Part shown: positions 1 to 64,000 of the stretch, one piece after another
How positions within the stretch are numbered: position 1 is the first letter of the stretch
Layout of the letters: each line of letters begins with the position of its first letter
From: Planctomycetota bacterium
Lineage (GTDB): Bacteria; Planctomycetota; UBA8108; SXIK01
DNA: 64,000 nt
Direction: 5' to 3'
NCBI GenBank assembly: GCA_965223845.1
Contig: CBDCXR010000004.1
Location: forward strand, 1-64,000
The notes under the pieces: generated by a model
What the model was told of the DNA's origin: nothing
Seen by the model: only the letters and a program-made list of their open reading frames with translations
Database searches by the model: none
Translations under genes and position numbers: made by a program

Positions 1-988
1 CCTGTCGCGTGTAGTTCCCGAGCACGACCACGCCGACATTGCCGCGATTCGCGCTACCGCCGGCGTGGGCGCCCTGGTAGCGGAGACTCCGTCCTTCCCA
101 AATCTTGCCGGTTCGGTCGACAACGAAGTGGTAGCCGATGTCCGCCCAGCCGTTCTTCTGCTGGTGAACCTTCTGAATGTTGCGAATGTGCTGCGCGGTT
201 CCCTGAACCGATTGATCCCAGAACGACGGCCCGGCGCTGTGGTGGACCGTGATCCGGGAGATCGGTCCCATGCGGTTCAGCCGTCGAGGCACGGCTCGGC
301 GTGCGTTCCAGCGCGCCCGTCCATGAACGCGAATCGGCCGCGCGCTCGGTCTTCGCGTCGAAGCCGCACCCGACGACGCGACGCGAGGCGCCGCCGCCTT
401 GGCGTTCGCCGGTGCTGCGATGCGTGCGAGACGCGTCGTCTTTCCGCTTGCGATCGCTTCGAGCCCGGGCGGAGTCGGTCGTCCGATCTTGCCCCGGAAC
501 CGTGCCGCAGCGACGCGATCGCCTTCGCGAGTCGCGCAAAACGTGAGATACGCGAAGATCTCGCTCCGTCGACCCAGCCGCGCGTCGGCGAGCGCCTTCT
601 CGAAGTACCGGCGTGCGAGACGAAACTGCTTTGCCTCGAGGTAGCACTGGGCAATCCAGTAGCGAATCTCGCTGCCGACCTCACCCGGCGGGTTCGATTG
701 CTGCGCACGGTAGAGCTCGGTCCGTGCCCCGCGGTGATCGCCGGCGCGGAACTTGAGCTGCGCCGCCTGAAGAAGCGCGCGTGCACCCGAGTGGTGATCG
801 GAGCGAAACGAAGCCCTCGCTCCGGGGACCGCGATCTCGGACGTGGATAGGTTCTCGGGGGAGGCGAGCGGCGAATCGTCCGAGCCGCCGCGACGAGTCG
901 TCCCCTGGCATGCGAAAAGAGCGAGCGAAACGAGCGACGCGAGAGTCACCGATGAGAGCCGAGGAGAGCGCAGAAGACCCGAGAGCAT
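1..988 (-). CDS. Lipoprotein with TPR region and C-terminal N-acetylmuramoyl-L-alanine amidase (Amidase_2/PGRP-like); 3' end runs off the window
   Basis: Translated by hand (antisense to ORF 65..850). ATG at 988 after GGAAGG; lipobox LALFA-C; TPR-like EIRYWIAQCYLEAKQFRLARRYFEKAL; PGRP motifs GRARWNA, ITVHHS, GWADIGYHFVVDRTGKIWEGR, GAHAG, GVVVLGNY. Confidence 0.85.
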   Translation of the reverse strand, partial: MLSGLLRSPRLSSVTLASLVSLALFACQGTTRRGGSDDSPLASPENLSTSEIAVPGARASFRSDHHSGARALLQAAQLKFRAGDHRGARTELYRAQQSNPPGEVGSEIRYWIAQCYLEAKQFRLARRYFEKALADARLGRRSEIFAYLTFCATREGDRVAAARFRGKIGRPTPPGLEAIASGKTTRLARIAAPANAKAAAPRVASSGAASTRRPSARPIRVHGRARWNARRAVPRRLNRMGPISRITVHHSAGPSFWDQSVQGTAQHIRNIQKVHQQKNGWADIGYHFVVDRTGKIWEGRSLRYQGAHAGGSANRGNVGVVVLGNYTRQ

Positions 989-1493
989 GGACGATTCCCT
1001 TCCGATCCGGTGAGACGTACGAAGGGAATCCGGGTCCCCCTCTCTTCTCAGGCGGCGCGTCCGCGACTCGACACCGCGCGGGTAGGTCCCGCGATCGGGC
1101 CCCGAGGCGGTCGAGTCGGCGACGGCATCTTCCACCGAGCCTGCGCCCGGGGGGTGATCTCCTCGACCCCGAGGCGCGCGCCGTTCCTAACTTCTCGGAC
1201 TCAGCCGGTAAGATCTTTTGGTCTTTTTCCGGCCGCTCAAAGCCTACCGGACCGGCGTGAGTTTCCCACCAGATTCTACTACGCCGAGATAAATCGCGGG
1301 CTTGAGCGTTCGATGAATCGCCGCCCCGATACTTGCAGCGGGATTCGCTCTCCACCCGTCGGCGTGCGGGGTCTCCGTGTACCGTCACGACTTGCGGCGG
1401 ACCGTCGCGCCTCGTAACAAAACTTCGGAGGCTAGCGAAAGCAACGCGGTCCGCTCTGAGCTGGGGCCGGTAACGGTCGTGGGCGGGGCCGGA

Positions 1494-3791
1494 TCAGAAG
1501 CAGATCGAGTTGTTGCACGAGAGCGTCGTGCCGCCGTCGACGCCGCAGCCCGGGAAGGGCGACGCCGGAGCGCTTCCGCCTCCGAAGAGGTAGTTGAACA
1601 GGTAGATCGCGTCGGCGATCTCGATCCCGTCGCTCGAGTTGGCGTCGGCCGCGGCCTCGCACGCGGGGTCGGCTCCGCCGCCGAAGAGATTTCCGATAAT
1701 CGCACTCGGGTCGGAGATGTTGATTCGGCCGTCGTCGTTGACGTCGCCGCGCCGGAAGAAGGGCAGGTCCGTGCCGGCAGTCTGCAGCTTGTAGACGAGA
1801 CCCGAATCGATTCCCGCGAGGAACCCGAACTGCGCGGTGGAGGCGACTCCCCCGACGGACGACGTCCCCAGGGTCTCGCGGAGGTCGAACCGAAACTCCT
1901 CGGCGCTCTGCGCGAGGGTGCTCGTGTCGAAGACGACGCGCGCGTAAACGTCGAGGACGCCGGTCCGCGCGTCGGAGATCGGGAGATCGACGGTGAGGGA
2001 GCCCTCGCTCGCGGAGACGACCGAGATGCCGCCGGTGAGCGTCGCCTGGAGGTCGTCGAGGGCGAGCTGAGCGTCGCGAAACGCTTCGGGGATGGATCCG
2101 GTCCGATCGAACGGGTAGATCACGCCGTTCAGGAGATCCACCGTCCAGAACCAGCCGTTCACCTCGTCGTAGCTCAAATCGCCGAGCTGGCTGCGGAAGT
2201 GATTGAGGGGGATGTCGATGACGACGGGATCGCCCTGGATGGCGCCGTCGAAGGTCGTCGCGAGAAGCGAGTGGAGTCCGCCGTTTTGATTCAGCCAGTA
2301 GAGGCGCTCGTTTTGCGTCTCGTCCGGCGCGATCGAGACGCCCGTGATCGTGCCGCTCGGAAACGGGCTCGGCAGCGTCGCGCCCGGCTCGAGGTTGAGG
2401 TCGTAGAACTGCACGCCGCCCGAGTCGAGATCCGCGACGACGAGGTTCGCGCCGGAGATCGCCGCGGCGTACGGCCGCCCGGTCGCGCCGCTCGGGGCGA
2501 ATGGAGCGGTCGCGAGGATGCTTCCGGTCCCGAGATTGATGCGACAGGTGAGCGGGGACGTCGCGCCGCCGTTCGTGACGGTGAGCGTGTACTCGTACGA
2601 CCCCGCGGCGAGACCGGTATCGATCACCTCGCCCGTATCGTCGGCGAAGGTCGTCGTCAGCACGGTTTCGGCGGCGTCGCTTCCGAGCGCCGTCCGCTCG
2701 ACCGTGAGGGTCCCGTAGTCGAGGTTCTTCGTCCAGGCGAGCTTCACCGAGGTCGCGTCGTTCGCGGTGCAGGCGAGACTCGCCACCGTGCCGGCCTTCG
2801 CGCTGTCTGCGCTCACCTCGAGGATGCGCGGTTGTCCGCCATCGAGATCGATGTCGAGGAGGATTTCGCTTCCGTTCCCGGCGGAACAGGAGTCGGGCCA
2901 GTAGACGATGCCGGTGACGAATTGCGGTGATTCGCGATCGTCGTCGAGCGCGTAGAAGATGCCCGTCTCGTCTCCGACGCCGAAGTCTCCGTTCGCCGTA
3001 GCGAAGACGCGCACGACGCGCGTCGGTCGCCCGTCGGCAAGCGAGCCGGCTGTGATGTCGAAGTACTCGCCGGATTCGTCGGCGACGTAAGCGAGATCGT
3101 TTCCGTACGCACCGCCGCTGGCACCGCGCATCGGATTGAAAAAGTAGTTCGGGCGGTCGCCGTCGAGGACGAGCGCGCCGTCCGTCCCGATCTCGAAGTA
3201 GAGGTCGTTGACGATGTCGACGGCCCAGAGATTCCCCGTGCCCTCGTGGACGGTGATTCCGCCGAGCGTTCCCGTCACGATCGAGTCGTCACCCGAGTCG
3301 GTGCGCACGAGCTCGGCGAGCTGCGCCAAGTCGACCGTCCCGAGACGCACGGGCGCTTCGCCGAGCGTTCCGGTCTGCCAGATCTCGCCGTCGACGGCCC
3401 AGAGGAGAAGATCATTCAGGAAGACGAGCCCCGTGGTCGTGCGCGAGCCGCCCGGCGACGGAATCACGATGTCGCGACGAGCGATGGTTTCGATGACGGA
3501 CGTGTCGTACTCCCACACGTACGTGTTGCCGCTGAAGAAGTCCGCGACGTAGAGCTGATCCGGTGCGCCCTCGCGCCGCACGATGGTCCCCGCCGCCGGG
3601 AACGCGTCCGGGTAGGACGGATCGCCGAGCGGATTCGGGCCGGTGGAGTCGAGCACGCGGATGACGCACTGACCGAGGTCGAGATCCGACGCGCACGAGC
3701 ACTGCGCTCGGACGAGATCGGCGGTCGACGCCGTCAACAATGCGGCCAAGAGTCCGAAGCGAAAGCGCATCCACTGGCTGGGGGTCAACAT
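1494..3791 (-). CDS. Large secreted protein with beta-propeller-like repeats, an Fn3-like module and a C-terminal dockerin-like domain
   Basis: ORF 1494..3866; start placed at ATG 3791 after GGAG; signal peptide ending VRA-Q; tail FRRGDVNDDG...ADANSSDG...PFPGCG. Confidence 0.8.
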   Translation of the reverse strand: MLTPSQWMRFRFGLLAALLTASTADLVRAQCSCASDLDLGQCVIRVLDSTGPNPLGDPSYPDAFPAAGTIVRREGAPDQLYVADFFSGNTYVWEYDTSVIETIARRDIVIPSPGGSRTTTGLVFLNDLLLWAVDGEIWQTGTLGEAPVRLGTVDLAQLAELVRTDSGDDSIVTGTLGGITVHEGTGNLWAVDIVNDLYFEIGTDGALVLDGDRPNYFFNPMRGASGGAYGNDLAYVADESGEYFDITAGSLADGRPTRVVRVFATANGDFGVGDETGIFYALDDDRESPQFVTGIVYWPDSCSAGNGSEILLDIDLDGGQPRILEVSADSAKAGTVASLACTANDATSVKLAWTKNLDYGTLTVERTALGSDAAETVLTTTFADDTGEVIDTGLAAGSYEYTLTVTNGGATSPLTCRINLGTGSILATAPFAPSGATGRPYAAAISGANLVVADLDSGGVQFYDLNLEPGATLPSPFPSGTITGVSIAPDETQNERLYWLNQNGGLHSLLATTFDGAIQGDPVVIDIPLNHFRSQLGDLSYDEVNGWFWTVDLLNGVIYPFDRTGSIPEAFRDAQLALDDLQATLTGGISVVSASEGSLTVDLPISDARTGVLDVYARVVFDTSTLAQSAEEFRFDLRETLGTSSVGGVASTAQFGFLAGIDSGLVYKLQTAGTDLPFFRRGDVNDDGRINISDPSAIIGNLFGGGADPACEAAADANSSDGIEIADAIYLFNYLFGGGSAPASPFPGCGVDGGTTLSCNNSICF

Positions 3792-4412
3792 GAGACTCTC
3801 CACACGGAAGTCACGTGGGTTTGTTTGTTGGACAAAGGAGGATGCGATCGGCTGCGCTGGGAGCAACCGGTCGGTGACGGACCGTCCGGAAACGAGTGCT
3901 CTTTCCCATCGCAGCGCCGCGCGCTGCGGGGTATCGATTCACTCGGGACGGAGTCAGGCTGGGAAGATTTCGGAAGTCGGAGAAGGAGGCCGCGCGGATG
4001 GAGCAGTGCTCCCTCCGTACACGCGAGGAGGCGTCGAGGTCGAGGCTGCTGCCGAGCGGTCGGCGAGACTTCGAATCGGCGCGTATCGCTCACGATGACG
4101 GGGGGAGAGAATCCCCGAGGCCGATGGGCCGAGTATATCGGTGCACGGCTAGGAGGTCAATCGACCGCGGCTGTCGCAACTCGACTGGCGGAGCTGGTTT
4201 TCGGCGACGGTAGACGTTCGGCCGGCGACGTCGGCTCGGCGCGGTAGAACGCGGCGAGGAAGCGACGTAGGGACGGGCCGAACCCGACGCGCCCGCGCGT
4301 GAGTTCGGCGATTCTTCGCGTCGATCCTACGCGCCGGAAGACGGATCGAGCGGGACCGATGGTCGCCGGTCGTTCGGGGTCGCGCAGCGAAGAAGCGAGC
4401 GGCCGACGTCGG

Positions 4413-4742
4413 TCAGGCCGGGAGCGAGCGCATGGTTCGCGCGGCGACGGCGATGCGTGCGCGCGAGAGGGAGTCACCGACCGCCTGCTGCGTGATTCCC
4501 AGCTGGTCGGCGATCTGCTGCTGTTGCAGGTTCTCGCGGAAGTAGAGGTGAACGACCTGCTGCTGGCGTTCGGTGAGATCGTGGAAGTGGTCGAGCAGCG
4601 CGCGCGTCATGATCATTCCCTGATAGAGGCGCGGCAGATCCTCGTGGTCGACGCGCCCCGCTTCCATGCTCGGAAGCTTCCCTTCCACGTACGCGCAGAT
4701 CCTCGCGCAGGTACGCCGGAGTGGGCAGTTGTGGCAGGTCAT
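4413..4742 (-). CDS. Small regulator: N-terminal Cys4 motif plus sigma-70 region-4 HTH
   Basis: MTCHNCPLRRTCARIC then LTERQQQVVHLYFRENLQQQQIADQLGITQQAVGDSLSRA; GAGG upstream. Confidence 0.8.
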   Translation of the reverse strand: MTCHNCPLRRTCARICAYVEGKLPSMEAGRVDHEDLPRLYQGMIMTRALLDHFHDLTERQQQVVHLYFRENLQQQQIADQLGITQQAVGDSLSRARIAVAARTMRSLPA

Positions 4743-5040
4743 CGACCGAATCCTCTGGTGGTTGAGTTTGAGCCACAGGCGACGAACTCGACGCGGCGTG
4801 GAGCCGCCGTCTCCATCATTTTAGCGGCAAGCCCGCACGTCGAACTTTAGCGCCGTCTGGCGCTTGTTCTGGAAACGTATCATAGCGTGTTTGAGAGTGT
4901 CAAACCGCGTGGAAATGCCGTGCCAGACTTCGTCCGAGGCGGACCATTTGCGAAATCCGAAACTCCTCGACGCCTTGGCTCGGGAGGTCGATCTTGCGTC
5001 GCGCTCGTGGAGGAACGAAACTGGTTGGATTGAGGAGGGA

Positions 5041-5997
5041 ATGAGTGTGATTCAGATAGCTCCGAGGCTCGCCGCCGGCGCTCCAGACCGATTCCGGGGG
5101 GCGTACATGCTCGTTCTCGCCCTCGGGGCCGGAGCGTTCCTCGGGCCGGTCCCGCGCTTGAGCGCGGGTGAGATCGAGTTTTTTCCCGCCGCATTCCTCC
5201 CGCAGCAGATCACCGCCGAGCGCGGCGACACGGTGAAATTCATCTGGCGAGGCGGTGCACACACGGTGACGAGCGGGCTTCCCGACGGCGCGCCGGGATC
5301 CCCGCTGGAGCCGGGCGCGCTCTTCGACGTCGTTCTCGACGAAGCGAATCCGGAGTTCGAGCTCGTGATCCCACTCGAGCAGATCGGCGGGATCGCGTTC
5401 TTCGATCGAAACAACCCCGCGCAGATCGGTTTCATTTCGATCGATACCGGCGAGCGCACGCTCGTCGTTCAAGTCGTCGACAACGTGTTCATTCCGGAAG
5501 TGCTCCATGTTTTCGCCGGCGATACCGTTCTTTGGCGACACGATCCGAACGAAGGCTTCCACACCGTGACGAGCGGGAAGTCGTCGGACCCGGCCGACAA
5601 TCCGGGGGCGCTTTTCGACGAGGAGTCATCGGACGCGAAGCCCGAATTCGCATATCTCTTCGACGCTCCCGGTGACTACCCGTATTTCTGTCGGCCCCAC
5701 GAGCATCTCGACATGATCGGAGTGATCGTCGTTCAGCCGCGATTCATCCGAGGCGATGTGAACGGAGATGGCGCGGTCGACATCGCGGACCCGATTCGCA
5801 CGCTGAACCACCTCTTCGGCACTGCCGAAGGAGTGCCGTGCGACGACGCGTCGGATGCGAACGACGATGGCGCGGTCGACATCGGCGATCCGATCTACGC
5901 ACTCAATTTTTTGTTCGGGACCGGCGCCGAGTTTCCGCGCCCGTATCCGCTAGCGGGCGCGGACCGCACCGAAGATGAGCTTGTCTGCCGAGAGTAA
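5041..5997 (+). CDS. Secreted tandem cupredoxin (plastocyanin-like) protein with C-terminal dockerin
   Basis: GAGGAGG RBS; two GDTVxF/W...HTVTSG repeats; the second has type-1 Cu ligands H...YFCRPHEHLDM; FIRGDVNGDG tail. Confidence 0.88.
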   Translation: MSVIQIAPRLAAGAPDRFRGAYMLVLALGAGAFLGPVPRLSAGEIEFFPAAFLPQQITAERGDTVKFIWRGGAHTVTSGLPDGAPGSPLEPGALFDVVLDEANPEFELVIPLEQIGGIAFFDRNNPAQIGFISIDTGERTLVVQVVDNVFIPEVLHVFAGDTVLWRHDPNEGFHTVTSGKSSDPADNPGALFDEESSDAKPEFAYLFDAPGDYPYFCRPHEHLDMIGVIVVQPRFIRGDVNGDGAVDIADPIRTLNHLFGTAEGVPCDDASDANDDGAVDIGDPIYALNFLFGTGAEFPRPYPLAGADRTEDELVCRE

Positions 5998-6016
5998 GGA
6001 ACCGGTCGGAGGGGGA

Positions 6017-6856
6017 ATGATGGACGGAAGAATCGATTCAGTGTTCGAGCGCGTATTCGGCGCGCTTCCCGCGGTCGTGCTCGCATTCATCCCCTTCGCG
6101 CTCGACGCGAGTGAATCGTTTCGCTTCGAGATCCCAGAGGTCTCAGCGCAGCCCGGTGACGATGTCGAGCTCACCATCCGCGGCGATTACACGCGCTCGG
6201 CGCAAGGGTTTACGGTAGCCCTCACGTTCCCGCGTTCCGACCTCGAGATCCGATCGGTTTCGTTCGAAGACACGATCCTCGAAGCGATCGAGGCCGATTT
6301 CCTCGAATCGCGCGTCGAGTTCGACGGCGAGCGTGGAATTCTCGTGATCGCCGTTCTCGTCGATGCCGGCCCTCCGTTCGACGGTCAGTTGATCCCGAGC
6401 ATCGGGCAACCGCTCGACTTCGCGTACATCCGCGCACGTGTGTCTGAGGAAGCCGAGGAGGACATCGAGATCCGCCTCGAGGATGGGCTCCTCGCGCCGC
6501 CGATTTCGAACGTGTACGTCGTCGATCACGAGGCGATCCCCGTCGACGAGCTCGGCAGCACGCGAGTGCGACTCGCGGGTGTGGAGCGATTCCTGCGTGG
6601 GGACGCGAATGTCGACGGCATCCACGACATCTCGGATCCCCTTACACTCCTCAATTCGCTGTTTGGACACCGTCGACCGCTTCCCTGCGCGACCGCAGCC
6701 GACGCGAACGACGACGAGCAGATCAACATCGCGGATCCGATTTACCTGCTCGTTTTTTTGTTCGCCGACGGATCGCCGCCGCCCCCGCCGCAGACGACAC
6801 CGGGTCGCGATCCGACGCCGGGCTCACTCGTCTGTGCGCGAGCACTCTCCCAGTAG
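6017..6856 (+). CDS. Secreted cohesin-like + dockerin protein
   Basis: Signal peptide; IPEVSAQPGDDVELTI..AQGFTVALTF cohesin-like beta-sandwich; FLRGDANVDG tail. Confidence 0.75.
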   Translation: MMDGRIDSVFERVFGALPAVVLAFIPFALDASESFRFEIPEVSAQPGDDVELTIRGDYTRSAQGFTVALTFPRSDLEIRSVSFEDTILEAIEADFLESRVEFDGERGILVIAVLVDAGPPFDGQLIPSIGQPLDFAYIRARVSEEAEEDIEIRLEDGLLAPPISNVYVVDHEAIPVDELGSTRVRLAGVERFLRGDANVDGIHDISDPLTLLNSLFGHRRPLPCATAADANDDEQINIADPIYLLVFLFADGSPPPPPQTTPGRDPTPGSLVCARALSQ

Positions 6857-7190
6857 TCCAGCGCTTCGGCGGAGGCGAGGACCGTTCGCGTCGTGTTTGG
6901 CCATCGCGCGCCGGCGTTCCCTGGGCGCGACGACTCGCGTGGTATTGTAGAGCGAGTGGGGGTGTCCGCGCGCGTCGTGCGGTCGTGCCCCCGATGATCA
7001 CGAGGAGCCCGCGCGAGAAACGGAACCGGAAGGAAACCATCGTCGACGACTGCGTCATCCGCGATGGCTCCATCTCGGTCGCGAATCCTCGACGATTCGA
7101 CTCGCGTCTCCCGCGGCTCGTTTCGCAATGCCGTCCGAGCTGCCTTCAAATCGATCCCTTGCGCCGGGCCCAGGCCCGAGCGGTGCCGTC

Positions 7191-8336
7191 ATGCCAAGTT
7201 TTCGTTTTCGATCGTTCTCACTGTTTCTCGCCGTTCTCGCCGGGTTGGCGGTAGGTCTGCACGAGCCCGTCGCCGCCCAGGAATTCGCGATCGAGCTCGT
7301 GCCCGAGGCCGCGACGGTGAGTTCGTGCAGTGAGTCAACGTCGAGAATCGCCGCCCGCTTCGAGAATCCGGGTGGAGTGAGCATCGGCGGGTACCAGATC
7401 TTTCTCCGCTTCTCTGCCGAGCATTTTTCCGCGGTGGATTTCGAACCGGCGGACGTCGATGGCTTCGTTCGCTTCGCTAGTCCCGACGAGCTCGCGGATT
7501 GTGAGGTCGCCACCGCGGATCCGTGGAACGACGGCGCCGGTGAGGATGTGACCTCGGTCGTCGCGACGGTGATCGGCGAGGGAGTGTCGTCGCCGCTCGC
7601 GGCCGCGAGCGGCGAGCTCGGGAGCTTCGTATTCCGATCGCGCGGTCTCGCATCGGGCGCAGAAGGCGTCACGTTCCTGGGGAACGAAGACCCCTGCGCG
7701 TCGCACGTAACCCAGACGACGCGCGTGTTCGACGCGGCGGGGGACCTCGTCCCGTCGACGCTGACGCCGAGTGTCGCGGTTGTCGTCGAGAACGGCGGAC
7801 CGATGCTCGAGGGGCTCAGTTGTCGCGATCTCGGCGAGTCGATCGAGCTTCGCTGGATCCCGCCGGATGGCGTCCCGATTACCGGGTATCGCGTCTACCG
7901 AGACGGCGAACGGATCCGCGAGATTCCGATCGCGGGTCTGACATCGATCGAGGACGACGCGCCGCCACCGGGACGCGTGGAGTACTCGGTCGCACTTCTC
8001 CTCGCCGGCGGCGTCGAGGGCTGTCGGCGATCCTGTGTGCTCGAACGTTCGCGCGAGCGGTTTCGCCGCGGCGACGCCAACTCGGATGGCGCCGTGAACG
8101 TCGCCGACGCGATCGCGACGCTCGAGCATCTCTTCGGCAGCACGCCGATTCGGTGTCTCGATGCGGCCGACACCAACGACGACGGTCGGCTCAACGTGAC
8201 GGACCCCATCGCGCTTCTCGCGTTTCTCTTCGAGGAGGAGGCGACACCGCCCGCCTTTCCCTACCCGGACGAAGGTGTCGACCCAACCGAGGACAACCTC
8301 GGCTGTCCGCCCGAAGACGCCGCTCCTGCGGCCTGA
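7191..8336 (+). CDS. Secreted cohesin-like + Fn3-like + dockerin protein
   Basis: Signal peptide ending VAA-Q; IGGYQIFLRF; IELRWIPP..ITGYRVYRDG..YSVA (Fn3); FRRGDANSDG tail. Confidence 0.75.
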   Translation: MPSFRFRSFSLFLAVLAGLAVGLHEPVAAQEFAIELVPEAATVSSCSESTSRIAARFENPGGVSIGGYQIFLRFSAEHFSAVDFEPADVDGFVRFASPDELADCEVATADPWNDGAGEDVTSVVATVIGEGVSSPLAAASGELGSFVFRSRGLASGAEGVTFLGNEDPCASHVTQTTRVFDAAGDLVPSTLTPSVAVVVENGGPMLEGLSCRDLGESIELRWIPPDGVPITGYRVYRDGERIREIPIAGLTSIEDDAPPPGRVEYSVALLLAGGVEGCRRSCVLERSRERFRRGDANSDGAVNVADAIATLEHLFGSTPIRCLDAADTNDDGRLNVTDPIALLAFLFEEEATPPAFPYPDEGVDPTEDNLGCPPEDAAPAA

Positions 8337-8555
8337 CGGCGACGCGGCCCTCCCTCGCTTCGTGCGTCGCGGTGGGTCGCTCTCCCAACTCTCGAAGAAC
8401 GATCGCAGGCAGCTGATCCGTCCGAATCAGCGTGATTCCTGCGTCAAAGTGTCGCGACGTTCGTCCGATAACCGTCGCGCGCAGTCGTAGATCCGCGCTC
8501 TGTTGGGGGTGTGGGAGCGCCGGGCTACTACCTGTAGTGGTGTGGGGTCTTCGCG

Positions 8556-8583
8556 TTGACAGTGCGCACGAAGTGGGTAGACT
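8556..8583 (+). promoter_or_regulatory. Sigma-70 promoter of the dcw operon
   Basis: TTGACA (8556-8561), 16 nt spacer, TAGACT (8578-8583), upstream of mraZ. Confidence 0.7.
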
Positions 8584-8592
8584 GACGCCCCA

Positions 8593-8617
8593 AGTGGAGG
8601 GGAGTGGGGAGAAGTGG
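8593..8617 (+). promoter_or_regulatory. MraZ-binding direct repeats
   Basis: AGTGG at 8593, 8603 and 8613 (exact 10-bp period), matching the GTGG-N6-GTGG MraZ box; further AGTGG at 8536 and 8572. Confidence 0.8.
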
Positions 8618-8723
8618 TTTGATCGTCATCGTCGGTGGCGAGACCGCCTCGTTCTCCCCCGCTCGTATTTCGGCGATTCGTCTCGCCGGACTTCAGAGAG
8701 TTTTCGGAAGCCCCCTCCGCGAC

Positions 8724-9146
8724 ATGTTCCTTGGCGAGTTCGAGCACACGACCGACCCGAAGCACCGGGTCGTCTTACCTTCGCCGCTGCGCCGCGAGGT
8801 GGAGCTCCAGCGGGGCTTCGTCCTGGTGCCGGAGGAGAAGAACGAGTGCCTCGAGTTGCATCCGTTCGAGGCGTGGGAGAGGCGAGTTGCCGACCTCGAG
8901 AAGGACCACGACGTCCACCGGGACCGGACGGCGAGGGCGTACTTCCGTCGCTACATCGGACGCGCACAGCGCGGCCAGTGCGACAACCAAGGTCGCTTCC
9001 TTCTACCGGAGGTGCTGCGCCGGGCCGTCGGCATCGATCGCGATGTTCGCTTCATCGGCATGGTGCACTTCATCGAGATCTGGTCCGCGGAACGGTGGCG
9101 CGACGGGGAGTCGGTTCGCGACGCCGAGGGGGCGGAGGGTGATTGA
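8724..9146 (+). CDS. mraZ: Transcriptional regulator MraZ
   Basis: MFLGEFEHTTDPKHRVVLPS; CDNQGRFLLPEVLR; IEIWS; first gene of the dcw cluster. Confidence 0.93.
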   Translation: MFLGEFEHTTDPKHRVVLPSPLRREVELQRGFVLVPEEKNECLELHPFEAWERRVADLEKDHDVHRDRTARAYFRRYIGRAQRGQCDNQGRFLLPEVLRRAVGIDRDVRFIGMVHFIEIWSAERWRDGESVRDAEGAEGD

Positions 9147-9230
9147 GTGGGTGTGGATGGAATTCCCTGGGCGGAGCGCGTGACGGTGTTCGGTTGTCCG
9201 CTGTCGAGAGACGCTGGAAGGAGAGAAAGA

Positions 9231-9485
9231 ATGGATCAGAGAACGGATTCCCCCGTGGCGGCCGCGCTTTCGAGTCTGGAAGCAGAGGCTGCGTCATCCC
9301 GTTCGTCGCGACTCGAGCTCACCGGCGTCAACGTCGACGAAGCCCACCGCGCGCTGTTCGCTACACGGCTCGAGACGCTCCGCGAGCTCCATCCCGAACT
9401 GGCGGCGCGGGTCGAGTTGCACCCCGCGCTCCGGCGCAAGGTCCCGGCGGCGACCGGCGCCGCGGGCTGGATCTTCGGTGATTGA
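9231..9485 (+). CDS. Small hypothetical protein between mraZ and rsmH
   Basis: 84 aa; GGAAGGAG RBS; genome-like codon usage; no motif recognised. Confidence 0.55.
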   Translation: MDQRTDSPVAAALSSLEAEAASSRSSRLELTGVNVDEAHRALFATRLETLRELHPELAARVELHPALRRKVPAATGAAGWIFGD

Positions 9486-9597
9486 ATGCGCGCGGCGAAC
9501 GCGGACGAATCGTTTCGCGGACCGCCGCTAAAGGGAAGGAAGCGAAGAGTGAATCTCCGGGACGCCCGTCGCGCTGAGACCCAGGAAGAGAATCGTC

Positions 9598-10515
9598 GTG
9601 AACGAGCCGGATTCGCCCTCGCCGTCCGCGCCGCACGTGCCTGTGATGGCGACGCCGCTGCTCGACGTGCTTCGACCGGCGCGCGGCGAGATCTTCGTCG
9701 ACGCGACCGTGGGAGCCGGGGGGCATGCGGCGCTCCTCCTCGAGCGACTTGGCTCGGAGGGTCTCCTCATCGGGATCGATCGCGATCCGGATGCGCTCGC
9801 GCTCGCCTCCGCTTCGCTCGAAGCGACGGGGAATCCGTTCCGTCTCGTTCGCGGACGCTTTTCGGAGCTCCGTCGTCATCTCCGCGACCTCGGTCCCCCC
9901 GTTGAAAGTGGAGTCGACGGTGTCCTACTCGATCTCGGAGTCTCGTCGATGCAGCTCGATCGTCCCGAGCGCGGGTTCAGTTTCCTCCGCGACGGTCCGC
10001 TCGACATGCGCATGGACGCCGAGACGGGCGAACGCGCCGCCGAGCTGCTCCGCACCATCGAGCTCGCTGATCTCACGCGGCTTCTGCGCGAACTGGGCGA
10101 AGAACCGCGCGCCGCGCGCGTTGCTCGCGCGATCGTCGCCGCGCGACAGGCCGGCGACCTCGAGTCGACGGGCGACTTGCGCGACGCCGTCGAGTCGGTC
10201 GTCTCGCGACAACCGGGCAAGGTGCATCCCGCAACGAGAACGTTTCAGGCAATTCGGATCGCCGTCAACCGCGAGCTCGACGAGCTCCGTGCCGCGCTCG
10301 CGGATCTCGATCGGGTGGTTCGACCGGGTGGACGCGTCGCCGTCCTCTCCTACCATTCGCTCGAGGATCGCATCGTCAAACGCTGGCTCGCCGGAGCCGA
10401 GAGCGACGGGTTCTTCATCGCGCAGCGTCCGCTCATCCGTCGTCCGGACGACGAGGAAATCTCGCGCAATCCTCGCGCCCGGAGCGCTCGTCTCCGCGCG
10501 GCGGTGCGAGCGTGA
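9598..10515 (+). CDS. rsmH: 16S rRNA m4C1402 methyltransferase RsmH
   Basis: HVPVM, DATVGAGGH, DLGVSSMQLD..RGFSF, HPATRTFQAIRIAVN, NPRARSARLR. Confidence 0.97.
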   Translation: MNEPDSPSPSAPHVPVMATPLLDVLRPARGEIFVDATVGAGGHAALLLERLGSEGLLIGIDRDPDALALASASLEATGNPFRLVRGRFSELRRHLRDLGPPVESGVDGVLLDLGVSSMQLDRPERGFSFLRDGPLDMRMDAETGERAAELLRTIELADLTRLLRELGEEPRAARVARAIVAARQAGDLESTGDLRDAVESVVSRQPGKVHPATRTFQAIRIAVNRELDELRAALADLDRVVRPGGRVAVLSYHSLEDRIVKRWLAGAESDGFFIAQRPLIRRPDDEEISRNPRARSARLRAAVRA

Positions 10516-10536
10516 GCGCCGATCTCGAGGAGGCGA

Positions 10537-10938
10537 GTGATGGCCCCGGGAGTGCGTGCGTTTCTCCTCAGCGTGGTGCTGCTCACGATCGGGCTCGCCG
10601 CCGTTTTCGTCGAGGTCGAAACTCTCCGGAGCGGGGAGCGCATCCGCCAGATTCTTCTCGAGACGGACGAGCGCCGCGAGCGGGTGAGACGCGCCGAAAC
10701 TGCCGTTCGCCGCGCACTGAGCCCCGACCTCCTCGTGCGGGAAGTCGAGGAGGAGTTCGAGGCGCGCGAGGCTGAAGAGCGCGGGCGTTTGCGCGCGCTC
10801 GAGACTTCGACCGACGAGGGTGGAGACGCAGTAGGCGATCCGCCTCGCGAGGGGCGTCCCGTCGCATCGCTCGGAGACGAGCGTCCGGCCCCGGGGCGAG
10901 GGGATCGAAGGCGGCGGCGGTGGAAACTCCAGCCGTGA
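10537..10938 (+). CDS. ftsL: FtsL-like bitopic coiled-coil protein
   Basis: N-terminal TM helix plus coiled coil; position between rsmH and ftsI. Confidence 0.6.
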   Translation: MMAPGVRAFLLSVVLLTIGLAAVFVEVETLRSGERIRQILLETDERRERVRRAETAVRRALSPDLLVREVEEEFEAREAEERGRLRALETSTDEGGDAVGDPPREGRPVASLGDERPAPGRGDRRRRRWKLQP

Positions 10939-10979
10939 CGCGGCGCGAACTAGGCTAGGACCAAGGACGGAGAGGAGCG

Positions 10980-12851
10980 ATGGGACGGAGACGACGGCGA
11001 GCGGACGGGCCGAAACAAGATCCGTCCGCGGTCGAGCGAGTACGGCGATCCCTTCGAATTCGACTCGTCACGGCGGCGGTGTGCGCATCGATCGGGTTTG
11101 CGGTCCTCGCCGGACGGCTCTACTCGATTCAGGTCGGAGACCACGAGCGGTTTCGCGCCTCCGCCGAGAACATGCACACGCGCCGCGAGCCCGTCCTCGC
11201 GCACCGCGGAGATATTCTGACGCGCGACGGAGTGATCCTCGCGCGGAACGAGCTCGTTTTCGACATCGCGATCGATCCCTCGCGCATCGCGCCGGAGCGA
11301 ATCGGTCCCGTCGTCGACGCGATCTGCGAGACACTCGGAACGAGCGCCGAGTACCGGCGCGAGCGCGCGGTCCTCGCCCGACAGTACGCCGAGCGAGGAA
11401 GACAGTTTCTCTCGCTCGGTCGATCGGTCGCGCGAGACGTGGCCCGGCGCGTTCGTCCCGCCGTGATCGAGGCGGTGAAGAGCGCGAACCCGCTCGCGGT
11501 GATCGTCGAGCGCCGGAGCGAGCGGAGGTACCCGCGCGGAGCGTTTGCGGCGTCCGTCGTCGGGGTGAGCGACCGCGAGGAGCGCGGAGTCGAGGGGCTC
11601 GAGCGGGCGTTCGACGCCTACCTCGCGCCGAAGGACGGGACGCGCGAGGTCCAAGTGGGGGCTCACCCGGCGAGTGCGCGCGCGTTTCGCCCCGGAAATG
11701 GCTACGTGGCAGCCGTCCCCGGTTACGACGTCGTGACGACGATCGACAGTCGCCTCCAGTCCATCGTCGAGACGCAGCTCGAGTGGGGGGTGAAGCGCAT
11801 GCGCGCGCAGGGCGGCGTCTGCATCGTCCTCGACTGTCGACACGGCGACATTCTCGCGCTCGCGAACTACCCGACCTACGATCCGAACCAATACGAAAAG
11901 TACCCCGAGCGCGAACGCGCCAAGCGGCGGCGGAACCGCGCCGTCGAGGATGCTTACGAGCCGGGTTCGGTCGTGAAGGGATTCATCCTCGCGAAGGTCC
12001 TCGAGCACGGCGTCGCCGCGCGCCACGAGCGCATTCGGTCGATTCTCCCCGCCGGCGTGCGCTGGGACGGAGGGAAGCGCGCCGTGTTCGGCCGCCGCCC
12101 GGTTACCGACGTGCACGCGCATCCCGGCATGACGGTCGAGCAGGCGCTCTACCAGTCGTCGAACATCGGCATGTCGGCGCTCGGCATTCGCCTCGGTCGC
12201 GCTCGGATGGTGGAGATGCTCGACGCCTTCGGCTTCGGTCGACCGACCGGCGTGCTCCTCCCCGCGGAGGTGAACGGTCGCTACCAACCGCCCGAGGAGT
12301 GGAAGCCGTTCCAGTCGATCGTCTCGCTCTCGTTCGGATACGCGGTGATGGTCTCGCCCGTTCAGCTCGCGTCGGCATTCGCGGCGCTCGTTAACGGCGG
12401 GAAGCTTCTTCGGCCGCGCATCGTCGATCGCGTCGAGCGCGATGGCATCGTCCACCGGTTTCCCCGCGGGGAAACCGTCGGGCGGCCGATCTCCGAGGAC
12501 GTTTCGCGTCAAATGCGCGAGATCCTCGCGAAGGTCATCGAGGACGACGAAGGGACCGCGAAGTGGATCCGCGTCGAGGGGTTTCGCTTCGGTGGGAAGA
12601 CCGGCACGGCGGACATCGCGACCAATGGTCGGTACACGAAGACGAACTATCTTGCGTCCTTCGAGGCGTTCGCGCCGGTCGACGATCCAGAGGTCGTCGT
12701 CCTCTGCATGATCGAGAAGCCGCGGGATTCGATCTACGGCGGGATGGTGAGCGGTCCGGTGGTCGTCCAGATCCTGCGGCACATGTACCGTGTCGACGAG
12801 GTGTGTCGACTCGAAAAAATGGGTGCGGCGGGGCCGTGGATCGGTTGGTGA
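10980..12851 (+). CDS. ftsI: Class B penicillin-binding protein (FtsI/PBP3)
   Basis: RGDILTRDG, RRYPRG, GLE, YEPGSVVK (SxxK), SSN, KTGT. Confidence 0.93.
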   Translation: MGRRRRRADGPKQDPSAVERVRRSLRIRLVTAAVCASIGFAVLAGRLYSIQVGDHERFRASAENMHTRREPVLAHRGDILTRDGVILARNELVFDIAIDPSRIAPERIGPVVDAICETLGTSAEYRRERAVLARQYAERGRQFLSLGRSVARDVARRVRPAVIEAVKSANPLAVIVERRSERRYPRGAFAASVVGVSDREERGVEGLERAFDAYLAPKDGTREVQVGAHPASARAFRPGNGYVAAVPGYDVVTTIDSRLQSIVETQLEWGVKRMRAQGGVCIVLDCRHGDILALANYPTYDPNQYEKYPERERAKRRRNRAVEDAYEPGSVVKGFILAKVLEHGVAARHERIRSILPAGVRWDGGKRAVFGRRPVTDVHAHPGMTVEQALYQSSNIGMSALGIRLGRARMVEMLDAFGFGRPTGVLLPAEVNGRYQPPEEWKPFQSIVSLSFGYAVMVSPVQLASAFAALVNGGKLLRPRIVDRVERDGIVHRFPRGETVGRPISEDVSRQMREILAKVIEDDEGTAKWIRVEGFRFGGKTGTADIATNGRYTKTNYLASFEAFAPVDDPEVVVLCMIEKPRDSIYGGMVSGPVVVQILRHMYRVDEVCRLEKMGAAGPWIGW

Positions 12852-12970
12852 AGATCCGAATGGTGAGGCGCATCGAGGCGGTGGATCGACGATCGAAGCG
12901 CGGATAGGATTCAGGGACTAACGAACGCGGGCGAGCCTGCGAGCTCGGTCCGCGCTCGGTAGAGAAGTGA

Positions 12971-14479
12971 GTGGAGAGAATCAGCATGCGTCTCAAGGAG
13001 CTGGGAGACGGCTGCCTGCGCGTGCCGTCGGACCTCCAGGACGTGGAGGTGACGGGGCTGACGTGTGATTCGCGCTGCGTCAAGCCGGGCTGGGCGTTCG
13101 TCGCCGTCGACGGGGAGTGCGTCGACGGACATCGATTCGTGCGTCGCGCGGTTTCCGCTGGAGCTAGCATCGTCGTCGGGGAACGGCCGCGGCAGCGGCG
13201 CGCGAACGGAGTGGGCGATGCGGTCGATCGGACGATCCGCTCGCTGCGCGTGCCGTATCTTCGCGTCGCCGACTCGCGCGCGGCGCTGGGTTACCTGAGC
13301 TCGAACTTCTACGGGCGAGCCCACGAGAAAGTGCGCGTCGTCGGCGTGACGGGCACGAAAGGAAAGACGACGACGGCGTGGCTGCTCGACGCGATCTTTC
13401 GCGCGTCCGGGGTCGTGTCGGGGCTTCTCGGCACGGTCCACAATCGAATCGGGGGCAGTGTCCGATCGGCACGGAATACGACCCCGTCGAGCCTCGAGCT
13501 GCATCGCTACCTCTACGAGCTCGTCCGCTCGGGCGGAACTCACGCCGTCATGGAGGTCTCGTCGCACGGCATCGCACAGCGACGGACCGCGGGACTCGAG
13601 TTCGACGCTGCCGTGTTTACGAACATCGCGCCCGAGCACCTCGATTACCACGGGACGTTCGAAGACTATCTCGCGACGAAGGTGAAGCTCTTCGAGACTC
13701 TCCGCCCGGACGCCTACGCGATCCTGCCCCGCGATGAGGACGCATCGGCGCGGATTCAGCGTGCGACCCCCGCCCGCGTCGTTTGGTTCAGCGATCGTCC
13801 CGACGACGGCGTGGAGGACATCCGGAGCGGTATCGGCGGCACCAGCTTTCTCTGGAAGGGACGCCGCGTCGAAACTCCGCTCGTCGGAGCGCACAACCTC
13901 CTCAACCTTCTCGGAGCGATGACTGCGGCCGAGTGTATCGGGATCGCGCCCGACACCATCGCCCAAGCGGCGCGAGCCGCTGCCGCGCCTCCGGGGCGAC
14001 TCGAGGAGATCCCCTCGGGGCGCGGCTTCCGCGTCTTCGTCGATTACGCGCACACCGACGGTTCCCTCGAGGCCGTCCTCCGCGCGCTCCGACCGCTCAC
14101 GCCCGGCCGGATCATCACGGTCTTCGGTTGCGGCGGCGACCGCGATCGCGGCAAGCGCCCGCGGATGGGGCAAGTCGCCGAGAAAGGCTCGGACCACCTC
14201 GTCGTCACCTCGGACAACCCGCGGTCGGAGGATCCCGAAGCGATCCTCGACGACATTCGCGCCGGCCTCGAGCGGCCCGACGAGACGGTGTTCGAACCGG
14301 ATCGCCGCGCCGCGATCGCGCTCGGCATCCGCATGGCGCGTCCGCACGACGCCGTTCTCCTCGCTGGCAAGGGGCACGAAACCTACCAGGAGATTCAGGG
14401 CGAGCGCACTCACTTCGATGACCGCGAGGTGGCGCGGGAGTTTCTCGCGGAGCTGAGTGTGGGGATCGAAACGGTATGA
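12971..14479 (+). CDS. murE: UDP-MurNAc-tripeptide synthetase MurE (meso-DAP type)
   Basis: GVTGTKGKTTT, MEVSSHG, EHLDYH, VDYAHT, DNPR, GKGHETYQ. Confidence 0.96.
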   Translation: MERISMRLKELGDGCLRVPSDLQDVEVTGLTCDSRCVKPGWAFVAVDGECVDGHRFVRRAVSAGASIVVGERPRQRRANGVGDAVDRTIRSLRVPYLRVADSRAALGYLSSNFYGRAHEKVRVVGVTGTKGKTTTAWLLDAIFRASGVVSGLLGTVHNRIGGSVRSARNTTPSSLELHRYLYELVRSGGTHAVMEVSSHGIAQRRTAGLEFDAAVFTNIAPEHLDYHGTFEDYLATKVKLFETLRPDAYAILPRDEDASARIQRATPARVVWFSDRPDDGVEDIRSGIGGTSFLWKGRRVETPLVGAHNLLNLLGAMTAAECIGIAPDTIAQAARAAAAPPGRLEEIPSGRGFRVFVDYAHTDGSLEAVLRALRPLTPGRIITVFGCGGDRDRGKRPRMGQVAEKGSDHLVVTSDNPRSEDPEAILDDIRAGLERPDETVFEPDRRAAIALGIRMARPHDAVLLAGKGHETYQEIQGERTHFDDREVAREFLAELSVGIETV

Positions 14480-16107
14480 AGCCACTCGGCCTGCGCGCCC
14501 TGCTTCCCATCGTCGGCGGCCGGTGGACCGGCTCGGATCCGATTCCCGAAGGCCTCGTCTCCGGGTTCTCCACCGACACTCGCACGCTCTCCGGGCGCCC
14601 ACTCTTCTTCGCGCTCGAAGGCGAGCAACGCGACGGGCACGAGTTCGTCCGCGCGGCGCACGCGCGGGGAGCGATCGCATCGGTCGTCGCCGCGCATCGC
14701 GTGCGGGATTTGCCGGCGCAGGCCGGTCCGTACGTCGTCGTCGACGATCCACTCAACGCCCTGGAGCGATGGGCGAAGTGGAATCGCGATCAGATCGATC
14801 CGATCGTGGTCGGAGTGACGGGAAGCGTAGGAAAAACGAGTGTAAAGGAGTTCCTCGGAACGCTGCTGAGCGATCGGTTCAGCGTCGCGATCGCTCCGAA
14901 GAGCTACAACAACCGGCTCGGGGTCGCGACGACGCTTCTCTCGGTCGCGCCGGAAACGGAGATTCTCGTCGCGGAGCTCGGTACGAGCGGACCGGGGGAG
15001 CTCGCGTATCTCTCACGGTTGGTCCGCCCCGACCACCTCGTCATCACCGAGATCGCGCCCGCTCATCTCGACGGACTGAGAGATCTCGACGGAGTCGTTC
15101 GGGCGAAGGCGGAGATCTTCGACGGCCAAAATCCCGGAGGCTGGACGTTTGTTCGCCGCGGGATCTACGGCTTCGACACGTTCCGCGCGCGCACGCGCGG
15201 GCCGATGTGCCTCTTCGGTCGTCACGACGACCTCGAATGGGACGGAGAGCGCGCGCACGGCGCGGAGTCGGCCGGGGTCGTCGTCGATGCGAGCTACACT
15301 GTGAGCGACTGCGTCCGCGTCGGGCTCGGCGACCCGCGCTCGATCAACGGTGCGCGCGCCTACGGGTATCATTTTTCCGTCGACGATCGAGAGAACTTTC
15401 TCCTCCCCGTCCCCGGGGCGCACAACGTGACGAACGCACTCGCCGCGATGTGCGTCGCACACAAGCTCGGAATGGACTGGTCGGAGCTGCGTGCGGCGCT
15501 CTGCCTCTGTCGTCTCCCGCCCCTGCGCTTTCAGGTCGTCGAAGTCCGCGGCGTCCTTTTCCTCAACGACTCCTACAACGCCAATCCCCGCAGCATGCGG
15601 GCCGCGATCGAGGAGTGGCGCGATCTCGCCGCAGCGATCCCGAGTCCGAATCGCCTGAAGAGTCGGACGGATCTCGCCGGGTCGTCCCGCCGCCGATCGA
15701 GATCGAGGCAGCCCGGCCCGGTCGCGGTGCTCGGCGACATGTGCGAACTCGGGGCGCGCTCGCGAGTGCTTCACGAGGAGATCGGGGAGCTCCTCATCGA
15801 AAGCGGCGCGCGCTTGATCGTGACCGTGGGTACGGACAGCCGCTGGATCGCGGAGTCGTACCGGCAGCTCGGCGGCAGAGGGATCACGCGACACTTCGCC
15901 GACGCGCGGGGCGCGGCGGACTTCCTCAAGGAGAACGTTCGCGCCGGCGATCACGTCCTCATCAAGGGCTCGCGCGCGATCGGACTCGAGCGAGTGTTCG
16001 ACGCGACGATGCGGTGGGTGAAGCACCGCGGCGCGGACGCGAAGGGCGTCCGTCGCGCGGCTTCCGCCGCCGCGCCCGCGGGCGAGTCCGGGGAGAGCAG
16101 GCCATGA
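14476..16107 (+). CDS. murF: UDP-MurNAc-pentapeptide synthetase MurF
   Basis: GVTGSVGKTSVKE, SYNNRLG, NDSYNANP, LGDMCELG, IKGSR; ATGA overlap with murE. Confidence 0.95.
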   Translation: MKPLGLRALLPIVGGRWTGSDPIPEGLVSGFSTDTRTLSGRPLFFALEGEQRDGHEFVRAAHARGAIASVVAAHRVRDLPAQAGPYVVVDDPLNALERWAKWNRDQIDPIVVGVTGSVGKTSVKEFLGTLLSDRFSVAIAPKSYNNRLGVATTLLSVAPETEILVAELGTSGPGELAYLSRLVRPDHLVITEIAPAHLDGLRDLDGVVRAKAEIFDGQNPGGWTFVRRGIYGFDTFRARTRGPMCLFGRHDDLEWDGERAHGAESAGVVVDASYTVSDCVRVGLGDPRSINGARAYGYHFSVDDRENFLLPVPGAHNVTNALAAMCVAHKLGMDWSELRAALCLCRLPPLRFQVVEVRGVLFLNDSYNANPRSMRAAIEEWRDLAAAIPSPNRLKSRTDLAGSSRRRSRSRQPGPVAVLGDMCELGARSRVLHEEIGELLIESGARLIVTVGTDSRWIAESYRQLGGRGITRHFADARGAADFLKENVRAGDHVLIKGSRAIGLERVFDATMRWVKHRGADAKGVRRAASAAAPAGESGESRP

Positions 16108-17207
16108 TTGCCATCCTCCTCGAGCGCTGGTGGGAGGGTACGCTCGAACCGCTCGTTCGCGCCGCGGGAGCACTCGTCTGCGCTCTCGCGATCGCGCTCG
16201 CGACCGGTCCGCTCCTCATCCGTCGTCTGCGCGAAGGTCGCGTTCACGACCGAGTGCAAAAAGGGGATTCGGCGCGACTCGACGAGCTCAGTGCGCACAA
16301 AGAGAAGACCCCGACGCTCGGGGGGCTCTTCTTCTTCGGCGCGGTCGTCGCATCGATCGTTCTTTGGTGTCGACTCGATACGCTCGCGCCGTGGCTCGCC
16401 GTCGGCGTGATCGTCGCGCTCGGAGGTCTCGGTCTCGTCGACGATCTCGCGAAGCTCCGTTCGGGGCGAAAGGGCATTTCCGCGCGGGCGAAGCTCGCCG
16501 GTCAAATCGCGGTTTCGCTCACCGCGGCGTCGATTCTCTACGCCTTCGGGCCAGCGGTGCGCTTCGGCGCGGAGGGCGCGGCGGCGGATGTCGGCGGGAC
16601 AGTCCTCTTCGTACCGGTCGTCCACCACGTGATCGTGCTCGGATGGGTCTGGATCCTCCTCGCGACGTTTGTCACGACCGGCGCCTCGAACGCGGTCAAT
16701 CTGACCGACGGGCTCGATGGACTCGCGGTCGGCTGCAGCCTCATCGTCGCCGGAGTGCTCGCTCTCGCCGCCTTCGCGGGTGGTGAGGCAGCGACCGCCG
16801 GGCGACTCGCCGTGCCGCACGTCGCGGGTGCGGGAGAACTCGGCGTCGTGCTCGCGGCGGTCATCGGCGGTGGCTTCGGCTTCCTCTGGTTCAACTGCCA
16901 TCCGGCCCGCGTGTTCATGGGCGACACCGGGGCGCTTCCGCTCGGCGGGCTCCTCGGGTTCTCGGCCGTGTTTCTCCGGCAGGAGGTCCTTCTCGCCGTC
17001 GCCGGGGGAGTGCTCGTCGTCGAGGCGCTCTCCGTCATTCTGCAGGTCGCCTCGTTCAAGCTCACGGGTCGGCGCATCTTCAAAATCGCGCCGCTCCATC
17101 ACCACTTTCAGTTCGGTGGGCTGCGCGAGACGCAGATCACCGTCCGGTTCTGGCTCACCGGCGCAGTTCTCGCCGTCGGTTCGCTCGTGATGTTGAGGCT
17201 GGGGTGA
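16104..17207 (+). CDS. mraY: Phospho-N-acetylmuramoyl-pentapeptide transferase MraY
   Basis: TPTLGG, DD, NAVNLTDGLDGL, FMGDTG, APLHHHF; C-terminal part of ORF 14457..17207. Confidence 0.96.
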   Translation: MIAILLERWWEGTLEPLVRAAGALVCALAIALATGPLLIRRLREGRVHDRVQKGDSARLDELSAHKEKTPTLGGLFFFGAVVASIVLWCRLDTLAPWLAVGVIVALGGLGLVDDLAKLRSGRKGISARAKLAGQIAVSLTAASILYAFGPAVRFGAEGAAADVGGTVLFVPVVHHVIVLGWVWILLATFVTTGASNAVNLTDGLDGLAVGCSLIVAGVLALAAFAGGEAATAGRLAVPHVAGAGELGVVLAAVIGGGFGFLWFNCHPARVFMGDTGALPLGGLLGFSAVFLRQEVLLAVAGGVLVVEALSVILQVASFKLTGRRIFKIAPLHHHFQFGGLRETQITVRFWLTGAVLAVGSLVMLRLG

Positions 17208-17252
17208 TGACGGCGATCGCGATGTCGCCGCCGAAGGGCGGGAGAGAACACC

Positions 17253-18437
17253 ATGGCTGACGCGAGTCTGAGCGAGAGAGTTGCGAGCGCACCGTCGCGC
17301 TGGTTCGCGCGGGCGTTCGGCAGCGAGATGTCGCGCACGCTCGTCATCACCTCGGTGTCGCTGCTCGTCTGCGTCGGTACGGTGATGGTGTTCAGCGCGG
17401 CGGCGTTCCACCGCGCGGCCGCCGGCGATCCGTTCTACTTCTTGCGGAAGCAGCTCGCGTGGGTCGCGATCGCGAGCCTCGTCGGCATCTTCTTCTATCA
17501 GATCGACTACCGGCTCCTCCGGCGCGTCTACTGGCCGGCGCTCGTCGCCGCGACACTGCTCCTCGCGCTCGTACTCCTCCCGCAGGTCGGCACGCTCGTC
17601 AATCAGTCGCGACGGTGGATTCGACTCGGTGGAGGACTTCAGTTTCAGCCATCGGAGCTAGCGAAACTCGTCGTCGTCCTCTTCGTCGCCGGCTACCTCG
17701 CGAACGATCCCCGACGCCCGCGGCAGTTCTTTCGCGGCTTCTGCGCGGTCAGCTTCTGCATCCTCCCCGCGTTTATCTTCATTCTTCTCGAGCCCGATTT
17801 CGGCACTGCGGTCTTCGTCCTCGGACTCGCGATGCTTCTTCTCCTCCTCGGTGGCGTTCCGATTCTCCACATGCTGACGAGCGTCGTCGTGTTTCTCCCG
17901 TTCATCGCGCTCGCGGCGTATTCTAGGTGGGAGCAGGTGACGCGTCGGGTGTTCGCGTTTCTCGAGCCGGAGCAGGAGTACCAGATGCTTCACTCGCTCA
18001 CCGCGCTCGGAACCGGGGGCTGGACCGGCGTCGGACTCGGCGAGAGCGGGCAGCGACTTCAGTTCCTACCGGAAGCACACACGGATTTCATCCTGGCGAT
18101 CATCGGCGAAGAGACGGGGCTCGTCGGCTGCACGGCGATCCTTCTTCTCTTCGTCTGCTTCATCTGGGGCGGCGTCGGTATCGTTTGGCGCGCGCGCGAT
18201 TACTTCGGCTTTCTTCTCGGGGCGGGAATCATCTTCGGGATCGGCGTTCAGGCGTTCCTGAACGTCGCCGTCGTGACGGCCAGCGCGCCGACGAAGGGGA
18301 TCGCACTACCGTTCGTGACCTTCGGGGGCTCGGGTCTCGTTATCGCGATGGCCCAAATCGGTCTCCTTCTCTCGATCGAGCGAGTCTGGCGGGAAGAGGC
18401 ACGATCGGACGGCTCGGCTGGAGCGGAGGCGGGATGA
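17253..18437 (+). CDS. ftsW: SEDS peptidoglycan glycosyltransferase FtsW
   Basis: RRWI..QPSELAK, EPDFGT, LPEAHTDFI..IIGEE, PTKGIALPFVTFGGS. Confidence 0.94.
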   Translation: MADASLSERVASAPSRWFARAFGSEMSRTLVITSVSLLVCVGTVMVFSAAAFHRAAAGDPFYFLRKQLAWVAIASLVGIFFYQIDYRLLRRVYWPALVAATLLLALVLLPQVGTLVNQSRRWIRLGGGLQFQPSELAKLVVVLFVAGYLANDPRRPRQFFRGFCAVSFCILPAFIFILLEPDFGTAVFVLGLAMLLLLLGGVPILHMLTSVVVFLPFIALAAYSRWEQVTRRVFAFLEPEQEYQMLHSLTALGTGGWTGVGLGESGQRLQFLPEAHTDFILAIIGEETGLVGCTAILLLFVCFIWGGVGIVWRARDYFGFLLGAGIIFGIGVQAFLNVAVVTASAPTKGIALPFVTFGGSGLVIAMAQIGLLLSIERVWREEARSDGSAGAEAG

Positions 18438-19642
18438 CGCACGCGTCGACCTCGACACGAACGCACCGAGACGATCCGAGCGCCCGGGACAGCGCCGCGA
18501 CTGCCCCCGCGCGGGCCGAAGCGGCGTCCGCACGCGAGCGTCGGCAAGCGCTCCGGTCGGTCGCGATGTTCGGCGGCGGGAGCGGAGGCCATCTGTTTCC
18601 GGGGATCGCCGTCGCGGAACGCCTCGTTTCGCGGTTTCCGGGATGCCGGGTCGTCTTCTACTCGAGTGGCCGTGACATCGAGCGGCGAATCCTCGGCGCC
18701 TCTCCGTTCGAAGCGCGCGCGCTCGCGATCCGTCCGCCCGGCCGAAGTCCGGCGGGCTGGGTGCGCTTTGCGCGGGCCGCATCCCGCGAGAGGCGGCGCA
18801 TCGAATCCGACCTCGTCGGGGACTGCGACGTCGCTTTCGGGCTCGGTGGCTACGCGTCCGTCCCCGGCATCCTCGCCGCGCGGCGCCTCGGCTGTCCGGT
18901 CGTCCTTCTCGAGCAGAACCGCGTCGCGGGTCGCGTGAACCGGCTTTTCGCCCGCCGCGTTGCGGCGATCGCCGCCCCGTGGAACGCGCGGGAGATCGCC
19001 TGCGGCGGCACGGTCGCGGTGACCGGAAACCCGGTTCGCCGCGACGTACTCGCGGCGGCCGAGTGTCGCCGCGAACGCGAGGCTGCGGCGGGGGAGGCGT
19101 CGGGCTCGAGACGCCGCGATCGAACCGTCGTGGTGGTCGGCGGGAGTCAGGGGGCGAGAGCGCTCAATCGACTCGTCATCGCCGCGCTCGAGGAGCTTTC
19201 GGACGTCGCGCGCGACTGGCGCTTCGTTCACATCGCCGGTGAAGCGGACCGGAACGCCGTGGCGCGCGCGTACGCCGAGGCAGGAATCCGCGCGGAGGTC
19301 GTCTCTTTCGCCTTCGATCTGCCGCAGCGCCTCGCCGAGGCCGATCTCGTCGTGTCGCGCGCCGGCGGGACGACCCTCGCGGAGCTCGCGGTGATGGGAG
19401 TCCCCTCGATCCTCGTCCCGTATCCTCACCATCGCGACCGCCACCAAGTGCGGAACGCCGAAGCGTTTGCGGAGGCCGGTGCCGCGCTCGCCGTCGCGGA
19501 GGGGGAATCGAGCGCGTTTACGAAGGCCCTGACTTCGACCCTCGCGCGCGCCGATCGCCGGGCCGTGTTGGCCGATCGAGCGCGTGCTCTCGGCCGTGCG
19601 GACGCGGCGGATGCCGTCATCGATCTGGTGCTGGAGCTCTGA
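18434..19642 (+). CDS. murG: Lipid II GlcNAc transferase MurG
   Basis: GGGSGGHLFPG, GGYAS, EQN, TGNPVR, GGSQGA, SRAGGTT, HQVRNA. Confidence 0.95.
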   Translation: MTHASTSTRTHRDDPSARDSAATAPARAEAASARERRQALRSVAMFGGGSGGHLFPGIAVAERLVSRFPGCRVVFYSSGRDIERRILGASPFEARALAIRPPGRSPAGWVRFARAASRERRRIESDLVGDCDVAFGLGGYASVPGILAARRLGCPVVLLEQNRVAGRVNRLFARRVAAIAAPWNAREIACGGTVAVTGNPVRRDVLAAAECRREREAAAGEASGSRRRDRTVVVVGGSQGARALNRLVIAALEELSDVARDWRFVHIAGEADRNAVARAYAEAGIRAEVVSFAFDLPQRLAEADLVVSRAGGTTLAELAVMGVPSILVPYPHHRDRHQVRNAEAFAEAGAALAVAEGESSAFTKALTSTLARADRRAVLADRARALGRADAADAVIDLVLEL

Positions 19643-19647
19643 AGCAG

Positions 19648-20505
19648 ATGTCGACCGGATTTCGAGTGTTTCTCCTCCTCGTCCTCGCCGCGGCGTCGGT
19701 CTGGGTCTACCGCTGGCGGAGCGATGAGCTCGAACGATTCTTTCTCTTCCCGCAGGGATACTCGGCGACTCAGGAGTTCGCGAACCCGGCGAGCTCGAGC
19801 GCGTCGATGCGCATCGCGCCGCCTCGCTTCGACGCTTCGCGGCGGGAGGCGAGCGTTGCCGAACTCGTCGAGACGTTCGGCCCACCTCCCAATTGGGACC
19901 GCGAAGGAACGTTCCAGCTCGATCCGGAACGGATCGCCGGACGCCTCGCCGAAGGTGGGGAGGGGGAAGCGATCCCCAACTCGGAACGGGCGCCTTGGGA
20001 TGCCTTTGAGGACGATCCCGATCTCTCGCTTCAGCCGTTCGAGGAGGAGCCGATCGACCTCGAGCCCCTCCCGAGCGAGGAGGAGATCATCTACACCGTT
20101 CGGGACGGCGAACGACTGTGGACGATCGCCGAGCGCCTCCTCGGTCACGGCTCGCGCTTCCCGCAGATTCTCGCGCTCAACCCGGGAGTGATCGACGACC
20201 CGAAGACGGTCGTTCCCGGCACGAAATTGCGCATTCGCGTGCCGCTCGAAAAAAAAACGCGGGACGAGGTTCAGCCGGAGCCCGATCCGTCCGATAGAGC
20301 CGTTGAGGGGGGTTCCCAGCCATCGCTGGTCGAGTCACCCCGCACCCACAGGGTTGGTTCTCACGAAACGCTGATCGGCATCGCGAGACGCTACTATCCG
20401 GGTGACGCTGATGGAGTGAGACGCCTTTTCGAGGCGAATCGAGATCAGCTCTCGTCTCCGGACTTGGTTCCACGCGGAGCCGTGCTCGTCATTCCGCCAC
20501 GCTAA
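19648..20505 (+). CDS. Membrane-anchored protein with two LysM domains
   Basis: N-terminal TM; YTVRDGERLWTIAERLLG..ILALN and HRVGSHETLIGIARRYY..LFEANRDQL..GAVLVIP. Confidence 0.88.
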   Translation: MSTGFRVFLLLVLAAASVWVYRWRSDELERFFLFPQGYSATQEFANPASSSASMRIAPPRFDASRREASVAELVETFGPPPNWDREGTFQLDPERIAGRLAEGGEGEAIPNSERAPWDAFEDDPDLSLQPFEEEPIDLEPLPSEEEIIYTVRDGERLWTIAERLLGHGSRFPQILALNPGVIDDPKTVVPGTKLRIRVPLEKKTRDEVQPEPDPSDRAVEGGSQPSLVESPRTHRVGSHETLIGIARRYYPGDADGVRRLFEANRDQLSSPDLVPRGAVLVIPPR

Positions 20506-20626
20506 TCACGTTCGCCGGAAGAGACCGACCTGCTCGGCAGGTGCCGCGACCGGAAAGCTTTTTCCTGGCCGCGCGCATCGGAATCTGCTTCCATACGGCC
20601 GTGAAGAGAGTGGAGAGGAGCCCGCA

Positions 20627-22126
20627 GTGGAGACGGAAGGCCGCGTCCTAAGAGACGCCCGTCGTCGTGCGAGTGCGGAGGCGACGCGTGAAGCGAGCCA
20701 CGCCAAGGCGAAGGGGAGCGCACCCGGCGCCGCGGCGTCGGAGCGAGTGCACGTCGTCGGCATCGCCGGTTCGGGGCTTCGTGGGATGGCGCAGCTCCTC
20801 CATGCGCGCGGGGCGAAGATCAGCGGCTCCGAGCAGGCGGAGAGCCCCGTGCTCGAGCGGCTGCGGCGGTGCGATATCGATTGTCGCATCGGCCACAAGG
20901 AGACGAACATCACTCCGGGCGTGAACCTCGTCGTCGTGTCCGCGGCGGTCGACGCGAGCAACCCGGAGGTGCGCGCCGCACGCGATCGGAGCATCCCGGT
21001 GCTCAAGTACGCCGAGTGCCTCGGGAAGCTGATGACGGAGCGCGTCGGCATCGCGATCGCGGGGACGCACGGAAAGACGACGACTTCGTCCATGACGGCC
21101 CAGATCCTCCTCGAGGCGGGCGTCGATCCCTCGTTTCTCGTCGGTGGCGATTGCCCATCGCTCGGCGGAAGCGCCCGCTGGGGGGCCGGACCGCACTTTG
21201 TCGCCGAGGCGTGCGAGTTCGATCGGAGCTTTCTCAACCTCCGCCCGAAGCTCGCCGTCATTACGAACGTCGACGAAGACCACCTCGACTACTTCCGCGG
21301 CCTGGCGGAGATCCAGCGCGCGTTCGGCGACTTCGTTCGTCTCCTGCCGGCGGACGGACTTCTCGTCCTCGATCGCGACGATCCCAACTCGACGTATCTG
21401 CGCGAGCTCACGCGGTCGGCGGTGAGCTCGTTCAGCCTCGAGCCCGGGAACGCGGAATGGTGGGCCGAGGAGATCCGGCAGGACGGACTCGGAACGCGAT
21501 TCGTCGCGTGCCATCGGGGCGGCGAACGGCAGCGCGTTCACCTTCATGTCCCCGGGCTGCACAACGTCCGGAACGCCCTCGCGGCGACGGCTCTCTGTCG
21601 CGCGCTCGGCATCGACCTCAACTCGATCTCGCGCGGTCTCGGCGCGTTTCGCGGCGTCCGGCGTCGCTTCGAGGTGCTCGCCGAAGAACCGGTGATGGTC
21701 ATCGACGACTACGCCCACCATCCAACCGAGGTGGACGCCGTCGTCTCGGCGGCCCGCGATCGGCTGGGCGGGCGGCGCCTCATCGCCGTGTTCCAGCCGC
21801 ACCAGCATTCCCGCCTGAAGTATTTGTCCGATCGATTCGCCACGTCGCTCGCCGGATTCGACGAGGTTCTCGTGCTCGACGTTTTTCGCTCGCGCGATTC
21901 GGACGAGGATGCGCGCACGGTGCAGTCGGACCGCGTCGTCGAACGTCTCGGAGAGCTCGGCGTCAAGGCGTGGCTCACGCGCTCGTTCGCCGACGCGAGA
22001 CAGCGTCTCGAGGTGACCGCGGGCGCGGGCGACGTCGCGTTTTTTCTCGGCGCCGGGAACGTGACCGAGCTGGCCCGCGAGTACGCGAGAACGCAGCGCG
22101 CGCGTTGCGCGACGCGGGTGAGCTGA
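20627..22126 (+). CDS. murC: UDP-N-acetylmuramate--L-alanine ligase MurC
   Basis: GIAGSG, IAGTHGKTTT, EACEFDRSF, DDYAHHPTE, FQPH. Confidence 0.96.
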   Translation: METEGRVLRDARRRASAEATREASHAKAKGSAPGAAASERVHVVGIAGSGLRGMAQLLHARGAKISGSEQAESPVLERLRRCDIDCRIGHKETNITPGVNLVVVSAAVDASNPEVRAARDRSIPVLKYAECLGKLMTERVGIAIAGTHGKTTTSSMTAQILLEAGVDPSFLVGGDCPSLGGSARWGAGPHFVAEACEFDRSFLNLRPKLAVITNVDEDHLDYFRGLAEIQRAFGDFVRLLPADGLLVLDRDDPNSTYLRELTRSAVSSFSLEPGNAEWWAEEIRQDGLGTRFVACHRGGERQRVHLHVPGLHNVRNALAATALCRALGIDLNSISRGLGAFRGVRRRFEVLAEEPVMVIDDYAHHPTEVDAVVSAARDRLGGRRLIAVFQPHQHSRLKYLSDRFATSLAGFDEVLVLDVFRSRDSDEDARTVQSDRVVERLGELGVKAWLTRSFADARQRLEVTAGAGDVAFFLGAGNVTELAREYARTQRARCATRVS

Positions 22127-22240
22127 ACGGACAAGCTTCGCCGCGCGAAGATTCGAGGGCGAAACGGTACACTTCAACTGGGGCGGCTTCGAGAGGTGAG
22201 AGCCGTCGGCTCGGACGAGTCGCGGCGGCGGTGAACTACG

Positions 22241-23155
22241 ATGCGCGCGACGATCCAAGGCTCGACGGACGATCGAAGTCTCGCCCCAGAAATTCGGGCG
22301 GAACCGCGGCCGAGGGCGACGGCGCTCGCCCCGCGCACGACCTTTCGCATCGGCGGCTCGGCGCGCTGCTACTACGCCCCCGCGACGGTCGCCGAGTTCC
22401 GTGCCGTTTTGGTGCGGGTCGCCCGCGAGTCGAGCGCCCCGTTTTTTCTCGGCGGGGGAGCGAACGTCCTCTTTCCGGACGGTGAGTTCGACCGACCGGT
22501 GATTTCGACGGAAAAGCTCCGCGGAGTCGAGGTCCGCGGACGGACGATCCGCGCGGAAGCGGGAGTTCGACTGAATACTCTCATCAAAACGGCGATCCAG
22601 GCCGGGCTCTCCGGCCTCGAATACTTCGTGGGAATTCCCGGGACGTGCGGCGGCGGCGTGGCAATGAACGCCGGCGGCCGGTACGGCTCGCTCGGTGAGC
22701 GTGTCACGGAGCTTGGTCTCATGCCGCTCGGTGGCGGTCCCGTCGAAGTCGTGCGCGGCGACGACATCGTTTGGAACTACCGCTCGAGCGAGCTCGGCGG
22801 TCGCGCCGTCGCGTGGGCGACGTTCGAGCTCGCACCGGGGAGCTCGAGCGAACTTCGGCGCGAGGCCGGCGCGTTCATGCGCGAGAAGGCGGGGACTCAG
22901 CCCGTGCACGCGCTGAGCGCCGGCTGCGTGTTCCGGAATCCACCCGGTCGAAGCGCGGGCGAGCTTCTCGACCGCGCCGGATTGAAAGGGCGCGGCATCG
23001 GCGGAGCTCAGTTCTCCGACGTGCACGCGAACTTCATCATCAATGTGAACGGCGATGCGACCGCTCGCGATGTCCGCGCGCTGGTCGACGCGGCGCGTCG
23101 CGAGGTCGACTCGCAGTTCGGAGTCCGGCTCGAGACGGAGATGGTCCTCGCGTAG
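22241..23155 (+). CDS. murB: UDP-N-acetylenolpyruvoylglucosamine reductase MurB
   Basis: TTFRIGG, GGGAN, GIPGTCGG..MNAG, YRSS, SAGCVFRNP, HANFIIN, LETE. Confidence 0.95.
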   Translation: MRATIQGSTDDRSLAPEIRAEPRPRATALAPRTTFRIGGSARCYYAPATVAEFRAVLVRVARESSAPFFLGGGANVLFPDGEFDRPVISTEKLRGVEVRGRTIRAEAGVRLNTLIKTAIQAGLSGLEYFVGIPGTCGGGVAMNAGGRYGSLGERVTELGLMPLGGGPVEVVRGDDIVWNYRSSELGGRAVAWATFELAPGSSSELRREAGAFMREKAGTQPVHALSAGCVFRNPPGRSAGELLDRAGLKGRGIGGAQFSDVHANFIINVNGDATARDVRALVDAARREVDSQFGVRLETEMVLA

Positions 23156-23282
23156 ATGGGCAGCGAGTCGCGCGGGGCGGAGCGACGTCGCACGAGGACG
23201 AACGACAAGCAGGGCCGGGAGCGGGTGGCGGATCGCGGTTTGTTCCGCGACCCGCACGGCGACGGTGCCCGAGGAAAACGCA

Positions 23283-24329
23283 GTGTCACGGAAGAAACGG
23301 CAGACGACGAAGCAGCGAGCGGCCGCGCCGCGAACGCATCCCGCGAAGACCGCAATTCGATGCGGGGCTCTCGCCGCAGCGCTCGCGGCGACGATTTGGG
23401 CCTCGCTCCGCGTCCGCGATTACGTTCAGCGAGACGAGAGGTACTGGATCGGCGACTGGCCCGTCGAGCTCGGAGAGTTGCCCGAGTGGGTGACGCCGGA
23501 GATCCGCGCGGAGATCGAGAGCGTCCGACTGCCCGACCTTTCCGTCGAGATCGAGCTCGCGGCAAACGAGACCGCCGGCGAGCCGGCGGGAGACGAGGGA
23601 GCGGACGCCGCGGGGGCAGCGGAGTCGAACGCGGACCGGACGCCGGAGCGAATCCGCGGCACGCTCTTCGAGCGGGGCGTCCTCGATCGCCTCCGGGACG
23701 CCCTCCTGGCGTCCCCGTGGGTGAGCGACGTGACGGGGATCTCCGCCGTCTACCCTTCGGCTTCCCGCGACGGCGCCCTCCTCGTCGCACTCGAGCTGCG
23801 GCGACCGATCGCCATCGTCGAGTACGAAGGTCTTCATTACCTCACCGACCGCCGCGGCGCGCGCCTCGGTGAGCCGTATTCGTACGCGCCGGTCGAGTGG
23901 TTTCGGATCCCGGTGATCACGGGTATCGAGGAACGCGTCGAAGTCCCGGCCATCGGTGACGCGTGGGCATCGCGGGAAATCGACAACGGTCTCGCGATCG
24001 CGCGCGTCCTCGATGACGAGGGGATCGCGCGGGACTACCCCGGCGAGCTGATCGAGAGCATAGACGTCTCGAATCTCGGCGGACGACGCCGACCGATGGA
24101 GAGCGAAGTCGTGCTCGCGTGGGAAGGGCGCCGGCTGACGTGGGGCCGTGCGCCGCTCAGCTCAGCTCCGCGCGTGGTCGGGGCGTCGACCGTCGTCGAG
24201 CATCTTCGCCGCGTCCTCGGAAATCCGGACGAGTTTGCCGATTGCGTGGAGATCCACCTTCACCGCCGGGTGATGACGGGCATCCGCGGCGCCTCGACGC
24301 GAACCTTCCGTGGTGCCGGCCCGCGCTGA
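23283..24329 (+). CDS. ftsQ: Divergent FtsQ/DivIB-like protein
   Basis: GTG start after GAGG; basic N-terminus, TM helix, POTRA-like LLASPWV..YP..L..RRPIA; position after murB. Confidence 0.6.
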   Translation: MSRKKRQTTKQRAAAPRTHPAKTAIRCGALAAALAATIWASLRVRDYVQRDERYWIGDWPVELGELPEWVTPEIRAEIESVRLPDLSVEIELAANETAGEPAGDEGADAAGAAESNADRTPERIRGTLFERGVLDRLRDALLASPWVSDVTGISAVYPSASRDGALLVALELRRPIAIVEYEGLHYLTDRRGARLGEPYSYAPVEWFRIPVITGIEERVEVPAIGDAWASREIDNGLAIARVLDDEGIARDYPGELIESIDVSNLGGRRRPMESEVVLAWEGRRLTWGRAPLSSAPRVVGASTVVEHLRRVLGNPDEFADCVEIHLHRRVMTGIRGASTRTFRGAGPR

Positions 24330-24330
24330 C

Positions 24331-25182
24331 ATGAGCCGGGAGTCGGGCGTGGATGCGAGGAACGACGCGAGCGGTCCCGCGCTCGTGACCCTCCTCACGG
24401 ACTTCGGCACGGCCGACGGGTACGTCGCGGCGATGAAGGGCGTGCTCTACTCGGCGGCGCCGGAGCTTCGGGTCGTCGATCTCTCGCACGAAGTCGCGCC
24501 GCAGGACGTTCTCCACGCGGGCCTCGTCTGGCGAGCGTCTCTCAACTATTTTCCCGCGGGCACCGTGCACGTCGCCGTGGTCGACCCGGGCGTGGGCACG
24601 AAACGCCGCATCCTCGCCGTCCAGCTCGACTCGGGGGGAGTGCTTCTCGCGCCGGACAACGGACTCATTCCGTACGCGGTCGATCGAGTCGCGATGCTGC
24701 GGATGTACGCAGTCGAGAACACGCTGTATTTCTCGCGTACGGTGAGCGCGACGTTTCACGGACGCGATATCTTCGCCCCGGTCGCGGCGCGACTCGCGAG
24801 CGGACTCGACCCGTCTGCTCTCGGCCCCTCGGTGAGTGAGTGCGTCGGGAGCGGATTGCCTCCGGTCCGCGTCCGATCGATCGACGGAGAGCAGATCGAA
24901 GAGCGAGGCGAGGTGATCCTCGTCGACCGCTTCGGGAACGCGATCACCAATCTGTCGCCGCGTCCTCGAGCTCGATTCGCTCGGCTGGACGCTGGCGCTC
25001 ACACGTTCGACCGACTCTGCCGGACCTACGGAGAAGTCTCGACCGGCGACCCGCTCGTTCTGACGAGCTCGTTCGGCTTCCTCGAGGTGGCCGTGCGCGA
25101 GCGGAGCGCGGCGCGTCAGCTCGAGCTGCACCGCGGAGATCCGGTCGCCGTGCTCTGGCGGAACGAGGACGCGGAAGCCTGA
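24331..25182 (+). CDS. SAM hydroxide adenosyltransferase / chlorinase-fluorinase family (DUF62)
   Basis: TLLTDFG..DGYVAAMKG, VVDPGVG, APDNG, TFHGRDIFAP, VDRFGN. Confidence 0.92.
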   Translation: MSRESGVDARNDASGPALVTLLTDFGTADGYVAAMKGVLYSAAPELRVVDLSHEVAPQDVLHAGLVWRASLNYFPAGTVHVAVVDPGVGTKRRILAVQLDSGGVLLAPDNGLIPYAVDRVAMLRMYAVENTLYFSRTVSATFHGRDIFAPVAARLASGLDPSALGPSVSECVGSGLPPVRVRSIDGEQIEERGEVILVDRFGNAITNLSPRPRARFARLDAGAHTFDRLCRTYGEVSTGDPLVLTSSFGFLEVAVRERSAARQLELHRGDPVAVLWRNEDAEA

Positions 25183-25196
25183 GACGTCCCTACGGG

Positions 25197-25601
25197 TTAC
25201 GCCTCGTTCGACACTGGGTAGAGAACGTCGAGCACTTCCGCGATCTGGTGCTCGTCCATGTGTCCGAGTTCGAGGAGGATCTGGCCGAGCAGCTTTTCCT
25301 GATGGCCGTCGACGCGAGTTCGCGCCTGCACCGTGAGCGCCTCGTAGAGTTGCTCCGGCGTGACGAACTTTCTCTCGAGGGCGACTTCGCCGAAAAACTT
25401 GTACTGGTCCTTCAACTCGATTCTCCGTCGATCGCGTTTGGAGCTCGACGCGCTGGCCTCCGAGTTGGAGCCAGCGCGAGGGTCTCTCTCGCCCGTCGCG
25501 TTATCGTCGATCTCAAAGCCGATAGCCACCGTCGGGTGCCGGCGGAACTCCTCCGGAGATGTATCGGTGAAGAGAGCGGGTTTCTCGACGAGTCCGCTCA
25601 T
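25197..25601 (-). CDS. Stand-alone MshEN-like protein
   Basis: FFGEVALERKFVTPEQLYEALTVQ and KLLGQILLELGHMDEHQIAEVL. Confidence 0.7.
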   Translation of the reverse strand: MSGLVEKPALFTDTSPEEFRRHPTVAIGFEIDDNATGERDPRAGSNSEASASSSKRDRRRIELKDQYKFFGEVALERKFVTPEQLYEALTVQARTRVDGHQEKLLGQILLELGHMDEHQIAEVLDVLYPVSNEA

Positions 25602-25659
25602 GCGGATCTTCCGACCGGGAAGCTCCCCCGGTAGTTGGGCGCCGCTCCGTCGGCTGGGG

Positions 25660-25713
25660 TGTCACTCTGGCAGCCCGAATCTCGGCGTTCGCGGCGGTTC
25701 TGCCAGAGTGACA
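25660..25713. promoter_or_regulatory. 14-bp perfect inverted repeat, candidate enhancer site
   Basis: TGTCACTCTGGCAG, 26 nt, CTGCCAGAGTGACA; about 45-100 bp upstream of the sigma-54 motif. Confidence 0.6.
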
Positions 25714-25758
25714 GCCCCCGATGCGGCGGAACTCCGCGCAATACTGGGAATTACGACA

Positions 25759-25774
25759 TGGCGTGCGGTTTGCA
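25759..25774 (+). promoter_or_regulatory. Sigma-54 (-24/-12) promoter of the groEL operon
   Basis: TGGCGTGCGGTTTGCA fits TGGC-N7-TTGCW (GG-N10-GC). Confidence 0.7.
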
Positions 25775-25861
25775 AGCGCGCTCTCGCTTACGCTCGAACA
25801 CTCGTTTCGGGTCTCGCCCATCGGGGCGGATCCGAGATCGTACTTCAGAAAGGGATGGTCC

Positions 25862-27610
25862 ATGCCCAATAACGCCAAGCAGCTCGCCTTCGACGCGGAA
25901 GCGCGCAGCTCGATCCGTGAGGGAGTGACGAAGCTCGCCCAGGCGGTCAAGTCGACTCTCGGGCCGGCGGGGAAGAACGCCTGTATCGATCGCGGCTGGG
26001 GGGAGCCGCTCGTCACGAAGGACGGTGCGACCGTCGCCGAGGAAGTCGAGCTGAGCGAGCCCTACGAGAACATGGCGGCGCGTCTCGTGCGCGAAGCGGC
26101 GGAGAAAACGAGCAACGCCGCCGGGGACGGCTCGACCACTGCGACCGTGCTCGCCGAGTCGCTCTACCTCGAAGGGCTGAAGCGGATCACGGCCGGGTTC
26201 AATCCCATGATCCTGGCCCGCGGCATGCGAGCCGCTGCAGATCGGGTGCACAAGACGCTTTCGGATCTCTCGACGCCGGTCAAATCGAACGATCAAATCC
26301 GCTCGGTCGCGACCATCGCTAGCAACAACGACCGGACGATCGGGAAGACGGTTGCGGACGCGCTCGACAAGGTCGGGAACGACGGCGTCGTGACGATCGA
26401 AGAGGGAAAGGAGCTCGAGACGCAGGTCGACGTGGTCGAGGGAATGGAGTTCGACCGCGGTTACCTCTCTCCGCACTTCGTCACGCATCAGGACCGGATG
26501 GTCTGTGAGCTCGAGGACCCGGCGATTCTGTTCTTCGAGGAGAAGATCTCGACGCTGCCGAAGATCCTTCCGCTCCTCGAGAAGGTCCTGAAAACGAAGC
26601 GGCCGCTTCTCATCGTCGCCGAAGACGTCGAGAGCGAGGTGCTCGCGACACTCGTCGTCAACACGCTGAAGGGCGTCCTTCGCTGCGCTGCTGTCAAGGC
26701 GCCGGCTTACGGCGATCGCCGCAAGGCGATGCTCCAAGATCTCGCGGTTCTGACCGGTGGGCAGGCGATCTTCAAGGACCTCGGGATCGAGCTCGACGCC
26801 GTCGAGGTGAAGGACCTCGGCCGCGCCAAGCGTGTGGTGATCACATCGGAAGACACGACGATCGTCGAAGGGGCCGGCAAGAAGGCCGACATCGAGGCGC
26901 GCGCGGCCGAAATTCGGCGCGAGCTCGAGGACACGACGAGCGACTACGATCGCGAGAAGCTCGAGGAGCGGCTCGCGAAGCTCGCCGGGGGGGTCGCGGT
27001 GATCCGAGTGGGTGCGCCGACCGAGAGCGACATGAAGGAGAAGAAGGGACGCTTCGAGTCCGCGCTCAGCGCGACGCGCGCGGCGGTCGAGCAGGGGATC
27101 GTCCCCGGTGGCGGCACGGCGCTCTTCCGCGCGGCGGAATCTCTGGCGGACCTCGAACTCGACTCCAGCGAGGAGCAAGCCGGCGTCGACGCGGTGCGGA
27201 AGGCGCTCGAGGCGCCGCTCCGGCAACTCTGCGCGAACGCGAGCATCGAGCCCGGCACCGTCGTTCGGCATCTTCGCGGCTCAAAGAATCCCCGCGTCGG
27301 GTACGACCTCGTCGGTGAAGAGTTCGGCGACCTGCTCAAGGCGAAGATCGTCGATGCGACGAAGGTCGTCGACTCCGCTTTCGAGAACGCCCTGAGCGTC
27401 GCGATCATCCTCCTCACCTCGGAAGCTCTCGTCGCGGAGATTCCGAAGGAAGAGGAAGAGGACGACGATCACCACCATCACCATCACGACGATGGCATGG
27501 GAGGAATGGGCGGCATGGGAGGAATGGGCGGCATGGGAGGAATGGGCGGCATGGGAGGAATGGGCGGCATGGGAGGAATGGGCGGCATGGGAGGAATGGG
27601 TGGCTTCTGA
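25862..27610 (+). CDS. groEL: Chaperonin GroEL, divergent paralog 1
   Basis: TLGP, TKDG, GDGSTT, FDRGYLSP, VKAPAYGDRRK, VPGGG; acidic-His-(GGM)n tail. Confidence 0.95.
   Translation: MPNNAKQLAFDAEARSSIREGVTKLAQAVKSTLGPAGKNACIDRGWGEPLVTKDGATVAEEVELSEPYENMAARLVREAAEKTSNAAGDGSTTATVLAESLYLEGLKRITAGFNPMILARGMRAAADRVHKTLSDLSTPVKSNDQIRSVATIASNNDRTIGKTVADALDKVGNDGVVTIEEGKELETQVDVVEGMEFDRGYLSPHFVTHQDRMVCELEDPAILFFEEKISTLPKILPLLEKVLKTKRPLLIVAEDVESEVLATLVVNTLKGVLRCAAVKAPAYGDRRKAMLQDLAVLTGGQAIFKDLGIELDAVEVKDLGRAKRVVITSEDTTIVEGAGKKADIEARAAEIRRELEDTTSDYDREKLEERLAKLAGGVAVIRVGAPTESDMKEKKGRFESALSATRAAVEQGIVPGGGTALFRAAESLADLELDSSEEQAGVDAVRKALEAPLRQLCANASIEPGTVVRHLRGSKNPRVGYDLVGEEFGDLLKAKIVDATKVVDSAFENALSVAIILLTSEALVAEIPKEEEEDDDHHHHHHDDGMGGMGGMGGMGGMGGMGGMGGMGGMGGMGGMGGMGGF
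27494..27601 (+). repeat. 18-bp tandem repeat x6 encoding the GroEL GGM tail
   Basis: GGCATGGGAGGAATGGGC x6; only the last base of the final copy differs. Confidence 0.95.
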
Positions 27611-27706
27611 CACGCACGTCCTCGTTCACCCCCGAACGTTCCCCGCTCCTCCCGAGCGGCCGAGAGTGATCGCGATTCCGCGAATCCTTTGGAGCTAGAA
27701 TCCAGA

Positions 27707-29311
27707 ATGTCAAAACAGCTTCTCTACAGCAGCAAGGGCCGGGAAAAACTGACCGAAGGAATGGCTCAGCTCGCTCGCGCCGTCCGCTCGACGCTCGGCC
27801 CGACCGGGAAGAACGTGGTTCTCGAGAAGAGCTTCGGCAGCCCCGTGAGCACGAAGGACGGAGTCTCCGTCTCGAAGGAAATCGAGCTTCCCGACCCGTT
27901 CGAGAACATGGGGGCGAAGCTTCTCAACGAGGTCGCTTCGCGGACGAACGACAACGTCGGCGACGGCACGACGACGGCCGTCGTCCTCGCGAACGCCATG
28001 GTCGAAGAGGGTCAGAAGTACCTCGCCGGAGGCGTCCAAGCGGTCGATCTGCGCCGCGGGATGGAGAAGGCGCTCAAGAAGGTCGTCGCCGTCCTCCAGG
28101 ACCTCAGTCACCCGGTGAAGAACTACACCGAGGTGCGGAACGTCGCGTACATCTCGTCGAACTGCGACCAGGCCATCGCCGACCTCCTCGCCGAAGCCAT
28201 GGAGAAGGTCGGCAAGGACGGCGTCATCACGATCGAGGAGAACAAGGGTACCGACACCTACCTCGATCTCGTTCAAGGGCTGCAGTTCGATAAGGGGTAC
28301 ATCTCCCCTTACTTCATCACCGATCCGAAGACGATGTCGGTGGAGTTCGAGAACCCGCTGATTCTCTTCTACGAGAAGAAGCTGACCGATCTCCGCGACT
28401 TGATCCCGTTTCTCGAGAAGCTGGCCACCCAGGGTCGACCGCTCGTCATCTGTGCGGAAGACGTCGAAGGTGAAGTTCTGACCGCGCTCGTGATCAATAA
28501 GCTGCAGGGTGTCCTCCGGGTCGCGGCCGTGAAGGCGCCGGGCTTCGGCGATCGGCGAAAGAATCTCCTCGAGGACATGGCGATCCTCACTGGAGGCAAG
28601 CTGATCTCGGAGGATCTCGGCATCTCGGCGGGACAGATCGAGATCGCGCATCTCGGCTCCGCGAAGAAGATCGAGATCACGAAGGACAAGACGACGATCA
28701 TCCGCGGCGGGGGCGCGAAGGCGGCCGTCCAGGAGCGCATCGATCAGATCAACGCTCAGATCGAGCAGACCACGTCGACGTACGACAAGGAGAAGCTCAC
28801 GGAGCGGAAGGCGAAGCTCGCCGAAGGGATCGGAGTCCTCTACATCGGCGGACACACCGAGACCGAAATGAAGGAGCGCAAGGACCGCGCGACGGACGCT
28901 CTCCACGCGACACGCGCGGCCATCGAAGAGGGAATCGTTCCCGGAGGTGGTACGGCGTACCTGCGCGCCCTCGCGGAGCTCGAAGGCTTCAAGGCTCGCG
29001 GCGACGAGCAGTACGGCGTCGAGGTGATCCGCGCGGCGCTCGAGGAGCCGCTCCGGCGAATCGCCGAGAACGGCGGGCTCGACGGCGGCGAGGTCGTCGC
29101 CGAGGCCTACGAACGGAAGGGAAACGTGGGCTTCGACGCGCGAAGCGGCGAGTTCACCGACCTCGTCAAGGCGGGGATCATCGATCCCGCGAAGGTCGCG
29201 ATCACCTCGCTCCAAAATGCCGTCAGCGCCGCGTCTCTCAACCTGACGACGGATGTTCTCATTACCGAGCTCGACAAAAAGGAGGATCCGGCGCACGGGG
29301 CAGTCAGCTAG
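27707..29311 (+). CDS. groEL: Chaperonin GroEL, paralog 2 (no GGM tail)
   Basis: TLGP, TKDG, GDGTTT, VKAPGFGDRRK, DALHATRAAIEEGIVPGGG, GIIDP. Confidence 0.95.
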   Translation: MSKQLLYSSKGREKLTEGMAQLARAVRSTLGPTGKNVVLEKSFGSPVSTKDGVSVSKEIELPDPFENMGAKLLNEVASRTNDNVGDGTTTAVVLANAMVEEGQKYLAGGVQAVDLRRGMEKALKKVVAVLQDLSHPVKNYTEVRNVAYISSNCDQAIADLLAEAMEKVGKDGVITIEENKGTDTYLDLVQGLQFDKGYISPYFITDPKTMSVEFENPLILFYEKKLTDLRDLIPFLEKLATQGRPLVICAEDVEGEVLTALVINKLQGVLRVAAVKAPGFGDRRKNLLEDMAILTGGKLISEDLGISAGQIEIAHLGSAKKIEITKDKTTIIRGGGAKAAVQERIDQINAQIEQTTSTYDKEKLTERKAKLAEGIGVLYIGGHTETEMKERKDRATDALHATRAAIEEGIVPGGGTAYLRALAELEGFKARGDEQYGVEVIRAALEEPLRRIAENGGLDGGEVVAEAYERKGNVGFDARSGEFTDLVKAGIIDPAKVAITSLQNAVSAASLNLTTDVLITELDKKEDPAHGAVS

Positions 29312-29338
29312 CCCGCGATCCTTGAACCGGCGGTTCCG

Positions 29339-29376
29339 GCGAGACGACACGGAGTCGACGCTCCGTGTCGTCTCGC
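29339..29376 (+). terminator. Strong hairpin after groEL2
   Basis: GCGAGACGACACGGAG-tcgacg-CTCCGTGTCGTCTCGC, 16-bp stem; weak U tract. Confidence 0.55.
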
Positions 29377-29655
29377 TTGCGCTGCGGCGATCGCCGCAGC
29401 GGGATGAGTCTTGGCTGAACACTTCGCGCCGCCGGTGCCGAAACGATGGACGAGGCGCGGACGACTTCGCGACGGATTTCGGACCGCCCTTCCGGCCGCT
29501 TCGCGTAGGATCGCTCGACGCAAAGACGGTCCGATATCCCCGAGTTGGATCAACCGAGAGCAGGTGTCCGGGGCCGGAGAGCTGAAGCTCGCCGAGAATC
29601 TTCGCGTCGCCGAACGGGAGTGGAGAGCGACGAGGCTACGAAAGTGAAGACGTCG

Positions 29656-30783
29656 ATGTCACAGCGGGACTACTACGAGGTCTTGGGCGTCGAGCGGTCG
29701 GCGGACGACGAGGAGATCAAGCGCGCCTACCGCCAGCTCGCACTCAAGTACCATCCCGACAAGAATCCGGACAACCCGGAGGCCTCCGCGATGTTCAAGG
29801 AGGTCTCGGAGGCCTATGGGGTTCTCAGCGACGCGCAGAAGCGCAGTCTCTACGATCAGTACGGACACGAGGGACTGACCGCGCGCGGCTCGCAGCCGAA
29901 CTTTTCGAACACCGACGATATCTTCCGGCACTTCAGCGACATCTTCTCCGACTCCTTGTTCGAGGGGTTCTTCGGCGGTGGCCGCCGCTCGTCGCGGCGC
30001 GGCGGCGCCAACCTTCGCGTTCAGGTCGAGCTTTCGCTCGAAGAGGCCGCGACCGGAGTCTCCCGAGCGATCGAGCTTCGTCGCCAGGTCGAATGCGACA
30101 AGTGCGGCGGCAGCGGAAGTCGGAGCGGGAACGTGAGGCCGTGCTCGACGTGCGAAGGCCGGGGGGAGGTCGAGTCGGTGCAGGGATTCTTCGCCGTGCG
30201 CCGCGCTTGTCCCCAGTGCCGGGGTGAAGGCGAGGTCGTCGAGGACGCCTGCTCGACGTGTCAAGGCGAGGGGCGACGCGCCGGCAGTCGGGAAGTCGAG
30301 ATTCAGATCCCCGCGGGCGTGCACGACGGGAACCAGCTGCGGGTCCCGGGCGCCGGAGACTGCGGCGCGCGAGGGGCACCGCCCGGTGACCTCTACTGTC
30401 GCGTCCGCGTGCGCGAGCACCCGTTCTTCGAGAGGATCGACGACGATATCCTCTGCGAGATCCCGGTGTCGTTCGCCGACGTGGCCCTCGGTGCCAAGAT
30501 CGAAGTCCCGACGCTTCTCGACACGGCGAAAGTGACGATCCCGGCGGGCACTCAGAGTGGCGATATCCTCCGCCTCCGGGGCCAGGGGATCCCCAACCTC
30601 AGCGGGCGCGGGAAGGGGAGTCAACTCATCCGGATCGTCGTCGAGACGCCGAAGAAGCTGAACTCGAAGATGCGCGAGCACTTCGAGGAGCTGCGGGCGC
30701 TCGAGGACAAGGTCTCCGGGTCGCAACCGGCGCGGGCGGCGTTTGCGAAGCGACTGAAGAAACACTTCAAGGTTAAGCGCTAA
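29656..30783 (+). CDS. dnaJ: Chaperone DnaJ
   Basis: DYYEVLG, HPD, four CxxCxGxG repeats. Confidence 0.97.
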
Positions 30784-30854
30784 GGGAGTGTCAGTAGTTC
30801 TCTGACGCTGCCTAGGCACCGCGATTGAGCCGCGCACCGAGCGTTGAACTCCAC

Positions 30855-31535
30855 ATGAGCAGCGAAATGGACGAGCAGAAAGCGATCGACCCCGACGGGG
30901 AGTCGACCGAGAGCCCGGCCGCCGCGCCGGATGGTCCGGAGTCACCGGGCCCGAGCGGGGCATCGGGCGAGGAGTCAGCGCCGGCGGATTCCGGCAGCGA
31001 AGGGGAAAGCGATCTCACGCTGCTGCGCGCGAAAGCCGAAGAGCGGGATCGATTCCTCGAGGAGCTCCGCCGCGCCCGAGCGGACTACGAGAATCTCCGG
31101 CGTCGCGTGCGTGAAGAGCGGCCTCACCTCGAGGATCAAGGGAAGCGGAGCGTGCTCGGAGACCTGCTCGAGATTCTCGACAACTTCGACCGAGCCCTCG
31201 CGAGCCTCGGCGAGCCGGGTGGCGACGGGCTTGCCGAAGGCGTTCGCATGATCCACCACCAGCTCGTCGGCGTTCTCGAGAGTCACGGCGTCTCTGAGAT
31301 TCCCGCCGAGAACCAACCCTTCGACCCCGAGGTCCACTCCGCGGTCACGCAGTGCGTCGTCGAGGATCTTCCGAGCGGTCAGATCGTCGCCGTGCTGCAG
31401 AAGGGATACGCTCACGGAGGCGCCGTTCTCCGACCGGCTTCCGTTCAGGTTTCGCACAACCCGGGCGCGAGCGAGAGCGACGAAGCGGGCTCAGAAGCGA
31501 GTGACCCGGACGGGCAGGCGCCCGAGGCAAGCTGA
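30855..31535 (+). CDS. grpE: Nucleotide exchange factor GrpE
   Basis: RARADYENLRRR, DNFDRAL, FDPEVH, QKGY..VLRPASVQV. Confidence 0.95.
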   Translation: MSSEMDEQKAIDPDGESTESPAAAPDGPESPGPSGASGEESAPADSGSEGESDLTLLRAKAEERDRFLEELRRARADYENLRRRVREERPHLEDQGKRSVLGDLLEILDNFDRALASLGEPGGDGLAEGVRMIHHQLVGVLESHGVSEIPAENQPFDPEVHSAVTQCVVEDLPSGQIVAVLQKGYAHGGAVLRPASVQVSHNPGASESDEAGSEASDPDGQAPEAS

Positions 31536-31565
31536 GACGTCGATATTTCCTGGAGACGACGCACC

Positions 31566-31922
31566 GTGCCGACCTACGACTACGAGTGTAGTGCGTGTGG
31601 ACACACCCTCGAGATCTTCCAGAGCATCACGGCCTCGCCGAAGCGAAAATGCCCGCAGTGCGGGAAGCAGAAGCTGAAGCGGCTCCTCGGCTCCGGGGCC
31701 GGGTTCATCTTCCGCGGATCGGGATTCTACGAGACCGACTACCGCAGCTCGGACTACAAGAAGCGCGAGAAGGCGGACTCGGAAGCGGCGAGCGGGACGA
31801 AGGGAGAGGGGGCTAAGTCGGACGGCACCAAATCGAACGGGGCGAAATCGGGCGGCGAAACGTCCGGGACGAGCTCCGGCGGTGGAGAACCCAAGAAGTC
31901 GAGCGGCTCGACCTCGGAGTGA
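31566..31922 (+). CDS. FmdB-family zinc-ribbon protein
   Basis: MPTYDYECSACG..CPQCG..FRGSGFYETDY. Confidence 0.92.
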   Translation: MPTYDYECSACGHTLEIFQSITASPKRKCPQCGKQKLKRLLGSGAGFIFRGSGFYETDYRSSDYKKREKADSEAASGTKGEGAKSDGTKSNGAKSGGETSGTSSGGGEPKKSSGSTSE

Positions 31923-31960
31923 ACGGCGCGGATCTGCTCGCGCAATGACGGAGGGGGGCG

Positions 31961-32179
31961 ATGAAGGAAGGCTTCCGCTGTCCAAAGTGCCGGCGCGCGG
32001 TTCCCAGCGGCGCGCCCGACTTTCCGTTCTGTTCCGAGCGGTGTCGGCTCGTGGATCTCGGTCGCTGGTTCGATGAAGCGTACCGAGTCTCGCGTCCGGT
32101 CATCCCGTCCTTCTACGACGAGTCGCTCTCGGCTGACCTCGATCTCGAACTCGGGGACGGGAGCGACGAGGAAGATTGA
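31961..32179 (+). CDS. yacG: DNA gyrase inhibitor YacG
   Basis: CPKC..FPFCSERCRLVDLGRW..EAY. Confidence 0.92.
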   Translation: MKEGFRCPKCRRAVPSGAPDFPFCSERCRLVDLGRWFDEAYRVSRPVIPSFYDESLSADLDLELGDGSDEED

Positions 32180-32200
32180 CGGGGCGTAAGCCCGGATGAG

Positions 32201-32238
32201 AGCGAGGCGGCGACCGAGCGTTCGGTCGCCGCCTCGCT
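32201..32238. terminator. Hairpin between convergent genes (likely bidirectional terminator)
   Basis: AGCGAGGCGGCGACCGA-gcgt-TCGGTCGCCGCCTCGCT, 17-bp stem. Confidence 0.7.
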
Positions 32239-32285
32239 TCGTGTCCGTCGTCTCCCGGGAGGAGACGAGTTCGGACGATACCGTC

Positions 32286-32885
32286 TTAGCGGACGAGTCC
32301 CTTCGGAAGACCGGTGTCTTCGTCGAAGAGGCTTTCTTCTTTGTTGCGGAAGATTACGGAGCCGTCCGACCCGAGCACGTTGACGCCACCGGGGTGGCCG
32401 TCGCGCGGCTCACCGTCGTCCTCGTACTTATCGTAGTACTTGTCCGAGGAGAGCGAGCGGTTCTTCGCGGTGCTCTTCATCGGGCGCGAGGTCCACGAGT
32501 AGTTGTTCGTGTACTCGTCGAGGACGAACTTGCCGTCCTCATCCGCGTCCGCGGCGATCGCGCCACCGGACGAGCAGGTGAACATCTCCGGCTTGAAGTC
32601 ATCGGGGAAGAACTCGACGAGCTTCTGCAGCGACTCGTGCGCCGCCGGGTCGCGTCCCGTTGCGATCGGGAACTTCTGCGTACGCGTTCTCTGCGCGTAG
32701 AGGAGACACTGCGCGTAGATGTTCTTCAGGTTGTTGGCGCAAGCGACCTTGAACGCCTCCTCGCGACCACTCGAAAGCGACGGCAGGAGCACGCCCGCGA
32801 TGATCCCGATGATCGCGATCACAACGAGCAGCTCGATGAGGGTAAACCCCTTGGACTTGGACTGGCGAAGACGCCCTCGAATCAT
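32286..32885 (-). CDS. Prepilin-type N-terminal methylation protein with H-X9-DG motif
   Basis: KG^[33 protein letters not shown]. Confidence 0.92.
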
Positions 32886-33511
32886 CGGAACCTCCTGTGC
32901 GGGAAGCGAATTCTGGAATTCTGAGCTAGAGTTTCGAACTGCGGGTTCGGATCGCGGTGCGCGTAACCGCGTCTCTCGATCTCGCGCCGGGTAGCCGCGG
33001 TCATCGCGACCGCGTGACCGCCGTCGTCACTCGGAAGACGGGTCGAACGAGCGGTTGGTTGCAGTTTGGTTGAGGTCGAACCGAAGCACCGCTGGCCCTG
33101 GCGGGCGCCCCACGGGCGGCCCCGGTGCGTCTGGCCCGATTCGGCTCGCGGCCGGGAGTCGCGTGCGGCCGAGCGTCTCTCGGTCGGCAGCCTTCGCGTC
33201 GTCGTAGTCGCGTCCGAGGAGAGACCCGGGAAGCTCGATTCGTTCGAAGCGATGACCTCGGTACTGTTTATCGTAGCAGGTGCCGATGGCACCGACAATA
33301 GCGTCCCTCGCTCGGCGGATCAGCGAGCGGTGTACGGTCGTCGTTGGTGTCGGTTCACCGGTCCCGAGCGGCGGCCCGACCGCCTGCCGCGAAACGATCG
33401 CGGTAGCCGCCCGATTTGGTATCAAAGTTGCGCCGATCGCACCGGCCGAGGCCGGAAACGGGAGCGCGAACTCGAGGGCGCGGTCGACCCCTTCCGGTGG
33501 AACGCGGAGTT

Positions 33512-33540
33512 TTGACAAATTCCCGCGGGATGCCTACAAT
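33512..33540 (+). promoter_or_regulatory. Near-consensus sigma-70 promoter
   Basis: TTGACA, 17 nt spacer, TACAAT. Confidence 0.75.
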
Positions 33541-33798
33541 TGCCGGGTCGCTCGCACGCGTTTAGCGCCGGGTCGACCGAGTGGGCGCTAAGCTCGCGCA
33601 GAATTCCGAGTTACCTCAAGTTACCTTCCTCGATCTCCCCGCCCTTTTCGCGCGACCGGTCGCCCACTTCGACCGCCCTTCGCCGCGGACCGCGATCGCT
33701 CATCGCAGCGGGTTACCTCATACGCCAGTACTCGCTGCTCCGAGAGAGCGAAGTCTCGACTTCGGGCGGCGCGCGCAGACCAACTAAGGAATGAGGCC

Positions 33799-34488
33799 AT
33801 GTTCCACGGTTCCTTCCCGAGATTCACCGCCGTCGCCGCCGTGGCGGCTTTCGTCATCGCGAGCTCCCCGGCGGCCGCGCAGGAAGAATCCGCCGGCGAG
33901 AATCCCTACTGGGTGATCGAGTTCAAGCCCGAGTCGCTCCGCTTCGTGTCGCCAAAGGCCGGCGCCGGAGAGGGGAAGGTCTACTGGTATCTCGTCTACA
34001 CGCTCGAGAACAAGTCCGGCGAGGACCGCGAGGTGTACGTGAATATCTCGGCGAAGATCGACGGCAAGAAGAGCTACACCGATCTCTTCCTTCCGGCGGC
34101 CGAACGTGCCGCTGAACGGCGTGAGAGCCGGCCCCTCTGGGGGAAGACCGACCAGTTCAAGGAACAGCTCAAGCTCCAGCGGGATCCGAAGGATCCGAAG
34201 TATCAGTACACGACCCTGAAGAGCGGCGAGAAGCGTCGTTGCGTCGCGGTCTTCAATCGCGTCGACCCGAATGTGACCACCGTCGAGATCGAGATCGCGG
34301 GACTCTCGAACGAGATTCGCGAGGAGGACGACCCCGACAGTGGCGAGCGCCGGCTCGTCCAGCGCGTCCGGAAGCTGGCCTACGAGAGGAAGGGTGACGA
34401 GTTCGCGATTCCCCTCGATCGCTTTCGGTTCAAGGGCGCGCGGTGGGCGACGCGGGCGATCCCGTATCCACGTCCGGAGGGGAACTGA
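33799..34488 (+). CDS. Secreted hypothetical protein
   Basis: Signal peptide ending AAA-Q; YWYLVYTLENKSG; GAGG RBS. Confidence 0.8.
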   Translation: MFHGSFPRFTAVAAVAAFVIASSPAAAQEESAGENPYWVIEFKPESLRFVSPKAGAGEGKVYWYLVYTLENKSGEDREVYVNISAKIDGKKSYTDLFLPAAERAAERRESRPLWGKTDQFKEQLKLQRDPKDPKYQYTTLKSGEKRRCVAVFNRVDPNVTTVEIEIAGLSNEIREEDDPDSGERRLVQRVRKLAYERKGDEFAIPLDRFRFKGARWATRAIPYPRPEGN

Positions 34489-34803
34489 GACGCGACCCGA
34501 CCGGCGACAACGGCGGTCCCGCGCGACGGATGAACTCGATCAGGAGATTCGTCCGCCGTGCGCCGATCCCGTACCGGCAACCGGCACGGTTCGGGGAGAA
34601 CGAGATTCTTGGGGAGGAAAGACGGCCGGGCGTCGGGGGATGAACATCCGGGGGACAAGGATTAGGCGGATCGACGGTGAGCACGTCGTCTTTCGTGCGG
34701 GTCCGGAGGGAGGGCGCGCGACGCGCGCCGACTTCGATTCCGCCCGCCGGGCGGCTCGAGTCGCCCGCGGTTCCCACGAGAAGCGGTGAAGCGGAGCTAG
34801 ATC

Positions 34804-35085
34804 TTGAACGACCCGCGGGGGGCGCCGGGAGTCCACGTCGAGTTCGTTGACTCGCTCGCCCAGGAAGAGAAAGACCTCCTGGTTTTACGGAAGATCCTCT
34901 ACGAGGGGTCCTGGGATGACATGAAGCGGGACTTGCGCTCCCGCCGCAGCGGAAAGCCGTTTATCTTTAAGCTCAACACGCGAATTGACGAAGATCTGGA
35001 GAGAATCGAGAAGCTCGAGGACTATGAGCAGCAGCACAAGATAAACCTCCTCGCGTATCTCGAAGATAAGCCCGTCGACGCCTGA
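34804..35085 (+). CDS. Small hypothetical helical protein
   Basis: TTG start after GGAG; LYEGSWDDMKRDL..GKPFIFKL..RIDEDLERIEKL. Confidence 0.65.
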   Translation: MNDPRGAPGVHVEFVDSLAQEEKDLLVLRKILYEGSWDDMKRDLRSRRSGKPFIFKLNTRIDEDLERIEKLEDYEQQHKINLLAYLEDKPVDA

Positions 35086-35370
35086 TCGAAGCCCGACTCC
35101 CGCTCAGCGGTGTTCCGCCGCCGGAGGGGAGATCGATCGCTCCGGTCGCTTCTCGGGGTCTCACACATCTGAAATTCCATTCCATCCGAGGGTCACGCCA
35201 GAGACCGCCGCTCCGATATTGCTCGGGGCAGAGCGGTTTCGGTTGTCGATCCGCGCTCTTCCTCCAGTGAATCAGCCGCGTTCGCGCCGGACTCGGGCCC
35301 TGTCCCACCCGGCGGGATTCGTCCCCGAACGGTCGAGTCCGACGCGCGTCTTCCAACAAAGGAGTATTGC

Positions 35371-36627
35371 ATGAACGTGCGGGCGCTATTTCTTCCGGTC
35401 GCCTTTGTTGCGGCAGCCCAGCTGATCGGCTGCCAGGCGCAGCAGAGTGGCCCGACGGAGTCTTCGACCGCGCGCGCCCGGCGCGCCTCGCCGCGGATCT
35501 CCGACGAGATTCTCGCGCAGCACGGCCTCCAGACGCTCTGGTACAACGGCCCCGATCGCGGCGAGCACAAGGTGTTCAACGCCTGGGTGCTCGACGAGGC
35601 ACTCTTCGTCGCGACGCAGCCGGTCTCGGGCAAGCCGGGAAAGCTGAAGAGCATCAACAAGAAGGACGGGATGCCGAACTGGTACTACGAGATCGGCGCG
35701 CCGCTCCAGCACGCCCCGTCGGTGTACCGGTACGCGACGCTCGGTCCCGGCAGCGATCACGAGGTGTACATCTCGCTCGACGACACGGTGCACTGCATCG
35801 GACTCGAGCACGGTCAGCTCCTGTGGAAGAAAACCGCTCCCTACGGCGTGTCGACGCAGGTGGTCGCCGACGCGGACCGGTACTTCGCCGGATCGGAGAG
35901 CGGACAGATCTTCGCTGCGCGCAAGGACAGCGCGGTCGTCGACTGGCAGCATCGAACCGGCGCGTACGTCGAGGCCGACCCGGTGATCGCCGGGACGAGC
36001 CTGTTCGCGGGTTCGACCGACGGTGTGCTCTACGCGCTGTCGCGAACCGCCGGTTACTACCAGGGCTCCTCGTGGCAGTTCCCGACCGGCGCTCGCATCA
36101 CCGCCTCCCCCGTCGTCTTCTCGCAGTGGGTGCTCGCGGGCTCCGCAGACTACAAGCTCTACTGCCTTTCGGCCTCGAACGGCACGAAGCTCTGGGATTT
36201 CCTCGCCGAGGCGCCGATCCTCGAGTCTCCGGTCGTCTACAGCTTTCGCCCCAACCAGGAGTTCGCCTTCTGCATCGGCGTCGACAGCGACCGCGGTCGC
36301 GAGGTGCGCACGCTGTTCGCCGTCCGGCTGCGCGGACGTCGCGGTGAGCGCGGTGGAATCGACGAGTGGCGCTTCGAAGGCGTCTCTCGAGTCGTTTCGT
36401 TGGGGGCGAAGAACCTGTACGTCCTCAGCGACGCGAGCACGACCGGAGATCGTGCGATCGTCGCGCTCGACGTGCTCTCGGGCGAGGAGCGTTTCCGCGT
36501 TCCTGTCGACCCGGGCTTTCTGTTCGTGCCCACGAACGGCGCGGACTTCGGTCGGAACCGCGCGGAGCGGGGAAGGATCTACCTCGTCGGGCACGACGGG
36601 ACGATCCAAACCATCGCCGAGAAATAA
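35371..36627 (+). CDS. PQQ-like beta-propeller lipoprotein (BamB-like)
   Basis: AAGGAG RBS; lipobox LIG-C; repeated GSxDGxLYAL..G...W blades. Confidence 0.85.
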   Translation: MNVRALFLPVAFVAAAQLIGCQAQQSGPTESSTARARRASPRISDEILAQHGLQTLWYNGPDRGEHKVFNAWVLDEALFVATQPVSGKPGKLKSINKKDGMPNWYYEIGAPLQHAPSVYRYATLGPGSDHEVYISLDDTVHCIGLEHGQLLWKKTAPYGVSTQVVADADRYFAGSESGQIFAARKDSAVVDWQHRTGAYVEADPVIAGTSLFAGSTDGVLYALSRTAGYYQGSSWQFPTGARITASPVVFSQWVLAGSADYKLYCLSASNGTKLWDFLAEAPILESPVVYSFRPNQEFAFCIGVDSDRGREVRTLFAVRLRGRRGERGGIDEWRFEGVSRVVSLGAKNLYVLSDASTTGDRAIVALDVLSGEERFRVPVDPGFLFVPTNGADFGRNRAERGRIYLVGHDGTIQTIAEK

Positions 36628-36835
36628 CGCGAGCCGCATCGCTCTCTGCGATGCTGATTCCGCGGGCCACGAAGCCGTCGATCGAGATGCGATCGGCGGC
36701 TTCGTCGTTTTACCGCCGGCGGTCGAGCGACTCGTCGGAGCGGCGCTCGGGCCGCGCCCGGCGCCGGGCGGGCCGTTGCGGGCGGGCCCTAATCGGTCGA
36801 GAATGTCGATCGAACCGATTCGCCGCGGAGACCGC

Positions 36836-38290
36836 ATGCATTTCATCGATCGCTTCGATCGCGACGTGAGCCCGCTTCTCGCCGACGCGTCCCGCGTGCT
36901 CGTCGGCGTTTCGGGTGGGGCGGATTCGATCGCGCTCCTCTCCCTCCTCTCGGAGTGGGCGAGTTCGCGCTCTCGGCCGCTCGCTCTCCTCGTCGGGCAC
37001 GTCCACCACGGGCTTCGCGGCGCGGCCGCCGACGTTGACGCCGCATTCGTCGCGGGCGTCGCGGCCGGGCTCGGCTGTCCGTTTCTCGAGTTCCGCGGCG
37101 ATGCGCGGCTGCTCGCGAAGGAGCTCGGTGCGTCACCCGAGGATGCCGCGCGCGAGCTTCGTCACCGCGCGTTCGAGGCGTGGATTCGCGCCGAGCGCGT
37201 CGACGCGCTCGCGCTCGCGCATCACCGCGACGACCAGGCGGAGACCGTTCTCTTGAGAGCGATCCGCGGCGCGGGGATCGACGGCCTCGCCGGTATGTCT
37301 CGACGGCGCGAGTTCGGACGCGGCACGAACGCCTTCGTCGTTCGCCCTCTCTTCGACTGGGCTAGAGCGGAGGTCGAAGCCTACCTTCGCGACCGCGGCC
37401 TCTCGTGGAGGGAAGACGCGACGAACGCGAGCGACGCGATCCCTCGCAATCGAATCCGCCGGCGCGTCCTTCCGGAGCTCGAGCAGGCCCAACCCGGTGC
37501 GACCCGTTCGCTCGTGCGGCTGGCGGAGTTCGCGCGAGAGACAGCGCGCGATCTCGACGAGCTCGCGGAGGGCGCGGTGCGGAGCTTCGTTCGCCCTTCG
37601 CCTCGTGGCTCGAGCCTGCCGGTCAATGCGCTTCTCGCCTTGCCGGACAGTCTCGCGCGAAGAGTTTTGGAACAGCTCGCCGTCGCCGCCGGGGGAGATC
37701 CTTCGTCGTCCGTGCGCCGGGGTGCGGCGGCCGCGCTGCGCGTTCTCCGCCGAGCGGCAGCGCCGCTCTCGGCCGTGCTCGCTCTCGGGTCACGCGTCGA
37801 CGTACATGTTCGCTACGACCACTTGTACGTGCGTCCGAGACCGGATGGCGCGTCGAGGCTCACCGCTGCGACGCGGTCGATCGATCGCGCCGGGCGAGGG
37901 AGCGCGCGCTGGCGGGACTGGCACGTGAGCGTCCAGCCTCTTGCTCCAGGCGAAGAGTCCGTCGCCATCGCGCCATCTCGCCTCCGGGACGGCATTGTCG
38001 AGCGGTTCGACGCCGACACGATCGGCGCGCTCGGACCGCTGACCCTGCGTGGGCGACGCGCGGGCGATGTATTTCGCGCTCTCGGCGCTCCGGGGCGACA
38101 GAAGCTCAAGGAATTCCTGCGCAGTCAGCGCATTCCGCCGTGCGATCGCGACACGGTGCCGCTCCTCGTCGCAGGCGACACGATCGTGTGGGTCGTCGGG
38201 TGCCGTATCGGGCACGCGGCGCGCTGCCGGCCCGAGACGAAGAGCGTGCTCGCAGTCGAGGCGCACCGCGAGGGCGGTCCGAGTTCGTAG
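36836..38290 (+). CDS. tilS: tRNA(Ile)-lysidine synthetase TilS
   Basis: VSGGADS, HVHHGLR, AHHRDDQAET, VRPL, DATN..RNRIR, KLKEFL..IP..RD.VPL. Confidence 0.95.
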   Translation: MHFIDRFDRDVSPLLADASRVLVGVSGGADSIALLSLLSEWASSRSRPLALLVGHVHHGLRGAAADVDAAFVAGVAAGLGCPFLEFRGDARLLAKELGASPEDAARELRHRAFEAWIRAERVDALALAHHRDDQAETVLLRAIRGAGIDGLAGMSRRREFGRGTNAFVVRPLFDWARAEVEAYLRDRGLSWREDATNASDAIPRNRIRRRVLPELEQAQPGATRSLVRLAEFARETARDLDELAEGAVRSFVRPSPRGSSLPVNALLALPDSLARRVLEQLAVAAGGDPSSSVRRGAAAALRVLRRAAAPLSAVLALGSRVDVHVRYDHLYVRPRPDGASRLTAATRSIDRAGRGSARWRDWHVSVQPLAPGEESVAIAPSRLRDGIVERFDADTIGALGPLTLRGRRAGDVFRALGAPGRQKLKEFLRSQRIPPCDRDTVPLLVAGDTIVWVVGCRIGHAARCRPETKSVLAVEAHREGGPSS

Positions 38291-38356
38291 TGACCTTCCC
38301 GAGTGCGGTGCCGACGAGAATGCGTCGCGCACTTCATCGGTGGAATCTCGGTCGAC

Positions 38357-40144
38357 CTAGCTCCCTTCCGCCTCCTTGAGCTTCCGCTCGAACCACGCGA
38401 CCCACAGGTTTCCCAGGGCGGCGGCGCTCCCGATCCCGTAGTGCTTTTCTAGCGCAGCCTCGACGTCCGCGGCGGGCTCGCTCAGAGACTCGCTGAAGCG
38501 GAGCCACGTCGCCGTCCCTCGCCTCGCGACGAGGTATTCGACGAGCGAGGCGCTCTGCGCGTAGAAGAGGTTGATCCGCCCGCCGGGGTAGGTTTCGGCG
38601 GCCAGGATGCGCTCGACGCGCAGGAGGGAGCGCTCGCGGAGCGCTTGCTGTGCGATTCGCCGGAAACGTCTCTGAGAGAACTCGGGCTCGCACCATACGG
38701 CGAATCCTTCGTTCAGCCAGAGGGGGAGCGCACGCGGGTATCCGAGCCGGTGTTGGAGGAGCGCGTGCGCGATTTCGTGGGGCAAGATCTCCGTGAGGAG
38801 CCCGTCCTGTTCGAGATAGCAGACGATGCGATTCTCGCTCAGCGAGCCGAGGCGCCGGACGACTTCGTGTGAGCCTCCGGCCCAGGCGACGTTGCCGTCG
38901 GCGCGGAGGTACTCCGCCCTCGTCGTGTAGAGATCGATTCCGATGCGAACGCGTGGGTGAGTCGTGCAGCCGAGGCGACGAAAGATCTCTCGGTACGCCT
39001 GTTCGGCGACGTCCGCGAGCTCGCGGACGGAAGCGAGGGGAGCGCGGTGCGAGATCTCGAAGCGGCGCGATCGGTAGCGTCCCTTCTCCACCGATTCGCC
39101 CGCGCGCTCGGCGGGCCTAGCGCCGGCGAGCGCACGTTCCGCACCGCGCCGGAGGTCGCGCACCGCCGCGACGAGGTCGCGCGGTCGCCGGGCGCCGCTG
39201 ATCGCGAGGTACTCTTCTGCCGCCGTGCGCTCCTCACCCAGCCCCTCGAGCCCGAGGGCGAGGAAGTAGCGAAGCCGGCGATCCCCCGGGGCGATGTCGA
39301 GAGCGCGCCGAGCCTCGGCGTGAAGCTCGGCGAACTTGCCGTCGCTCGCGAGCGGAGTGAGCGAGGGGATCGCGGCGTGGACGTATCGCGTTCGAATCGT
39401 AGCGGCGAGCTCCGGCTCGATCGACGCGGCGGCTTGGTAGCTCTCGATCGCGCGCTTCCAGTCCGATCCCGCGAGGGCGCGGTCTCCGCGCTGCACGTAG
39501 GCCGCGGCGAGATGGCCGCCGATCTCGCTCCGACGGTCGCGCCCCTGGTCGTAGAGACGCCCGAGGCGCACGATGGCGCCCTCGACGTTTCCCGCTTCGA
39601 GATCCGCGACGGCTCGGCGCTCGTCTCGACGCCTCGCGGTGACGATCTCGTCGAGCGTCTTCCGCTCCGCGATGACGGCTTGCTGCCGCGAGGGGTCCGT
39701 CGACGGATCGCGGCTGAGCTCGTCGAGGAGGGCTCGCGATTCGGTGAGACGGCCGATGTCGCGAAGATAGCTCGCCTGGTAGCGCCGAGCGGCGAAGAGT
39801 CCGGCCGCGGCGGGCTCCGATGTCGGTTCGCGGTCGAGCACGGATCGGTAGGCGGCGATCGCCTCGGCGTAGTCGCCTCGCTGGAGGCATTTGTCGGCCT
39901 CTTCGAGGAGATACTGGCCACGGTTCTGCCGCTCGATGCGCTCGATGCGCTTCCGCTGAATCTCGAGCGTTCCGCCGGGAAAGCGCACGACGATCCGGCG
40001 GCTGTTCTCAGCGAGAATCTCGCCGTGCACCTCGTTGCCGTTTTTGAGAACGATCACGTCCGCCGAGGAGCCGCCCGTCGCGCCGCAGGCGATCGCCGCG
40101 ACGAGCGCGATCCGGATCGAGAGTTCGCTTGGGGTGAGTCGCAT
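38357..40144 (-). CDS. Secreted TPR protein with C-terminal zinc metallopeptidase (Peptidase_MA-like)
   Basis: Signal peptide; DVIVLKNG domain; TPR helices; LPHEIAH..PLWLNEGFA..FYAQS. Start uncertain. Confidence 0.82.
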   Translation of the reverse strand: MRLTPSELSIRIALVAAIACGATGGSSADVIVLKNGNEVHGEILAENSRRIVVRFPGGTLEIQRKRIERIERQNRGQYLLEEADKCLQRGDYAEAIAAYRSVLDREPTSEPAAAGLFAARRYQASYLRDIGRLTESRALLDELSRDPSTDPSRQQAVIAERKTLDEIVTARRRDERRAVADLEAGNVEGAIVRLGRLYDQGRDRRSEIGGHLAAAYVQRGDRALAGSDWKRAIESYQAAASIEPELAATIRTRYVHAAIPSLTPLASDGKFAELHAEARRALDIAPGDRRLRYFLALGLEGLGEERTAAEEYLAISGARRPRDLVAAVRDLRRGAERALAGARPAERAGESVEKGRYRSRRFEISHRAPLASVRELADVAEQAYREIFRRLGCTTHPRVRIGIDLYTTRAEYLRADGNVAWAGGSHEVVRRLGSLSENRIVCYLEQDGLLTEILPHEIAHALLQHRLGYPRALPLWLNEGFAVWCEPEFSQRRFRRIAQQALRERSLLRVERILAAETYPGGRINLFYAQSASLVEYLVARRGTATWLRFSESLSEPAADVEAALEKHYGIGSAAALGNLWVAWFERKLKEAEGS

Positions 40145-40421
40145 CGAGTGTCCGGGATGCCTCGGGGAGTTCGAGGGTTTCGTCGGGAGAGCCATCTTCT
40201 CGTATCGGACGCAGGCGACCCCGGACTTCGTTCTTCCGGTAACGGCGTTTGAGTCTGGCGAGCGTCCCGTTCTCCATTCCGTTCGCGACAAACTGCATTT
40301 TTCTCTTTTCTCTCCCTCCTCGGACGGTGACGGTGGGCCGTCGGACCTGGTCGCAAACGGGGCCGCGATCGGGATGCCGGCCGCCCGGAGTTCGACCCTC
40401 GCTTAGCTTCGCCACTCTTTC

Positions 40422-41342
40422 ATGTCCGAAACCCAGCCGGGACGCGTCGTCCACAAGTCGAAGAATCAGGTTCGCGTCGACACAGCGGAGGGAGTCCTCG
40501 TCTGCTCGCTCCGCGGACGCTTCCGCGCGACCGGGGCGCGGCGCTCGCCGGTCGTCGTCGGTGATCGCGTGCTCGTCACTCCGACCACCGTGGGAGAGGG
40601 CGTCCTCGAGGAGATCCTGCCGCGATCGTCTCAGCTCACGCGCCGCACCGCCGGCAAGAAGGAGGTCATCGTCGCGGCAAACATGGAGCGGCTGATCGTC
40701 GTCCTTTCGGCGCGAGACCCCGGACCCCGATGGTCCGCGGCCGACCGCGTCATCGCCGCCGCTCACAGTCAAGGACTCGAGCCCGGCCTCGTCGTCAACA
40801 AGTGGGACCTCGTGCGGCACGATGGAGAGGCGGCGGCGGAGATCGCCGGTCGGCTCGCGATCTACGAGAGTCTCGACTACGCGGTGTTTCCGCTGAGCGC
40901 CCTCGACGGCGATGGGCTCGAGCCGCTCCGCGCGTGGCTCCGCGGTCGAGCCACGGTGTTCGCCGGTCACTCGGGAGTCGGGAAATCGACCCTTCTCAAT
41001 GCGCTCGACCCTGCGATCGCGGCCCAGACCGGCGCGGTGAGTACGCGAACGGGCAAAGGGAAGCACACGACGACCGCGGTCACGCTCTACTCTCTCCCGG
41101 CGGGGACGTACGTCGCCGACACGCCGGGGTTTCGCGAGTTTGCGCTCTGGGGCCTCGAGCCGGCTGAGGTCGGCCGCTACTACTCGGAGTTTCGCGCTCA
41201 CATCGGTCGCTGTCGCTTCGGCGACTGTCTCCACCGCGGCGAGCCGAACTGCGCGGTCCGGGCCGCCGTCGCGTCTGGGGAGATTTCTAAGTTTAGATAC
41301 GAAAGCTACTTACAGGTGGTTTCGGAGCTGGCCGACGGATGA
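40422..41342 (+). CDS. rsgA: Ribosome small-subunit-dependent GTPase RsgA
   Basis: NKWD, GHSGVGKS, GKHTTT, DTPG, CRFGDCLHRGEPNCAV. Confidence 0.96.
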   Translation: MSETQPGRVVHKSKNQVRVDTAEGVLVCSLRGRFRATGARRSPVVVGDRVLVTPTTVGEGVLEEILPRSSQLTRRTAGKKEVIVAANMERLIVVLSARDPGPRWSAADRVIAAAHSQGLEPGLVVNKWDLVRHDGEAAAEIAGRLAIYESLDYAVFPLSALDGDGLEPLRAWLRGRATVFAGHSGVGKSTLLNALDPAIAAQTGAVSTRTGKGKHTTTAVTLYSLPAGTYVADTPGFREFALWGLEPAEVGRYYSEFRAHIGRCRFGDCLHRGEPNCAVRAAVASGEISKFRYESYLQVVSELADG

Positions 41343-41531
41343 CGGGACGAACGCCGGCGGGGGTGGGAGAGTTCCGGTGCAGGTTCTGCCCGCGGCGTCC
41401 GTCTCTCTCATGGGGAAGGCGGTCGTTCGACGGCTCGCCGCCGGCGGCCGTCCCGCGGGCCCGCCGTGCGACCCGAACGCTCGGGATTCGCCCGGCCGGG
41501 CGCGCGGATTCTTCTGCGATTCGCCGCCGCC

Positions 41532-42134
41532 ATGGATGAGATCGAGGATCAGGTGCACGTCGCGTCGGCCAGGGCCGGGGAGCGCCGCGCATTCGAAGCG
41601 CTCGTCCGGAAATACACCCGCTTGGCGGGCGCGATCGCGTTTGGCGTTCTCGGTGACTACCAGCGAGCGGAGGATGTCGCCCAGGAGGCTTTTCTCAAAG
41701 CGTTTCAGTCCCTGCGACAGCTCCGCGACGGCAAGCGATTCAAGGCGTGGTTTTCGGGTATCGTCCGCTCGATCGCGATCGACCACCGCCGAGCGCGCGC
41801 CTCGCGTCTCCGTGCGGAGCAAGCCGAGCCGGTGATCGCCCGAGCGGGTCGCTCGTCGCCGAGCGCCGAAGAGACGCGGATCCACGAAGAGTCCCTCGAG
41901 GAGGTGCGAGGGTGCATCGCCGAGTTGCCGGAGGCCGACCGTACGGTCGTCGTCCTCAAACACCTAGAAGGACTTTCTTATCAGGAGATCGCCGAGTTGC
42001 TCGATGCGAGTGTGAGTGCGGTAGAATCCCGCCTCTTCCGAGCGCGGCGTGCGCTGCGCGAGCGCCTGGGCGCGCGTTCGCCCGGGGGCGAGAGCGGAGG
42101 CGCATCGCCGGACGACGGGCGGTCTCGACGATGA
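41532..42134 (+). CDS. ECF sigma factor
   Basis: AFEALVRKY, AEDVAQEAFLKAF, FKAW, GLSYQEIA..VESRLFRAR. Confidence 0.93.
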   Translation: MDEIEDQVHVASARAGERRAFEALVRKYTRLAGAIAFGVLGDYQRAEDVAQEAFLKAFQSLRQLRDGKRFKAWFSGIVRSIAIDHRRARASRLRAEQAEPVIARAGRSSPSAEETRIHEESLEEVRGCIAELPEADRTVVVLKHLEGLSYQEIAELLDASVSAVESRLFRARRALRERLGARSPGGESGGASPDDGRSRR

Positions 42135-42239
42135 ACGCGGAAACACGAAAGTGCGAACTCGAGCGCTCGCGGAGCGGGCGATTTACGGCGGTGGGTCAGA
42201 AACGGCGTCTCGCCGGGACGACCGAGGAGTGAGCTGAGC

Positions 42240-43337
42240 GTGGACGAGCAACCTAGGGTGAATTGCCGCGAAGTCGAAGAACGCCTCTGGCGCTACGTGG
42301 ATCGCGAGTTGCCGGTCGGCGAGCTCACCGCGGTGAGCGAGCACATCGACGACTGCTCGGAGTGCCGTCAGCTCTATCACGAGCAGGCTCGGGACGCGAA
42401 CCGTTGTCGCCGCGCCTTGGCAGAGAGCGCGCTCGGCCCGGCCGCATCCGACCGGATCCTCGGCGCCCTCGAGGGGGCGGGCGTCATCGGGACGACCGCT
42501 TCGCGAGTGTCGGGCCGGCGTGTGCGGGCGCGCTGGGCGATTGCGGCGCTCGTTCCGCTGGCGGTCGGCGTCCTCGCCTGGATGTTTTCGGGAGATCCGC
42601 CTCGACGGCGCCCGCCGCTCGGACTCGCCGAGTCCGCCGACGGGGTCGTCTGCGAGCGCGTGGACGGATCACTCGTCGACCTCTCCCGCCCGCTCGAGGT
42701 TCGGGCCGGCGATCTCTACTCGGTGCCGGAAGGAGTGGAGCTGCGCGTTCGACTCGAGAGCTCGGCCGGCGACGAGAACGCGCTCGTTGCGGTCCACGGC
42801 CCCGCGGAGTTCGAGCTCGAGACGGCCAGCGCTCCCGATCGCTTCTTCGCCATCCTCCACTCGGGAGTCGTCGATTCGACCGTTCGCCCGCGCGTCCGGG
42901 GGGAACCCTTCGAGATTCGCACGAACCTCGCGCTCGCGCGAGTCGTCGGGACGCGGTTTACGCTCGCAACGTTCACCGAGGCGGAGACGACGCTCGAGGT
43001 GAGCAGCGGCCAGGTGGAGTTTATCCCGCTGGGCGACGGGACCGAGGGGCGCGTCGAGCGCGTGACGCGCGAGTCGGGGCCGCGCGTTTTCCGCCAGCGC
43101 GTCGCCAGCGCGGTCGCGGATTCGCCGGGTGCCGTCGCGAGAACGGACGGCGGCGGCGGGGACCGATCGGAAGCGACGGCGAGCGACTCGGCGGCGGTCG
43201 GAGCTCCCGAACCGGGCGAGGCATCGCTCGACTCGGTCGGAGCCGGCGCGTTCGATGCCGGCGCGCGCGGTGGAGCATCCGGCACGCGTCCGCTCCTCGA
43301 TCAGCCGGTCGATCCGCGGCTCGATTCCGACGAGTAG
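42240..43337 (+). CDS. Anti-sigma factor: zf-HC2 + TM + FecR-like domain
   Basis: C..HIDDCSEC, TM helix, FEIRT..ARVVGTRF..LEVSSGQV. Confidence 0.85.
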   Translation: MDEQPRVNCREVEERLWRYVDRELPVGELTAVSEHIDDCSECRQLYHEQARDANRCRRALAESALGPAASDRILGALEGAGVIGTTASRVSGRRVRARWAIAALVPLAVGVLAWMFSGDPPRRRPPLGLAESADGVVCERVDGSLVDLSRPLEVRAGDLYSVPEGVELRVRLESSAGDENALVAVHGPAEFELETASAPDRFFAILHSGVVDSTVRPRVRGEPFEIRTNLALARVVGTRFTLATFTEAETTLEVSSGQVEFIPLGDGTEGRVERVTRESGPRVFRQRVASAVADSPGAVARTDGGGGDRSEATASDSAAVGAPEPGEASLDSVGAGAFDAGARGGASGTRPLLDQPVDPRLDSDE

Positions 43338-43354
43338 CGCCCTGCGGAACCGAC

Positions 43355-44434
43355 TCAGCGCGATTTCTTCGCCGGGCGCTTCCTGCGCCCTGTCTCGCGC
43401 GGCTGAAAGACGAGGACGCCGTCGAAGAAGTAGTAGTAGCGGCTCTCGCCGTAGACCCACTGGTCGAACTCGTCGCCCTCGTGAGCCTTGCGGTAGACGA
43501 ACTCGGGGAATCCGAGAGCGAGGCACACCTCCTGGCGATTCATGCCGACGACGACGCTCCGCTTTTCGGCGAGGCTGCGGTACTCGCGCTCGGTTCGATT
43601 GCGGAGGAGCGCGACCGCGTCGCGGTTCTTGCTGCTGAAGATGCGCAGAGCTTCCGTGTAGTGGCGCTCTCGCGGCGACATCCACTCGCCGTCGTGAAGC
43701 ACGAAGCCCTCGAGCTCGCGGTGTTCCTCGCGCGTGACCCAGCGGCCGCGGTACTCGCGGCAGCCCCACCTCTCGAGCCGCGAGACGAGCGCCGGATCGC
43801 CGCCGTGAGACGAGGCGATCTTTTGCACGAGATCCCGGCACAGCGCCGAGTCTTGCGAGAGCGTGTAGATTCGGTCGACGACGGCGAGCGTTTCGGTGAG
43901 CGCGTCGGCGTCCGCGCTTAGAGTCTCCACGGCGGCGGTAAACGCCTTCCGGGAGAGTGTGAGGAGCCTTTCGTCGCCGCCGGCCGAGCGAGCTTCTGCG
44001 ATGCGTCGACCGAGGTCGATGAATCGTGGCGGGGCTGGACGCGGCATCGCTTCGAGCATTCCGTCTAGCTCGTGAGTAAAGAGCTCGAGGTCACCGGGCG
44101 CGCGGGCCAGGCGATCGACGCGGACGGCGATGCCGTCGATCGATCGCTCGATGCGTCCTTCGAGCGTCAAGTTGTCTTTCTTGGGAGTGAAGTCGAGGAG
44201 AGCTTGCTGGTGCGCCTTCTCGAGTGTGAACGTGAGGTCGCAGTCGAAAAGATGGAGTTGATCGTCGATGAGCTCTCGGTACTTGCCGGTGACGCGAACG
44301 CGTTCGCCGAGCTCGAACGACGCATGATTGAGCTCGGCGCAGCGAAGTCCGAGCTCGACGTCGTTCGCGACGCCGGTCGAACCGGCGGCGGACGTGCAGA
44401 GAAGAACGAGGATGATCGGGGATCGGCGCATCAT
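43355..44434 (-). CDS. Secreted hypothetical protein with BamE/SmpA-like C-terminus
   Basis: ATGA overlap with the upstream gene; signal-like N-terminus; GRWVT/GEWMS repeats; GMNRQEVCLALGFP..QWVY..YYFFDGVL. Confidence 0.7.
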   Translation of the reverse strand: MMRRSPIILVLLCTSAAGSTGVANDVELGLRCAELNHASFELGERVRVTGKYRELIDDQLHLFDCDLTFTLEKAHQQALLDFTPKKDNLTLEGRIERSIDGIAVRVDRLARAPGDLELFTHELDGMLEAMPRPAPPRFIDLGRRIAEARSAGGDERLLTLSRKAFTAAVETLSADADALTETLAVVDRIYTLSQDSALCRDLVQKIASSHGGDPALVSRLERWGCREYRGRWVTREEHRELEGFVLHDGEWMSPRERHYTEALRIFSSKNRDAVALLRNRTEREYRSLAEKRSVVVGMNRQEVCLALGFPEFVYRKAHEGDEFDQWVYGESRYYYFFDGVLVFQPRETGRRKRPAKKSR

Positions 44435-47400
44435 AGGAGATCGAAGACGAGGAAGCGGCCGTTCGCGCTGGGAACGTAGATTTGGCGACGATAGACGAGG
44501 GGGGAAGAACGAATGGGTGTTCCGGTGTCGAAGGTCCAGAGCGTCTCGAGCGAGTCGGCATCGAGAGCGAAGAGACGCCCGCCATCGACGCACGCGTAGA
44601 GAACTTCTTCGTGGAGGGTGAGACCGGCGATGGGCGTCTTATCGATCGTGCGGTCATCCCGAATCGCGCCGGTTTTCGGATCGAGCTCGACGATGCGACC
44701 TCGAGCTGTCCCGGCGTGCACCGTGTCGCCGACCGCGATGAGCGGGGCGCTCACGGGCGATTCGAGCGGTGTCGACCAGAGCGGCCGACGATTCCCCGAA
44801 TCGAGAGAGAGGCCCTGGATGCGACCGTCGTTGCCGGCGACGACGACGATCGAGGAGACGACGACGGGCGAGTGATCGACACTCGCGCGGACGTCGACGC
44901 GCTTCTCGAGCGACTTGCTCGGTAGGTGAAAGAAGTAGACGCCGTTGTCCGAGCTCGCGGCGATGAGCTTCGAGCCGTAGAACACCGGGCTCGCCTTGAT
45001 CGAGTTCTCCGTCGCGAACGTGGCGGCGATCGTCTTGGCGCGATTGTCGATGAGGGAAATCGACCCGCGCGTGGTGCCGATCGCGACCCAACGACCGTCG
45101 GCCGAGATCGCGGGGGCAGCGAGGACGCTGCCGTCGAGTCGGACCACCCAGCGCGATTTCTTGTTGAGAGTGGAGATCGCCGTCGCCTCGCCGGCAACGG
45201 TGGCGAGGTACACCTCGCTACCGTGAACAGCGAGATCAGAGACGCGATCGCCGAACCGTCCCACGGTCCTCTTCCAGTCGGCGGTCTTTCCGCGCGCGGG
45301 ATCGATCCCGTAGAGGTTGCCGTCGCGCGAAACCGCGATCAGCCGGTTCTTTGCGATCAGCGGCTGCTGTTCGAGTGCGATGGCGGGATGGAACTCGCGG
45401 CTCGGAGTTCGCTCGAGACGGATCACGACATCGACCTGGTCGACGAGCTCGAGGGTCATTCTTACCGTCTTACATCCCTTGAGCGCCGCCGTGATCTCGA
45501 GCTCTTCGCCCGGGAGGTACTGCACGATCCAAGGGGTCTCGCGGCGGCTCTCTTCCACTCGGGTCTCCTCCGCGACCGTGACCGATCTCTTTACGAGGAG
45601 ACTGGCGCCGGGGGGGGAGGAGGAGATCCTGAGCGGCAGTGGGAGCTCCGCGGCTTCGGCGATGCTCGTGAACTGCGTGCGCATTGCGGTGGCTAAGTCG
45701 TGAGCCGCCTGAAGTTCCCCGTCTCTCAGGAGGACCTCGAGCTGCTCGACGCCGGCACGGAACTCCTCCCGTCGACGCCGTCGTTCTTCGTTCTGCTGTT
45801 CGATGCGGCCCCGCTCCGCGTGCTTGACGGTCGCGACTCGCGCGGCCTCGAACGCGGAGATGCGCTCGATTGCGGCGTGAGCGTCGGCGGCGCGCGTGCT
45901 GAGGCTGTATCTCTGGATCACTTCCTCGTAGCGCTCTTTTGCTTCGCTGAAGTCGAGAGAGATCCGCGAGACTTCTTCCAGGCGCATCGCGGCGTTGTAG
46001 AGCTCGCGCGCCTTCCACTCGTAGACGATCGGGACGAGAAGAAGTACCGCGGCGATCGAGCCGCTGATCGCGAGGATCTTGAGCCGGCGCTTCTTCCGAG
46101 CCTCGAGCTGGTCGATCTTCGCCTGAGTCGCGCTGATCCGCTGCTTGAGCTCGACGTTCTTCGGCGCCAGATTCTGAAGAATGCGCAGGATCTTCAGCAG
46201 ATCCCGGTGCTTCCCCTGCTCTTCGAGCGCTGCCGCCACGCTCTCGAAGTACTCCGCCGCTTTCTCGATCTCGTCGGCCTTCTGGTAGAGCGTGCCGATC
46301 TCGATCATCAAGTTGAGATCGTCGGGGTCGAGCTCGATCACGGCGCTCAGCACGGCGGCCGCCTCGTCGAGCTGGCCGTCGCGCTGGAGCCGCCGTGCGA
46401 GACCGGTCGCAACCGTCGAGCTGCGCTCGACGTCGCGGCGAGAGAGCACGTGGTCGTAGAGCGCGCGGAGCTGATCGACGCTCAGCAGTCGTTCGGAGGC
46501 GGTGAGCTGATCGGCCAGCTTGTCGGCGAGATCGCTCGACGGGTCGTCGCGAGTGAGCTCGAAGGCGCGGAAGAGACACTCGCGTGATTCGTCGTCCTTG
46601 TCTGCCTCAGCGAGCGAATGGCCGAGACGGACCCAGATCCGCGGATCGTTCGGGGCCAGTCGCGAAGCGAAGCGGAGAAAGCGAGTCGCGGCGTTGCCGG
46701 TTCGAGCGCGCTGGTGCGCCTCGGCGCCGGCCAGGCATTCTTCGACCGTGAGCGGCCGGATCGATCCCTCGGTGAGGCGATCGACGAGGCACTTGCACAG
46801 CTCGAAGCGCGTGCCGTAGTAGAACTCCTCGAGGTCGCGGACGGAGCGTTCGCCGTCGATCTTTTCGAAGAAGGAGGCGTTGAGCTCGTCCCCCGACTGC
46901 TCTGGGGTTCCCGTCGCGACGAGGATGACGTCGAACGTCGGGATGTGCTGGCGGATGACTTGCCACTCGTCGACGCGCCGGAGCCCCTCCATGATGACGC
47001 TGTTCGTGTTGACCGCGGCCGAGGTCGTCTTCTGCAGGTCGTCGAAGAGCTCTTCCGGGCAGTGGTCGATCTCGAACTCGAAGTGTCCAGAAGTCCAGAG
47101 GAAGAGGTCGAAGATCTCTTCCTGGATTTTCATCGTCAGCGCGCGATCGATGTCCTCCTTCGTGACCAGTCCCTTGCGGAGAAGGGCGAGACCGATCGAT
47201 CCGTGCGTCAGCTCTTCCCGCGTGCGGATCTCGGATAGATCGTCCGCGGTGATGAGCTGCATGCGAACGAGAGCCGGGCCGACTTGAAGCTCTTCCGGCT
47301 TGCCGGTGGAGAATTTGCGGATGTTGCCCTGGGCGAAGTAGATCAGCCGCTGGTCACCCTCCGGCCCGACGAGCTTGAGGGTGCCGGTGTGGTTGTTGAT

Positions 47401-47457
47401 GGCGAGCGACTGCAGAATCTCGCCGAGGCTGAAGCTGGAAAGGTCGCCCTTGAGCAT
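44431..47457 (-). CDS. Trans-membrane protein: DUF4388 (MshEN-like insert), TPRs, TM helix, PEGA-like domain, PQQ beta-propeller
   Basis: MLKGDLSSFSLGEILQSL..TGTL, DLFLWTSGHFEF, MEGLRRVDEW, TPRs, TM, ISSSPPGA, propeller blades. Confidence 0.85.
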   Translation of the reverse strand: MLKGDLSSFSLGEILQSLAINNHTGTLKLVGPEGDQRLIYFAQGNIRKFSTGKPEELQVGPALVRMQLITADDLSEIRTREELTHGSIGLALLRKGLVTKEDIDRALTMKIQEEIFDLFLWTSGHFEFEIDHCPEELFDDLQKTTSAAVNTNSVIMEGLRRVDEWQVIRQHIPTFDVILVATGTPEQSGDELNASFFEKIDGERSVRDLEEFYYGTRFELCKCLVDRLTEGSIRPLTVEECLAGAEAHQRARTGNAATRFLRFASRLAPNDPRIWVRLGHSLAEADKDDESRECLFRAFELTRDDPSSDLADKLADQLTASERLLSVDQLRALYDHVLSRRDVERSSTVATGLARRLQRDGQLDEAAAVLSAVIELDPDDLNLMIEIGTLYQKADEIEKAAEYFESVAAALEEQGKHRDLLKILRILQNLAPKNVELKQRISATQAKIDQLEARKKRRLKILAISGSIAAVLLLVPIVYEWKARELYNAAMRLEEVSRISLDFSEAKERYEEVIQRYSLSTRAADAHAAIERISAFEAARVATVKHAERGRIEQQNEERRRRREEFRAGVEQLEVLLRDGELQAAHDLATAMRTQFTSIAEAAELPLPLRISSSPPGASLLVKRSVTVAEETRVEESRRETPWIVQYLPGEELEITAALKGCKTVRMTLELVDQVDVVIRLERTPSREFHPAIALEQQPLIAKNRLIAVSRDGNLYGIDPARGKTADWKRTVGRFGDRVSDLAVHGSEVYLATVAGEATAISTLNKKSRWVVRLDGSVLAAPAISADGRWVAIGTTRGSISLIDNRAKTIAATFATENSIKASPVFYGSKLIAASSDNGVYFFHLPSKSLEKRVDVRASVDHSPVVVSSIVVVAGNDGRIQGLSLDSGNRRPLWSTPLESPVSAPLIAVGDTVHAGTARGRIVELDPKTGAIRDDRTIDKTPIAGLTLHEEVLYACVDGGRLFALDADSLETLWTFDTGTPIRSSPLVYRRQIYVPSANGRFLVFDLL

Positions 47458-48071
47458 GGTCCGTTCGCAACTCGAGCGTGCCGATGGCAGCCAAACGAGT
47501 CGTCGCGATCGACGCCGACTCGACCGAGCGCCGTGTCGACGGTCCGCTCGATCGTACGTCTGCCTCAAGCGCGCCGATCGCTGCCGAAGGCGCTCCGGGA
47601 TGAGCTTTGGATCTAAATCGGGAAGGTGAATCCGTGACGGTAGTTCCCGCGACGGATCGCCCTTTCGCGAGACTGCACGAGGCAATTCGCTGTGCGCGAG
47701 CCCCTACGCTGTGAATATCGTCGGCGGCTCGGGGATTCCTTGTCGGGAAACCGAAAGACGACTTATCGGCACGGTGATCTCTGTGGCTGTCGCCGTCGGG
47801 ACTCGGAGAGGCTTGCTCGCACCGACGCAGCGAACTACGCATTTGTTCGTGAGTTTCGCCGGCGTCCCGCGGAACTTCTTCGGAACGCATGCGGACTCTT
47901 CATGCGTTTCTGCTACCGCGCGCGGCGTCGGCAACTGGTGAGAATGCCCCGTTCAACTCACGAGCATCGGGCCGACTTGTCCCTCGGGTCCCGGGCATCG
48001 TAGGTTTGGATACGGACCGACAGCGGGTTCGTCAGCATTTTGAAGTTCGCGATCCACTGGGGCGTCTCTCG

Positions 48072-48638
48072 ATGTCACGTTTCGACGAGAATCTCTTCCG
48101 CCGCATTGCCGTTTACAACAATTACATCAGCAAAGCGCAGCTCGAAGAGTGCCTGCGCGAGCAGCAGGACTGCGGTGGCAAGCGACCCCTGTCCGAGATC
48201 CTCCAGGAGAAGGGATATCTCGCGGAGGAACAGCTCGCTTCGATCCTCGACGTTCGGCGAAAGAAACTCCGCAAGTATCTGCGGAGCCCGAAGGAGGCGC
48301 AGGAGAGTGATCGGACCTTCGGGCAGATCGCACTCAACGAAGGACTCGTCGACCTCGAACAGCTCGAGGACGCCCTTCTAGAGCAAGAGCGGCTCGCGCG
48401 CCTCAATCTGCGGTTCCGCGTCGGCGAGATCCTCGTCGCGAAGAAGATCCTCTCCGCCGAGGACGTCCTCGCGGTTCTCTCGAAGCAGGGAAAGAGGATC
48501 CTTGTTTGTCCGGCGTGCGAGAGTCACTTCAACGTCGCCGAGTTCGAGGAATCTGCGTCGTATCGGTGCGCGAAGTGTGAAGAGCGACTGGAAGTGCCGA
48601 AATACCTCGACTCGGTCGCAGTCGACGCGGTGCTGTGA
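48072..48638 (+). CDS. Four MshEN-like motifs plus C-terminal zinc ribbon
   Basis: LSEILQEKGYL, FGQIALNEGLV..QLEDALLEQ, RVGEILVAKKIL; CPAC..CAKC. Confidence 0.8.
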   Translation: MSRFDENLFRRIAVYNNYISKAQLEECLREQQDCGGKRPLSEILQEKGYLAEEQLASILDVRRKKLRKYLRSPKEAQESDRTFGQIALNEGLVDLEQLEDALLEQERLARLNLRFRVGEILVAKKILSAEDVLAVLSKQGKRILVCPACESHFNVAEFEESASYRCAKCEERLEVPKYLDSVAVDAVL

Positions 48639-48683
48639 TCAGGACGATGCCGCGCGGAAGCGGACGGTGAACGGAGCAGTCGG

Positions 48684-49496
48684 ATGACGGAGTCCCAGCG
48701 AGAAGTCGACCTGATCGATGCCCTCGTTCAGAGCGGTGTCGTCGCCGAGGCCCAGCTGAAGGCGGCCTACGACTACCAGCGCTCCCTCGGCGGAGAAATC
48801 CCCGAGATTCTAGTGAAGCTCGGAATGATCCGTCGCTCGAAGCTCGACGCCGTCGTCTCGGCGGTCGAATCCGGTTCCAGCGTCGACGGGCTCGGCTCGG
48901 ATTCTTCGGATCGACGCCTGGACCCCGGACAGATCGACTTCTCTGAGCTCAAGGTGCATCACCGTATCCTCGACAAGCTACCCGGGGAGCTCGTCGACGA
49001 GTTTCTTCTCGTCCTCTACTTCCCGCTCGCGAAGCTCGATTCGAGGCGGTTGATTCTCGGACACGGCCGCGAGGTGAGCGATGAGCTCGTCGAGGCCGCG
49101 CGGAAGAAACTAAACGTCGACATGTACTCGCTCGAGCTGCCGCCCGCGGTGGCGGCCTCGTCGCTGATCGAGTATCTGGACCGCGCGGGAAAACCCATCT
49201 CGGATGAGCTGCGATCGCTCGCCGCGTCGTCGGCATCGCCCCCGGCCTCCGAGGACGCTGCGACGGGGAGGCTCGACCCGTCGCCGACGCCCTCAACGGC
49301 GCTCGACGCGAGTGCCGACGAGTCCGAAGCCCCGTCCGGTTCACTCGCAGACTCCGACCCGGACGCGTTTTCGTTCGACGGGCAGGGCGAGATCGTCACC
49401 GTCGCGCTGATCCATCTGCTCGCGAAGAAGAAGCTGATCCGGCGCGAGGAGCTCGATGTCGAGGTCGAGCTAGAGCGACGCCGTCGTCGTCGCTAG
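48684..49496 (+). CDS. MshEN/T2SSE_N-domain protein without ATPase
   Basis: LVQSGVVAEAQLKAAYDYQRSLGGEIPEILVKLG, IDFSEL..ILDKLPGELV; C-terminal ALIHLLAKKKLIRREEL. Confidence 0.72.
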   Translation: MTESQREVDLIDALVQSGVVAEAQLKAAYDYQRSLGGEIPEILVKLGMIRRSKLDAVVSAVESGSSVDGLGSDSSDRRLDPGQIDFSELKVHHRILDKLPGELVDEFLLVLYFPLAKLDSRRLILGHGREVSDELVEAARKKLNVDMYSLELPPAVAASSLIEYLDRAGKPISDELRSLAASSASPPASEDAATGRLDPSPTPSTALDASADESEAPSGSLADSDPDAFSFDGQGEIVTVALIHLLAKKKLIRREELDVEVELERRRRRR

Positions 49497-49571
49497 TCGT
49501 CACACCGGCGAACCCGGTCGCGCACGTCGCGGCGAAGAGCGGGAAACCGGACGGTGAGTCCGGGTGGCGAC

Positions 49572-50099
49572 TCAGCCGCCGAACGACTCCAGCGCTCGCC
49601 GGAGGGCGATCCAAAGCGCGCAGCAACCCGCGAAGGTGAGGCCGACGACCGCGAGCCAGAGGACCAGCCGAACCCAGCGGCGGCTGCGGCGAAGTCGACG
49701 CGCGAGGAACGGCTCGCGCCGGAGCTCGGCGAGCGATCGGGCGACGCCGATCTCGAGACGATCGTCGAGAGCGGCATCGATCGACGCGAATCCGGTGGTG
49801 AGAGAGCGATCGAGAGCCGCGATCTGCATCGCGTGCTCGCGACACGACGGACACTCGGAGACGTGCTCGAGCGCCGAGGCGAGTCGTGCGGATTCCTCGG
49901 CCCGGTGACTCTCGGCGAGCGGAGGAGCTGGGCTTTCCTCGAATCCCAGGGCGTCCGCAGTGACGGCGTCGAGCTCGGTCTCCCCACGGAGCGAGGGTGC
50001 GTCGTCACTGACGCTGACGAGGGTGGCGCCATCGCTCGCCCAATGGGCGAGAAGCTCACCCTGGGCCCAATCGCACTTCGCGGCAGTTTCGTCCGTCAT
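49572..50099 (-). CDS. zf-HC2 anti-sigma factor with C-terminal TM helix
   Basis: LEHVSECPSC; hydrophobic C-terminus; downstream of the ECF gene. Confidence 0.75.
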   Translation of the reverse strand: MTDETAAKCDWAQGELLAHWASDGATLVSVSDDAPSLRGETELDAVTADALGFEESPAPPLAESHRAEESARLASALEHVSECPSCREHAMQIAALDRSLTTGFASIDAALDDRLEIGVARSLAELRREPFLARRLRRSRRWVRLVLWLAVVGLTFAGCCALWIALRRALESFGG

Positions 50100-50208
50100 C
50101 GGTCGCGCCCTCTCGGGCTGTAGGAGTCCTTCTCGAAGAAAGAGCGTCTCTCAGGAGTTTCGTCTGAAGTCGGTCGAGTCATTCGGAAACAGAAAACCAT
50201 CGGAACGA

Positions 50209-50814
50209 TCAGTCGGAGTCGGCGCGCACCGACTCCGGTGGTTGAGGGAGGGTTTCGCGCAGCTTGGCGAGCGCGCGGAAGAGTCGATTGCGAATGGTGC
50301 CCTCCGGTTCTCCGAGGTGCTGCGCCATGGCGCGTCCGTCCATTCCGTGGAGATACTTGAGCGTGATCACCTCGCGATAGCGTTCCGGGAGCCCGTCGAG
50401 GAGGCGGAGAACCTGCTCGAACTCTTCGCTGGTTTCGACCTCCTCGACGAAGCCGGGCCGCGACGCCCCGATCGCACCGGCGTCGGAAACCGCATCGATC
50501 GAAAGCATGGATTTACGGCCGCGCAGATGGTCGGTCGCGACGTTGCGAGCGATCTGAAGCAGCCAACCGAGAAACGCGGTGGGCTCGTTGAGCCGCCCGA
50601 GCGAGCGGAACGCTCGTTCGAACGTCTCTTGAGCCACGTCTTCGGCCTCGCGGAGATCACCGAGCTTCTGCAGCGCGAGTACGGTGAGCCCCTTCCAGTG
50701 CTTGCGAACGAGCCGTTCGTAAGCTTCTTCGACCGCTGCTCGAGTTCTGCTGGCACGGATTGTCTCGACGAGCCGGCCGTCTTCCAGGTGCTCAGCTCTG
50801 TCGCTCACCTTCAT
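50209..50814 (-). CDS. ECF sigma factor
   Basis: AYERLVRKH, EAEDVAQETF, FLGWLLQIARN, GTIRNRLFRA. Confidence 0.92.
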   Translation of the reverse strand: MKVSDRAEHLEDGRLVETIRASRTRAAVEEAYERLVRKHWKGLTVLALQKLGDLREAEDVAQETFERAFRSLGRLNEPTAFLGWLLQIARNVATDHLRGRKSMLSIDAVSDAGAIGASRPGFVEEVETSEEFEQVLRLLDGLPERYREVITLKYLHGMDGRAMAQHLGEPEGTIRNRLFRALAKLRETLPQPPESVRADSD

Positions 50815-51143
50815 GAATTCCCGTTCGTGTCGGGCTCGTCTCACCCGCGGACGGCCGCGAGGGGGAACCGTCTCAATTCTGGACACGGTCGGCGCCGGGC
50901 GCCTTCGCGCCAGAGCGCGAACATCCGGTCCACCCCCATCTTACGACGGATCCTCTGCCCTGCGCGTTGCGGTCGAGGAGGTCGCCGTCGTTTGACAGCG
51001 TCCGAGGAGCCACGTATTCTTCTTCGGCTCCGCGGGCGCGGAGGCGCGTAAATATTTATTCGGAAGGTGGTTGTGACGATCCCGAGCGTCGAATCCGGGG
51101 CCGCTCAACTGAAGAGAAACCGGCGACCGTGGAGGTCCCTCGC

Positions 51144-52061
51144 ATGACGGACGAACATCGAGATCAGCTTCGCGACGAGGCGAACCCTCACGAAGACGAC
51201 GAGGAGATGACCATCATCCTCGAGGACGAGGCGGGTAGCTTCTCCGACAGCGTGACGCAGACCGTCCCGGTCTTCGAGGAGAGCGAGGACACGGAAGAGG
51301 TGTTCGTGCTCCTCCCCGACGGAGACGCCGCGGACATTCCGCTCGCCGCCACCGAGGAGGTCGAGCTCACGCAACCGCTCGAGGGGAGCCCTCATCTCCA
51401 GACCGCTTTCGACGCAGCGACGGCGCCCTCCGCGGGCGCCGGACTCCGCCGGGACAATCCCGCCGAGTTCGGCGAGACCTCGCCGATGCAGACCGAGCAT
51501 CTCGAGTTCACCGTCGACGAGCCCACGGAAGCCTGCTTCGTCGCGGAGGAGCCGACCGATCCCGTCGGGCCTGGCGATCTCGAAAGCTTGGCGACTCAGG
51601 TCGCCGACGAGTTCATCGCCGACGATTCGTTCATCGCCGAAGACGGCGAGTACGACGATACCGAGGTCCACCAGACCTTCGAACCGGCGGACGAGGACGG
51701 CTTCGCCGCGACGCCGTCCCGTTCGCGGCGGAAGCGCGGTTCCTTTGCGAAAAGGTTCGCGCTCGTGGCGGCCGCGCTGGTCGTCGGTGTCGGGAGTGCG
51801 GTGTACTTCGTCCCGGAGTACTGCGGACCTCTCCCGGGATACGTTGATTCGGTCGCCGCGATGCTCGGCTTCGCGTCTGAAGACGACGCCGGCGGAACCG
51901 CGATCGTGGGTCCGGCGGTGCCGCCGCCGGTCGATGATCCGACGGTGGCCGTCGATCCCGTCGATCCCGATGAGAATCCAGCGGAGGTCGCGCTCGCGAC
52001 GTTCCGAAATCGTGTGCGCGATTCGATCGAGTGGGGCTTTCGCTCGAGCGATTCGCCCTAG
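51144..52061 (+). CDS. Highly acidic bitopic membrane protein
   Basis: GGAGG RBS; D/E-rich N-terminal region of about 190 aa, RSRRKR, TM helix, short C-terminus. Confidence 0.75.
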   Translation: MTDEHRDQLRDEANPHEDDEEMTIILEDEAGSFSDSVTQTVPVFEESEDTEEVFVLLPDGDAADIPLAATEEVELTQPLEGSPHLQTAFDAATAPSAGAGLRRDNPAEFGETSPMQTEHLEFTVDEPTEACFVAEEPTDPVGPGDLESLATQVADEFIADDSFIAEDGEYDDTEVHQTFEPADEDGFAATPSRSRRKRGSFAKRFALVAAALVVGVGSAVYFVPEYCGPLPGYVDSVAAMLGFASEDDAGGTAIVGPAVPPPVDDPTVAVDPVDPDENPAEVALATFRNRVRDSIEWGFRSSDSP

Positions 52062-52290
52062 GAGCTGCCCCCGGTTCTCACTCGGAACAACGAGCGTCGC
52101 ACGATCGACGCTCGTGTGACGTCGGTCTTCGTGTCGTTCCTTCGGATTCTTCGGCCCCGTTTTGACCGAGAAGACGAGGCGAGATTACGCCGAAGAAAGA
52201 GAAGGGACCGGGTCGAGCTCGATCCCGCGCTCGGCGCGAGCTCCCGCCTGAACGAGAACCGAGAGACTACGGGGACGAGGTGAACCAGAA

Positions 52291-53892
52291 ATGAACAAGA
52301 GATCCTTCGCTCTCTGCGCGCGAGTTGCTGTTGTTGCTGCGACCGCCGTCGGCGTAAGCCCGGCGCTCGAAGCCGGCAGCATCTTCATGAAGAACGGCTA
52401 CATCATTCAGGGCAACATCGTCGATCGCGACGAGGACGCGCTGATCCTGGGGTGGCCGAACGGCAAGGTCGCGATTGCGCACCGCTTTGTCGACTCGGTG
52501 ATCTACGAACCGGGCGAGGAGGAGCGTATCCAGAGGCTCGCGGAGGAGCGTCTCGCGAGTGCGGACGAGTCTGCGGAGACCGCGGAGCTGTCCGTTCTCT
52601 CGACGGAGGACGACACCGAGCTTCCGGCCAACCTCGAGAGCTTCATGCGCGAGTACAAGCTCGATCCGATTCGAAGCTTTACGCGCGAGGATCCGGAGCC
52701 GGATTCCGCGGTGGTGTCGATCGGCGGAGACGAGCTCGATCCCGAAGCCCACCTCGTTGAAGGTCCGCGGCTCGGAGAGCGACGTTCGTTCCCCCGGCTC
52801 GTCTGTACGGTTCAGCCGCCGCTCGGCTGGGAAGAGCGAGGGCAGGACGACTTCGTCGCGTTCTACGAGAGTGCGGACGACGCCGACGGCTTCCGGGCGA
52901 GCTTCAACATCGCTCGCGTCGAGCGGAACTCCGTTGAGCCCGGCGAGTTCGTCGAGCTCGTCAAGACCGAACAAGCGAGCCAGTTCACCGATTACGAGTT
53001 TCTCTTCGAATCGTCGGTCGAAGTCGGCGGCGAACCGGCCGTTCGCATCGCCGGCCGCGGCACTCACGGCGCGATCGCAGCGATGGTCGAGCAGACCGTC
53101 GTCGTGAAGGACGAGCACGTCTGGCTGGTCTCGGTCTTCACTCCCGTCGATGCTGACGAAGAGCGTACCGAGTCGGTGCGGAGTGCGCTGGACGCCGCGC
53201 TGGCGACCCTCGCGTTTGCGGACTCGGACGATGTCGAGACCTCCGAAGCGCCGGGCGACAACGAGTCGGAACTCGGAATCGATGACTCCTCTCCGTGGGG
53301 TGAGGTCGATTCGGGTTCGGACGCGGAGACGGAGTTCGGCGCGGGAAGCGACGAAGAGATGGTGACCGAGCCCGATTCCGTCGACTTCCCCGCGGACGAC
53401 GAGCAGCCGACCGAAGATTCCTCTCCGGCATCGCCCGAATCTTTCGAGATCGACCCCGTCACGGAAGACACCGAGGCGCCGATCGGAGAATTCGGGACCG
53501 AGCTCGAGGGCGAAGTCGAGCCCGCGGAACTGCCCGAGGTGGAGTTCGACAGCGAGACTCCTCCGGAAGTCTCCGGCGAGAGCGAATCGCTCCCCGAGGT
53601 CGAGTTCGATTTCGAGGGCGAGTCCGACGCTGCCGACGAAGATTCGTCTGTGGAGTTCGACTTCGAGAGCGAGTCCGACGCTGCCGACGAAGATTCGTCG
53701 ACAGAGCTCGAATTCGAGGTCGATGGGCCGCCCGAGCCCGCGGATTCCCCGGAGGTCGACTTCGACGCGAATGAGACGGAGTCGCTTCCCGAGGTCGAGA
53801 TCGAGTTCGACGACGCTTCCGAGTCGGTCGAGCTCCCCGAGGTCGAGTTCGAGCTCGAAGCGGCGGAGGCCGGATCCGGCTCCGCTGAGTAG
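52291..53892 (+). CDS. Secreted acidic protein: xKNG N-domain, PsbP/DcrB-like middle, EVEFD-repeat tail
   Basis: GAGGTG RBS; signal peptide ending LEA-G; SIFMKNGYIIQGNIV; PPLGWEE..FRASFNI; acidic repeats. Confidence 0.78.
   Translation: MNKRSFALCARVAVVAATAVGVSPALEAGSIFMKNGYIIQGNIVDRDEDALILGWPNGKVAIAHRFVDSVIYEPGEEERIQRLAEERLASADESAETAELSVLSTEDDTELPANLESFMREYKLDPIRSFTREDPEPDSAVVSIGGDELDPEAHLVEGPRLGERRSFPRLVCTVQPPLGWEERGQDDFVAFYESADDADGFRASFNIARVERNSVEPGEFVELVKTEQASQFTDYEFLFESSVEVGGEPAVRIAGRGTHGAIAAMVEQTVVVKDEHVWLVSVFTPVDADEERTESVRSALDAALATLAFADSDDVETSEAPGDNESELGIDDSSPWGEVDSGSDAETEFGAGSDEEMVTEPDSVDFPADDEQPTEDSSPASPESFEIDPVTEDTEAPIGEFGTELEGEVEPAELPEVEFDSETPPEVSGESESLPEVEFDFEGESDAADEDSSVEFDFESESDAADEDSSTELEFEVDGPPEPADSPEVDFDANETESLPEVEIEFDDASESVELPEVEFELEAAEAGSGSAE
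53599..53700 (+). repeat. 51-bp tandem duplication (VEFDFExESDAADEDSS x2)
   Basis: Near-identical copies starting at 53599 and 53650. Confidence 0.85.
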
Positions 53893-54237
53893 CGCGGTTC
53901 CCCGCAGAATTCGAGAAAGCACCGGGTGGTGCGTCCCGAGCGGACGGGCCACCCGGTTTTCGATGGCACCGCGGCGCGGGAATCGCCGCGCGGCTCGGAG
54001 AGCCAGGGAAGGCGATCATCCCGCCCTCCGACGGGCCGGACGCTGGCGGACTTCGAGACCCCGCGATTCCAGCGCGGCCTCGACATTCTCGATCGCCGGG
54101 CGGTCGCGAAGAGATTCGGGTCGGTCGCACCGCGGCGGCGCGGCCAAACTCGCGTTAAGGTTAATGACCGGGAGTGCCGATAAGTACCGGTGTCGACCGA
54201 TCTCTACCCGCTTCTCCGTGAGTTCCGCTCGCCCGCG

Positions 54238-54816
54238 ATGCGCACTTTTCCTCTCCTCGTCGCCGTCCTCATTTCCCTCGTCTTCGCGAACGGCTGCGCG
54301 CTCACGCGCTATCCGATCGACGCGTCGGCGGTCGAGCGCGCGCGGCACGGTCTGAGTCAGTCGGACGAGCGCGATCGGTACTACGCACTGGATGAGTGGG
54401 ACGACGACGATACGAAGGAGGAGCTTCCCGAGCGGGGCTCGGTGTTCGTCGGCGAGCTCCTCGCGATTTTTCCCGGCATGTTCGTCCATGGTCTCGGCCA
54501 TCTCTACGCTGGCGACAAGCAAACGTTTCGGCGGCTGAGCCGGATGGGCCAATTCGGATACTTGCTCCTCGGCGTCGGCGGCGGGACGATCGCCGGGGCG
54601 TATCTGATCGACGACAAGGAAGTCCTCGGCGACGACTTCAGCCAGCCGGTTGCCTACGGCCTCTACGCGACCGGCGGCGCGGCCGCCGGTGGGGGGCTCG
54701 TCTACTTTCTCTCCGCGTGGATCTACGACATCGTGGACACCCCTCGCGCCGTCCGCTCCCGCGGGCGGCCGCCGGCGCGGACTCCGTTCGTTGATTCACT
54801 CGACGTCTTCGACTAA
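54238..54816 (+). CDS. Hypothetical lipoprotein/membrane protein
   Basis: Lipobox-like FANG-C; FPG..HGLGHLYAG (TM2-like); Gly-rich TM segments. Confidence 0.7.
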   Translation: MRTFPLLVAVLISLVFANGCALTRYPIDASAVERARHGLSQSDERDRYYALDEWDDDDTKEELPERGSVFVGELLAIFPGMFVHGLGHLYAGDKQTFRRLSRMGQFGYLLLGVGGGTIAGAYLIDDKEVLGDDFSQPVAYGLYATGGAAAGGGLVYFLSAWIYDIVDTPRAVRSRGRPPARTPFVDSLDVFD

Positions 54817-55489
54817 CGGGCAGTCGGCGCGAACTCGACACCGTCGGGCAAGCGGGCCGGATGCACTCGCCCACCGCACTTGCGGAGTGGGCCGTGTTCG
54901 CACTCCGAATCCGGTGCGGAACGCAGGGTTCGCATCGCTCGCGATCCCCTCGAATTCCCCGCTCGGAAGAGCCCGGCGACCGGGCCGCCACGAGCGAGAA
55001 TTCCGGCCACTCCGGCCGGGGAATCCCGTACAATCGCTCCCGGTCTCGGGGGGCCGCCCCCTCAACCGCGGGTAACGGGTTAGGCTCCAGCTAGGTTTCT
55101 CCCCGATGTTCGGGTCTCGGCTCGTCCGGACGTGATCGAACACGCTCCGGATCGCCGCGCATTGGCTTCGCTACGGCGAATCGTGCGCGTGAGGTCGTTG
55201 GCTCTGCGGAGGGAAGAGTCCTCGCTGCATCGACTCGCGAAGCCTTCCACCGGTCGAATCCCTGTTGACCCAAGATTCCGGAGCGCCGACGCCGCGCTGA
55301 ACGAGCGCCGTCTCCTCGCCCCCGTGGCGGGCAACCGGCGTGGTCGAACGCGGAAACGCCGCTGGCTCCGGTCTCAACCTCTTCCGATTCCTCCGGCCGA
55401 TCCGTTCCCAATCACTAGAGTTCGCCGGCGGGTGCATCTACGCCTGCCGCGCGCGACGCACGAAACAGCCCCGTCAGACGAGGAGAGTC

Positions 55490-57643
55490 ATGGGGTCGAA
55501 TCGAGCGCGTGCCTCGAGCCGAGCGGCCGAGACGCGACGAAGGGAGACATCGCTCGTGAGTGCCCCGCGACAGAGCGGGGACGCTCAGCTAGCTTCCGAG
55601 GAAGCGCGAAGCACTTGCTCGAGAGCTAGCATCGTTCGGGGATGGAGCGCGTGCGCTCTCGCGCTCTCGTTCGCCGGCGCGGTCGCGACGGCCGCGGAGG
55701 AGTCGTGCGCCGGAGAGACCTGGCGATCGCGGCCCCTAGCGGCGGTCGCCGCGACCGAGCTCGCCCTTTCCGTCGATGCCGGCGGGAATCTGCACGCCGC
55801 TCTCACGGACGGCGAGGGGCTCGACGGAAAGCTCGTCGGACCGAGCAGCGGTCACGACTGGAGCCTCGCCGAGAGCGATGCCGTCTCGGCGCCGGCGCTC
55901 GTATCCGGCGCGCTCGGACGGACCCATCTCGCGTATTGTCGCGGTGCGGTCGGCGAAGGGCGGATCGTCGTGGCCTCGAACGCGGGTGGCTCCTTTCGCG
56001 AGGTGAGCGTGCTCGCCGCACCGGCGGGCGCGGACGATCGCGCGCCGGTCGTTCGCGTCGATGAACGCGGAACGCTCCACGTCGCATGGGAGCGAACGCT
56101 CGTCGACGGCACCGTCGAAGTTTGGCGCTGGGACTCGGCGACGGAAACGAATCGGCGGTTCGTCGAAGGCACGCGTCCGGCGTTCGCGTTCGACGAGCGG
56201 GGGCGCGGCCATTTCGTTTGGTTTCGCGGCGCGTCGATCGTTTACGCGCCGTCGTCCTCGCCCGCGGCGGACGAGGGCGAGGAGATCGTCGTCGACGCGA
56301 CCGTCGACCCCGGTCGCGCAGACATTGCCGTCGACGCAACCGACTCGATCGCGATCGGATACCGGAGCGGAGATGCGCTCTTCCTCGCGGTGCGCGACCC
56401 GGAGACGGGGGAGTTGGATCCCGAGCTGCTCGTTCCGGATGGAGTCGAGTGGTTCGCGCTGCGGACGTCGCGGGGAAGGGTCGTCGTCGCCTATCTGCGC
56501 GCGGGTGAGCTGCGCCTTTACGACGGCGAGTTCGGCGACCGGCGCGCGGAATTCGGCGGTGGCGGGATGACCGCTGCGGTGGCGGTCGACGGGACCGGTG
56601 GGGTTCACGCGCTCGTCACGAGGGACGACGAGATCCGCTACGGGACGAATGCGTGCGCGCCTCGCGCCGAGTTCTCGGCGGAGAGCATCTCGGGCTCGGC
56701 GCCGTTCGAAGTCGCGTTCAGCGCGGAGGCGAGCCCGGCCGTCGCGAGGTACGAATGGGACTTCGGGGACGGGAGCACCGGTTCGGGCGCGAGCCCCCGG
56801 CACGTCTACCGCGAGCCGGGGACGTACGACGTCGAGCTGCGCGTCTTCGGAATCGGCGGCAGTAAGGACACCCGTCGCCGCGGAGGTTACATCTCCGTCG
56901 ACCGTGCCCCGTTCCTCGTCTCGATCCCGTCTCAGATCGTCGCGCCCGGAGAGGAAGACATCTGGGTGCCGATCGAAGCCGATCACGCTGAGCCGATCCA
57001 GGGATTTCAGCTCGGCATCGAATTCGATCCCGCGGTGCTCATCTTCCGGTCCACCGATCTTCGCTACACCCGCGTCCAGAAGCTCGAGCCGGAGTTCTAC
57101 GCCGCCGAGGTCGTCGACGGACGGGTCCGGATCGGCTGCATCTTCGACTGGAGTCTCCCTTTCGACGGGCGCGAGCTAGCCGCGGGCGTGGGCCATCGTC
57201 TCGACCATCTCCGCTTCGACGTTCGGCCGGAGGTGCTGCCGGGCTCGACCACCGAAATCGCCTTTCTTCCGAACACGCCCGGTGTCGCCGAAAACGTGTT
57301 CGCCATCGAGAACGGGCTCTCCGTGCAGCCGGAACTCGGCCCGAGCTCGATTCGTTTCGTCGACGCTGACGCTTCGCCATCATTCCTTCGCGGCGATGCG
57401 GACTTGAGCGGCCGCGTCAACCTCAACGACGCGATCGTCATTCTCAAGTACCTCTTCGCGGGCGGTTTGACGCCGGACTGTCTCGACGCGTACGACGTAA
57501 ATGACGCCGGCGTCGTCGACGTCAGCTCGGCCATCAGCGTGCTCAACTTCTTGTTCTTGGGTCGAAACGCACCGCGCATGCCCTTTCCCCGTGCGGGGCG
57601 CGATCCGACGGATGATTCATTGGGGGAGTGTCGAACGCGGTAG
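55490..57643 (+). CDS. Secreted propeller-like + PKD + cohesin-like + dockerin protein
   Basis: AGGAG RBS; YEWDFGDG..PRHVYREPGTYDV (PKD); IQGFQLGIEFDP; FLRGDADLSG. Confidence 0.85.
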   Translation: MGSNRARASSRAAETRRRETSLVSAPRQSGDAQLASEEARSTCSRASIVRGWSACALALSFAGAVATAAEESCAGETWRSRPLAAVAATELALSVDAGGNLHAALTDGEGLDGKLVGPSSGHDWSLAESDAVSAPALVSGALGRTHLAYCRGAVGEGRIVVASNAGGSFREVSVLAAPAGADDRAPVVRVDERGTLHVAWERTLVDGTVEVWRWDSATETNRRFVEGTRPAFAFDERGRGHFVWFRGASIVYAPSSSPAADEGEEIVVDATVDPGRADIAVDATDSIAIGYRSGDALFLAVRDPETGELDPELLVPDGVEWFALRTSRGRVVVAYLRAGELRLYDGEFGDRRAEFGGGGMTAAVAVDGTGGVHALVTRDDEIRYGTNACAPRAEFSAESISGSAPFEVAFSAEASPAVARYEWDFGDGSTGSGASPRHVYREPGTYDVELRVFGIGGSKDTRRRGGYISVDRAPFLVSIPSQIVAPGEEDIWVPIEADHAEPIQGFQLGIEFDPAVLIFRSTDLRYTRVQKLEPEFYAAEVVDGRVRIGCIFDWSLPFDGRELAAGVGHRLDHLRFDVRPEVLPGSTTEIAFLPNTPGVAENVFAIENGLSVQPELGPSSIRFVDADASPSFLRGDADLSGRVNLNDAIVILKYLFAGGLTPDCLDAYDVNDAGVVDVSSAISVLNFLFLGRNAPRMPFPRAGRDPTDDSLGECRTR

Positions 57644-57684
57644 CTCGCGCGGCTCGCGATCGACGCAGCTAGGAGAAACACCGG

Positions 57685-59772
57685 ATGAGTGGAAGCAACG
57701 CTCGTGCGAAACGAAGCGGGCGGCTGGCGGGTGTGTGGCTAGCTTTTTTCGTCGCCGCGGCGTTGAGTGCGGCGAGGGCGCAAGACGATCCGTGTGATGG
57801 AGCGTGGCAGGAGCGCGCGATCGAGATCGTCGGCGGACAGGCGACGCAGACCGCGCTCGCTCTCGACGTTTCGAACAATGCCTATCTCGCGAGCGTCGTC
57901 GGCGGACGCATCGTCGTCCATGTGATCAGTCCGCGCGACACCTTCGAGGTCCCGATCGTCCATCCGGAGGAGGGAGTCCAAGCCGACCCGTCGTTCGCGA
58001 CGAATGGGCTCGGCGTCACCTTTCTCGCCTACAGCCATCTCGGCGCGGACGAGCCTCACATCGGACGCGATATCATTCTCGCGCGGAACGGCGGGAACGG
58101 GTTTCAGTTCTTGCGCAACGTTTCCGACAATCGCCTCGACGATTACGCGGCGCAGCTCGCCCTCGGCGGCTCGGGTGAACCACACCTCGTCTGGGCGCAG
58201 CGAGTCGGTGACTCGACGCGCGTCCTCTACTGGACAGAAGCGATCGAGACGTCGAGCGTCGTCGCCACGGAGGGAAACTACCCGAGTCTCGCGATCGATC
58301 GCGACCAGCGCATCCACGTTGCGTTTTCTCGGGGGAACGACGTCGTCTACTCATCCGGGGACGGGAACGAGTTCTCGACTCCAGTCCCCGTCACGCAGTC
58401 GCTCTTGATTCCCGAATCGAGCGTCTCCGTCGCGGTCGATCGCGACGGTGCGGTCTTGATCGCCTACGAGAGCCACCACAGCCTCTACGTGTCGGTGGCG
58501 GCCGACGGCCGTCGTTTCGCTCCGCCTCGTCTTCTCGATGCCGGAGGGGTGCTCGACCCGCTGCTCCGTCTCAAGCGCGATGACCGGGTAGTCATCGGCT
58601 ACGCGAAGAACGGCGACTTCTACTCGATCCTCGGCAACTCGGCGTCGTTCGATCCGCCGATTCGACTGCAGGAATCGTCCGCGGTCGAGAGCTTCCCCAG
58701 CCTCGACCTCGATCTAAACGGCAGCCTCCACGGCGGCTACATCCGCGATTCGGTCGTCTACTACGGGAACAACGCTTGCGCGCCGACGATCGATTTCACC
58801 GCTACTCCGACGACCGGACGCGTTCCGCTCGAGGTCTCCTTCACGGATCTTTCGAGCGGGGGAATCGAGCGCTGGGAGTGGGACTTCGGTGACGGCAATC
58901 GCTCCGGCCTGAAGAATCCCGTTCACACCTACAACGACACGGGAGTCTTCGACGTCACTCTGCGCGCCTACGGCGCCGGTGGGGTCGTGAGCGAGCGCAC
59001 CATCGAAGGGCTCATCGCCGTTCAGAATCCACTTCACAGCATGCGCATCCCGGACCAGCAGGTCCTTCCCGGCGCCGAGGATGTCTGGTTCCCGGTAATC
59101 GCGACTTCCGTCGATAAGATCCAGGGGTTTCAAACCGCGGCGACGTACGACCCGAACTTTCTTACCTTGAACGGATACAACTTTTCGCTGACGGCGCTCG
59201 AGACGAATCGAATCGATCCGGACTTCGTTCAGCTCAACGACTTTGGAACCTATCTCGAGTTCGGTACCATCTTCGAGACACAGCAGCCGTTCGAAGATCT
59301 CAAGCTGCCTCCGATTCGTGAGCAGCGTCTCGTGCACTTCGTGTTCGATGTCCCGAACGGCGCTCCTCAGGGTGAGACGACTCGCGTTGAGCTGATCAAC
59401 AACGCGAAGATTACGCGGATCTTCAATATCTTCATCGTCGACGGGCGCAATCGCATCCCGGCGATCAAGGGGGCGAACGTCAAAGTGCGCGTCGTCGAGC
59501 CGCCCTTTCCGAGTCGCTTCGTCCGCGGCGACTTCAATTCCGACGGCACGGTGAACGTGGCCGATGGCATCGGGATCCTCAATTATCTGTTCCAGGGAAC
59601 GGTAGACCCCGAGTGCTTCGACGGCGCCGACTCGGACGATTCGGGCCGCGTCGACATCACCGATGCGATTCTGCTCCTCAACTTCCTTTTCGTCGGGACG
59701 GCGCCGCCGAGTGTGCCGTATCCGAACGACGGGCTCGATCCGACCGAGGACGAGCTCGGCGAGTGCTTTTGA
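57685..59772 (+). CDS. Paralogous secreted propeller-like + PKD + cohesin-like + dockerin protein
   Basis: WEWDFGDG..NPVHTY; IQGFQTAATYDP; FVRGDFNSDG. Confidence 0.87.
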   Translation: MSGSNARAKRSGRLAGVWLAFFVAAALSAARAQDDPCDGAWQERAIEIVGGQATQTALALDVSNNAYLASVVGGRIVVHVISPRDTFEVPIVHPEEGVQADPSFATNGLGVTFLAYSHLGADEPHIGRDIILARNGGNGFQFLRNVSDNRLDDYAAQLALGGSGEPHLVWAQRVGDSTRVLYWTEAIETSSVVATEGNYPSLAIDRDQRIHVAFSRGNDVVYSSGDGNEFSTPVPVTQSLLIPESSVSVAVDRDGAVLIAYESHHSLYVSVAADGRRFAPPRLLDAGGVLDPLLRLKRDDRVVIGYAKNGDFYSILGNSASFDPPIRLQESSAVESFPSLDLDLNGSLHGGYIRDSVVYYGNNACAPTIDFTATPTTGRVPLEVSFTDLSSGGIERWEWDFGDGNRSGLKNPVHTYNDTGVFDVTLRAYGAGGVVSERTIEGLIAVQNPLHSMRIPDQQVLPGAEDVWFPVIATSVDKIQGFQTAATYDPNFLTLNGYNFSLTALETNRIDPDFVQLNDFGTYLEFGTIFETQQPFEDLKLPPIREQRLVHFVFDVPNGAPQGETTRVELINNAKITRIFNIFIVDGRNRIPAIKGANVKVRVVEPPFPSRFVRGDFNSDGTVNVADGIGILNYLFQGTVDPECFDGADSDDSGRVDITDAILLLNFLFVGTAPPSVPYPNDGLDPTEDELGECF

Positions 59773-59862
59773 AACTCGCGCGGCGCACGTAGTCTGGACG
59801 GAACGCGTTGCCCGCTTCCGGGCCGGAACTTCCGTCGAGCCGTCTGCCGAAAGGGGGAAGTC

Positions 59863-60864
59863 ATGAGAGAGATATCGTTCGCACGCAGTCGCTGGTTCGT
59901 CGCCGGAGCGCTCTTCGCCCTCGTCGCTTGCGCGATCCTAGCGAGAGGATGGGAGCGGCTCGTCGGCGAGCCGGATCAGATCGCGAGAGTCGCAGACGCA
60001 GCGGCTCCACCGCCGGCGAATCTCGCGGACACCGGCGACGGCAAGCTCCGCATCATCGTCTTCGGAGCGCATCCCGACGACTGCGAGATCAAGGCGGGAG
60101 GCGTCGCCGCGAAGTGGGCGGCGCTCGGACACCACGTCAAGTTCGTCTCACTCACGAATGGTGACATCGGGCACTGGGCGATGGCGGGTGGGCCGCTCGC
60201 GCAGCGCCGGCTGCGCGAGGTCGAAGCCTGCGCCGAGATTCTCGGTATCGAGACGGAGGTTCTCGACATCCACGACGGCGAGCTGCTCCCGACGCTCGAA
60301 AATCGACGCGCGGTGACCCGTCTCATTCGGCGGTGGCGGGCCGACATCGTTCTCTGTCACCGTCCGAACGACTATCACCCGGACCACCGCAACGTAGGTG
60401 TCCTCGTGCAGGATGCCGCCTACATGGTGACGGTGCCGTTTTTCTGTCCCGATACGCCTCACCTCACCAGCAATCCCGTTTTCCTCTACCTCCTCGACGG
60501 CTTTCGCAAACCGAATCCCTTCAGCGCGGACATCGCCGTCGGAATCGACGACGTCGTCGAGAAGAAGCTCGCGTGCATGGCCGCTCTCGAGTCGCAGTTC
60601 TACGAAGGTGGCTGCAATGGCTCCGCCGCCCTCGTGCCGGCCGACGCAGCGGGAAGGGAGGCGCGGCGAACGCACGTTCGCGAGCGGTTCGCGATGCGGT
60701 TTGCCTCCTGGGCGGAGACGCACCGTGAGCGGCTCGCCGAGCGGTACGGCCGCGAACGCGCGAGCGAGATTCGTTACGCCGAAGCGTTCGAGATCTGCGA
60801 GTACGGTCGTCGACCGTCGGAAGCGGAGATCCGCCGACTCTTTCCGTTCTTTCCGGCGCAGTAG
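59863..60864 (+). CDS. PIG-L/LmbE-family deacetylase, probably exported
   Basis: GAHPDD, TNGD, R..E, YHPDH, EAF; N-terminal hydrophobic segment. Confidence 0.92.
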   Translation: MREISFARSRWFVAGALFALVACAILARGWERLVGEPDQIARVADAAAPPPANLADTGDGKLRIIVFGAHPDDCEIKAGGVAAKWAALGHHVKFVSLTNGDIGHWAMAGGPLAQRRLREVEACAEILGIETEVLDIHDGELLPTLENRRAVTRLIRRWRADIVLCHRPNDYHPDHRNVGVLVQDAAYMVTVPFFCPDTPHLTSNPVFLYLLDGFRKPNPFSADIAVGIDDVVEKKLACMAALESQFYEGGCNGSAALVPADAAGREARRTHVRERFAMRFASWAETHRERLAERYGRERASEIRYAEAFEICEYGRRPSEAEIRRLFPFFPAQ

Positions 60865-60889
60865 ATGGCGCTCGCGCGGCATTCGGCGA

Positions 60890-62347
60890 TCACCGAGGCG
60901 AGCGGTTCGCCGCGCCTCGACCTTCGGCGGCGCGTGGGGGCGTGATCGGCGGGACGAGCTCGCGGAGCTTCGCCCAGTCGAACGCGATTTGGCGGAGGAT
61001 GCGCAAATAGGAGAGCCGAAGCTCGCGGTGGTCGCGCTGGATCGGAATGACTTCAGCGAGCGAAATCGCGCCCGCGGCGTACCGCCGATTCGTCGCGTCG
61101 ACGATCTCACCCGAACGGGGCATCAGCTCGTCGCGATAGATCGCCGCCGTTTCGAGTGCTTCGGCGAGCTTCCAGTAGAGGGAGCGCAGCGACGTCGCGA
61201 GCGTAGCCTCGGTCGCGCTGCGCGCAGCTCGCGCGGCTCGCGCGTCCGCTCGAGCCTCCGCCAAATCTCCCTGCCGGCGATCGAAGAGCGGCAGCTCGAT
61301 CCCGACGCCGATGTCGAAGGCTTCGTCGTTCGTTTCGCCGAGGTGACGGTAGAAGAAACCGAGCTCGAGATCGGGAATTCGCGCCGCCTCTGCGAGCTCG
61401 ATTCGCGCTTCGCTCACGTCGATCTCCGCGACCGCCGACTGGATGAGTGGGCTCGCCTCGACGGCTTTCAGTACGGCTCCGAGCTCGGGAAGCGAGAGAG
61501 ACTCGGCGAGCTCACCGTCGAGAGCGATCCCCTCGAGGGATGCGTCTCCGGCCCCGAATCCGCCGAGCGTGCCGACGAGCTCAACGAGCGCGCGCCGGTA
61601 CGACGTCTCGGCGCGGCGAAGCGAAAGGCGGGCGAAGGCCGCCTCGAGCTCGGCACGAGCTCCTTGGTCGCGGGCGACGTCGCCCGCCGCCACGCGATTC
61701 GCGGTGATCGAAGCCGCCTCGCGCGTTCCTTCGAGGAGCTCGCGCTCGATCGCGAGCGCATCGCGGGCGAAGAGAGCAGCAGCAAACGCTCCGCGAACGC
61801 TCCGTTCGACGTCACGCATCGAATGCGCGAGCTCGGCGAGGAGCTGACGGTGCCGCGCGTCCTCGACCGCCTCCGCTCGACTCAGTCGACCGGAGAGGGG
61901 AACGGTCTGGACGATTCCGATCGGGTACTCCGCGTCGCCCGCCGTCTTCCCGCGAAAGCGCGCGCCTTCGATCGTCGTCGAAAGCACCGGATTGGGCAGC
62001 GTTCCGACTTGAAGCTTCCGCCCGAGCGCGGCCTCGATGTGGGCTCGCGCACGAACGAGCTCGGGACGCCGATCGAACGCGATCGCCGCGGCTCGCTCGA
62101 GCGTCAGGGGGACGGCGAAGAGCTGTTCGTCGACCGCCGCGGTGGTGGAATCGTCCGCGACCGTGTCGTTCACCGCGGTCGTCACGTCGCCGCGAGCGAT
62201 GTCGTTTTGAGAATCCGTCGTCTCGCCCGACGATGGGGGGCGAAGCGGTTCTAATTCCGGCGGAAACGCGGTGCAGCCAGCGATCGCGAGCGCGCCGGCG
62301 ACGCCGAGCGGGAAGCGGAGCGGAGAGCCTCGTTGACGTCTGTTCAT
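60890..62347 (-). CDS. TolC/CzcC-family outer-membrane efflux lipoprotein
   Basis: Lipobox IAG-C; LPNPVL, IPDLELG, IELPLFDRRQG; coupled to the RND gene. Confidence 0.88.
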   Translation of the reverse strand: MNRRQRGSPLRFPLGVAGALAIAGCTAFPPELEPLRPPSSGETTDSQNDIARGDVTTAVNDTVADDSTTAAVDEQLFAVPLTLERAAAIAFDRRPELVRARAHIEAALGRKLQVGTLPNPVLSTTIEGARFRGKTAGDAEYPIGIVQTVPLSGRLSRAEAVEDARHRQLLAELAHSMRDVERSVRGAFAAALFARDALAIERELLEGTREAASITANRVAAGDVARDQGARAELEAAFARLSLRRAETSYRRALVELVGTLGGFGAGDASLEGIALDGELAESLSLPELGAVLKAVEASPLIQSAVAEIDVSEARIELAEAARIPDLELGFFYRHLGETNDEAFDIGVGIELPLFDRRQGDLAEARADARAARAARSATEATLATSLRSLYWKLAEALETAAIYRDELMPRSGEIVDATNRRYAAGAISLAEVIPIQRDHRELRLSYLRILRQIAFDWAKLRELVPPITPPRAAEGRGAANRSPR

Positions 62348-64000
62348 GACTCTTCTCCCGCCGAAGTCCTCCGAGTTTGAGCAGTGCCGAAGCGCAGGAA
62401 GAGCGCGGGCACGACGACCATGTTGAGGAAGGTCGCGCTCACGAGTCCGCAGAGGATCACGGCGGCCATCGGTGTTTGAATCTCGTTTCCGGGCTTGTTC
62501 GCTGCGATCACGATGGGCACGAGCGCGAGCGCCGTCCCGATCGCCGTCATGAGAATGGGAAGCAGTCGCTCGACCGATCCGCGATACACGGCTTCCCGGA
62601 AGTCGTCGACTCCTTCCTGTCGCTGGAGATGGCGAACGTGCGAGACGAGCATGATGCCGTTTCGCGTCGCGATCCCGAAGACCGTGATGAACCCGATCAT
62701 CGATGCGACGGAGAGCGTTCCACCACTCAGGAAGACTCCCCCGACCGCGCCGATGAGGGCGAGCGGGAGATTTGTCATCACGAAGAGCGCATCTCGCACC
62801 GACGCGAACGCGAGGTGGAGCAAGAACCCGATCGCGATGACGACGAGTCCTCCGAGTACGAGGAGAATCGCGCCGGCTTCCTCCGCGCTTTCGAACTGCC
62901 CGCTGTACTCGACGCGGTAAGACGGGTAGCTGCGGATGATCGGCTCGACGCGCGCTCGGATCCCGGCGACCACCGAGGTGATGTCGCGACCGGCGATGTT
63001 CGCTTGGACGACGATCTTGCGCTCGACGTTCTCCCGACTGACGGCGTTCGGACCCTTGTCCCTCTGAATCGACGCCACGGTGGCGAGCGGAACTCGCACG
63101 CCGGAGGAGGTGTCGATGAGCAGTCGACCGAGGTTCTCGATCGACCATTCCTCGCGTGCGCGAAGTTTGACGACGACCGCAAAGGACGCTCGCCCCTCGA
63201 GAACCTGCGTCACGGTGAGACCTTGGACGGCAGCCTCGAGCGCCGCGGAGACATCCTGAACGGTGACGCCGTAGCGCGCGAGCGCCTCTCGATCGTAGTC
63301 GATCGAGAGCACTGGGACGTCGCTCTGCTGCTCGAGCGCGAGATCGACGACCCCTTCGATCGATTCCATTTCGACGCGAATGCGCTCGCCGACGCGCCTC
63401 AGTTCGTAGAGGTCCGGGCCGAAGATCTTCACCGCGAGGTTCGCTCTCGTTCCGGAGAGCATGTGGTCGATACGGTGCGAGATCGGCTGGCCGATTTCGA
63501 TGTTCGTCCCCGGAATCTGTGCGAGATCGCTTCGCAGCGCGGCGAGAAACTCGGTTTTCGATCGCTCCCCGAGGGTAAACGGGACGTCGATCTCCGCACC
63601 GTTCGTCCCTTGGGCGTGCTCGTCGAGCTCCGCACGACCGGTCCGCCGGGTCGTCGTCGTTACTTCTGGTTGCGCGAGGATTCTCTTCTCGACCCAGCGC
63701 CCGAGCGCGTCCGACTCGCGGAGACTGATTCCGGGAAGAGTCGTCGCGTTGATCGTGAGCGCGCCTTCGTTGAAGTCCGGAAGGAACGTTCGGCCGAAGA
63801 GAGCGAGTTGCACTGCCGCAGCGAGGAAGAGCGCGAGAGCGGGACCGGTGACGAGAAGGGGATGGCGGAGAATCCATCGGAGACACACGCCGTAGGTGTT
63901 CTTGAGCGTGCGCGCCAGCCGGGGCTCGCGCGGGTCGCGGACGCTTCGGCTGGATGGAAGAAGGATCAAGCAGAGCGCGGGCGTGACGGTGAGCGCCACG
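62344..64000 (-). CDS. CzcA/CusA-family heavy-metal RND permease (C-terminal part)
   Basis: FLPDFNEG, RRTGRAELDEHA, QPISHRIDHMLSG, GIATRNG, ERLLPILMTA. Confidence 0.93.
   Translation of the reverse strand, partial: VALTVTPALCLILLPSSRSVRDPREPRLARTLKNTYGVCLRWILRHPLLVTGPALALFLAAAVQLALFGRTFLPDFNEGALTINATTLPGISLRESDALGRWVEKRILAQPEVTTTTRRTGRAELDEHAQGTNGAEIDVPFTLGERSKTEFLAALRSDLAQIPGTNIEIGQPISHRIDHMLSGTRANLAVKIFGPDLYELRRVGERIRVEMESIEGVVDLALEQQSDVPVLSIDYDREALARYGVTVQDVSAALEAAVQGLTVTQVLEGRASFAVVVKLRAREEWSIENLGRLLIDTSSGVRVPLATVASIQRDKGPNAVSRENVERKIVVQANIAGRDITSVVAGIRARVEPIIRSYPSYRVEYSGQFESAEEAGAILLVLGGLVVIAIGFLLHLAFASVRDALFVMTNLPLALIGAVGGVFLSGGTLSVASMIGFITVFGIATRNGIMLVSHVRHLQRQEGVDDFREAVYRGSVERLLPILMTAIGTALALVPIVIAANKPGNEIQTPMAAVILCGLVSATFLNMVVVPALFLRFGTAQTRRTSAGEES

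Follow-up and report, generated by a model that had tools for sequence, protein, structure and literature searches.

The secreted proteins described here are probably part of a cohesin-dockerin system, spread across the lineage, that would assemble exported proteins and be independent of cellulose, a reading we hold with moderate confidence and in which three proteins, referred to as C, E and F, would act as connectors. The window, meaning the whole stretch of DNA analyzed (64,000 nucleotides), covers positions 1-64,000 of the forward strand of contig CBDCXR010000004.1 (assembly GCA_965223845.1) from an uncultured Planctomycetota bacterium (UBA8108; SXIK01). Module homology, architectures, distribution and cargo range are shown by the sequence comparisons. 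Both non-cellulosomal planctomycete cohesin-dockerin systems and self-binding cohesin-dockerin proteins have already been described in the literature.

A tail HMM matched six of the 451 open reading frames of at least 80 aa in the window, with E-values from 1.7e-33 to 4.8e-28. Four of these are the adjacent secreted proteins to which the earlier note had ascribed a common dockerin-like tail, a description that holds: A (1494-3791, minus strand) and B (5041-5997), C (6020-6856) and D (7191-8336), all three on the plus strand, end in the same C-terminal module, and their translations, judged by eye, each begin with a hydrophobic, signal-peptide-like stretch. The other two, E and F, lie about 50 kb from the cluster and were absent from the earlier note. 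The tails are homologous and can be aligned over about 85 residues. Judged by its homology, the tail is a dockerin homologue. When excised tails were scored against Pfam Dockerin_1 (cut-off 22.9 bits), A (29.9 bits), D (27.2 bits) and F (28.9 bits) were found above and B (18.2 bits) and E (21.1 bits) below the cut-off, while C gave no match either as a whole protein or as an excised tail. Profiles built from a protein and its relatives reached solved dockerins at best E-values of 8.3e-7 for D, 7.1e-5 for A and 6.9e-4 for C. The tail best matches type I dockerins from Clostridium/Acetivibrio thermocellum, for example that of CelS (2mte_A, the 8.3e-7 match of D), with which it shares the duplicated calcium loop and helix.

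Each tail is built from two EF-hand-type calcium loops, both followed by a helix, and a proline-rich extension of 30-40 residues. B, C, D and F have canonical residues at calcium-ligand positions 1, 3, 5, 9 and 12 of each loop; the second loop of E is degenerate. The tail of A (1494-1769, minus strand; tail HMM E 4.8e-28) contains four cysteines and a one-residue insertion in the second calcium loop. In C (6587-6856, plus strand; tail HMM E 1.6e-32; solved dockerins at 6.9e-4 to 0.03 with the profile A1 described below), loop 1 starts at residue 195 and loop 2 at residue 228, with one cysteine at 223 and another at the C-terminus. The tail of D spans 8061-8336 (plus strand). That of B (5722-5997, plus strand), recognized by the tail HMM and the loop table, has repeats identical at 17 of 24 positions and in this resembles dual-binding dockerins, a concept set out in PMC5429695. 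Two main cysteine columns are each occupied in 146 of 150 tails, further cysteine columns co-occur, and a disulfide probably links the extension back to the segment that separates the loops. In known dockerins the clasp is described as non-covalent (PMC3821032), whereas the conserved cysteine pair suggests a covalent one here. No Pfam family covers the cysteine-paired extension.

Protein C (278 aa) starts 22 nt past the stop codon of B, is preceded by a GGAGGGGG ribosome-binding site and consists only of a signal peptide, one cohesin (6110-6586, plus strand; residues 31-189) and the dockerin tail. Two profiles were used. A1 is an alignment of 22 of 27 matches (C and 21 relatives with an aligned identity of 31-51%) and A2 comprises 15 cohesin modules. 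Against the PDB, A2 aligned over the whole module with 3l8q_A (1.1e-7) and 5lxv_A (3.8e-6), all top matches being cohesins; with A1 the cohesin matches were weaker. A2 also retrieved P0129, in which Pfam recognizes 12 Cohesin domains. Pfam Cohesin itself reached its cut-off in three relatives (L017, P0037 and P0038) and stayed below significance in every window protein scanned. By domain content, C is a cohesin-dockerin protein with no further domain, and in a protein lacking other domains this architecture would mainly make sense as that of a connector.

The earlier note had placed cohesins in two proteins, C and D, of which the comparison of module profiles with solved structures bears out only C; dockerins were recovered in A, C and D. 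Protein D (381 aa) carries a signal peptide, an orphan N-terminal domain (7263-7805, plus strand), an FN3/Ig-like domain (7806-8045, plus strand; weak titin and fibronectin matches) and the tail. The orphan domain, which had been termed cohesin-like, gave a probability of 0.2% in hhalign against A2, and no cohesin appeared among the PDB matches of D. A local hhalign against 360 cohesin modules returned an end-to-end match (E 0.015, probability 2.9%). A cohesin in D is not supported by these comparisons. The FN3/Ig-like repeat is common to many tail-bearing proteins of relatives, and D has one orthologue (P0029, 42% identity).

Protein B is a plastocyanin-like blue-copper protein with a likely start at the methionine at 5041, its open reading frame extending from a TTG at 4864. 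Where cupredoxins in the plural had been proposed, we can verify one plastocyanin-type domain (5485-5736, plus strand) but not a second. The verified domain matches Copper-bind (PF00127, 33.5 bits), TIGR02656 plastocyanin (7.4e-12, below the family cut-off) and, through the profile of B, 1pcs_A (3.3e-6). A histidine, a cysteine, a second histidine and a methionine align with what we take to be the copper-ligand positions of plastocyanin, and the type-1 copper site is apparently intact. Protein A (765 aa counted from the methionine before the signal-like stretch; open reading frame to a TTG at 3866) has a body of no known family. Blade-like motifs recurring at residues 80, 130, 188, 279, 450 and 548 are the only sign of the propeller repeats described earlier, and the body matched no propeller in Pfam or the PDB: Pfam on the whole protein returned only Dockerin_1 (25.2 bits) and the PDB matches were dockerins only. 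An orthologue of A is found in locus L005 (32% identity).

Protein E (55340-57643, plus strand) combines an N-terminal domain of unknown kind, PKD, a cohesin (residues 528-672) and the tail, and its paralogue F (57685-59772, plus strand; BLASTP 6e-68) combines PKD, a cohesin (residues 454-589) and the tail. In agreement with the earlier note, neither a glycoside hydrolase nor a multi-cohesin protein was found among the window proteins scanned. The idea of the four genes as a conserved locus fails, however: orthologues of C in L001 and L002 adjoin other, unrelated genes and the order B-C-D is not conserved. Since the orthologues of C have unrelated neighbors, adjacency is weak evidence of partnership here. 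Tail-bearing genes are widespread across related genomes, where they occur both scattered and clustered.

The family was surveyed in two ways, through 78 loci collected with the dockerin motif, a census therefore biased towards dockerins, and through a search of 1.84 billion representatives with a cohesin-only profile, which returned 3232 cluster representatives, ranked so that multi-cohesin proteins are favored at the top; the best 150 of these were analyzed. In the window and the 78 loci, 38 of 39 cohesin-bearing open reading frames also carry the tail, and 143 of the best 150 cohesin matches end in it; proteins with a cohesin but no tail were almost absent from both sets. Conversely, about three quarters (118/156) of tail-bearing open reading frames lack a cohesin. 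A tree was built from 150 tails, 38 of which belong to cohesin-bearing proteins; these 38 required 25 label changes (33.9 ± 1.9 when shuffled) and 23 of them had a cargo dockerin as nearest neighbor. On this tree, the dockerins that accompany a cohesin are interspersed among those of cargo and form no separate class.

Among the cargo found on 93 tail-bearing proteins in relatives are C25, M10, M4 and S8 peptidases, a penicillin amidase, two families of di-haem peroxidases, a phosphatase and endonuclease I as well as FG-GAP, PKD and cadherin-like repeats. Several of these cargo types are typically periplasmic. No glycoside hydrolase domain was detected at E ≤ 1e-5 in these 93 proteins, and this lack of carbohydrate-active cargo sets the system apart from classical cellulosomes. 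The window contains no anchor protein. A loose lipobox pattern is present in 18 of the best 150 representatives (about 13 convincing by eye) and also in L045 and L066, and lipoprotein-type cohesin-dockerin proteins would be the likeliest membrane anchors in relatives.

We hypothesize that A, B, C and D are exported via Sec, each ending in the lineage's own dockerin. Since they have a dockerin and no cohesin, A, B and D would be cargo; C would be a minimal connector resembling a monovalent adaptor scaffoldin, and E and F would be connectors with extra domains. Once a protein has been exported and has folded in a calcium-dependent way, its dockerin would dock onto the cohesin of another protein. 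Because cohesin proteins almost always carry a dockerin and the dockerins form one class, connectors could themselves be docked, which would yield short chains or branched complexes with no single central scaffoldin. Binding, disulfide, location and stoichiometry are what we infer in this model.

The closest known counterpart of C is ScaC, an adaptor of the Ruminococcus flavefaciens cellulosome, described as having one cohesin followed by a C-terminal dockerin and no catalytic module (PMC5429695); its cohesin is 5lxv_A, the second-best solved match to A2, aligned end to end. ScaC connects cargo dockerins with other cohesins, the role proposed for C. In its Gram-positive, anaerobic host, ScaC works with plant-cell-wall enzymes and docks into scaffoldins that have several cohesins and are anchored by a sortase substrate, whereas the system described here lacks glycoside hydrolases, a distinct scaffoldin-type class of dockerins and a linker, and its dockerin bears a cysteine-containing extension. 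The "planctosome" hypothesis of Andrei et al. (2019), purely computational and concerning Nemodlikiaceae (Phycisphaerae, Planctomycetes), shares with our model the phylum, the combination of cohesin and dockerin modules, the lack of a link to cellulose and a role in assembling exported enzymes (PMC6461901). Its cargo consists of peptidases, and C25, M10, M4 and S8 peptidases occur among the cargo of relatives here. In that hypothesis, the anchor is described with a lamin-tail domain, P-domains and a cohesin without dockerin, and the adaptor has the order dockerin-HYR-cohesin; here, in contrast, the cohesin directly precedes a C-terminal dockerin and cohesin-only proteins are nearly absent from the sets surveyed. 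Supplementary figures 13-14 of the same paper may show architectures similar to ours. Archaeoglobus fulgidus and ANME archaea likewise encode non-cellulosomal cohesin/dockerin proteins, some with one dockerin and several cohesins (PMC9012536). These organisms also do not degrade cellulose, but they belong to another domain of life and their modules to other cohesin and dockerin subfamilies.

A stronger version, that C and likewise E and F polymerize head-to-tail into surface filaments or a mesh capped by dockerin-only cargo such as B, appears rather unlikely to us. Its experimental precedent is Amy4 of Ruminococcus bromii, which like C, E and F has a cohesin and a dockerin and whose cohesin is reported to bind both its own dockerin and the dockerins of other enzymes, so that multimers are predicted (PMC4611034). 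Amy4 itself is a GH13 amylase; the bacterium, a Gram-positive gut species, also has the separate cohesin-only scaffoldins Sca2-4. The bare cohesin-dockerin architecture of C, the rarity of cohesins without a dockerin in the same protein and the lack of a distinct connector dockerin class, which means that a cargo-accepting cohesin may take connector dockerins too, point the same way. However, the ScaC cohesin is described as rejecting dockerins from the group to which that of ScaC belongs (PMC5429695), binding specificity is not readable from these sequences, and cohesin and dockerin columns shared no more mutual information than they did after the pairings had been shuffled. A chain of one-cohesin units would moreover leave one free socket per chain and so take up little cargo, and a surface location, with no anchor in the window, is only assumed. 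The data fit a connector network in which chains are possible: head-to-tail docking is architecturally feasible because cohesins are nearly always on dockerin-ended proteins and the dockerins are intermixed.

It also seems improbable that the tail is a calcium-stabilized domain holding proteins on another envelope component (a glycan, peptidoglycan or an S-layer-like coat) or a sorting tag, with the cohesin-like modules serving as Ig-like spacers or binders of other ligands. Such a role would suit the great variety of cargo, known sorting domains likewise being attached to very varied proteins, as well as the many tail-bearing proteins without cohesin and the near absence of cohesin-only receptors. 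In 87 of the 93 proteins the tail also forms the very C-terminus, with a constant distance to the end of the chain, but this position does not discriminate because cellulosomal dockerins are also mostly C-terminal. Against retention or sorting, the tail is clearly homologous to dockerins with intact calcium loops, no curated sorting-signal family matches it, and it is almost always accompanied by true cohesin homologues, of which these genomes contain a large and conserved family.

Another alternative is that the dockerin folds back onto the neighboring cohesin of the same chain; like X-module-dockerin dyads in cellulosomes, this would give a closed or rigid pair in which that cohesin is no free socket. 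The last cohesin does abut the dockerin (gap ≤9 aa in 97 of 143 representatives; corrected for HMM ends, median -1 and ≤10 in 121/143), and dockerin-adjacent cohesins cluster on a 360-module tree (34 label changes; 137 ± 5 when shuffled). Such folding back is nevertheless very unlikely: cohesin-to-cohesin junctions are equally short (median -2; ≤10 in 181/212), so that short linkers are a family style rather than dockerin-specific, the clustering reflects positional orthology since mean identity hardly differs from one pair of positional classes to another (0.24-0.27), adjacent cohesins and dockerins showed no covariation, and C, if closed, would be conserved and secreted yet left with neither a free site nor another domain. 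For the connector model, too, it counts that modules joined almost without linkers, unlike those of flexible scaffoldins, could limit docking.

Between A and B lies a gene for a small protein (4413-4742, minus strand; 109 aa) with a cysteine-rich N-terminus and sigma-70 region 4 only (Pfam Sigma70_r4, 2.2e-9). It is a possible candidate regulator, and a copy with 57% identity adjoins the orthologue of A in L005.

Six proteins encoded in the window end in the same C-terminal tail. Four are encoded side by side, namely A (1494-3791, minus strand; ORF up to 3866), B (5041-5997, plus strand; ORF from 4864), C (6020-6856, plus strand) and D (7191-8336, plus strand); E (55340-57643) and F (57685-59772), both on the plus strand, lie about 50 kb away. 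An HMM built from related tails matched exactly these six of the 451 window ORFs of at least 80 amino acids (E 1.7e-33 to 4.8e-28), and a motif scan found a two-loop motif confined to their C-termini. The six tails are mutually homologous and can be aligned across about 85 residues. An aromatic and basic lead-in is followed by a 12-residue calcium loop with its helix, a short connector with a conserved cysteine, a second loop and helix and finally a proline-rich stretch and a DPTxDxLxC-like terminus bearing a second conserved cysteine. As the mark of a dockerin we took a tandem pair of segments, each about 22-24 residues long and made up of a 12-residue EF-hand-type loop (Asp/Asn at positions 1, 3, 5, 9 and 12) and a helix. 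In B, C, D and F the calcium-ligand positions are canonical in the first loop as well as the second. Loop 2 of A carries a one-residue insertion and loop 2 of E is degenerate, with Ala at position 5 and Ser at position 12.

When the excised tails were compared with Pfam Dockerin_1 (PF00404, gathering cut-off 22.9 bits), A (29.9 bits), F (28.9) and D (27.2) scored above the cut-off, E (21.1) and B (18.2) scored under it and C gave no match. Profile comparisons matched solved dockerins for D (the CelS dockerin 2mte_A, 8.3e-7), B (2y3n_B, 3.9e-5), A (2y3n_B, 7.1e-5), F (1daq_A, 4.4e-4) and C (2y3n_B, 6.9e-4); those matched by the C, D and A profiles, which include relatives, are type I dockerins. 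The dockerin-like tail that an earlier note on this DNA had described for A-D is thus borne out by the HMM, the six-tail alignment and the matches to solved dockerins, and E and F are two further bearers that it did not list.

The last 30 or so residues of the tail match no Pfam or NCBIfam family. Of 150 related tails, 146 have a cysteine at column 35 and 146 have one at column 84, and two further pairs of cysteine columns co-occur, with columns 73 and 90 tending to go together and likewise 8 and 39; 87 of 93 tails in proteins of related loci have an even number of cysteines. This paired, co-occurring and even-numbered pattern suggests one to three disulfides that would fasten the extension to the connector between the two loops. 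No covalent bond is involved in the known dockerin 'clasp', and the available portion of its report describes no disulfides of this kind for it (PMC3821032).

C consists of a signal-like N-terminus, a single module of about 160 residues (residues 31-189) and, joined directly to it, the tail (190-278), with no catalytic domain. It has full-length relatives; a search for them returned 27 matches, of which 22 sequences including C itself were aligned. The resulting orthologue profile gave weak matches to cohesins in the PDB (E 0.013-0.36). With tails removed, the C module resembles the pre-tail module of E and F (BLASTP 2.6e-8 and 1.2e-4) as well as modules in many relatives. E has an unrecognized N-terminal domain of about 330 amino acids, followed by PKD, the cohesin-like module and the dockerin; F is its paralogue (BLASTP 6e-68) with the same domain build. 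A profile of 15 such modules matched 3l8q_A at 1.1e-7, and its ten best PDB matches were exclusively cohesins. They included the ScaC cohesin 5lxv_A of the Ruminococcus flavefaciens adaptor, aligned end to end (3.8e-6, positions 9-158 against 8-167); further cohesins matched were 1qzn_A (3.6e-4), 3f2l_A, 1zv9_A and 3bwz_A (about 4e-4) and the CipA cohesin 1aoh_A (1.3e-3). The same profile retrieves P0129, a protein with 12 Pfam Cohesin domains. Pfam Cohesin (PF00963, gathering cut-off 24.1 bits) has no match in C, E or F, nor a significant one in any other window protein scanned, and its cut-off is reached in three family members (L017 28.1, P0037 26.3 and P0038 25.4 bits). Since the best PDB matches of the module profile are all cohesins and it retrieves P0129, and since family members reach the Pfam cut-off, we accept C, E and F as cohesin-bearing proteins on the strength of these profile comparisons. 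Cohesins are nine-stranded jelly-roll β-sandwiches that bind dockerins on their 8-3-6-5 face; dockerins fold, and bind them, in a calcium-dependent way. In the ESM Atlas, a C orthologue (P0009) gave clusters like those of the D orthologue P0029 described below, at 0.97-0.98, which is treated as a lead only.

Two of the four neighbouring proteins, C and D, had been credited with a cohesin-like domain, and D gave no significant match. Its N-terminal domain, for which a single orthologue was found, is followed by an FN3/Ig-like domain and the tail. Against the 15-module profile, hhalign gave this N-terminal domain a probability of 0.2%, and the cohesin HMM gave E 3.8. The best result, from hhalign against 360 cohesin modules, was E 0.015 at 2.9% probability, collinear over 155 columns and insignificant. 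No cohesin occurs among the PDB matches of the D profile. In the ESM Atlas, the D orthologue P0029 falls with Planctomycetota dockerin clusters only (structural TM at most 0.53; a lead only), and no cohesin cluster is among them. A cohesin in D is therefore unsupported, given that neither sequence nor profile comparison found significant similarity to cohesin modules or to a solved cohesin.

Of the cupredoxins proposed earlier for B, one plastocyanin-type domain is recognizable (Copper-bind PF00127, 33.5 bits) and a second is at most putative. In the alignment with plastocyanin 1pcs_A, its His, Cys, His and Met match the same residues, which we take to be the type-1 copper ligands. Because B does not reach the NCBIfam equivalog cut-offs, it is best described from these scores as a relative of plastocyanin, not plastocyanin itself. 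In the body of A, where propeller repeats had first been noticed, blade-like motifs recur in two halves, and no family in Pfam, NCBIfam or the PDB matches it.

A dockerin pattern derived from the alignment of C and its relatives was scanned against 185,579 species genomes and matched at least 591 stretches. Of those listed, 230 were confirmed as relatives, and 78 loci were retained, almost all of them from Planctomycetota metagenome-assembled genomes (MAGs), often several per genome. The same tail also occurs in a few loci (L039, L047, L059, L062, L020/L077 and L043) from MAGs labelled Nanoarchaeota, Parcubacteria, Woesearchaeota, Omnitrophota, Proteobacteria or Thermoanaerobaculaceae. This may come from mis-binning or gene transfer, or the family may range more widely. 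By tblastn, the bodies of A-F and the neighbouring genes were compared with the 78 loci. Next to the two closest C orthologues among the loci listed lie genes for an oxidoreductase and a histidine kinase instead of B- or D-like genes, and a conserved B-C-D operon is rejected on these other contexts. The densest cluster holds six tail-bearing genes within about 13 kb (L008, 6952-19711; up to six in 20 kb), including a purple-acid-type phosphatase, a beta-helix protein and a cohesin-dockerin protein. As C orthologues lie in other settings and tail genes cluster in relatives, the adjacency of A-D is typical of the family and does not mark a dedicated operon. The only pairing that recurs among the 78 loci is that of A with a small sigma-like gene, encoded in the window between A and B (4413-4742, minus strand). 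Its 109-amino-acid product has a cysteine-rich N-terminus and, by Pfam, region 4 of sigma-70 only; a 57% identical copy (L005, 4476-4772) adjoins an A orthologue and two E/F-like genes. This protein may be a dedicated regulator.

The strict two-loop motif occurs in 93 proteins of the 78 loci and is C-terminal in 87. Cargo domains of these 93 proteins, listed at Pfam E <= 1e-5, comprise repeats (FG-GAP, PKD, cadherin-like, Ig, TSP3, HYR, laminin-G and beta-helix), CotH and lamin-tail domains, peptidases C25, M10, M4 and S8, penicillin amidase, two di-haem peroxidase families, purple-acid-type phosphatase, endonuclease I, arylsulfotransferase and Kazal inhibitors. At the same threshold, no glycoside hydrolase domain was found in the six window proteins or in the 93, which extends to the relatives what had been said of the window. 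Among 6731 ORFs of the window and the loci, module HMMs recognized 156 tails and 39 cohesins, with both on 38 ORFs; the sole cohesin ORF without a tail is cut off at the end of its locus.

Since the loci had been found via the dockerin motif, the census was repeated from the cohesin side by searching 1.84 billion cluster representatives with the cohesin-only profile. This gave 3232 representatives at E <= 1e-3, of which 1275 reached E <= 1e-10. Among the best 150 of the 3232, a ranking that favors multi-cohesin proteins and leaves the other 3082 outside the count, 143 end in the tail. Of the seven tail-less proteins, two end inside a cohesin, two appear by eye to be frameshifted at the end, one is P0129, a T9SS protein, and two are others. 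The number of cohesin matches per protein in the same 150 is one (14 proteins), two (79), three (45), four (10), six (1) or nine (1). Relatives thus carry one to four cohesins, rarely more, and nearly always a dockerin; the cohesin proteins of the window carry one each by module HMM, in line with the earlier statement that no multi-cohesin scaffoldin is recognizable there. A loose lipobox pattern is present in 18 of these best 150 representatives, about 13 of them convincing by eye, and in two proteins of the loci of the Big_5-FG-GAP-cohesin-dockerin type (L045, 8228-10753; L066, 7658-10255). The order lipoprotein signal, Big_5, FG-GAP repeats, cohesin(s) and tail recurs in relatives (L045, L066, P0109, P0163 and P0038). 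Judged by their signals, such lipoprotein cohesin-dockerin proteins are candidate membrane anchors; the window encodes no candidate of this type.

From the homology, architecture and distribution of these modules we infer binding, and with it a possible mode of working. C is best read as a connector because it would offer nothing but a socket (the cohesin) and a plug (the dockerin) and is conserved. As every socket protein also bears a plug of the common class, connectors could in principle plug into one another, giving chains where there is one cohesin and branched assemblies where there are two to four, and A, B and D, which have only the plug, would be cargo. The picture is close to that of the earlier note, which had proposed head-to-tail chains on a surface scaffold; the filament is only one of its outcomes. 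Overall, the shared dockerin, the cohesin-dockerin build of C and the lack of a cellulase have held up and the cohesin in D has not; nor do the four genes form a conserved locus.

Equally compatible with the data is that C is a strict adaptor whose cohesin and own dockerin have different partners. C fits the build of ScaC, with one cohesin, one C-terminal dockerin and no catalytic domain, and the ScaC cohesin rejects dockerins of the group to which its own dockerin belongs, according to the available text (PMC5429695). The dockerin tree has no separate class of connector dockerins and so speaks, if anything, against a strict hierarchy. In a tree of 150 tails, the 38 from cohesin-bearing proteins give 25 label changes compared with 33.9 +/- 1.9 after shuffling, which amounts to mild clustering, and for 23 of the 38 the nearest neighbor is a cargo tail; the F tail, for instance, is closest to that of D (59%). 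Given this mild clustering and these cargo neighbors, the dockerins appear to form a single class, not split into enzyme-borne and scaffoldin-borne types. A tree of cohesin modules groups them by position in the protein. The mean identities between positional classes are alike, so the clustering is read as positional orthology, and a special dockerin-adjacent cohesin subtype is rejected. In 105 proteins, the APC-corrected mutual information between cohesin and dockerin columns was uninformative as to covariation, at 0.245 for adjacent, 0.233 for upstream and 0.21-0.23 for shuffled pairs.

It is rather unlikely that the tail binds something other than cohesin or acts as a retention or sorting tag. 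A closed intramolecular pair of cohesin and dockerin is less likely, since short junctions are the general style of the family and a closed C would be without function. In the best 150 representatives (P0037-P0183), the corrected gap has a median of -2 between cohesins, with 181 of 212 junctions at 10 amino acids or fewer, and of -1 from the last cohesin to the dockerin. Cellulosomal scaffoldins, in contrast, have flexible linkers.

Extending the connector reading of C to the phylum is speculative, and we would bet against it. Planctomycetota would then run a scaffoldin-free system in which linkerless cohesins, on proteins with disulfide-clasped dockerins of a single class, wire themselves into chains or branched networks on lipoprotein anchors. 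Rather than degrade polymers, the network would organize the exported proteome in general, with redox proteins (di-haem peroxidases and the plastocyanin-like B, for example) among its cargo. It might lie inside an enlarged periplasm rather than at the cell surface. Cupredoxins, di-haem peroxidases, endonuclease I and penicillin amidase are typically periplasmic, and lipoprotein anchors would fit a periplasmic network too.

To our knowledge, nearly everything known about cohesins and dockerins stems from cellulose-degrading Firmicutes; a 2009 survey by Peer et al. reportedly found non-cellulosomal modules of both kinds in all domains of life. Unlike in cellulosomes, whose dockerins are borne by glycoside hydrolases or other carbohydrate-active enzymes, no dockerin is borne by a glycoside hydrolase in the window or in the 93 proteins of the related loci. 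Cellulosomes also have a primary scaffoldin, anchored through SLH or sortase, with many cohesins and a carbohydrate-binding module, and the cohesin proteins of the window have one cohesin each. As far as the available parts of the sources go, dockerin expansions have been noted in Planctomycetes (PMC5264255), and a single PVC member is mentioned as having a two-cohesin scaffoldin in a genome-wide survey of cellulosome-displaying bacteria (PMC11557425). For Amy4, the cohesin and dockerin of one protein are shown to recognize each other (PMC4611034). A peptide-degrading 'planctosome' has been proposed for Nemodlikiaceae on computational grounds; in the text available, its domain order differs from that seen here and its anchor is cohesin-only (PMC6461901). 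In the largely open-access literature covered, no description was found for Planctomycetota of a dockerin with a Cys clasp or of an obligate fusion of cohesin to dockerin, nor of a fusion of cupredoxin to dockerin. The cysteine-bearing dockerin extension, the near-obligate linkerless cohesin-dockerin fusion, the single dockerin class and the range of cargo including a blue-copper protein appear to differ from the published systems, and the same literature describes none of them.

The window proteins belong to a very large uncharacterized family (3232 representatives at E <= 1e-3) in which socket and plug nearly always share one chain and whose cargo spans proteases, redox proteins, nucleases and adhesin-like repeats. 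C is an easily testable entry point into this family, and therein lies its main interest. Few known protein-protein interactions are as strong as those of cohesin-dockerin pairs, which are much used in protein engineering. If the modules bind as predicted, Planctomycetes would be seen to organize exported proteins through modular docking, C would offer a minimal connector of 250 residues for testing the 'planctosome' idea, and new orthogonal docking modules, possibly disulfide-stabilized, would be at hand. If they do not, the widespread 'dockerin' annotation in this phylum would be functionally misleading.

The A-D region has a G+C content of 64-67%, and the N-termini of A-D are hydrophobic and signal-peptide-like in a by-eye reading of the translations. 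C starts 22 nt past the B stop with a GGAGGGGG ribosome-binding site ahead of it, so B and C are probably co-transcribed; C and D are separated by 334 nt with a weak terminator-like site after C. Apart from this site, a promoter and terminator scan of 3800-8700 gave nothing above chance, and no RNA families were found in 1-10000. An amidase/TPR gene lies upstream of the group. Directly downstream of D, a cell-division and cell-wall cluster (8604-23155, plus strand) encodes MraZ, MraW, a short ORF, a PBP transpeptidase, Mur ligases, FtsW and MurB. Further along, tandem Cpn60-family genes (25712-27610 and 27611-29311) are followed by DnaJ and GrpE genes (25712-31535 in all, plus strand). Two PQQ-like propeller proteins are encoded elsewhere in the window, one at 35173-36627 and the other a 1090-amino-acid protein (44431-47703, minus strand) that combines DUF4388, TPR repeats and a PQQ/BamB-like beta-propeller.

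Follow-up and report, generated by a model that had tools for sequence, protein, structure and literature searches.

What is the role of a small protein that carries four cysteines in front of a free sigma-region-4 domain, and that is encoded amongst genes for dockerin-bearing proteins? The question is raised by a 109-residue protein (P0001) from a bacterium of the Planctomycetota, the gene for which, stop codon included, lies at 4413..4742 on the minus strand of the 64-kb stretch of DNA that was analysed (the window). Small regulators, in which a metal- or redox-sensitive cysteine site is combined with a domain that binds DNA or the polymerase, represent a main bacterial route for reading oxygen, iron, copper and oxidants. 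CorE, CorE2 and OrbS, which are the known examples built on sigma region 4, are complete sigma factors, whereas the domain found here is a free one of the sigma-4 or YlxM type. The original prediction held the protein to be a possibly new one-component sensor of oxygen, redox state or metal that controls the locus. Our main reading, to which we assign a probability of about 40%, is that it binds a metal, regulates transcription as a stand-alone protein, represents a family that has not been described and probably has the adjacent dockerin gene or genes as its target.

The open reading frame starts at the first ATG past an upstream in-frame stop and its translation contains cysteines at positions 3, 6, 12 and 16 and at no others, which gives the spacing C-x2-C-x5-C-x3-C. 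Translation and Pfam together confirm the layout that had been proposed, a C3-C6-C12-C16 head followed by a region-4 helix-turn-helix (HTH). Among all ORFs of 50 aa or more in the six frames of the window the string occurs just once, and its presence in every orthologue rules out a chance feature. The gene is real and under strong constraint, as is evident from 62 close homologues of around 109 aa (58–75% identity) and from orthologues in 46 genome loci of uncultured Planctomycetota. It encodes a cytoplasmic protein, composed of an N-terminal head of about 30 residues and a four-helix HTH domain, for which the AF2 model has an overall pLDDT of 92.4. The prediction of a homodimer from two copies scored 0.02 against a mark of 0.42, which counts neither for nor against a dimer.

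The HTH domain covers residues 33–106 (4425..4646, minus strand) and is recognised by Pfam, AF2, PDB profile searches and Foldseek. Within Pfam, Sigma70_r4 matches residues 55–91 at 2.2e-9 (37.1 bits, gathering cut-off 24.1), Sigma70_r4_2 scores 33.5 bits against a cut-off of 25.7 and the UPF0122/YlxM family, PF04297, scores 31.4 bits against 22.7. The helices of the AF2 model run from 33 to 51, 58 to 69, 74 to 81 and 85 to 106, with the recognition helix placed at about residues 85–96 (the ITQQAVGDSLSRA region), the TQQAVGD stretch of which we take to differ from the residues that read TTGACA in primary sigma factors, a point against the main reading. Profile matches in the PDB to SigF (5.7e-8) and FliA (1.1e-7) are confined to the HTH part and leave the head uncovered, and those to UPF0122/YlxM chains (E of 7.5e-7 and 1.1e-6) likewise involve the HTH part only. 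The best local fit by Foldseek is to YlxM 1s7o, with an rmsd of 1.0 Å over 62 columns.

The absence of sigma region 2, which had also been claimed, is borne out both in the protein itself, where Sigma70_r2 gives no Pfam match at E<=1, and in its longer relatives, where region 2 is found in 0 of 21. Lacking this region, the 109-aa protein is not a sigma factor on its own. The NCBIfam sigma70-ECF model TIGR02937 reaches 39 bits, below its cut-off of 42.9, and is matched only over model positions 109–159 of 165. The Pfam model HTH_Crp_2 is similarly sub-threshold (16.3 bits against 27), and the Pfam families cNMP_binding, Radical_SAM, SPASM and Whib have no match in the protein.

The likeness to YlxM brings in a role outside transcription, in which the protein would be an accessory of SRP and co-translational targeting that binds Ffh or SRP RNA, not DNA, and aids the export of very large dockerin proteins. 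Such a role would agree with a UPF0122/YlxM score above the Pfam cut-off and with the 1s7o fit, and also with the size of the neighbouring proteins, of which one of 790 aa has a predicted N-terminal signal-type helix and those of a second clade are giants. The Pfam match is nevertheless limited to profile positions 8–58 of 101, and the YlxM equivalog NF045758 of NCBIfam gives 36.7 bits where its cut-off is 80. There is no ffh gene adjoining in the window, nor is SRP54 found among the annotated conserved neighbour clusters, and YlxM has no cysteine head, its PDB chains having just 8–14 residues before the matched part. The paper that reports the binding of YlxM to Ffh and scRNA describes it as confined to Gram-positive bacteria (PMC8546722). 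Taken together, an SRP role appears very unlikely. The reported binding of YlxM to Ffh and SRP RNA, and not to DNA (PMC8546722), does weigh against a local transcription regulator as well, given that YlxM is the closest small relative.

The family to which the protein belongs is broad. The gene is usually single-copy, each of the 46 full-length loci being from a different assembly. The cysteine motif is present in all 47 orthologous ORFs (46/46 orthologous loci) and in 71 of 72 distant representatives of 30–60% identity, these being the ones in which the match begins at residues 1–3 and the N-terminus is covered; the sole exception, P0074, is missing the fourth cysteine and keeps the others. 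Of 149 newly listed representatives of 50%-identity clusters, at least 75 also have the exact motif. Loci L047–L080, which contain other region-4 proteins (motif in 0/34), are left out of all counts. The sensor proposal had depended on conservation of these residues, and the four cysteines prove to be essentially invariant across a wide family. The more distant relatives returned by the profile search come from Planctomycetota MAGs and bear generic names only, either ‘sigma-70 family RNA polymerase sigma factor’ or ‘sigma factor-like helix-turn-helix DNA-binding protein’. The protein is a member of an undescribed family of small proteins with a Cys4 head plus a sigma-4 HTH, and no publication on this combination was found in the literature searched.

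Among the 44 most distant alignment rows the best-kept residues other than cysteine are those of the head (R9 93%, E20 80%, L23 84%, P24 95%), and the recognition helix is variable at its polar positions. A constant head with a variable helix is the pattern that a shared cofactor or partner module would show when placed on divergent DNA specificities. A search for longer or fused forms returned two proteins. P0212 has an N-terminal extension free of domains and an internal methionine directly before the cysteine motif, from which we take its start to have been called too far upstream. In P0217, which is encoded on a contig of 904 nt, part of a peptidase is attached to the C-terminal part, and we take this protein for an artefact. 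An origin in mobile elements was also considered and was rejected, as tblastn against phage (50,697) and plasmid (72,556) records gave only partial region-4 matches, none with the head, and Foldseek against BFVD gave 0 matches at E<=0.001.

The head module corresponds to residues 1–32 (4647..4742, minus strand) and has the form C3-x2-C6-P-x-R9-x2-C12-x3-C16, followed by E20, L23-P24 and G29-R30, with the codons of the cysteine motif at 4695–4736 on the minus strand. Blocks within residues 1–30 have an AF2 pLDDT of 88–92, two of the cysteines sit at the start of a helix and a conserved proline directly follows the second cysteine. Searched alone, the head has 0 matches in the PDB (phmmer, E<=10) and 0 in Pfam, zinc-finger models included (E<=10), whilst residues 1–34 have no usable match in the ESM Atlas; a counterpart was likewise missing from the NCBIfam and literature searches. 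The head had been called possibly new, and it is indeed an undescribed module. Judged from its sequence, it most likely wraps one metal centre. For the identity of the metal, about half of the weight would go to structural or regulatory Zn(II), somewhat under a third to an Fe-S cluster and the small remainder to other options, such as a thiol/disulfide switch or Cu(I). Structural zinc and an Fe-S cluster are inseparable at the level of sequence, and we infer not only metal binding but also DNA binding, the target and any sensing.

The head may be nothing other than a structural zinc knuckle, a short finger like a treble clef by which a constitutive HTH regulator is stabilised or dimerised and nothing is sensed. 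Small regulators composed of a zinc finger plus an HTH are common, and four cysteines within 14 residues, two of them at a helix start in the AF2 model, fit the short zinc knuckles. A structural site would also show strictly invariant ligands. This explanation has to contend with the conserved residues that are not ligands, R9, E20, L23, P24 and G29, which suggest more than a bare structural knuckle would require, either a surface for interactions or a metal site with a tuned environment, and with the failure of any Pfam zinc-finger model to match even at E<=10. It is regarded as a serious contender, though at somewhat less than even odds.

A more eventful use of the head would be to bind a [4Fe-4S] (or [2Fe-2S]) cluster that is labile to O2, NO or redox change, so that its loss or gain switches binding to DNA or to RNA polymerase. 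The invariance of the cysteines, the proline behind the second of them and the FNR-like logic, in which the head forms the very N-terminus and the HTH comes after it, are all in keeping with such a sensor. The head has no sequence or fold match to any Fe-S protein, though, and a CCHC zinc knuckle has the same span of 14 residues. In the motifs of SPASM domains and ferredoxins, the final cysteine of a string like this is a ligand of another cluster than the three before it, so precedent does not show four close cysteines on one cluster. Moreover, no conserved genes for Fe-S assembly or redox functions lie nearby, and the names of the source MAGs, mostly in the style of marine surveys, also count against it. 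The likenesses on which the original prediction drew do hold. The C-x2-C-x5-C part agrees with cysteines 20, 23 and 29 of E. coli FNR, which together with 122 are the cluster ligands (PMC6659574), and the full string is part of the Fe-S-binding seven-cysteine SPASM motif (PMC5715301). The literature matches listed for the string are to radical-SAM/SPASM proteins, plus one methanogen supercomplex. A labile cluster is considered rather unlikely.

The surroundings of the gene are dominated by dockerin proteins. Downstream is the gene for the secreted 790-aa protein, the longest ORF of which occupies 1494..3866 on the minus strand, with a Dockerin_1 match in Pfam; translation probably begins at the ATG at 3791, which would make the protein 765 aa long. 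The predicted layout is a signal helix, a beta-propeller, an Ig-like domain, a further beta-propeller and a C-terminal dockerin. The AF2 model has a pLDDT of 80.9 and its top Foldseek matches are tandem beta-propeller proteins at a low TM of 0.17–0.25. The small gene is upstream of this large gene and co-oriented with it, as had been described, and in 28 of the 46 loci the gene directly downstream, on the same strand, encodes a full-length homologue of the large protein; these homologues have diverged to 27–46% identity. Linkage to dockerin-protein genes is conserved within the clade of the small gene, which consists of uncultured, mostly marine Planctomycetota, most of the source MAGs having marine-survey-style isolate names. 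The outer flanks vary by clade, with a dcw cluster and an amidase in some against an esterase, an M3 peptidase and a cyclophilin in others. A single change on the tree suffices to account for the arrangement of the small and large genes, and the 28 loci are not independent events, because the synteny comes entirely from one clade by vertical descent.

Elsewhere in the family the neighbours differ. In the nine loci of the PilM group the small gene is kept and the downstream large gene, together with its promoter, is absent. Deep-branching members adjoin nuoLMN, trigger factor/ClpX or ACPS/RluD-like genes, and in a second clade giant proteins of 2,090–2,410 aa are encoded upstream. On the other side of the small gene in the window, and divergent from it as predicted, is a cupredoxin-dockerin gene (plus strand; Copper-bind at 5.6e-8 and Dockerin_1 in Pfam), the longest ORF of which runs from 4864; it probably starts at the ATG at 5041, behind a GGAGG, giving 5041..5997. 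Only L001, L003, L008 and L014, 4 of the 46 loci, have full-length homologues of the cupredoxin protein, which makes the link to copper weak. Next on the plus strand is the gene for a 293-aa protein (5975–6856), which has no Pfam match at E<=1 and whose C-terminal 80–100 residues match the dockerin-bearing C-termini of its neighbours by BLASTP. It is followed by the gene for a 402-aa protein with a Dockerin_1 match (7128–8336, plus strand), homologues of which divergently adjoin the small gene in loci of the PilM group.

Two predicted promoters flank the small gene. Its own, identified by consensus match at 4874..4903 on the minus strand, has a –35 box TTGACA (4903..4898) and a –10 box TACGTT (4879..4874), separated by an 18-nt spacer that ends in TGa and so belongs to the extended –10 type. 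The arrangement TTGACA-17/18-TAnnnT after TGn is found upstream of the small gene in the window and in L003, L008 and L014; the same predicted architecture recurs in eight loci of the PilM group (L002, L004–L007 and L010–L012), and a similar one in L015, L018 and L022. The second, a near-consensus sigma-70-type promoter with the form TTGACC-17-TATACT, is predicted at 4132..4160 on the minus strand, in the spacer that separates the small gene from the large dockerin gene. It is the 1 site in 3700–5200, where shuffled sequence gives 0.0 expected. All 29 loci with the large gene have a predicted site of at least 9 of 12 positions in this spacer, as do L022, L031 and L039. At a threshold of at least 10 of 12, 27 of the 28 same-strand matches in 405,072 nt of loci fall in this spacer.

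Beyond these –35 and –10 hexamers nothing is common across clades in either the spacer or the upstream region. Counts of k-mers in 47 upstream and 29 downstream regions, aimed at a shared operator, gave only promoter hexamers and lineage-specific blocks, and a MAFFT alignment of 11 upstream regions gave likewise. The repeat CTCGACGC, of which three copies lie around the small gene, occurs at chance level, with 32 found against 27 expected in the window. For known RNAs in the spacers, Rfam has 0 matches in the window and nine related loci.

How, then, might such a protein act? In the main reading it would be a stand-alone regulator at the promoter or promoters that flank its own gene, with the sigma-4-like domain sitting on or beside the –35 box and the Cys4-metal head holding or switching the active conformation. 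Placement at the –35 box is the simplest model because the promoter core is the only conserved DNA nearby. Such local regulation is favoured by the retention of the large dockerin gene directly downstream with a near-consensus predicted promoter of its own, and a metal head has a precedent in the cysteine-rich, metal-responsive tails beside sigma region 4.2 that are described for OrbS, CorE and CorE2. The further claim of the original prediction, that the protein controls the locus, has lost ground. There is no conserved operator besides the promoter hexamers, the nine-locus clade keeps the small gene without the downstream large dockerin gene, and the deep-branching members are found amid housekeeping genes.

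The protein could instead be a mimic of sigma region 4 on the beta-flap of RNA polymerase, either as a competitor or appropriator of region 4 of the primary sigma factor or as the region-4 half of a split sigma factor with its region-2 half encoded elsewhere, and would then have a genome-wide role. Both the sequence and the fold are those of sigma region 4, and a protein that is usually encoded by a single-copy gene, in housekeeping contexts in its deep-branching members, with no local operator found, would suit this role. Conservation over the whole length is also unusually high against the neighbours, at 60–79% identity for the small protein compared with 33–46% for the large protein of the same loci, and it exceeds that of MraZ (34–60% in L001, L003, L008 and L014). 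Such conservation is a hint that the protein has a conserved partner in the machinery and not a local operator. Set against it, no conserved gene for a sigma-2-only partner adjoins, the two sigma genes of the window are complete, ECF-type genes with both domains and lie far from the small gene, and retention beside the large dockerin gene over deep divergence would be left unexplained. A role on the polymerase is therefore thought to be unlikely.

More ambitiously, the head could represent a new minimal [4Fe-4S]/[2Fe-2S] sensor and the proteins a widespread one-component family that senses redox state, O2 or NO (or iron), acts through a free sigma region 4 at the –35 boxes of strong sigma-70-type promoters or at the beta-flap and gates dockerin surface assemblies in marine Planctomycetota. 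This scheme is unlikely. Should the head prove to be a switch, it would establish a new minimal sensor architecture and would offer a first handle on the control of dockerin-bearing surface proteins in uncultured marine Planctomycetota. Were it to hold structural zinc only, there would still be a defined new family, as well as a testable pair of regulator and target with a mapped promoter. Either outcome concerns a broad family, all known members of which are environmental proteins with a generic name or no annotation.

The protein can be placed alongside several known systems. With YlxM/UPF0122 (PF04297; 1s7o, 1xsv) it shares the form of a small, stand-alone, sigma-region-4-like HTH protein. 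YlxM differs in its lack of the cysteine head, in a C-terminal half (profile positions 59–101) that is unmatched in the 109-aa protein and in its gene context, which is ffh in the SRP operon where here it is dockerin genes. With region 4 of the sigma-70 family (SigF, FliA/sigma-28 and ECF factors) it shares the same domain by both sequence and fold, but it carries the extra N-terminal Cys4 head and is without region 2, and so without sigma-type core binding or –10 recognition. The WhiB-like (Wbl) proteins are small actinobacterial Fe-S proteins with a C-xn-C-x2-C-x5-C motif and a function tied to sigma region 4, and are in these respects alike. They bind region 4 of another protein, whereas here the cysteine module is fused to the region-4-like domain.

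The resemblance to FNR is one of spacing only, an N-terminal C-x2-C-x5-C followed by an HTH in a one-component logic. The small protein lacks the cNMP-type beta-barrel, the dimerisation helix and the distant C122 of FNR, and its 109 aa leave no space for the barrel and helix. The SPASM string is identical, but it stands within the seven-cysteine motif of a radical SAM enzyme with two clusters, and the 109-aa protein has neither a radical SAM core (C-x3-C-x2-C) nor further cysteines. In OrbS (Fe), CorE (Cu), CorE2 (Cd/Zn) and the group ECF238, a cysteine cluster lies beside sigma-4 and activity is metal-dependent (PMC9023288, PMC7826278). OrbS, CorE and CorE2 are described as complete sigma factors with region 2, in which the cysteine tail is C-terminal; here the cysteines are N-terminal and region 2 is absent. 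Their cysteine spacing and flanking residues are unlike those of the head, and no homology to the head was detected. The likeness lies in a short cysteine cluster placed directly beside a sigma-4 domain, and the C-x2-C-x3-C-x5-C of OrbS has the x3/x5 order of C-x2-C-x5-C-x3-C in mirror image.

The small gene occupies 4413..4742 on the reverse strand and encodes a protein of 109 aa, its coding sequence beginning at the first start codon past the preceding in-frame stop. Translation gives only four cysteines, C3, C6, C12 and C16, spaced C-x2-C-x5-C-x3-C, a string seen just once when the window's six-frame ORFs of 50 aa or longer are scanned. Pfam places Sigma70_r4 on residues 55-91 (37.1 bits, above the gathering score), with Sigma70_r4_2 and UPF0122/YlxM also exceeding theirs, and has no match to Sigma70_r2 in the protein; the sigma and YlxM matches from NCBIfam are all sub-threshold. 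The original prediction, which took the protein for an O2/redox/metal sensor controlling the locus, is borne out by translation and Pfam as to the ORF, the cysteine spacing, the region-4 helix-turn-helix (HTH) and the missing region 2. Its two likenesses also hold, as FNR is described with cysteines at positions 20, 23, 29 and 122 (PMC6659574) and CX2CX5CX3C as part of the SPASM motif (PMC5715301). Two complete ECF-type sigma genes are found in the window, at 41343-42128 (+) and 50215-50940 (-), each with Sigma70_r2 and r4_2; they have only the region-4 domain in common with the small protein and are otherwise unrelated to it.

The AlphaFold2 model made from A2, the alignment of the small-protein family (pLDDT 92.4, pTM 0.70), predicts a head with two short turns, bearing C3/C6 and preceding C12, then a short helix (17-22) and a loop, and a C-terminal part of four helices (33-51, 58-69, 74-81 and 85-106). 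Foldseek against the PDB gives no match to the model at E<=0.001, the best partial matches being sigma region 4 domains and YlxM (1s7o, rmsd 1.0 Å, 62 columns). A PDB sequence profile search matches SigF, FliA and ECF sigma-4 domains and UPF0122, all starting at about profile position 29, and none of its matches covers the head. On its own, the head (residues 1-33) has no PDB match at E<=10 and no Pfam match, and a search of the ESM Atlas with residues 1-34 gives no usable match. The phage and plasmid collections return partial region-4 matches only, and BFVD returns 0 matches at E<=0.001. Sigma70_r2 is present in none of the 21 longer family members, three of which have two region-4 domains. 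Two proteins emerged from the search for longer forms: P0212 has a domain-less N-terminal extension, with the Cys motif coming right after an internal Met, and is read as an over-extended start, and P0217, a peptidase fragment joined to the C-terminal part on a contig of 904 nt, is read as an artefact. By these results the small protein is a stand-alone protein, not a sigma factor, and its head is undescribed. Among the weaker HMMER matches, P0093, P0095, P0101, P0106, P0119 and others are 230-1,100 aa long and have 4-7 sigma-region-4-like HTH repeats in tandem, and the top PDB profile match, 8vd6 ('CAP REPEAT'), is a comparable repeat array.

A word-indexed search yielded 65 candidates, 62 of them homologues at E<=0.001 (58-75% identity, most of them close to 109 aa long). 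Only a few, from Planctomycetota MAGs, carry a name, either 'sigma-70 family RNA polymerase sigma factor' or else 'sigma factor-like helix-turn-helix DNA-binding protein'. The exact Cys motif is present in 52 of the 62, the other 10 being N-terminally shorter entries whose first residue is an internal one, Met26 in eight cases. An exhaustive HMMER search returned 258 representatives at E<=1e-3 (41 at E<=1e-10), and the motif counts for these rest on the 150 listed. Among those 150, 72 have matches that begin at query residues 1-3; the exact spacing is kept in 71 of these, even where identity is as low as about 30%, the sole exception, P0074, being without the fourth Cys only. The rest match other proteins through region 4 only. 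Of the 123 stretches confirmed in a genome scan, the best 80 were kept (L001-L080). L001-L046 are loci with full-length orthologues (48-79% identity), nearly all labelled Planctomycetota and three with another or no phylum label, and the motif is found in all 46 as well as in the window, so that the cysteine conservation which the original prediction called for is upheld. L047-L080 encode other region-4 proteins, have the motif in 0 of 34 and were left out of all later counts. The 101 rows of A2 were picked for the motif, which makes the invariance of its cysteines true by construction; in its 44 most distant rows the top-conserved non-Cys residues sit in the head (R9 93%, E20 80%, L23 84%, P24 95%) and the polar positions of the recognition helix are variable. 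The full-length orthologues of L016 and L042, labelled Proteobacteria and Bacillota, are nested in Planctomycetota clades on the tree, and these labels are likely to reflect mis-binning or mislabelling.

As the original prediction noted, the small gene is divergent from the cupredoxin-dockerin gene (+), whose longest ORF runs from 4864 and whose likely start is ATG 5041, preceded by GGAGG, and it is upstream of and co-oriented with the large dockerin gene (1494..3866 (-), 790 aa, Dockerin_1). Behind the cupredoxin-dockerin gene on the plus strand lie two more cluster genes, for a 293-aa protein (5975-6856) with no Pfam match, whose C-terminus resembles the dockerin-bearing C-termini of its neighbours, and for a 402-aa protein (7128-8336) with a Dockerin_1 match. 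The N-terminal halves of both have no Pfam match and, by eye, look like candidate cohesin-type beta-sandwiches; if they are cohesin-like, the locus would code for both cohesin-like and dockerin parts. The large protein is predicted by AlphaFold2 (pLDDT 80.9) to consist of a signal-type helix, two beta-propellers with an Ig-like domain between them and C-terminal dockerin helices; Foldseek returns tandem-propeller proteins at a low TM of 0.17-0.25, one homologue has a weak NHL repeat match, and these results point to no enzymatic function.

When every ORF in the window region and in L001-L046 was clustered and compared with the window genes, the downstream arrangement recurred: a full-length homologue of the large protein (27-46% identity) lies directly downstream of the small gene on the same strand in 28 of the 46 loci, at a distance of 96-585 bp if longest-ORF starts are used; contig ends cut three of the 28. 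Nine loci (L002, L004-L007, L009-L012; the PilM group) have a convergent PilM-containing cluster in its place, and a homologue of the 402-aa dockerin protein is divergently upstream in eight of them, that is, wherever the contig reaches (that of L009 begins 392 nt before the small gene). Among the remaining nine, five (L016, L031, L037, L039, L046) end at most about 850 nt past the small gene, L022 has a partial large-gene homologue 1.6 kb from it, L023 has nuoL/M/N and inositol monophosphatase as neighbours, and L045 has ACPS and an RluD-like synthase. In deep-branching L044 an 830-aa FG-GAP repeat protein (L044:4902-7391) precedes the small gene, with trigger factor and ClpX after it; because of this neighbour, the link to FG-GAP surface proteins may be older than that to the two-propeller dockerin protein. 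In a maximum-likelihood tree built for the small protein one change suffices for the state with the large gene downstream, the PilM loci fall together in one nested clade, and L023, L044, L037, L045 and L046 form the sister clade. The two genes have therefore an ancient linkage that was kept, though it counts as a single historical association rather than 28 independent ones.

The outer flanks depend on the clade, one clade having an amidase as well as the dcw cluster (mraZ, rsmH, ftsI), and the other an FG-GAP/dockerin giant of 2,090-2,410 aa on the upstream side, with an esterase, an M3 peptidase and a cyclophilin on the downstream side. In this second clade (L017-L043; e.g. L019:1089-7673) the giant is secreted, with FG-GAP repeats and a dockerin-like C-terminus, and is followed by an intrinsic terminator and then the small gene. 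For freshwater Planctomycetes, cohesin/dockerin assemblies called 'planctosomes' have been proposed, whose anchor protein has 2,210 aa (PMC6461901); the loci described here look like the same kind of system, and the giant recalls that freshwater Phycisphaerae anchor in size and domain logic.

Between the small gene and the large one, the spacer contains a near-consensus sigma-70-type site, TTGACC-17-TATACT, at 4160..4132 (-), one being found in 3700-5200 against 0.0 expected in shuffles. A like site (TTGACA-16-TAGAAT or TTGACT-17-TATACT, at least 9/12) is present in the spacer of 29/29 loci having the large gene, and in L022, L031 and L039, and is missing downstream of the small gene in all nine PilM-group loci, L023 and L045. 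At a threshold of at least 10/12, the spacer site accounts for 27 of the 28 same-strand matches in 405,072 nt of these loci. From this constancy and near uniqueness, the large gene is predicted to have its own conserved, unusually strong-looking promoter. The leader that would follow, of about 334 nt (3792-4125 (-)) up to the likely large-gene start, is predicted to fold somewhat more stably than shuffles (z-score -2.45) and has no Rfam family and no visible conservation across clades. Upstream of the small gene, a predicted site, TTGACA-18-TACGTT with TGn (extended -10) at 4903..4874 (-), is common to the window's nearer relatives, and in the other clade (A/G)TG(C/T)CG-17-TATGCT comes next after the intrinsic terminator behind the giant gene. 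With both strands counted, the whole window has only four sigma-70-type sites at 10/12 or better; one, within 8556-8603 (+), immediately precedes mraZ (8604-9146), at the head of a dcw cluster with rsmH (9598-10515), ftsI (10980-12851), a mraY-like gene (within 14457-17204) and murG (17927-19639).

No operator was found around the small gene, where nothing other than promoter elements is conserved across clades; the local repeat CTCGACGC was rejected as an operator since it occurs at chance frequency. The original interpretation is partly supported, by the conserved head and the dockerin linkage; its copper side is weak, full-length homologues of the cupredoxin partner being found in only four loci (L001, L003, L008, L014). 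Like the missing operator, several further points speak against a local regulator. The small gene is kept without the large gene in the PilM clade and sits among housekeeping genes in the sister clade, and in the same loci the small protein, at 60-79% identity, is more conserved than the large protein (33-46%) and MraZ (34-60%). The small relative closest to it, YlxM, is reported to bind Ffh and SRP RNA rather than DNA (PMC8546722). These points keep alive two rival readings, in which the protein would be an RNA-polymerase-directed sigma-4 mimic or a YlxM-like secretion helper. Set against them, the Cys4 head, the sigma-4/YlxM HTH without sigma-2, the long linkage to the dockerin gene and the promoter-like sites lead us to infer a stand-alone, metal-binding transcription regulator of the flanking promoter(s). 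Such a regulator would act on or beside the -35 box in the simplest model, as only the promoter core is conserved.

As to the metal of the head, FNR and SPASM are Fe-S precedents with matching spacing, and the CCHC zinc knuckle spans 14 residues, the same as the cysteines of the head. In SPASM and ferredoxin strings the last Cys ligates another cluster. Zinc is given roughly even odds (about 0.5), an Fe-S cluster is distinctly less probable, and something else (a thiol/disulfide switch or Cu(I)) is less probable still. In the searches made, no family model, solved structure or paper describing a Cys4 head with a sigma-4 domain was found, and the public names of family members are generic; within those database and literature searches the combination is undescribed, although its components and logic, a cysteine-metal site beside an HTH, are already known. 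Cysteine clusters beside sigma-4 are described as on-board metal sensors in OrbS (C-x2-C-x3-C-x5-C, iron), CorE (Cu) and CorE2 (Cd/Zn) (PMC9023288; PMC7826278). Unlike the small protein, these are complete sigma factors, and their cysteine tails are C-terminal.

Follow-up and report, generated by a model that had tools for sequence, protein, structure and literature searches.

A planctomycete dcw operon that ends without ftsA and ftsZ

Gene content and layout of the locus

The window analyzed here is a 64-kb stretch of a contig with a reported length of 7,869,199 bp, and it contains one tightly packed operon on the forward strand (8556-25182). A promoter-like site and MraZ-box-like repeats are followed by mraZ, rsmH, a small bitopic ORF, ftsI, murE, murF and mraY, and then by ftsW, murG, a gene for a LysM protein, murC, murB, a second bitopic ORF and a SAM hydrolase gene. 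The features are listed below with the main basis for each assignment.

8556..8583, +, sigma-70-like promoter (TTGACA-16 nt-TAGACT, 10/12 matches)
8593..8617, +, MraZ-operator-like repeats (three direct AGTGG cores, 10-bp period)
8724-9146, +, mraZ (Pfam MraZ 74.4 bits, two stretches)
9147..9485, +, 112-codon ORF without a family, in the 451-nt mraZ-rsmH spacer
9598..10515, +, rsmH (mraW), 16S rRNA m4C1402 methyltransferase (Pfam Methyltransf_5 298 bits)
10540..10938, +, probable ftsL, 132-aa bitopic protein (position between rsmH and ftsI, topology, relatives)
10980..12851, +, ftsI, class B penicillin-binding protein (transpeptidase; Pfam Transpeptidase 218.5 bits, PBP_dimer 54.7 bits)
12971..14479, +, murE, meso-diaminopimelate-adding type (NF001126 496.7 bits, above cut-off 373)
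14476..16107, +, murF (TIGR01143 342.7 bits, above cut-off 288.6)
16104..17207, +, mraY (TIGR00445 288.4 bits, above cut-off 192)
17253..18437, +, ftsW, SEDS glycosyltransferase (Pfam FTSW_RODA_SPOVE 283.6 bits)
18434..19642, +, murG (both GT28 domains, Pfam)
19648..20505, +, bitopic LysM protein, lineage-specific (Pfam LysM, two stretches)
20627..22126, +, murC, no ddl fusion (TIGR01082 431.7 bits, above cut-off 335.1)
22241..23155, +, murB (Pfam MurB_C and FAD_binding_4; TIGR00179 162.5 bits, above cut-off 144.5)
23283..24329, +, divergent ftsQ, 348-aa bitopic protein (by fold, Foldseek of AF2 model)
24310..25182, +, SAM hydroxide adenosyltransferase / (R)-SAM hydrolase homologue (Pfam SAM_HAT_N 175.7 bits, SAM_HAT_C 70.6 bits)
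25197..25601, -, convergent 134-codon ORF (GC3 0.78; just a weak Pfam stretch)

Ten genes, all on the forward strand, were assigned by Pfam and NCBIfam (mraZ, rsmH, the ftsI-type gene, murE, murF, mraY, ftsW, murG, murC and murB). Gaps from rsmH to the SAM hydrolase gene range from -4 to 127 nt, with 4-nt ATGA overlaps at murE/murF, murF/mraY and ftsW/murG. Ten such genes on one strand in canonical order with three ATGA overlaps are far beyond chance, and the layout suggests transcription as a single operon. The near-complete dcw cluster in ancestral gene order described in the first-pass annotation is thus a real operon, and the catalytic motifs it named in FtsI (SxxK/SSN/KTG) and MurE (DNPR) were found intact. 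Two points qualify this: FtsL and FtsQ escape every HMM used and are named from position or fold, and the final gene (24310-25182) is, judged by its family matches, a SAM hydrolase outside the dcw set and not a division gene.

The promoter-like site is the only one between positions 8000 and 26000, where shuffles average 0.6, and it sits 140 nt 5' of the mraZ ATG. The AGTGG cores come directly after it. For the arrangement AGTGG-N5-AGTGG-N5-AGTGG, a pattern picked after the site was seen, the window has a single occurrence and 0/100 shuffles have any. This putative operator resembles the mollicute MraZ core site, given as (AAAGTGKN3)3 in the available excerpts of PMC5282649, and MraZ may therefore control the upstream promoter. 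The mraZ frame is open from 8604, and the family match starts at residue 41 of this longer ORF; the ATG at 8724 is the likely start. The 112-codon ORF that follows mraZ had no match in Pfam or NCBIfam and no hydrophobic segment was found in it. Its GC3 of 0.73 compares with 0.80-0.84 in the adjacent genes, and it is possibly not a gene. For rsmH, TIGR00006 scored 271.9 bits against a cut-off of 154.3 (NCBIfam).

Lipid II genes and the FtsW-FtsI pair

FtsI, FtsW, MurG, MraZ and the SAM hydrolase all fall under their curated NCBIfam equivalog cut-offs. The DNPR motif of MurE starts at D415 (D415-N-P-R), and P-loops were present in MurE, MurF and MurC. MurF (543 aa) is above the usual size owing to an inserted basic/disordered stretch, and its Pfam Mur_ligase_C match comes in two pieces. 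The ATG of mraY (16104) overlaps the murF stop, as the ATG of murG (18434) does the ftsW stop; TIGR01133 scored 233.6 bits for murG, slightly below the cut-off of 250.25.

FtsI has a transmembrane segment at residues 25-50 and the motifs S330-V-V-K, S393-S-N and K540-T-G. In NCBIfam it scored best with SpoVD at 332 bits, ahead of PBP2 at 283 and the FtsI subfamily at 197, each below its cut-off, and the name FtsI is given here because of gene position. For ftsW the TIGR02614 ftsW model scored 334.6 bits (cut-off 337.5) versus 247.7 bits for rodA.

Divergent FtsL and FtsQ

The ORF before ftsI encodes a protein whose N-terminal transmembrane helix (residues 1-30) is followed by a short helical part that is conserved and by a tail that varies. 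At E<=1e-3 it has 28 relatives, 59-119 aa long, whose alignments begin at residue 1-2. No FtsL/DivIC Pfam match was obtained for any of the 28 family members at E<=10, a PDB profile search gave nothing relevant, and hhalign against a presumed Firmicute FtsL, itself named by position only, returned a probability of 3.8%. Among the 30 nearest Atlas clusters, 12 belong to a set in which 13% of members carry PF04999 FtsL, and two further clusters carry DivIC/FtsL. The predicted complex with FtsI had a median ipSAE of 0.34 (runs of 0.43, 0.01 and 0.34) versus 0.00 for the best control, in a range (<=0.60) that holds just 18 of 157 solved complexes together with both mismatched pairs that passed; the mark itself was passed by 116/157 solved complexes and 2/215 mismatched pairs. 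At least 33% of contacts agreed between runs and partner pLDDT was at least 64. Given that FtsL-FtsI complexes have already been solved, the pass may only mirror likeness to them. Position, topology, the 28 relatives, the language-model neighbours and the weak FtsI complex score together indicate that this ORF is probably FtsL.

The ORF after murB, which contains a disordered acidic insert (residues 87-124), had no match in Pfam, NCBIfam or PDB sequences. Its AF2 model (pLDDT 76.4, pTM 0.66) was compared with the PDB by Foldseek, and all eight matches at E<=0.001 were FtsQ chains, followed by DivIB and by the FtsQ of the FtsWIQBL complex. TM-scores were modest (0.25-0.35 on query, 0.36-0.52 on target; rmsd 7-10 A). 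Since the model matches FtsQ structures only, the ORF is identified by its predicted fold as a divergent FtsQ. The neighbouring clusters in the Atlas come from Planctomycetota, and some of them carry FtsQ_DivIB_C (13%) or POTRA_1 (10%). Of its five relatives, three lie on contigs equal in size to those of FtsW relatives.

The LysM protein and the downstream end

The sole conserved extra gene in the operon encodes a LysM peptidoglycan binder that is anchored in the membrane and resembles FtsN in layout, with a conserved N-terminal transmembrane anchor followed by about 110 disordered acidic/proline-rich residues and two LysM domains. In its model, residues 3-33 form a helix, 34-140 are disordered, and 144-200 and 230-285 each adopt a LysM fold (pLDDT ~88-90). 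The gene is conserved and linked to ftsW in relatives: five full-length relatives share 31-35% identity, one of them named Planctomycetota, and all five lie on contigs equal in size to that of an FtsW relative.

The SAM hydrolase scored 214.2 bits with NF058624, below the cut-off of 350, and starts either at GTG 24310 (20-nt overlap with ftsQ) or at ATG 24331 (1 nt past the ftsQ stop). The convergent ORF closes the operon, and beyond it groEL (ATG start at 25862), a second groEL, dnaJ and grpE take the place of ftsA and ftsZ.

Absent genes and host lineage

Read in six frames, the window has 143 stop-to-stop stretches that reach 200 codons, and a Pfam scan of every one (24 scanned as their ORFs, plus 71 and 48) returned no match to the tubulin/FtsZ, FtsA, MurD-specific or D-Ala-D-Ala ligase families, so the lack of murD, ddl, ftsA and ftsZ noted earlier holds within these 64 kb. 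There is no murD in the 45-nt gap between mraY and ftsW, and no ddl, ftsA or ftsZ 3' of the cluster. The NCBIfam murD model reached 109.7 bits for MurE, 54.2 for MurF and 100.8 for MurC, all below its cut-off of 211.95. For murD and ddl the absence applies to the locus but should not be extended beyond it: Planctopirus limnophila has both elsewhere in its genome (PMC12283558, Table 1, as excerpted), and by analogy those of the source organism are expected elsewhere in its 7.9-Mb genome.

A planctomycete host is well supported. All six organism-bearing names among the 120 FtsW matches listed are Planctomycetota or Planctomycetes, as is the named LysM relative; Atlas taxa of the FtsQ and FtsL-candidate neighbours are likewise Planctomycetota, and the window holds a DUF1559 and N_methyl protein as well as a PF07638 ECF sigma match (Pfam). 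According to the available portions of reviews, ftsZ and ftsB are absent from all planctomycetes while several classes retain the remaining dcw set. Excerpts of PMC6952346 and PMC12673574 report no ftsZ in any planctomycete genome surveyed, and those of PMC12283558 and PMC12673574 describe most dcw genes as kept without ftsZ, ftsA and ftsB in Phycisphaerae, Planctomycetales, Ca. Brocadia and Ca. Uabimicrobia. The absence of ftsA/ftsZ has been termed "well-known" (PMC8871954). As these reviews already state dcw retention without ftsZ, the core of the earlier claim was known, and the present cluster is a documented state of the phylum and no new kind of system. The proposal that the lineage keeps FtsWI-FtsQL without FtsZ stands as to FtsWI, a fold-verified FtsQ and a probable FtsL, but not as to novelty (PMC12283558, PMC12673574), and the source lineage may already be among the species surveyed in those two sources, as far as their excerpts go.

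Interpretation

We favour, with a probability of about 0.75, a vertically inherited planctomycete dcw operon whose end without ftsA/ftsZ is explained by phylum-wide ftsZ loss. The operon would be transcribed from a single MraZ-controlled promoter 5' of mraZ. It would supply most steps of lipid II synthesis in the cytoplasm and membrane (MurB, MurC, MurE, MurF, MraY and MurG) and the SEDS/class-B-PBP synthase FtsW-FtsI with a strongly diverged bitopic FtsL (probable) and FtsQ (by fold), and the lineage-specific membrane-anchored LysM binder and a co-transcribed SAM hydrolase would complete it. Loss of ftsZ (and ftsB) ahead of the diversification of the phylum would account for the way it ends. 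FtsWI-FtsQL could then make zonal or septal peptidoglycan without FtsZ, its placement depending on factors encoded outside the operon. The analogy with Chlamydia makes FtsK and/or MreB candidates for such factors, and the LysM protein may add an anchoring or activation step that is directed at peptidoglycan and resembles that of FtsN.

The alternative that weighs most, although we consider it unlikely, is that the operon is only a wall-synthesis/cell-shape module with dispensable fts genes and that division, perhaps by budding, uses unrelated machinery. In P. limnophila, as described in the excerpts of PMC6952346, PMC12283558 and PMC12673574, mutants lacking ftsI, ftsW or mreB survive with division unchanged and every dcw gene but ftsK is non-essential, so the presence of these genes is no proof of a division role (PMC6952346, PMC12283558). 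However, the cluster here is compact and translationally coupled with intact motifs, it keeps FtsQ and a probable FtsL, neither of which has a known role outside the divisome, and orders in which dcw genes turned irrelevant later lost them (PMC12283558, excerpts).

That the cluster is merely truncated, with ftsA/ftsZ (and murD and ddl) moved to another locus and ordinary Z-ring division, appears very improbable. The window covers just 64 kb of the contig, dcw sub-clusters split across the chromosome are common in Planctomycetota (PMC8871954, PMC12673574, the latter in part), and some gene relocation did happen, given that murD and ddl almost certainly lie at other sites; yet every taxonomic signal is Planctomycetota, a phylum with ftsZ in none of the genomes surveyed in the excerpts cited above, and no FtsZ-dependent accessory gene was among the Pfam matches in the window. 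The suggestion of the first-pass annotation that non-canonical operon genes substitute for FtsZ also found little support, and we regard replacement of FtsZ as organiser of the septal synthase by the LysM protein, the SAM hydrolase or the 112-codon ORF as a slim prospect. None resembles a cytoplasmic scaffold. [quoted passage not shown] Against this, the LysM protein is almost without a cytoplasmic part, with its transmembrane helix starting at residue 3 and ~110 residues predicted disordered, and neither Pfam nor NCBIfam finds a domain in it that binds nucleotides or forms polymers. The SAM hydrolase belongs to a small-molecule enzyme family, the 112-codon ORF matches no family and is lower in GC3 than its neighbours, and the tested organiser that nucleates the FtsZ-less chlamydial divisome is FtsK, encoded outside such clusters (PMC11975371).

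Comparison with known systems

The inherited planctomycete operon favoured here shares with the dcw cluster of Escherichia coli the 5' end (promoter, MraZ-type repeats, mraZ, rsmH, small bitopic gene, ftsI) and the internal order murE-murF-mraY-ftsW-murG-murC-murB-ftsQ, on a single strand with tight coupling in both. In contrast to E. coli, neither the locus nor the window contains murD, ddl, ftsA or ftsZ, murG and murC are separated by the inserted LysM gene, the SAM hydrolase gene follows ftsQ, and FtsL and FtsQ have diverged past HMM detection.

FtsN, other SPOR-domain proteins and the LysM-bearing DipM of Caulobacter are bitopic septal peptidoglycan binders. The FtsN-type layout comprises a very short cytoplasmic tail, one transmembrane helix, a long disordered proline-/acid-rich linker and C-terminal peptidoglycan-binding domain(s). 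The LysM protein shares this layout, which may suggest a similar function, but its binding domains are LysM and not SPOR, and FtsA is absent for cytoplasmic contact (none in the window).

Chlamydia, as described in the excerpts of PMC4643143, and the host here are both FtsZ-less PVC bacteria, the absence here being read in the 64-kb window. Chlamydial FtsL (Ct271) is likewise a small protein with an N-terminal transmembrane helix encoded directly 5' of ftsI (95 aa vs 132 aa here), and chlamydial FtsQ (Ct764) is also recognisable by structure alone, its POTRA sequence being poorly conserved. The chlamydial proteins have localisation and two-hybrid data, whereas those here are known from sequence and models, and the chlamydial genes lie in two separated clusters with an inverted ftsQ region, unlike here.

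Other FtsZ-less Planctomycetota that retain peptidoglycan genes also keep mur genes, mraY, ftsW, ftsI and ftsQ without ftsZ, ftsA and ftsB (PMC12283558, PMC12673574, available text). The excerpts of both sources stress cluster erosion and fragmentation, and the dcw genes of P. limnophila are scattered (PMC12283558, Table 1); here, in contrast, 12 genes lie in one operon in the ancestral order.

A coupled dcw operon without ftsA and ftsZ

The annotation shows a coupled operon, in a planctomycete, that joins the genes of lipid II synthesis to those of FtsW-FtsI, FtsQ and a probable FtsL. Six-frame ORF lists were crowded with spurious frames because of the G+C content of ~66% across the window, and genes were picked by third-position G+C followed by Pfam and NCBIfam checks. 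All genes between 8556 and 25182 lie on the + strand.

Features of the dcw operon and its 3' boundary (window coordinates, strand, feature, basis)
8556-8583, +, sigma-70-like promoter (promoter-like site search)
8593-8617, +, three AGTGG cores with a 10-bp period (sequence pattern)
8724-9146, +, mraZ (Pfam/NCBIfam)
9147-9597, +, mraZ-rsmH spacer, 451 nt, unusually long (contains a doubtful 112-codon ORF)
9598-10515, +, rsmH (Pfam/NCBIfam)
10540-10938, +, bitopic ORF of 132 codons, FtsL-like (position, TM helix)
10980-12851, +, class B PBP in the ftsI position (Pfam/NCBIfam)
12971-14479, +, murE (Pfam/NCBIfam)
14476-16107, +, murF (Pfam/NCBIfam)
16104-17207, +, mraY (Pfam/NCBIfam)
17253-18437, +, ftsW (Pfam/NCBIfam)
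18434-19642, +, murG (Pfam/NCBIfam)
19648-20505, +, LysM protein of 285 codons (Pfam LysM, two stretches)
20627-22126, +, murC (Pfam/NCBIfam)
22241-23155, +, murB (Pfam/NCBIfam)
23283-24329, +, bitopic ORF of 348 codons, FtsQ-like (predicted fold)
24310 or 24331 to 25182, +, SAM hydroxide adenosyltransferase / (R)-SAM hydrolase homologue (Pfam/NCBIfam)
25197-25601, -, convergent ORF closing the unit (followed by groEL, groEL, dnaJ and grpE)

Pfam and NCBIfam place mraZ-rsmH at the 5' end of the cluster, and the order ftsL-ftsI-murE-murF-mraY-ftsW-murG-murC-murB-ftsQ is that of the canonical dcw cluster for every gene present. ATGA overlaps join murE to murF, murF to mraY and ftsW to murG, and the remaining intergenic gaps from rsmH on measure 5-127 nt, with the SAM hydrolase gene either overlapping ftsQ by 20 nt or separated from it by 1 nt, depending on the start chosen. 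What follows ftsQ is the SAM hydrolase gene, the convergent ORF and the groEL genes, not ftsA-ftsZ.

The first-pass annotation, made from the sequence alone, had described a near-complete dcw cluster that stops before ftsA/ftsZ, and Pfam and NCBIfam confirmed this for the locus and for the full 64 kb. The catalytic motifs it had quoted are present (FtsI S330VVK, S393SN and K540TG; MurE D415NPR). The interval it had assigned begins at the mraZ ATG, and its end is the stop codon of the SAM hydrolase gene and not that of a division gene. The reported lack of murD, ddl, ftsA and ftsZ was borne out by Pfam scanning of all stop-to-stop frames that span 200 codons or more in the six reading frames of the window (n = 143; 24 scanned as ORFs, 71 and 48 in two further scans): the tubulin/FtsZ, FtsA, D-Ala-D-Ala ligase and MurD-specific families were found in 0/143 frames. 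No murD separates mraY from ftsW, and the NCBIfam murD model stayed under its cut-off on all three Mur ligases, each of which scores best with its own family. No FtsZ remnant was found 3' of ftsQ, where no frame of 24160-25930 gave a relevant Pfam match, and a small ORF at 34804-35085, considered as an FtsB candidate, was rejected because it has no TM helix.

Several details of the operon were recorded in passing. The 112-codon ORF in the mraZ-rsmH spacer has a lower GC3 (0.73), no TM helix and no family, and Rfam is blank there. MurF, at 543 aa, is roughly 80-90 residues above the usual size and carries a basic Ser/Arg-rich insert at about residues 375-415 that splits its Mur_ligase_C match. 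The convergent ORF (25197-25601, -) and an ORF at 47889-48638 (+) both match weakly to one 25-residue FumaraseC_C stretch, which is probably a helical motif and not a sign of fumarase.

Putative MraZ control region

The promoter-like site just 5' of mraZ is the only one in 8000-26000. Within ten bases of it starts the pattern AGTGG-N5-AGTGG-N5-AGTGG. This pattern occurs once in the window and in none of 100 shuffles, a statistic that is indicative only because the pattern was defined after it had been sighted. This putative triple site resembles the core site of mollicute MraZ, given as (AAAGTGKN3)3 in a passage of PMC5282649. Rfam and tRNA scans found no RNA genes in the window, and terminator-like sites were uninformative (10 found against 10.6 expected).

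A divergent FtsQ recognized by predicted fold

The product of the ORF 3' of murB starts with a basic tail, followed by a single hydrophobic helix (residues 24-42, KD 1.58) and ~300 further residues. It had no match in Pfam at E<=0.01, PF08478 POTRA_1 and PF03799 FtsQ_DivIB_C included, nor in NCBIfam or a PDB sequence-profile search, and only five relatives (42-47% identity) were found in a set of 5.8 billion proteins. An AlphaFold2 model built on the five-relative alignment reached a pLDDT of 76.4 and a pTM of 0.66. When this model was compared with the PDB by Foldseek at E<=0.001, all eight matches were FtsQ chains (8hhf_Q, 6h9o, 5z2w, 2vh2 and 2vh1), and the next matches were DivIB and the FtsQ chains of FtsWIQBL and FtsWIQLB complexes. 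TM-scores were modest (0.25-0.35 on the query) and thus support FtsQ at the level of the fold and not as a close similarity. A bitopic architecture with FtsQ/DivIB-type periplasmic POTRA and beta domains fits the model, by which this ORF is a divergent FtsQ. In the Atlas, the nearest clusters by language model come from Planctomycetota; in a few of them, FtsQ_DivIB_C or POTRA_1 is present on 10-13% of members. The window protein also has an acidic, Ala-rich insert of ~40 residues (87-124), predicted to be disordered and absent from the five relatives, that separates its first periplasmic elements from the beta-rich core.

A probable FtsL between rsmH and ftsI

The small ORF between rsmH and ftsI encodes a bitopic protein with an N-terminal TM segment at residues 1-30. 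An exhaustive HMMER search recovered 28 relatives of 59-119 aa that align from the first residues, and in an alignment of the window protein with 27 of them (one 59-aa fragment was left out) G18, V22, R50, P62, D63 and L65 are invariant. Profile searches of Pfam, NCBIfam and the PDB with the window protein did not recognize FtsL, and neither PF04999 FtsL nor PF04977 DivIC was found in any of the 28 relatives by Pfam at E<=10. Against the presumed FtsL of L001, a Firmicute (Mageeibacillus MAG) locus where only its position identifies that gene, hhalign returned a probability of 3.8%. Atlas neighbours offer no more than a lead: PF04999 FtsL is found on 13% of members of the set to which 12 of the 30 nearest clusters belong, and 2 further clusters carry DivIC/FtsL.

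Prediction of a complex with FtsI gave a median ipSAE of 0.34 (runs of 0.43, 0.01 and 0.34) against 0.00 for the best control, which was rated as weak support; at least 33% of contacts are shared between runs, and the pLDDT of the partner is 64 or more. Of 157 solved complexes, 116 pass the ipSAE mark applied, as do 2 of 215 mismatched pairs, and scores of 0.60 or less came from only 18 of the 157 solved complexes and from both of the passing mismatches. Since FtsL-FtsI complexes have already been solved, the pass may reflect nothing more than likeness to them. The canonical position, the Atlas neighbours and the complex prediction speak for FtsL, an identity to which we give a probability of about three in four.

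The LysM protein and the SAM hydrolase

The protein encoded between murG and murC consists of a strongly conserved N-terminal anchor, a variable acidic/Pro-rich stretch predicted to be disordered (residues 34-140) and two LysM folds that are modeled with confidence. FtsN-type septal peptidoglycan binders share this layout, with SPOR in the place of LysM. Pfam found no SPOR domain in the window protein, only the two LysM stretches, and the likeness to FtsN is one of architecture only. We call the insertion of a LysM gene into a planctomycete dcw cluster undescribed solely because a full-text literature search for it found nothing.

Five full-length relatives were recovered at 31-35% identity, one of them labelled as coming from a Planctomycetota MAG. 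All five lie on contigs equal in size to contigs with FtsW relatives (18,530, 10,896, 16,053, 18,245 and 10,050 bp), as do three of the five FtsQ relatives (190,311, 104,297 and 3,955 bp), linkage to ftsW being read in both cases from equal contig sizes alone; the contigs of the other two FtsQ relatives measure 1.6 and 2.2 kb. The equal contig sizes point, if only indirectly, to a LysM gene that stably belongs to this lineage's dcw cluster. The SAM hydrolase belongs to a small-molecule enzyme family, and nothing suggests to us that it takes part in division.

Host lineage and relatives

The contig to which the window proteins are assigned measures 7,869,199 bp. The host belongs to the Planctomycetota, as judged from the names of FtsW and LysM relatives, Atlas taxa and the presence of DUF1559 + N_methyl and Sigma70_ECF PF07638. 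Among the 120 FtsW matches listed, all six organism-bearing names are Planctomycetota/Planctomycetes MAGs, and the best non-self identity is 70-71%. Together with the DUF1559 + N-methyl protein and the PF07638-type ECF sigma match, the window encodes dockerin and DUF4388 proteins. Pirellulales, Isosphaerales and Gemmatales are disfavoured because murC, murF, murG and ftsW, present here, are lost there according to a section of PMC12283558. For placement in Phycisphaerae or the Saltatorellus clade, both considered, passages of the Saltatorellota preprint gave no decisive sign. The lineage may already be included in published planctomycete surveys.

A search of genome contigs with FtsW gave 83 pattern stretches and one confirmed relative, the Firmicute locus L001 (36% identity). 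By ORF sizes alone, positions 1510-11086 of L001 read mraZ-rsmH-small ORF-PBP-murE-murF-mraY-ftsW, apparently again with no murD between mraY and ftsW.

Proposed working and alternatives

We propose that the operon would be expressed as one MraZ-repressible transcript, with murA, murD and ddl acting from other loci. FtsQ-FtsL would then regulate FtsW-FtsI without FtsB, FtsA or FtsZ, and spatial control would come from genes outside the operon. Chlamydia suggests FtsK and/or MreB for this part by analogy, FtsK being described as the nucleator of its FtsZ-less divisome (in a passage of PMC11975371). The LysM protein could tether or stimulate the synthase at sites of new peptidoglycan. A more specific version is speculative and in our view improbable: the LysM protein would have been recruited into the operon as an FtsN-like, peptidoglycan-sensing part of an FtsZ-/FtsA-/FtsB-free divisome, its LysM domains reading nascent or denuded glycan while the anchor and juxtamembrane segment hold or activate FtsW-FtsI with a minimal FtsQ-FtsL pair. 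If true, septal synthesis would be focused in a self-reinforcing, periplasm-driven manner that needs no cytoplasmic ring.

The first-pass annotation had interpreted the locus as a lineage that keeps FtsWI-FtsQL and organizes it without FtsZ, with the non-canonical genes of the operon as candidate substitutes. The interpretation is supported in part, and its central inference is the textbook state of Planctomycetota. The proposed substitutes find little support: not one of the non-canonical genes looks like a scaffold that forms polymers in the cytoplasm, and replacement of FtsZ by a gene of the operon is very unlikely. That FtsZ is encoded elsewhere in the genome is, by a little, less likely still; the survey of reference proteomes in PMC12283558 has a last planctomycetal common ancestor already FtsZ-free in division, and a passage of PMC6952346 places ftsZ in no planctomycete genome and describes fission-like division without FtsZ for Phycisphaerae and anammox bacteria. 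The main caveat to our proposal comes from P. limnophila, where only ftsK is essential according to sections of PMC6952346 and PMC12283558, a precedent for fts genes of this kind being dispensable for division. We consider such dispensability unlikely here, though less so than either of the FtsZ alternatives, and continue to favor regulation of FtsW-FtsI by FtsQ and the probable FtsL.

Other features of the window

Directly 3' of the dcw operon lies a heat-shock block (25862-31532) of two tandem groEL paralogues, dnaJ and grpE; Pfam found neither groES nor dnaK near it. The likely start of groEL1 is the ATG at 25862, and the ORF is open for 47 codons further upstream. An inverted repeat (25660-25713) whose 14-bp arms match perfectly across a 26-nt spacer lies ~150 nt 5' of this start and occurs nowhere else in the window. 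The classical CIRCE heat-shock operator consensus was not found in the window, and the repeat may be the heat-shock operator of this lineage.

Also related to the envelope are genes for a TPR + Amidase_2 (N-acetylmuramoyl-L-alanine amidase) protein truncated at the window edge (2-1135, -), a PIG-L family deacetylase (59863-60864, +) and an outer-membrane efflux protein beside an AcrB-type transporter (60893-63999, -). Three sigma-70/ECF-type factors are present in the 64 kb (4413-4742, -; 41466-43337, +; 50209-50886, -), one of them adjoining a zf-HC2/FecR anti-sigma gene, as are several dockerin/PKD surface proteins and one DUF4388-TPR-beta-propeller protein of 1084 aa.

Significance and comparison with known systems

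Current reviews already describe planctomycetes that keep dcw genes but have no ftsZ, ftsA or ftsB, and a specialist would not be surprised by this locus. FtsZ-less division in free-living bacteria is still to be explained, a question that the locus does not widen. Its value is modest and lies in a clean, unfragmented and translationally coupled planctomycetal dcw operon with an MraZ-type control region, and in three testable candidate components of the periplasmic side of a divisome that works without FtsZ, namely FtsQ, the FtsL candidate family and the LysM protein. The FtsQ and FtsL of Planctomycetota may be under-called in surveys that rely on HMMs.

The canonical dcw cluster has ftsA-ftsZ at its 3' end and includes murD and ddl in its conserved order, whereas the operon described here has neither ftsA nor ftsZ and its locus is missing murD and ddl. 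As in Chlamydia, according to passages of PMC4643143, the FtsL-like protein is small and encoded upstream of ftsI, and FtsQ is recognizable only by structure. Planctomycete dcw clusters are usually described in terms of "erosion and fragmentation" (in a passage of PMC12673574); in contrast, twelve genes here still stand in one operon in the ancestral order.
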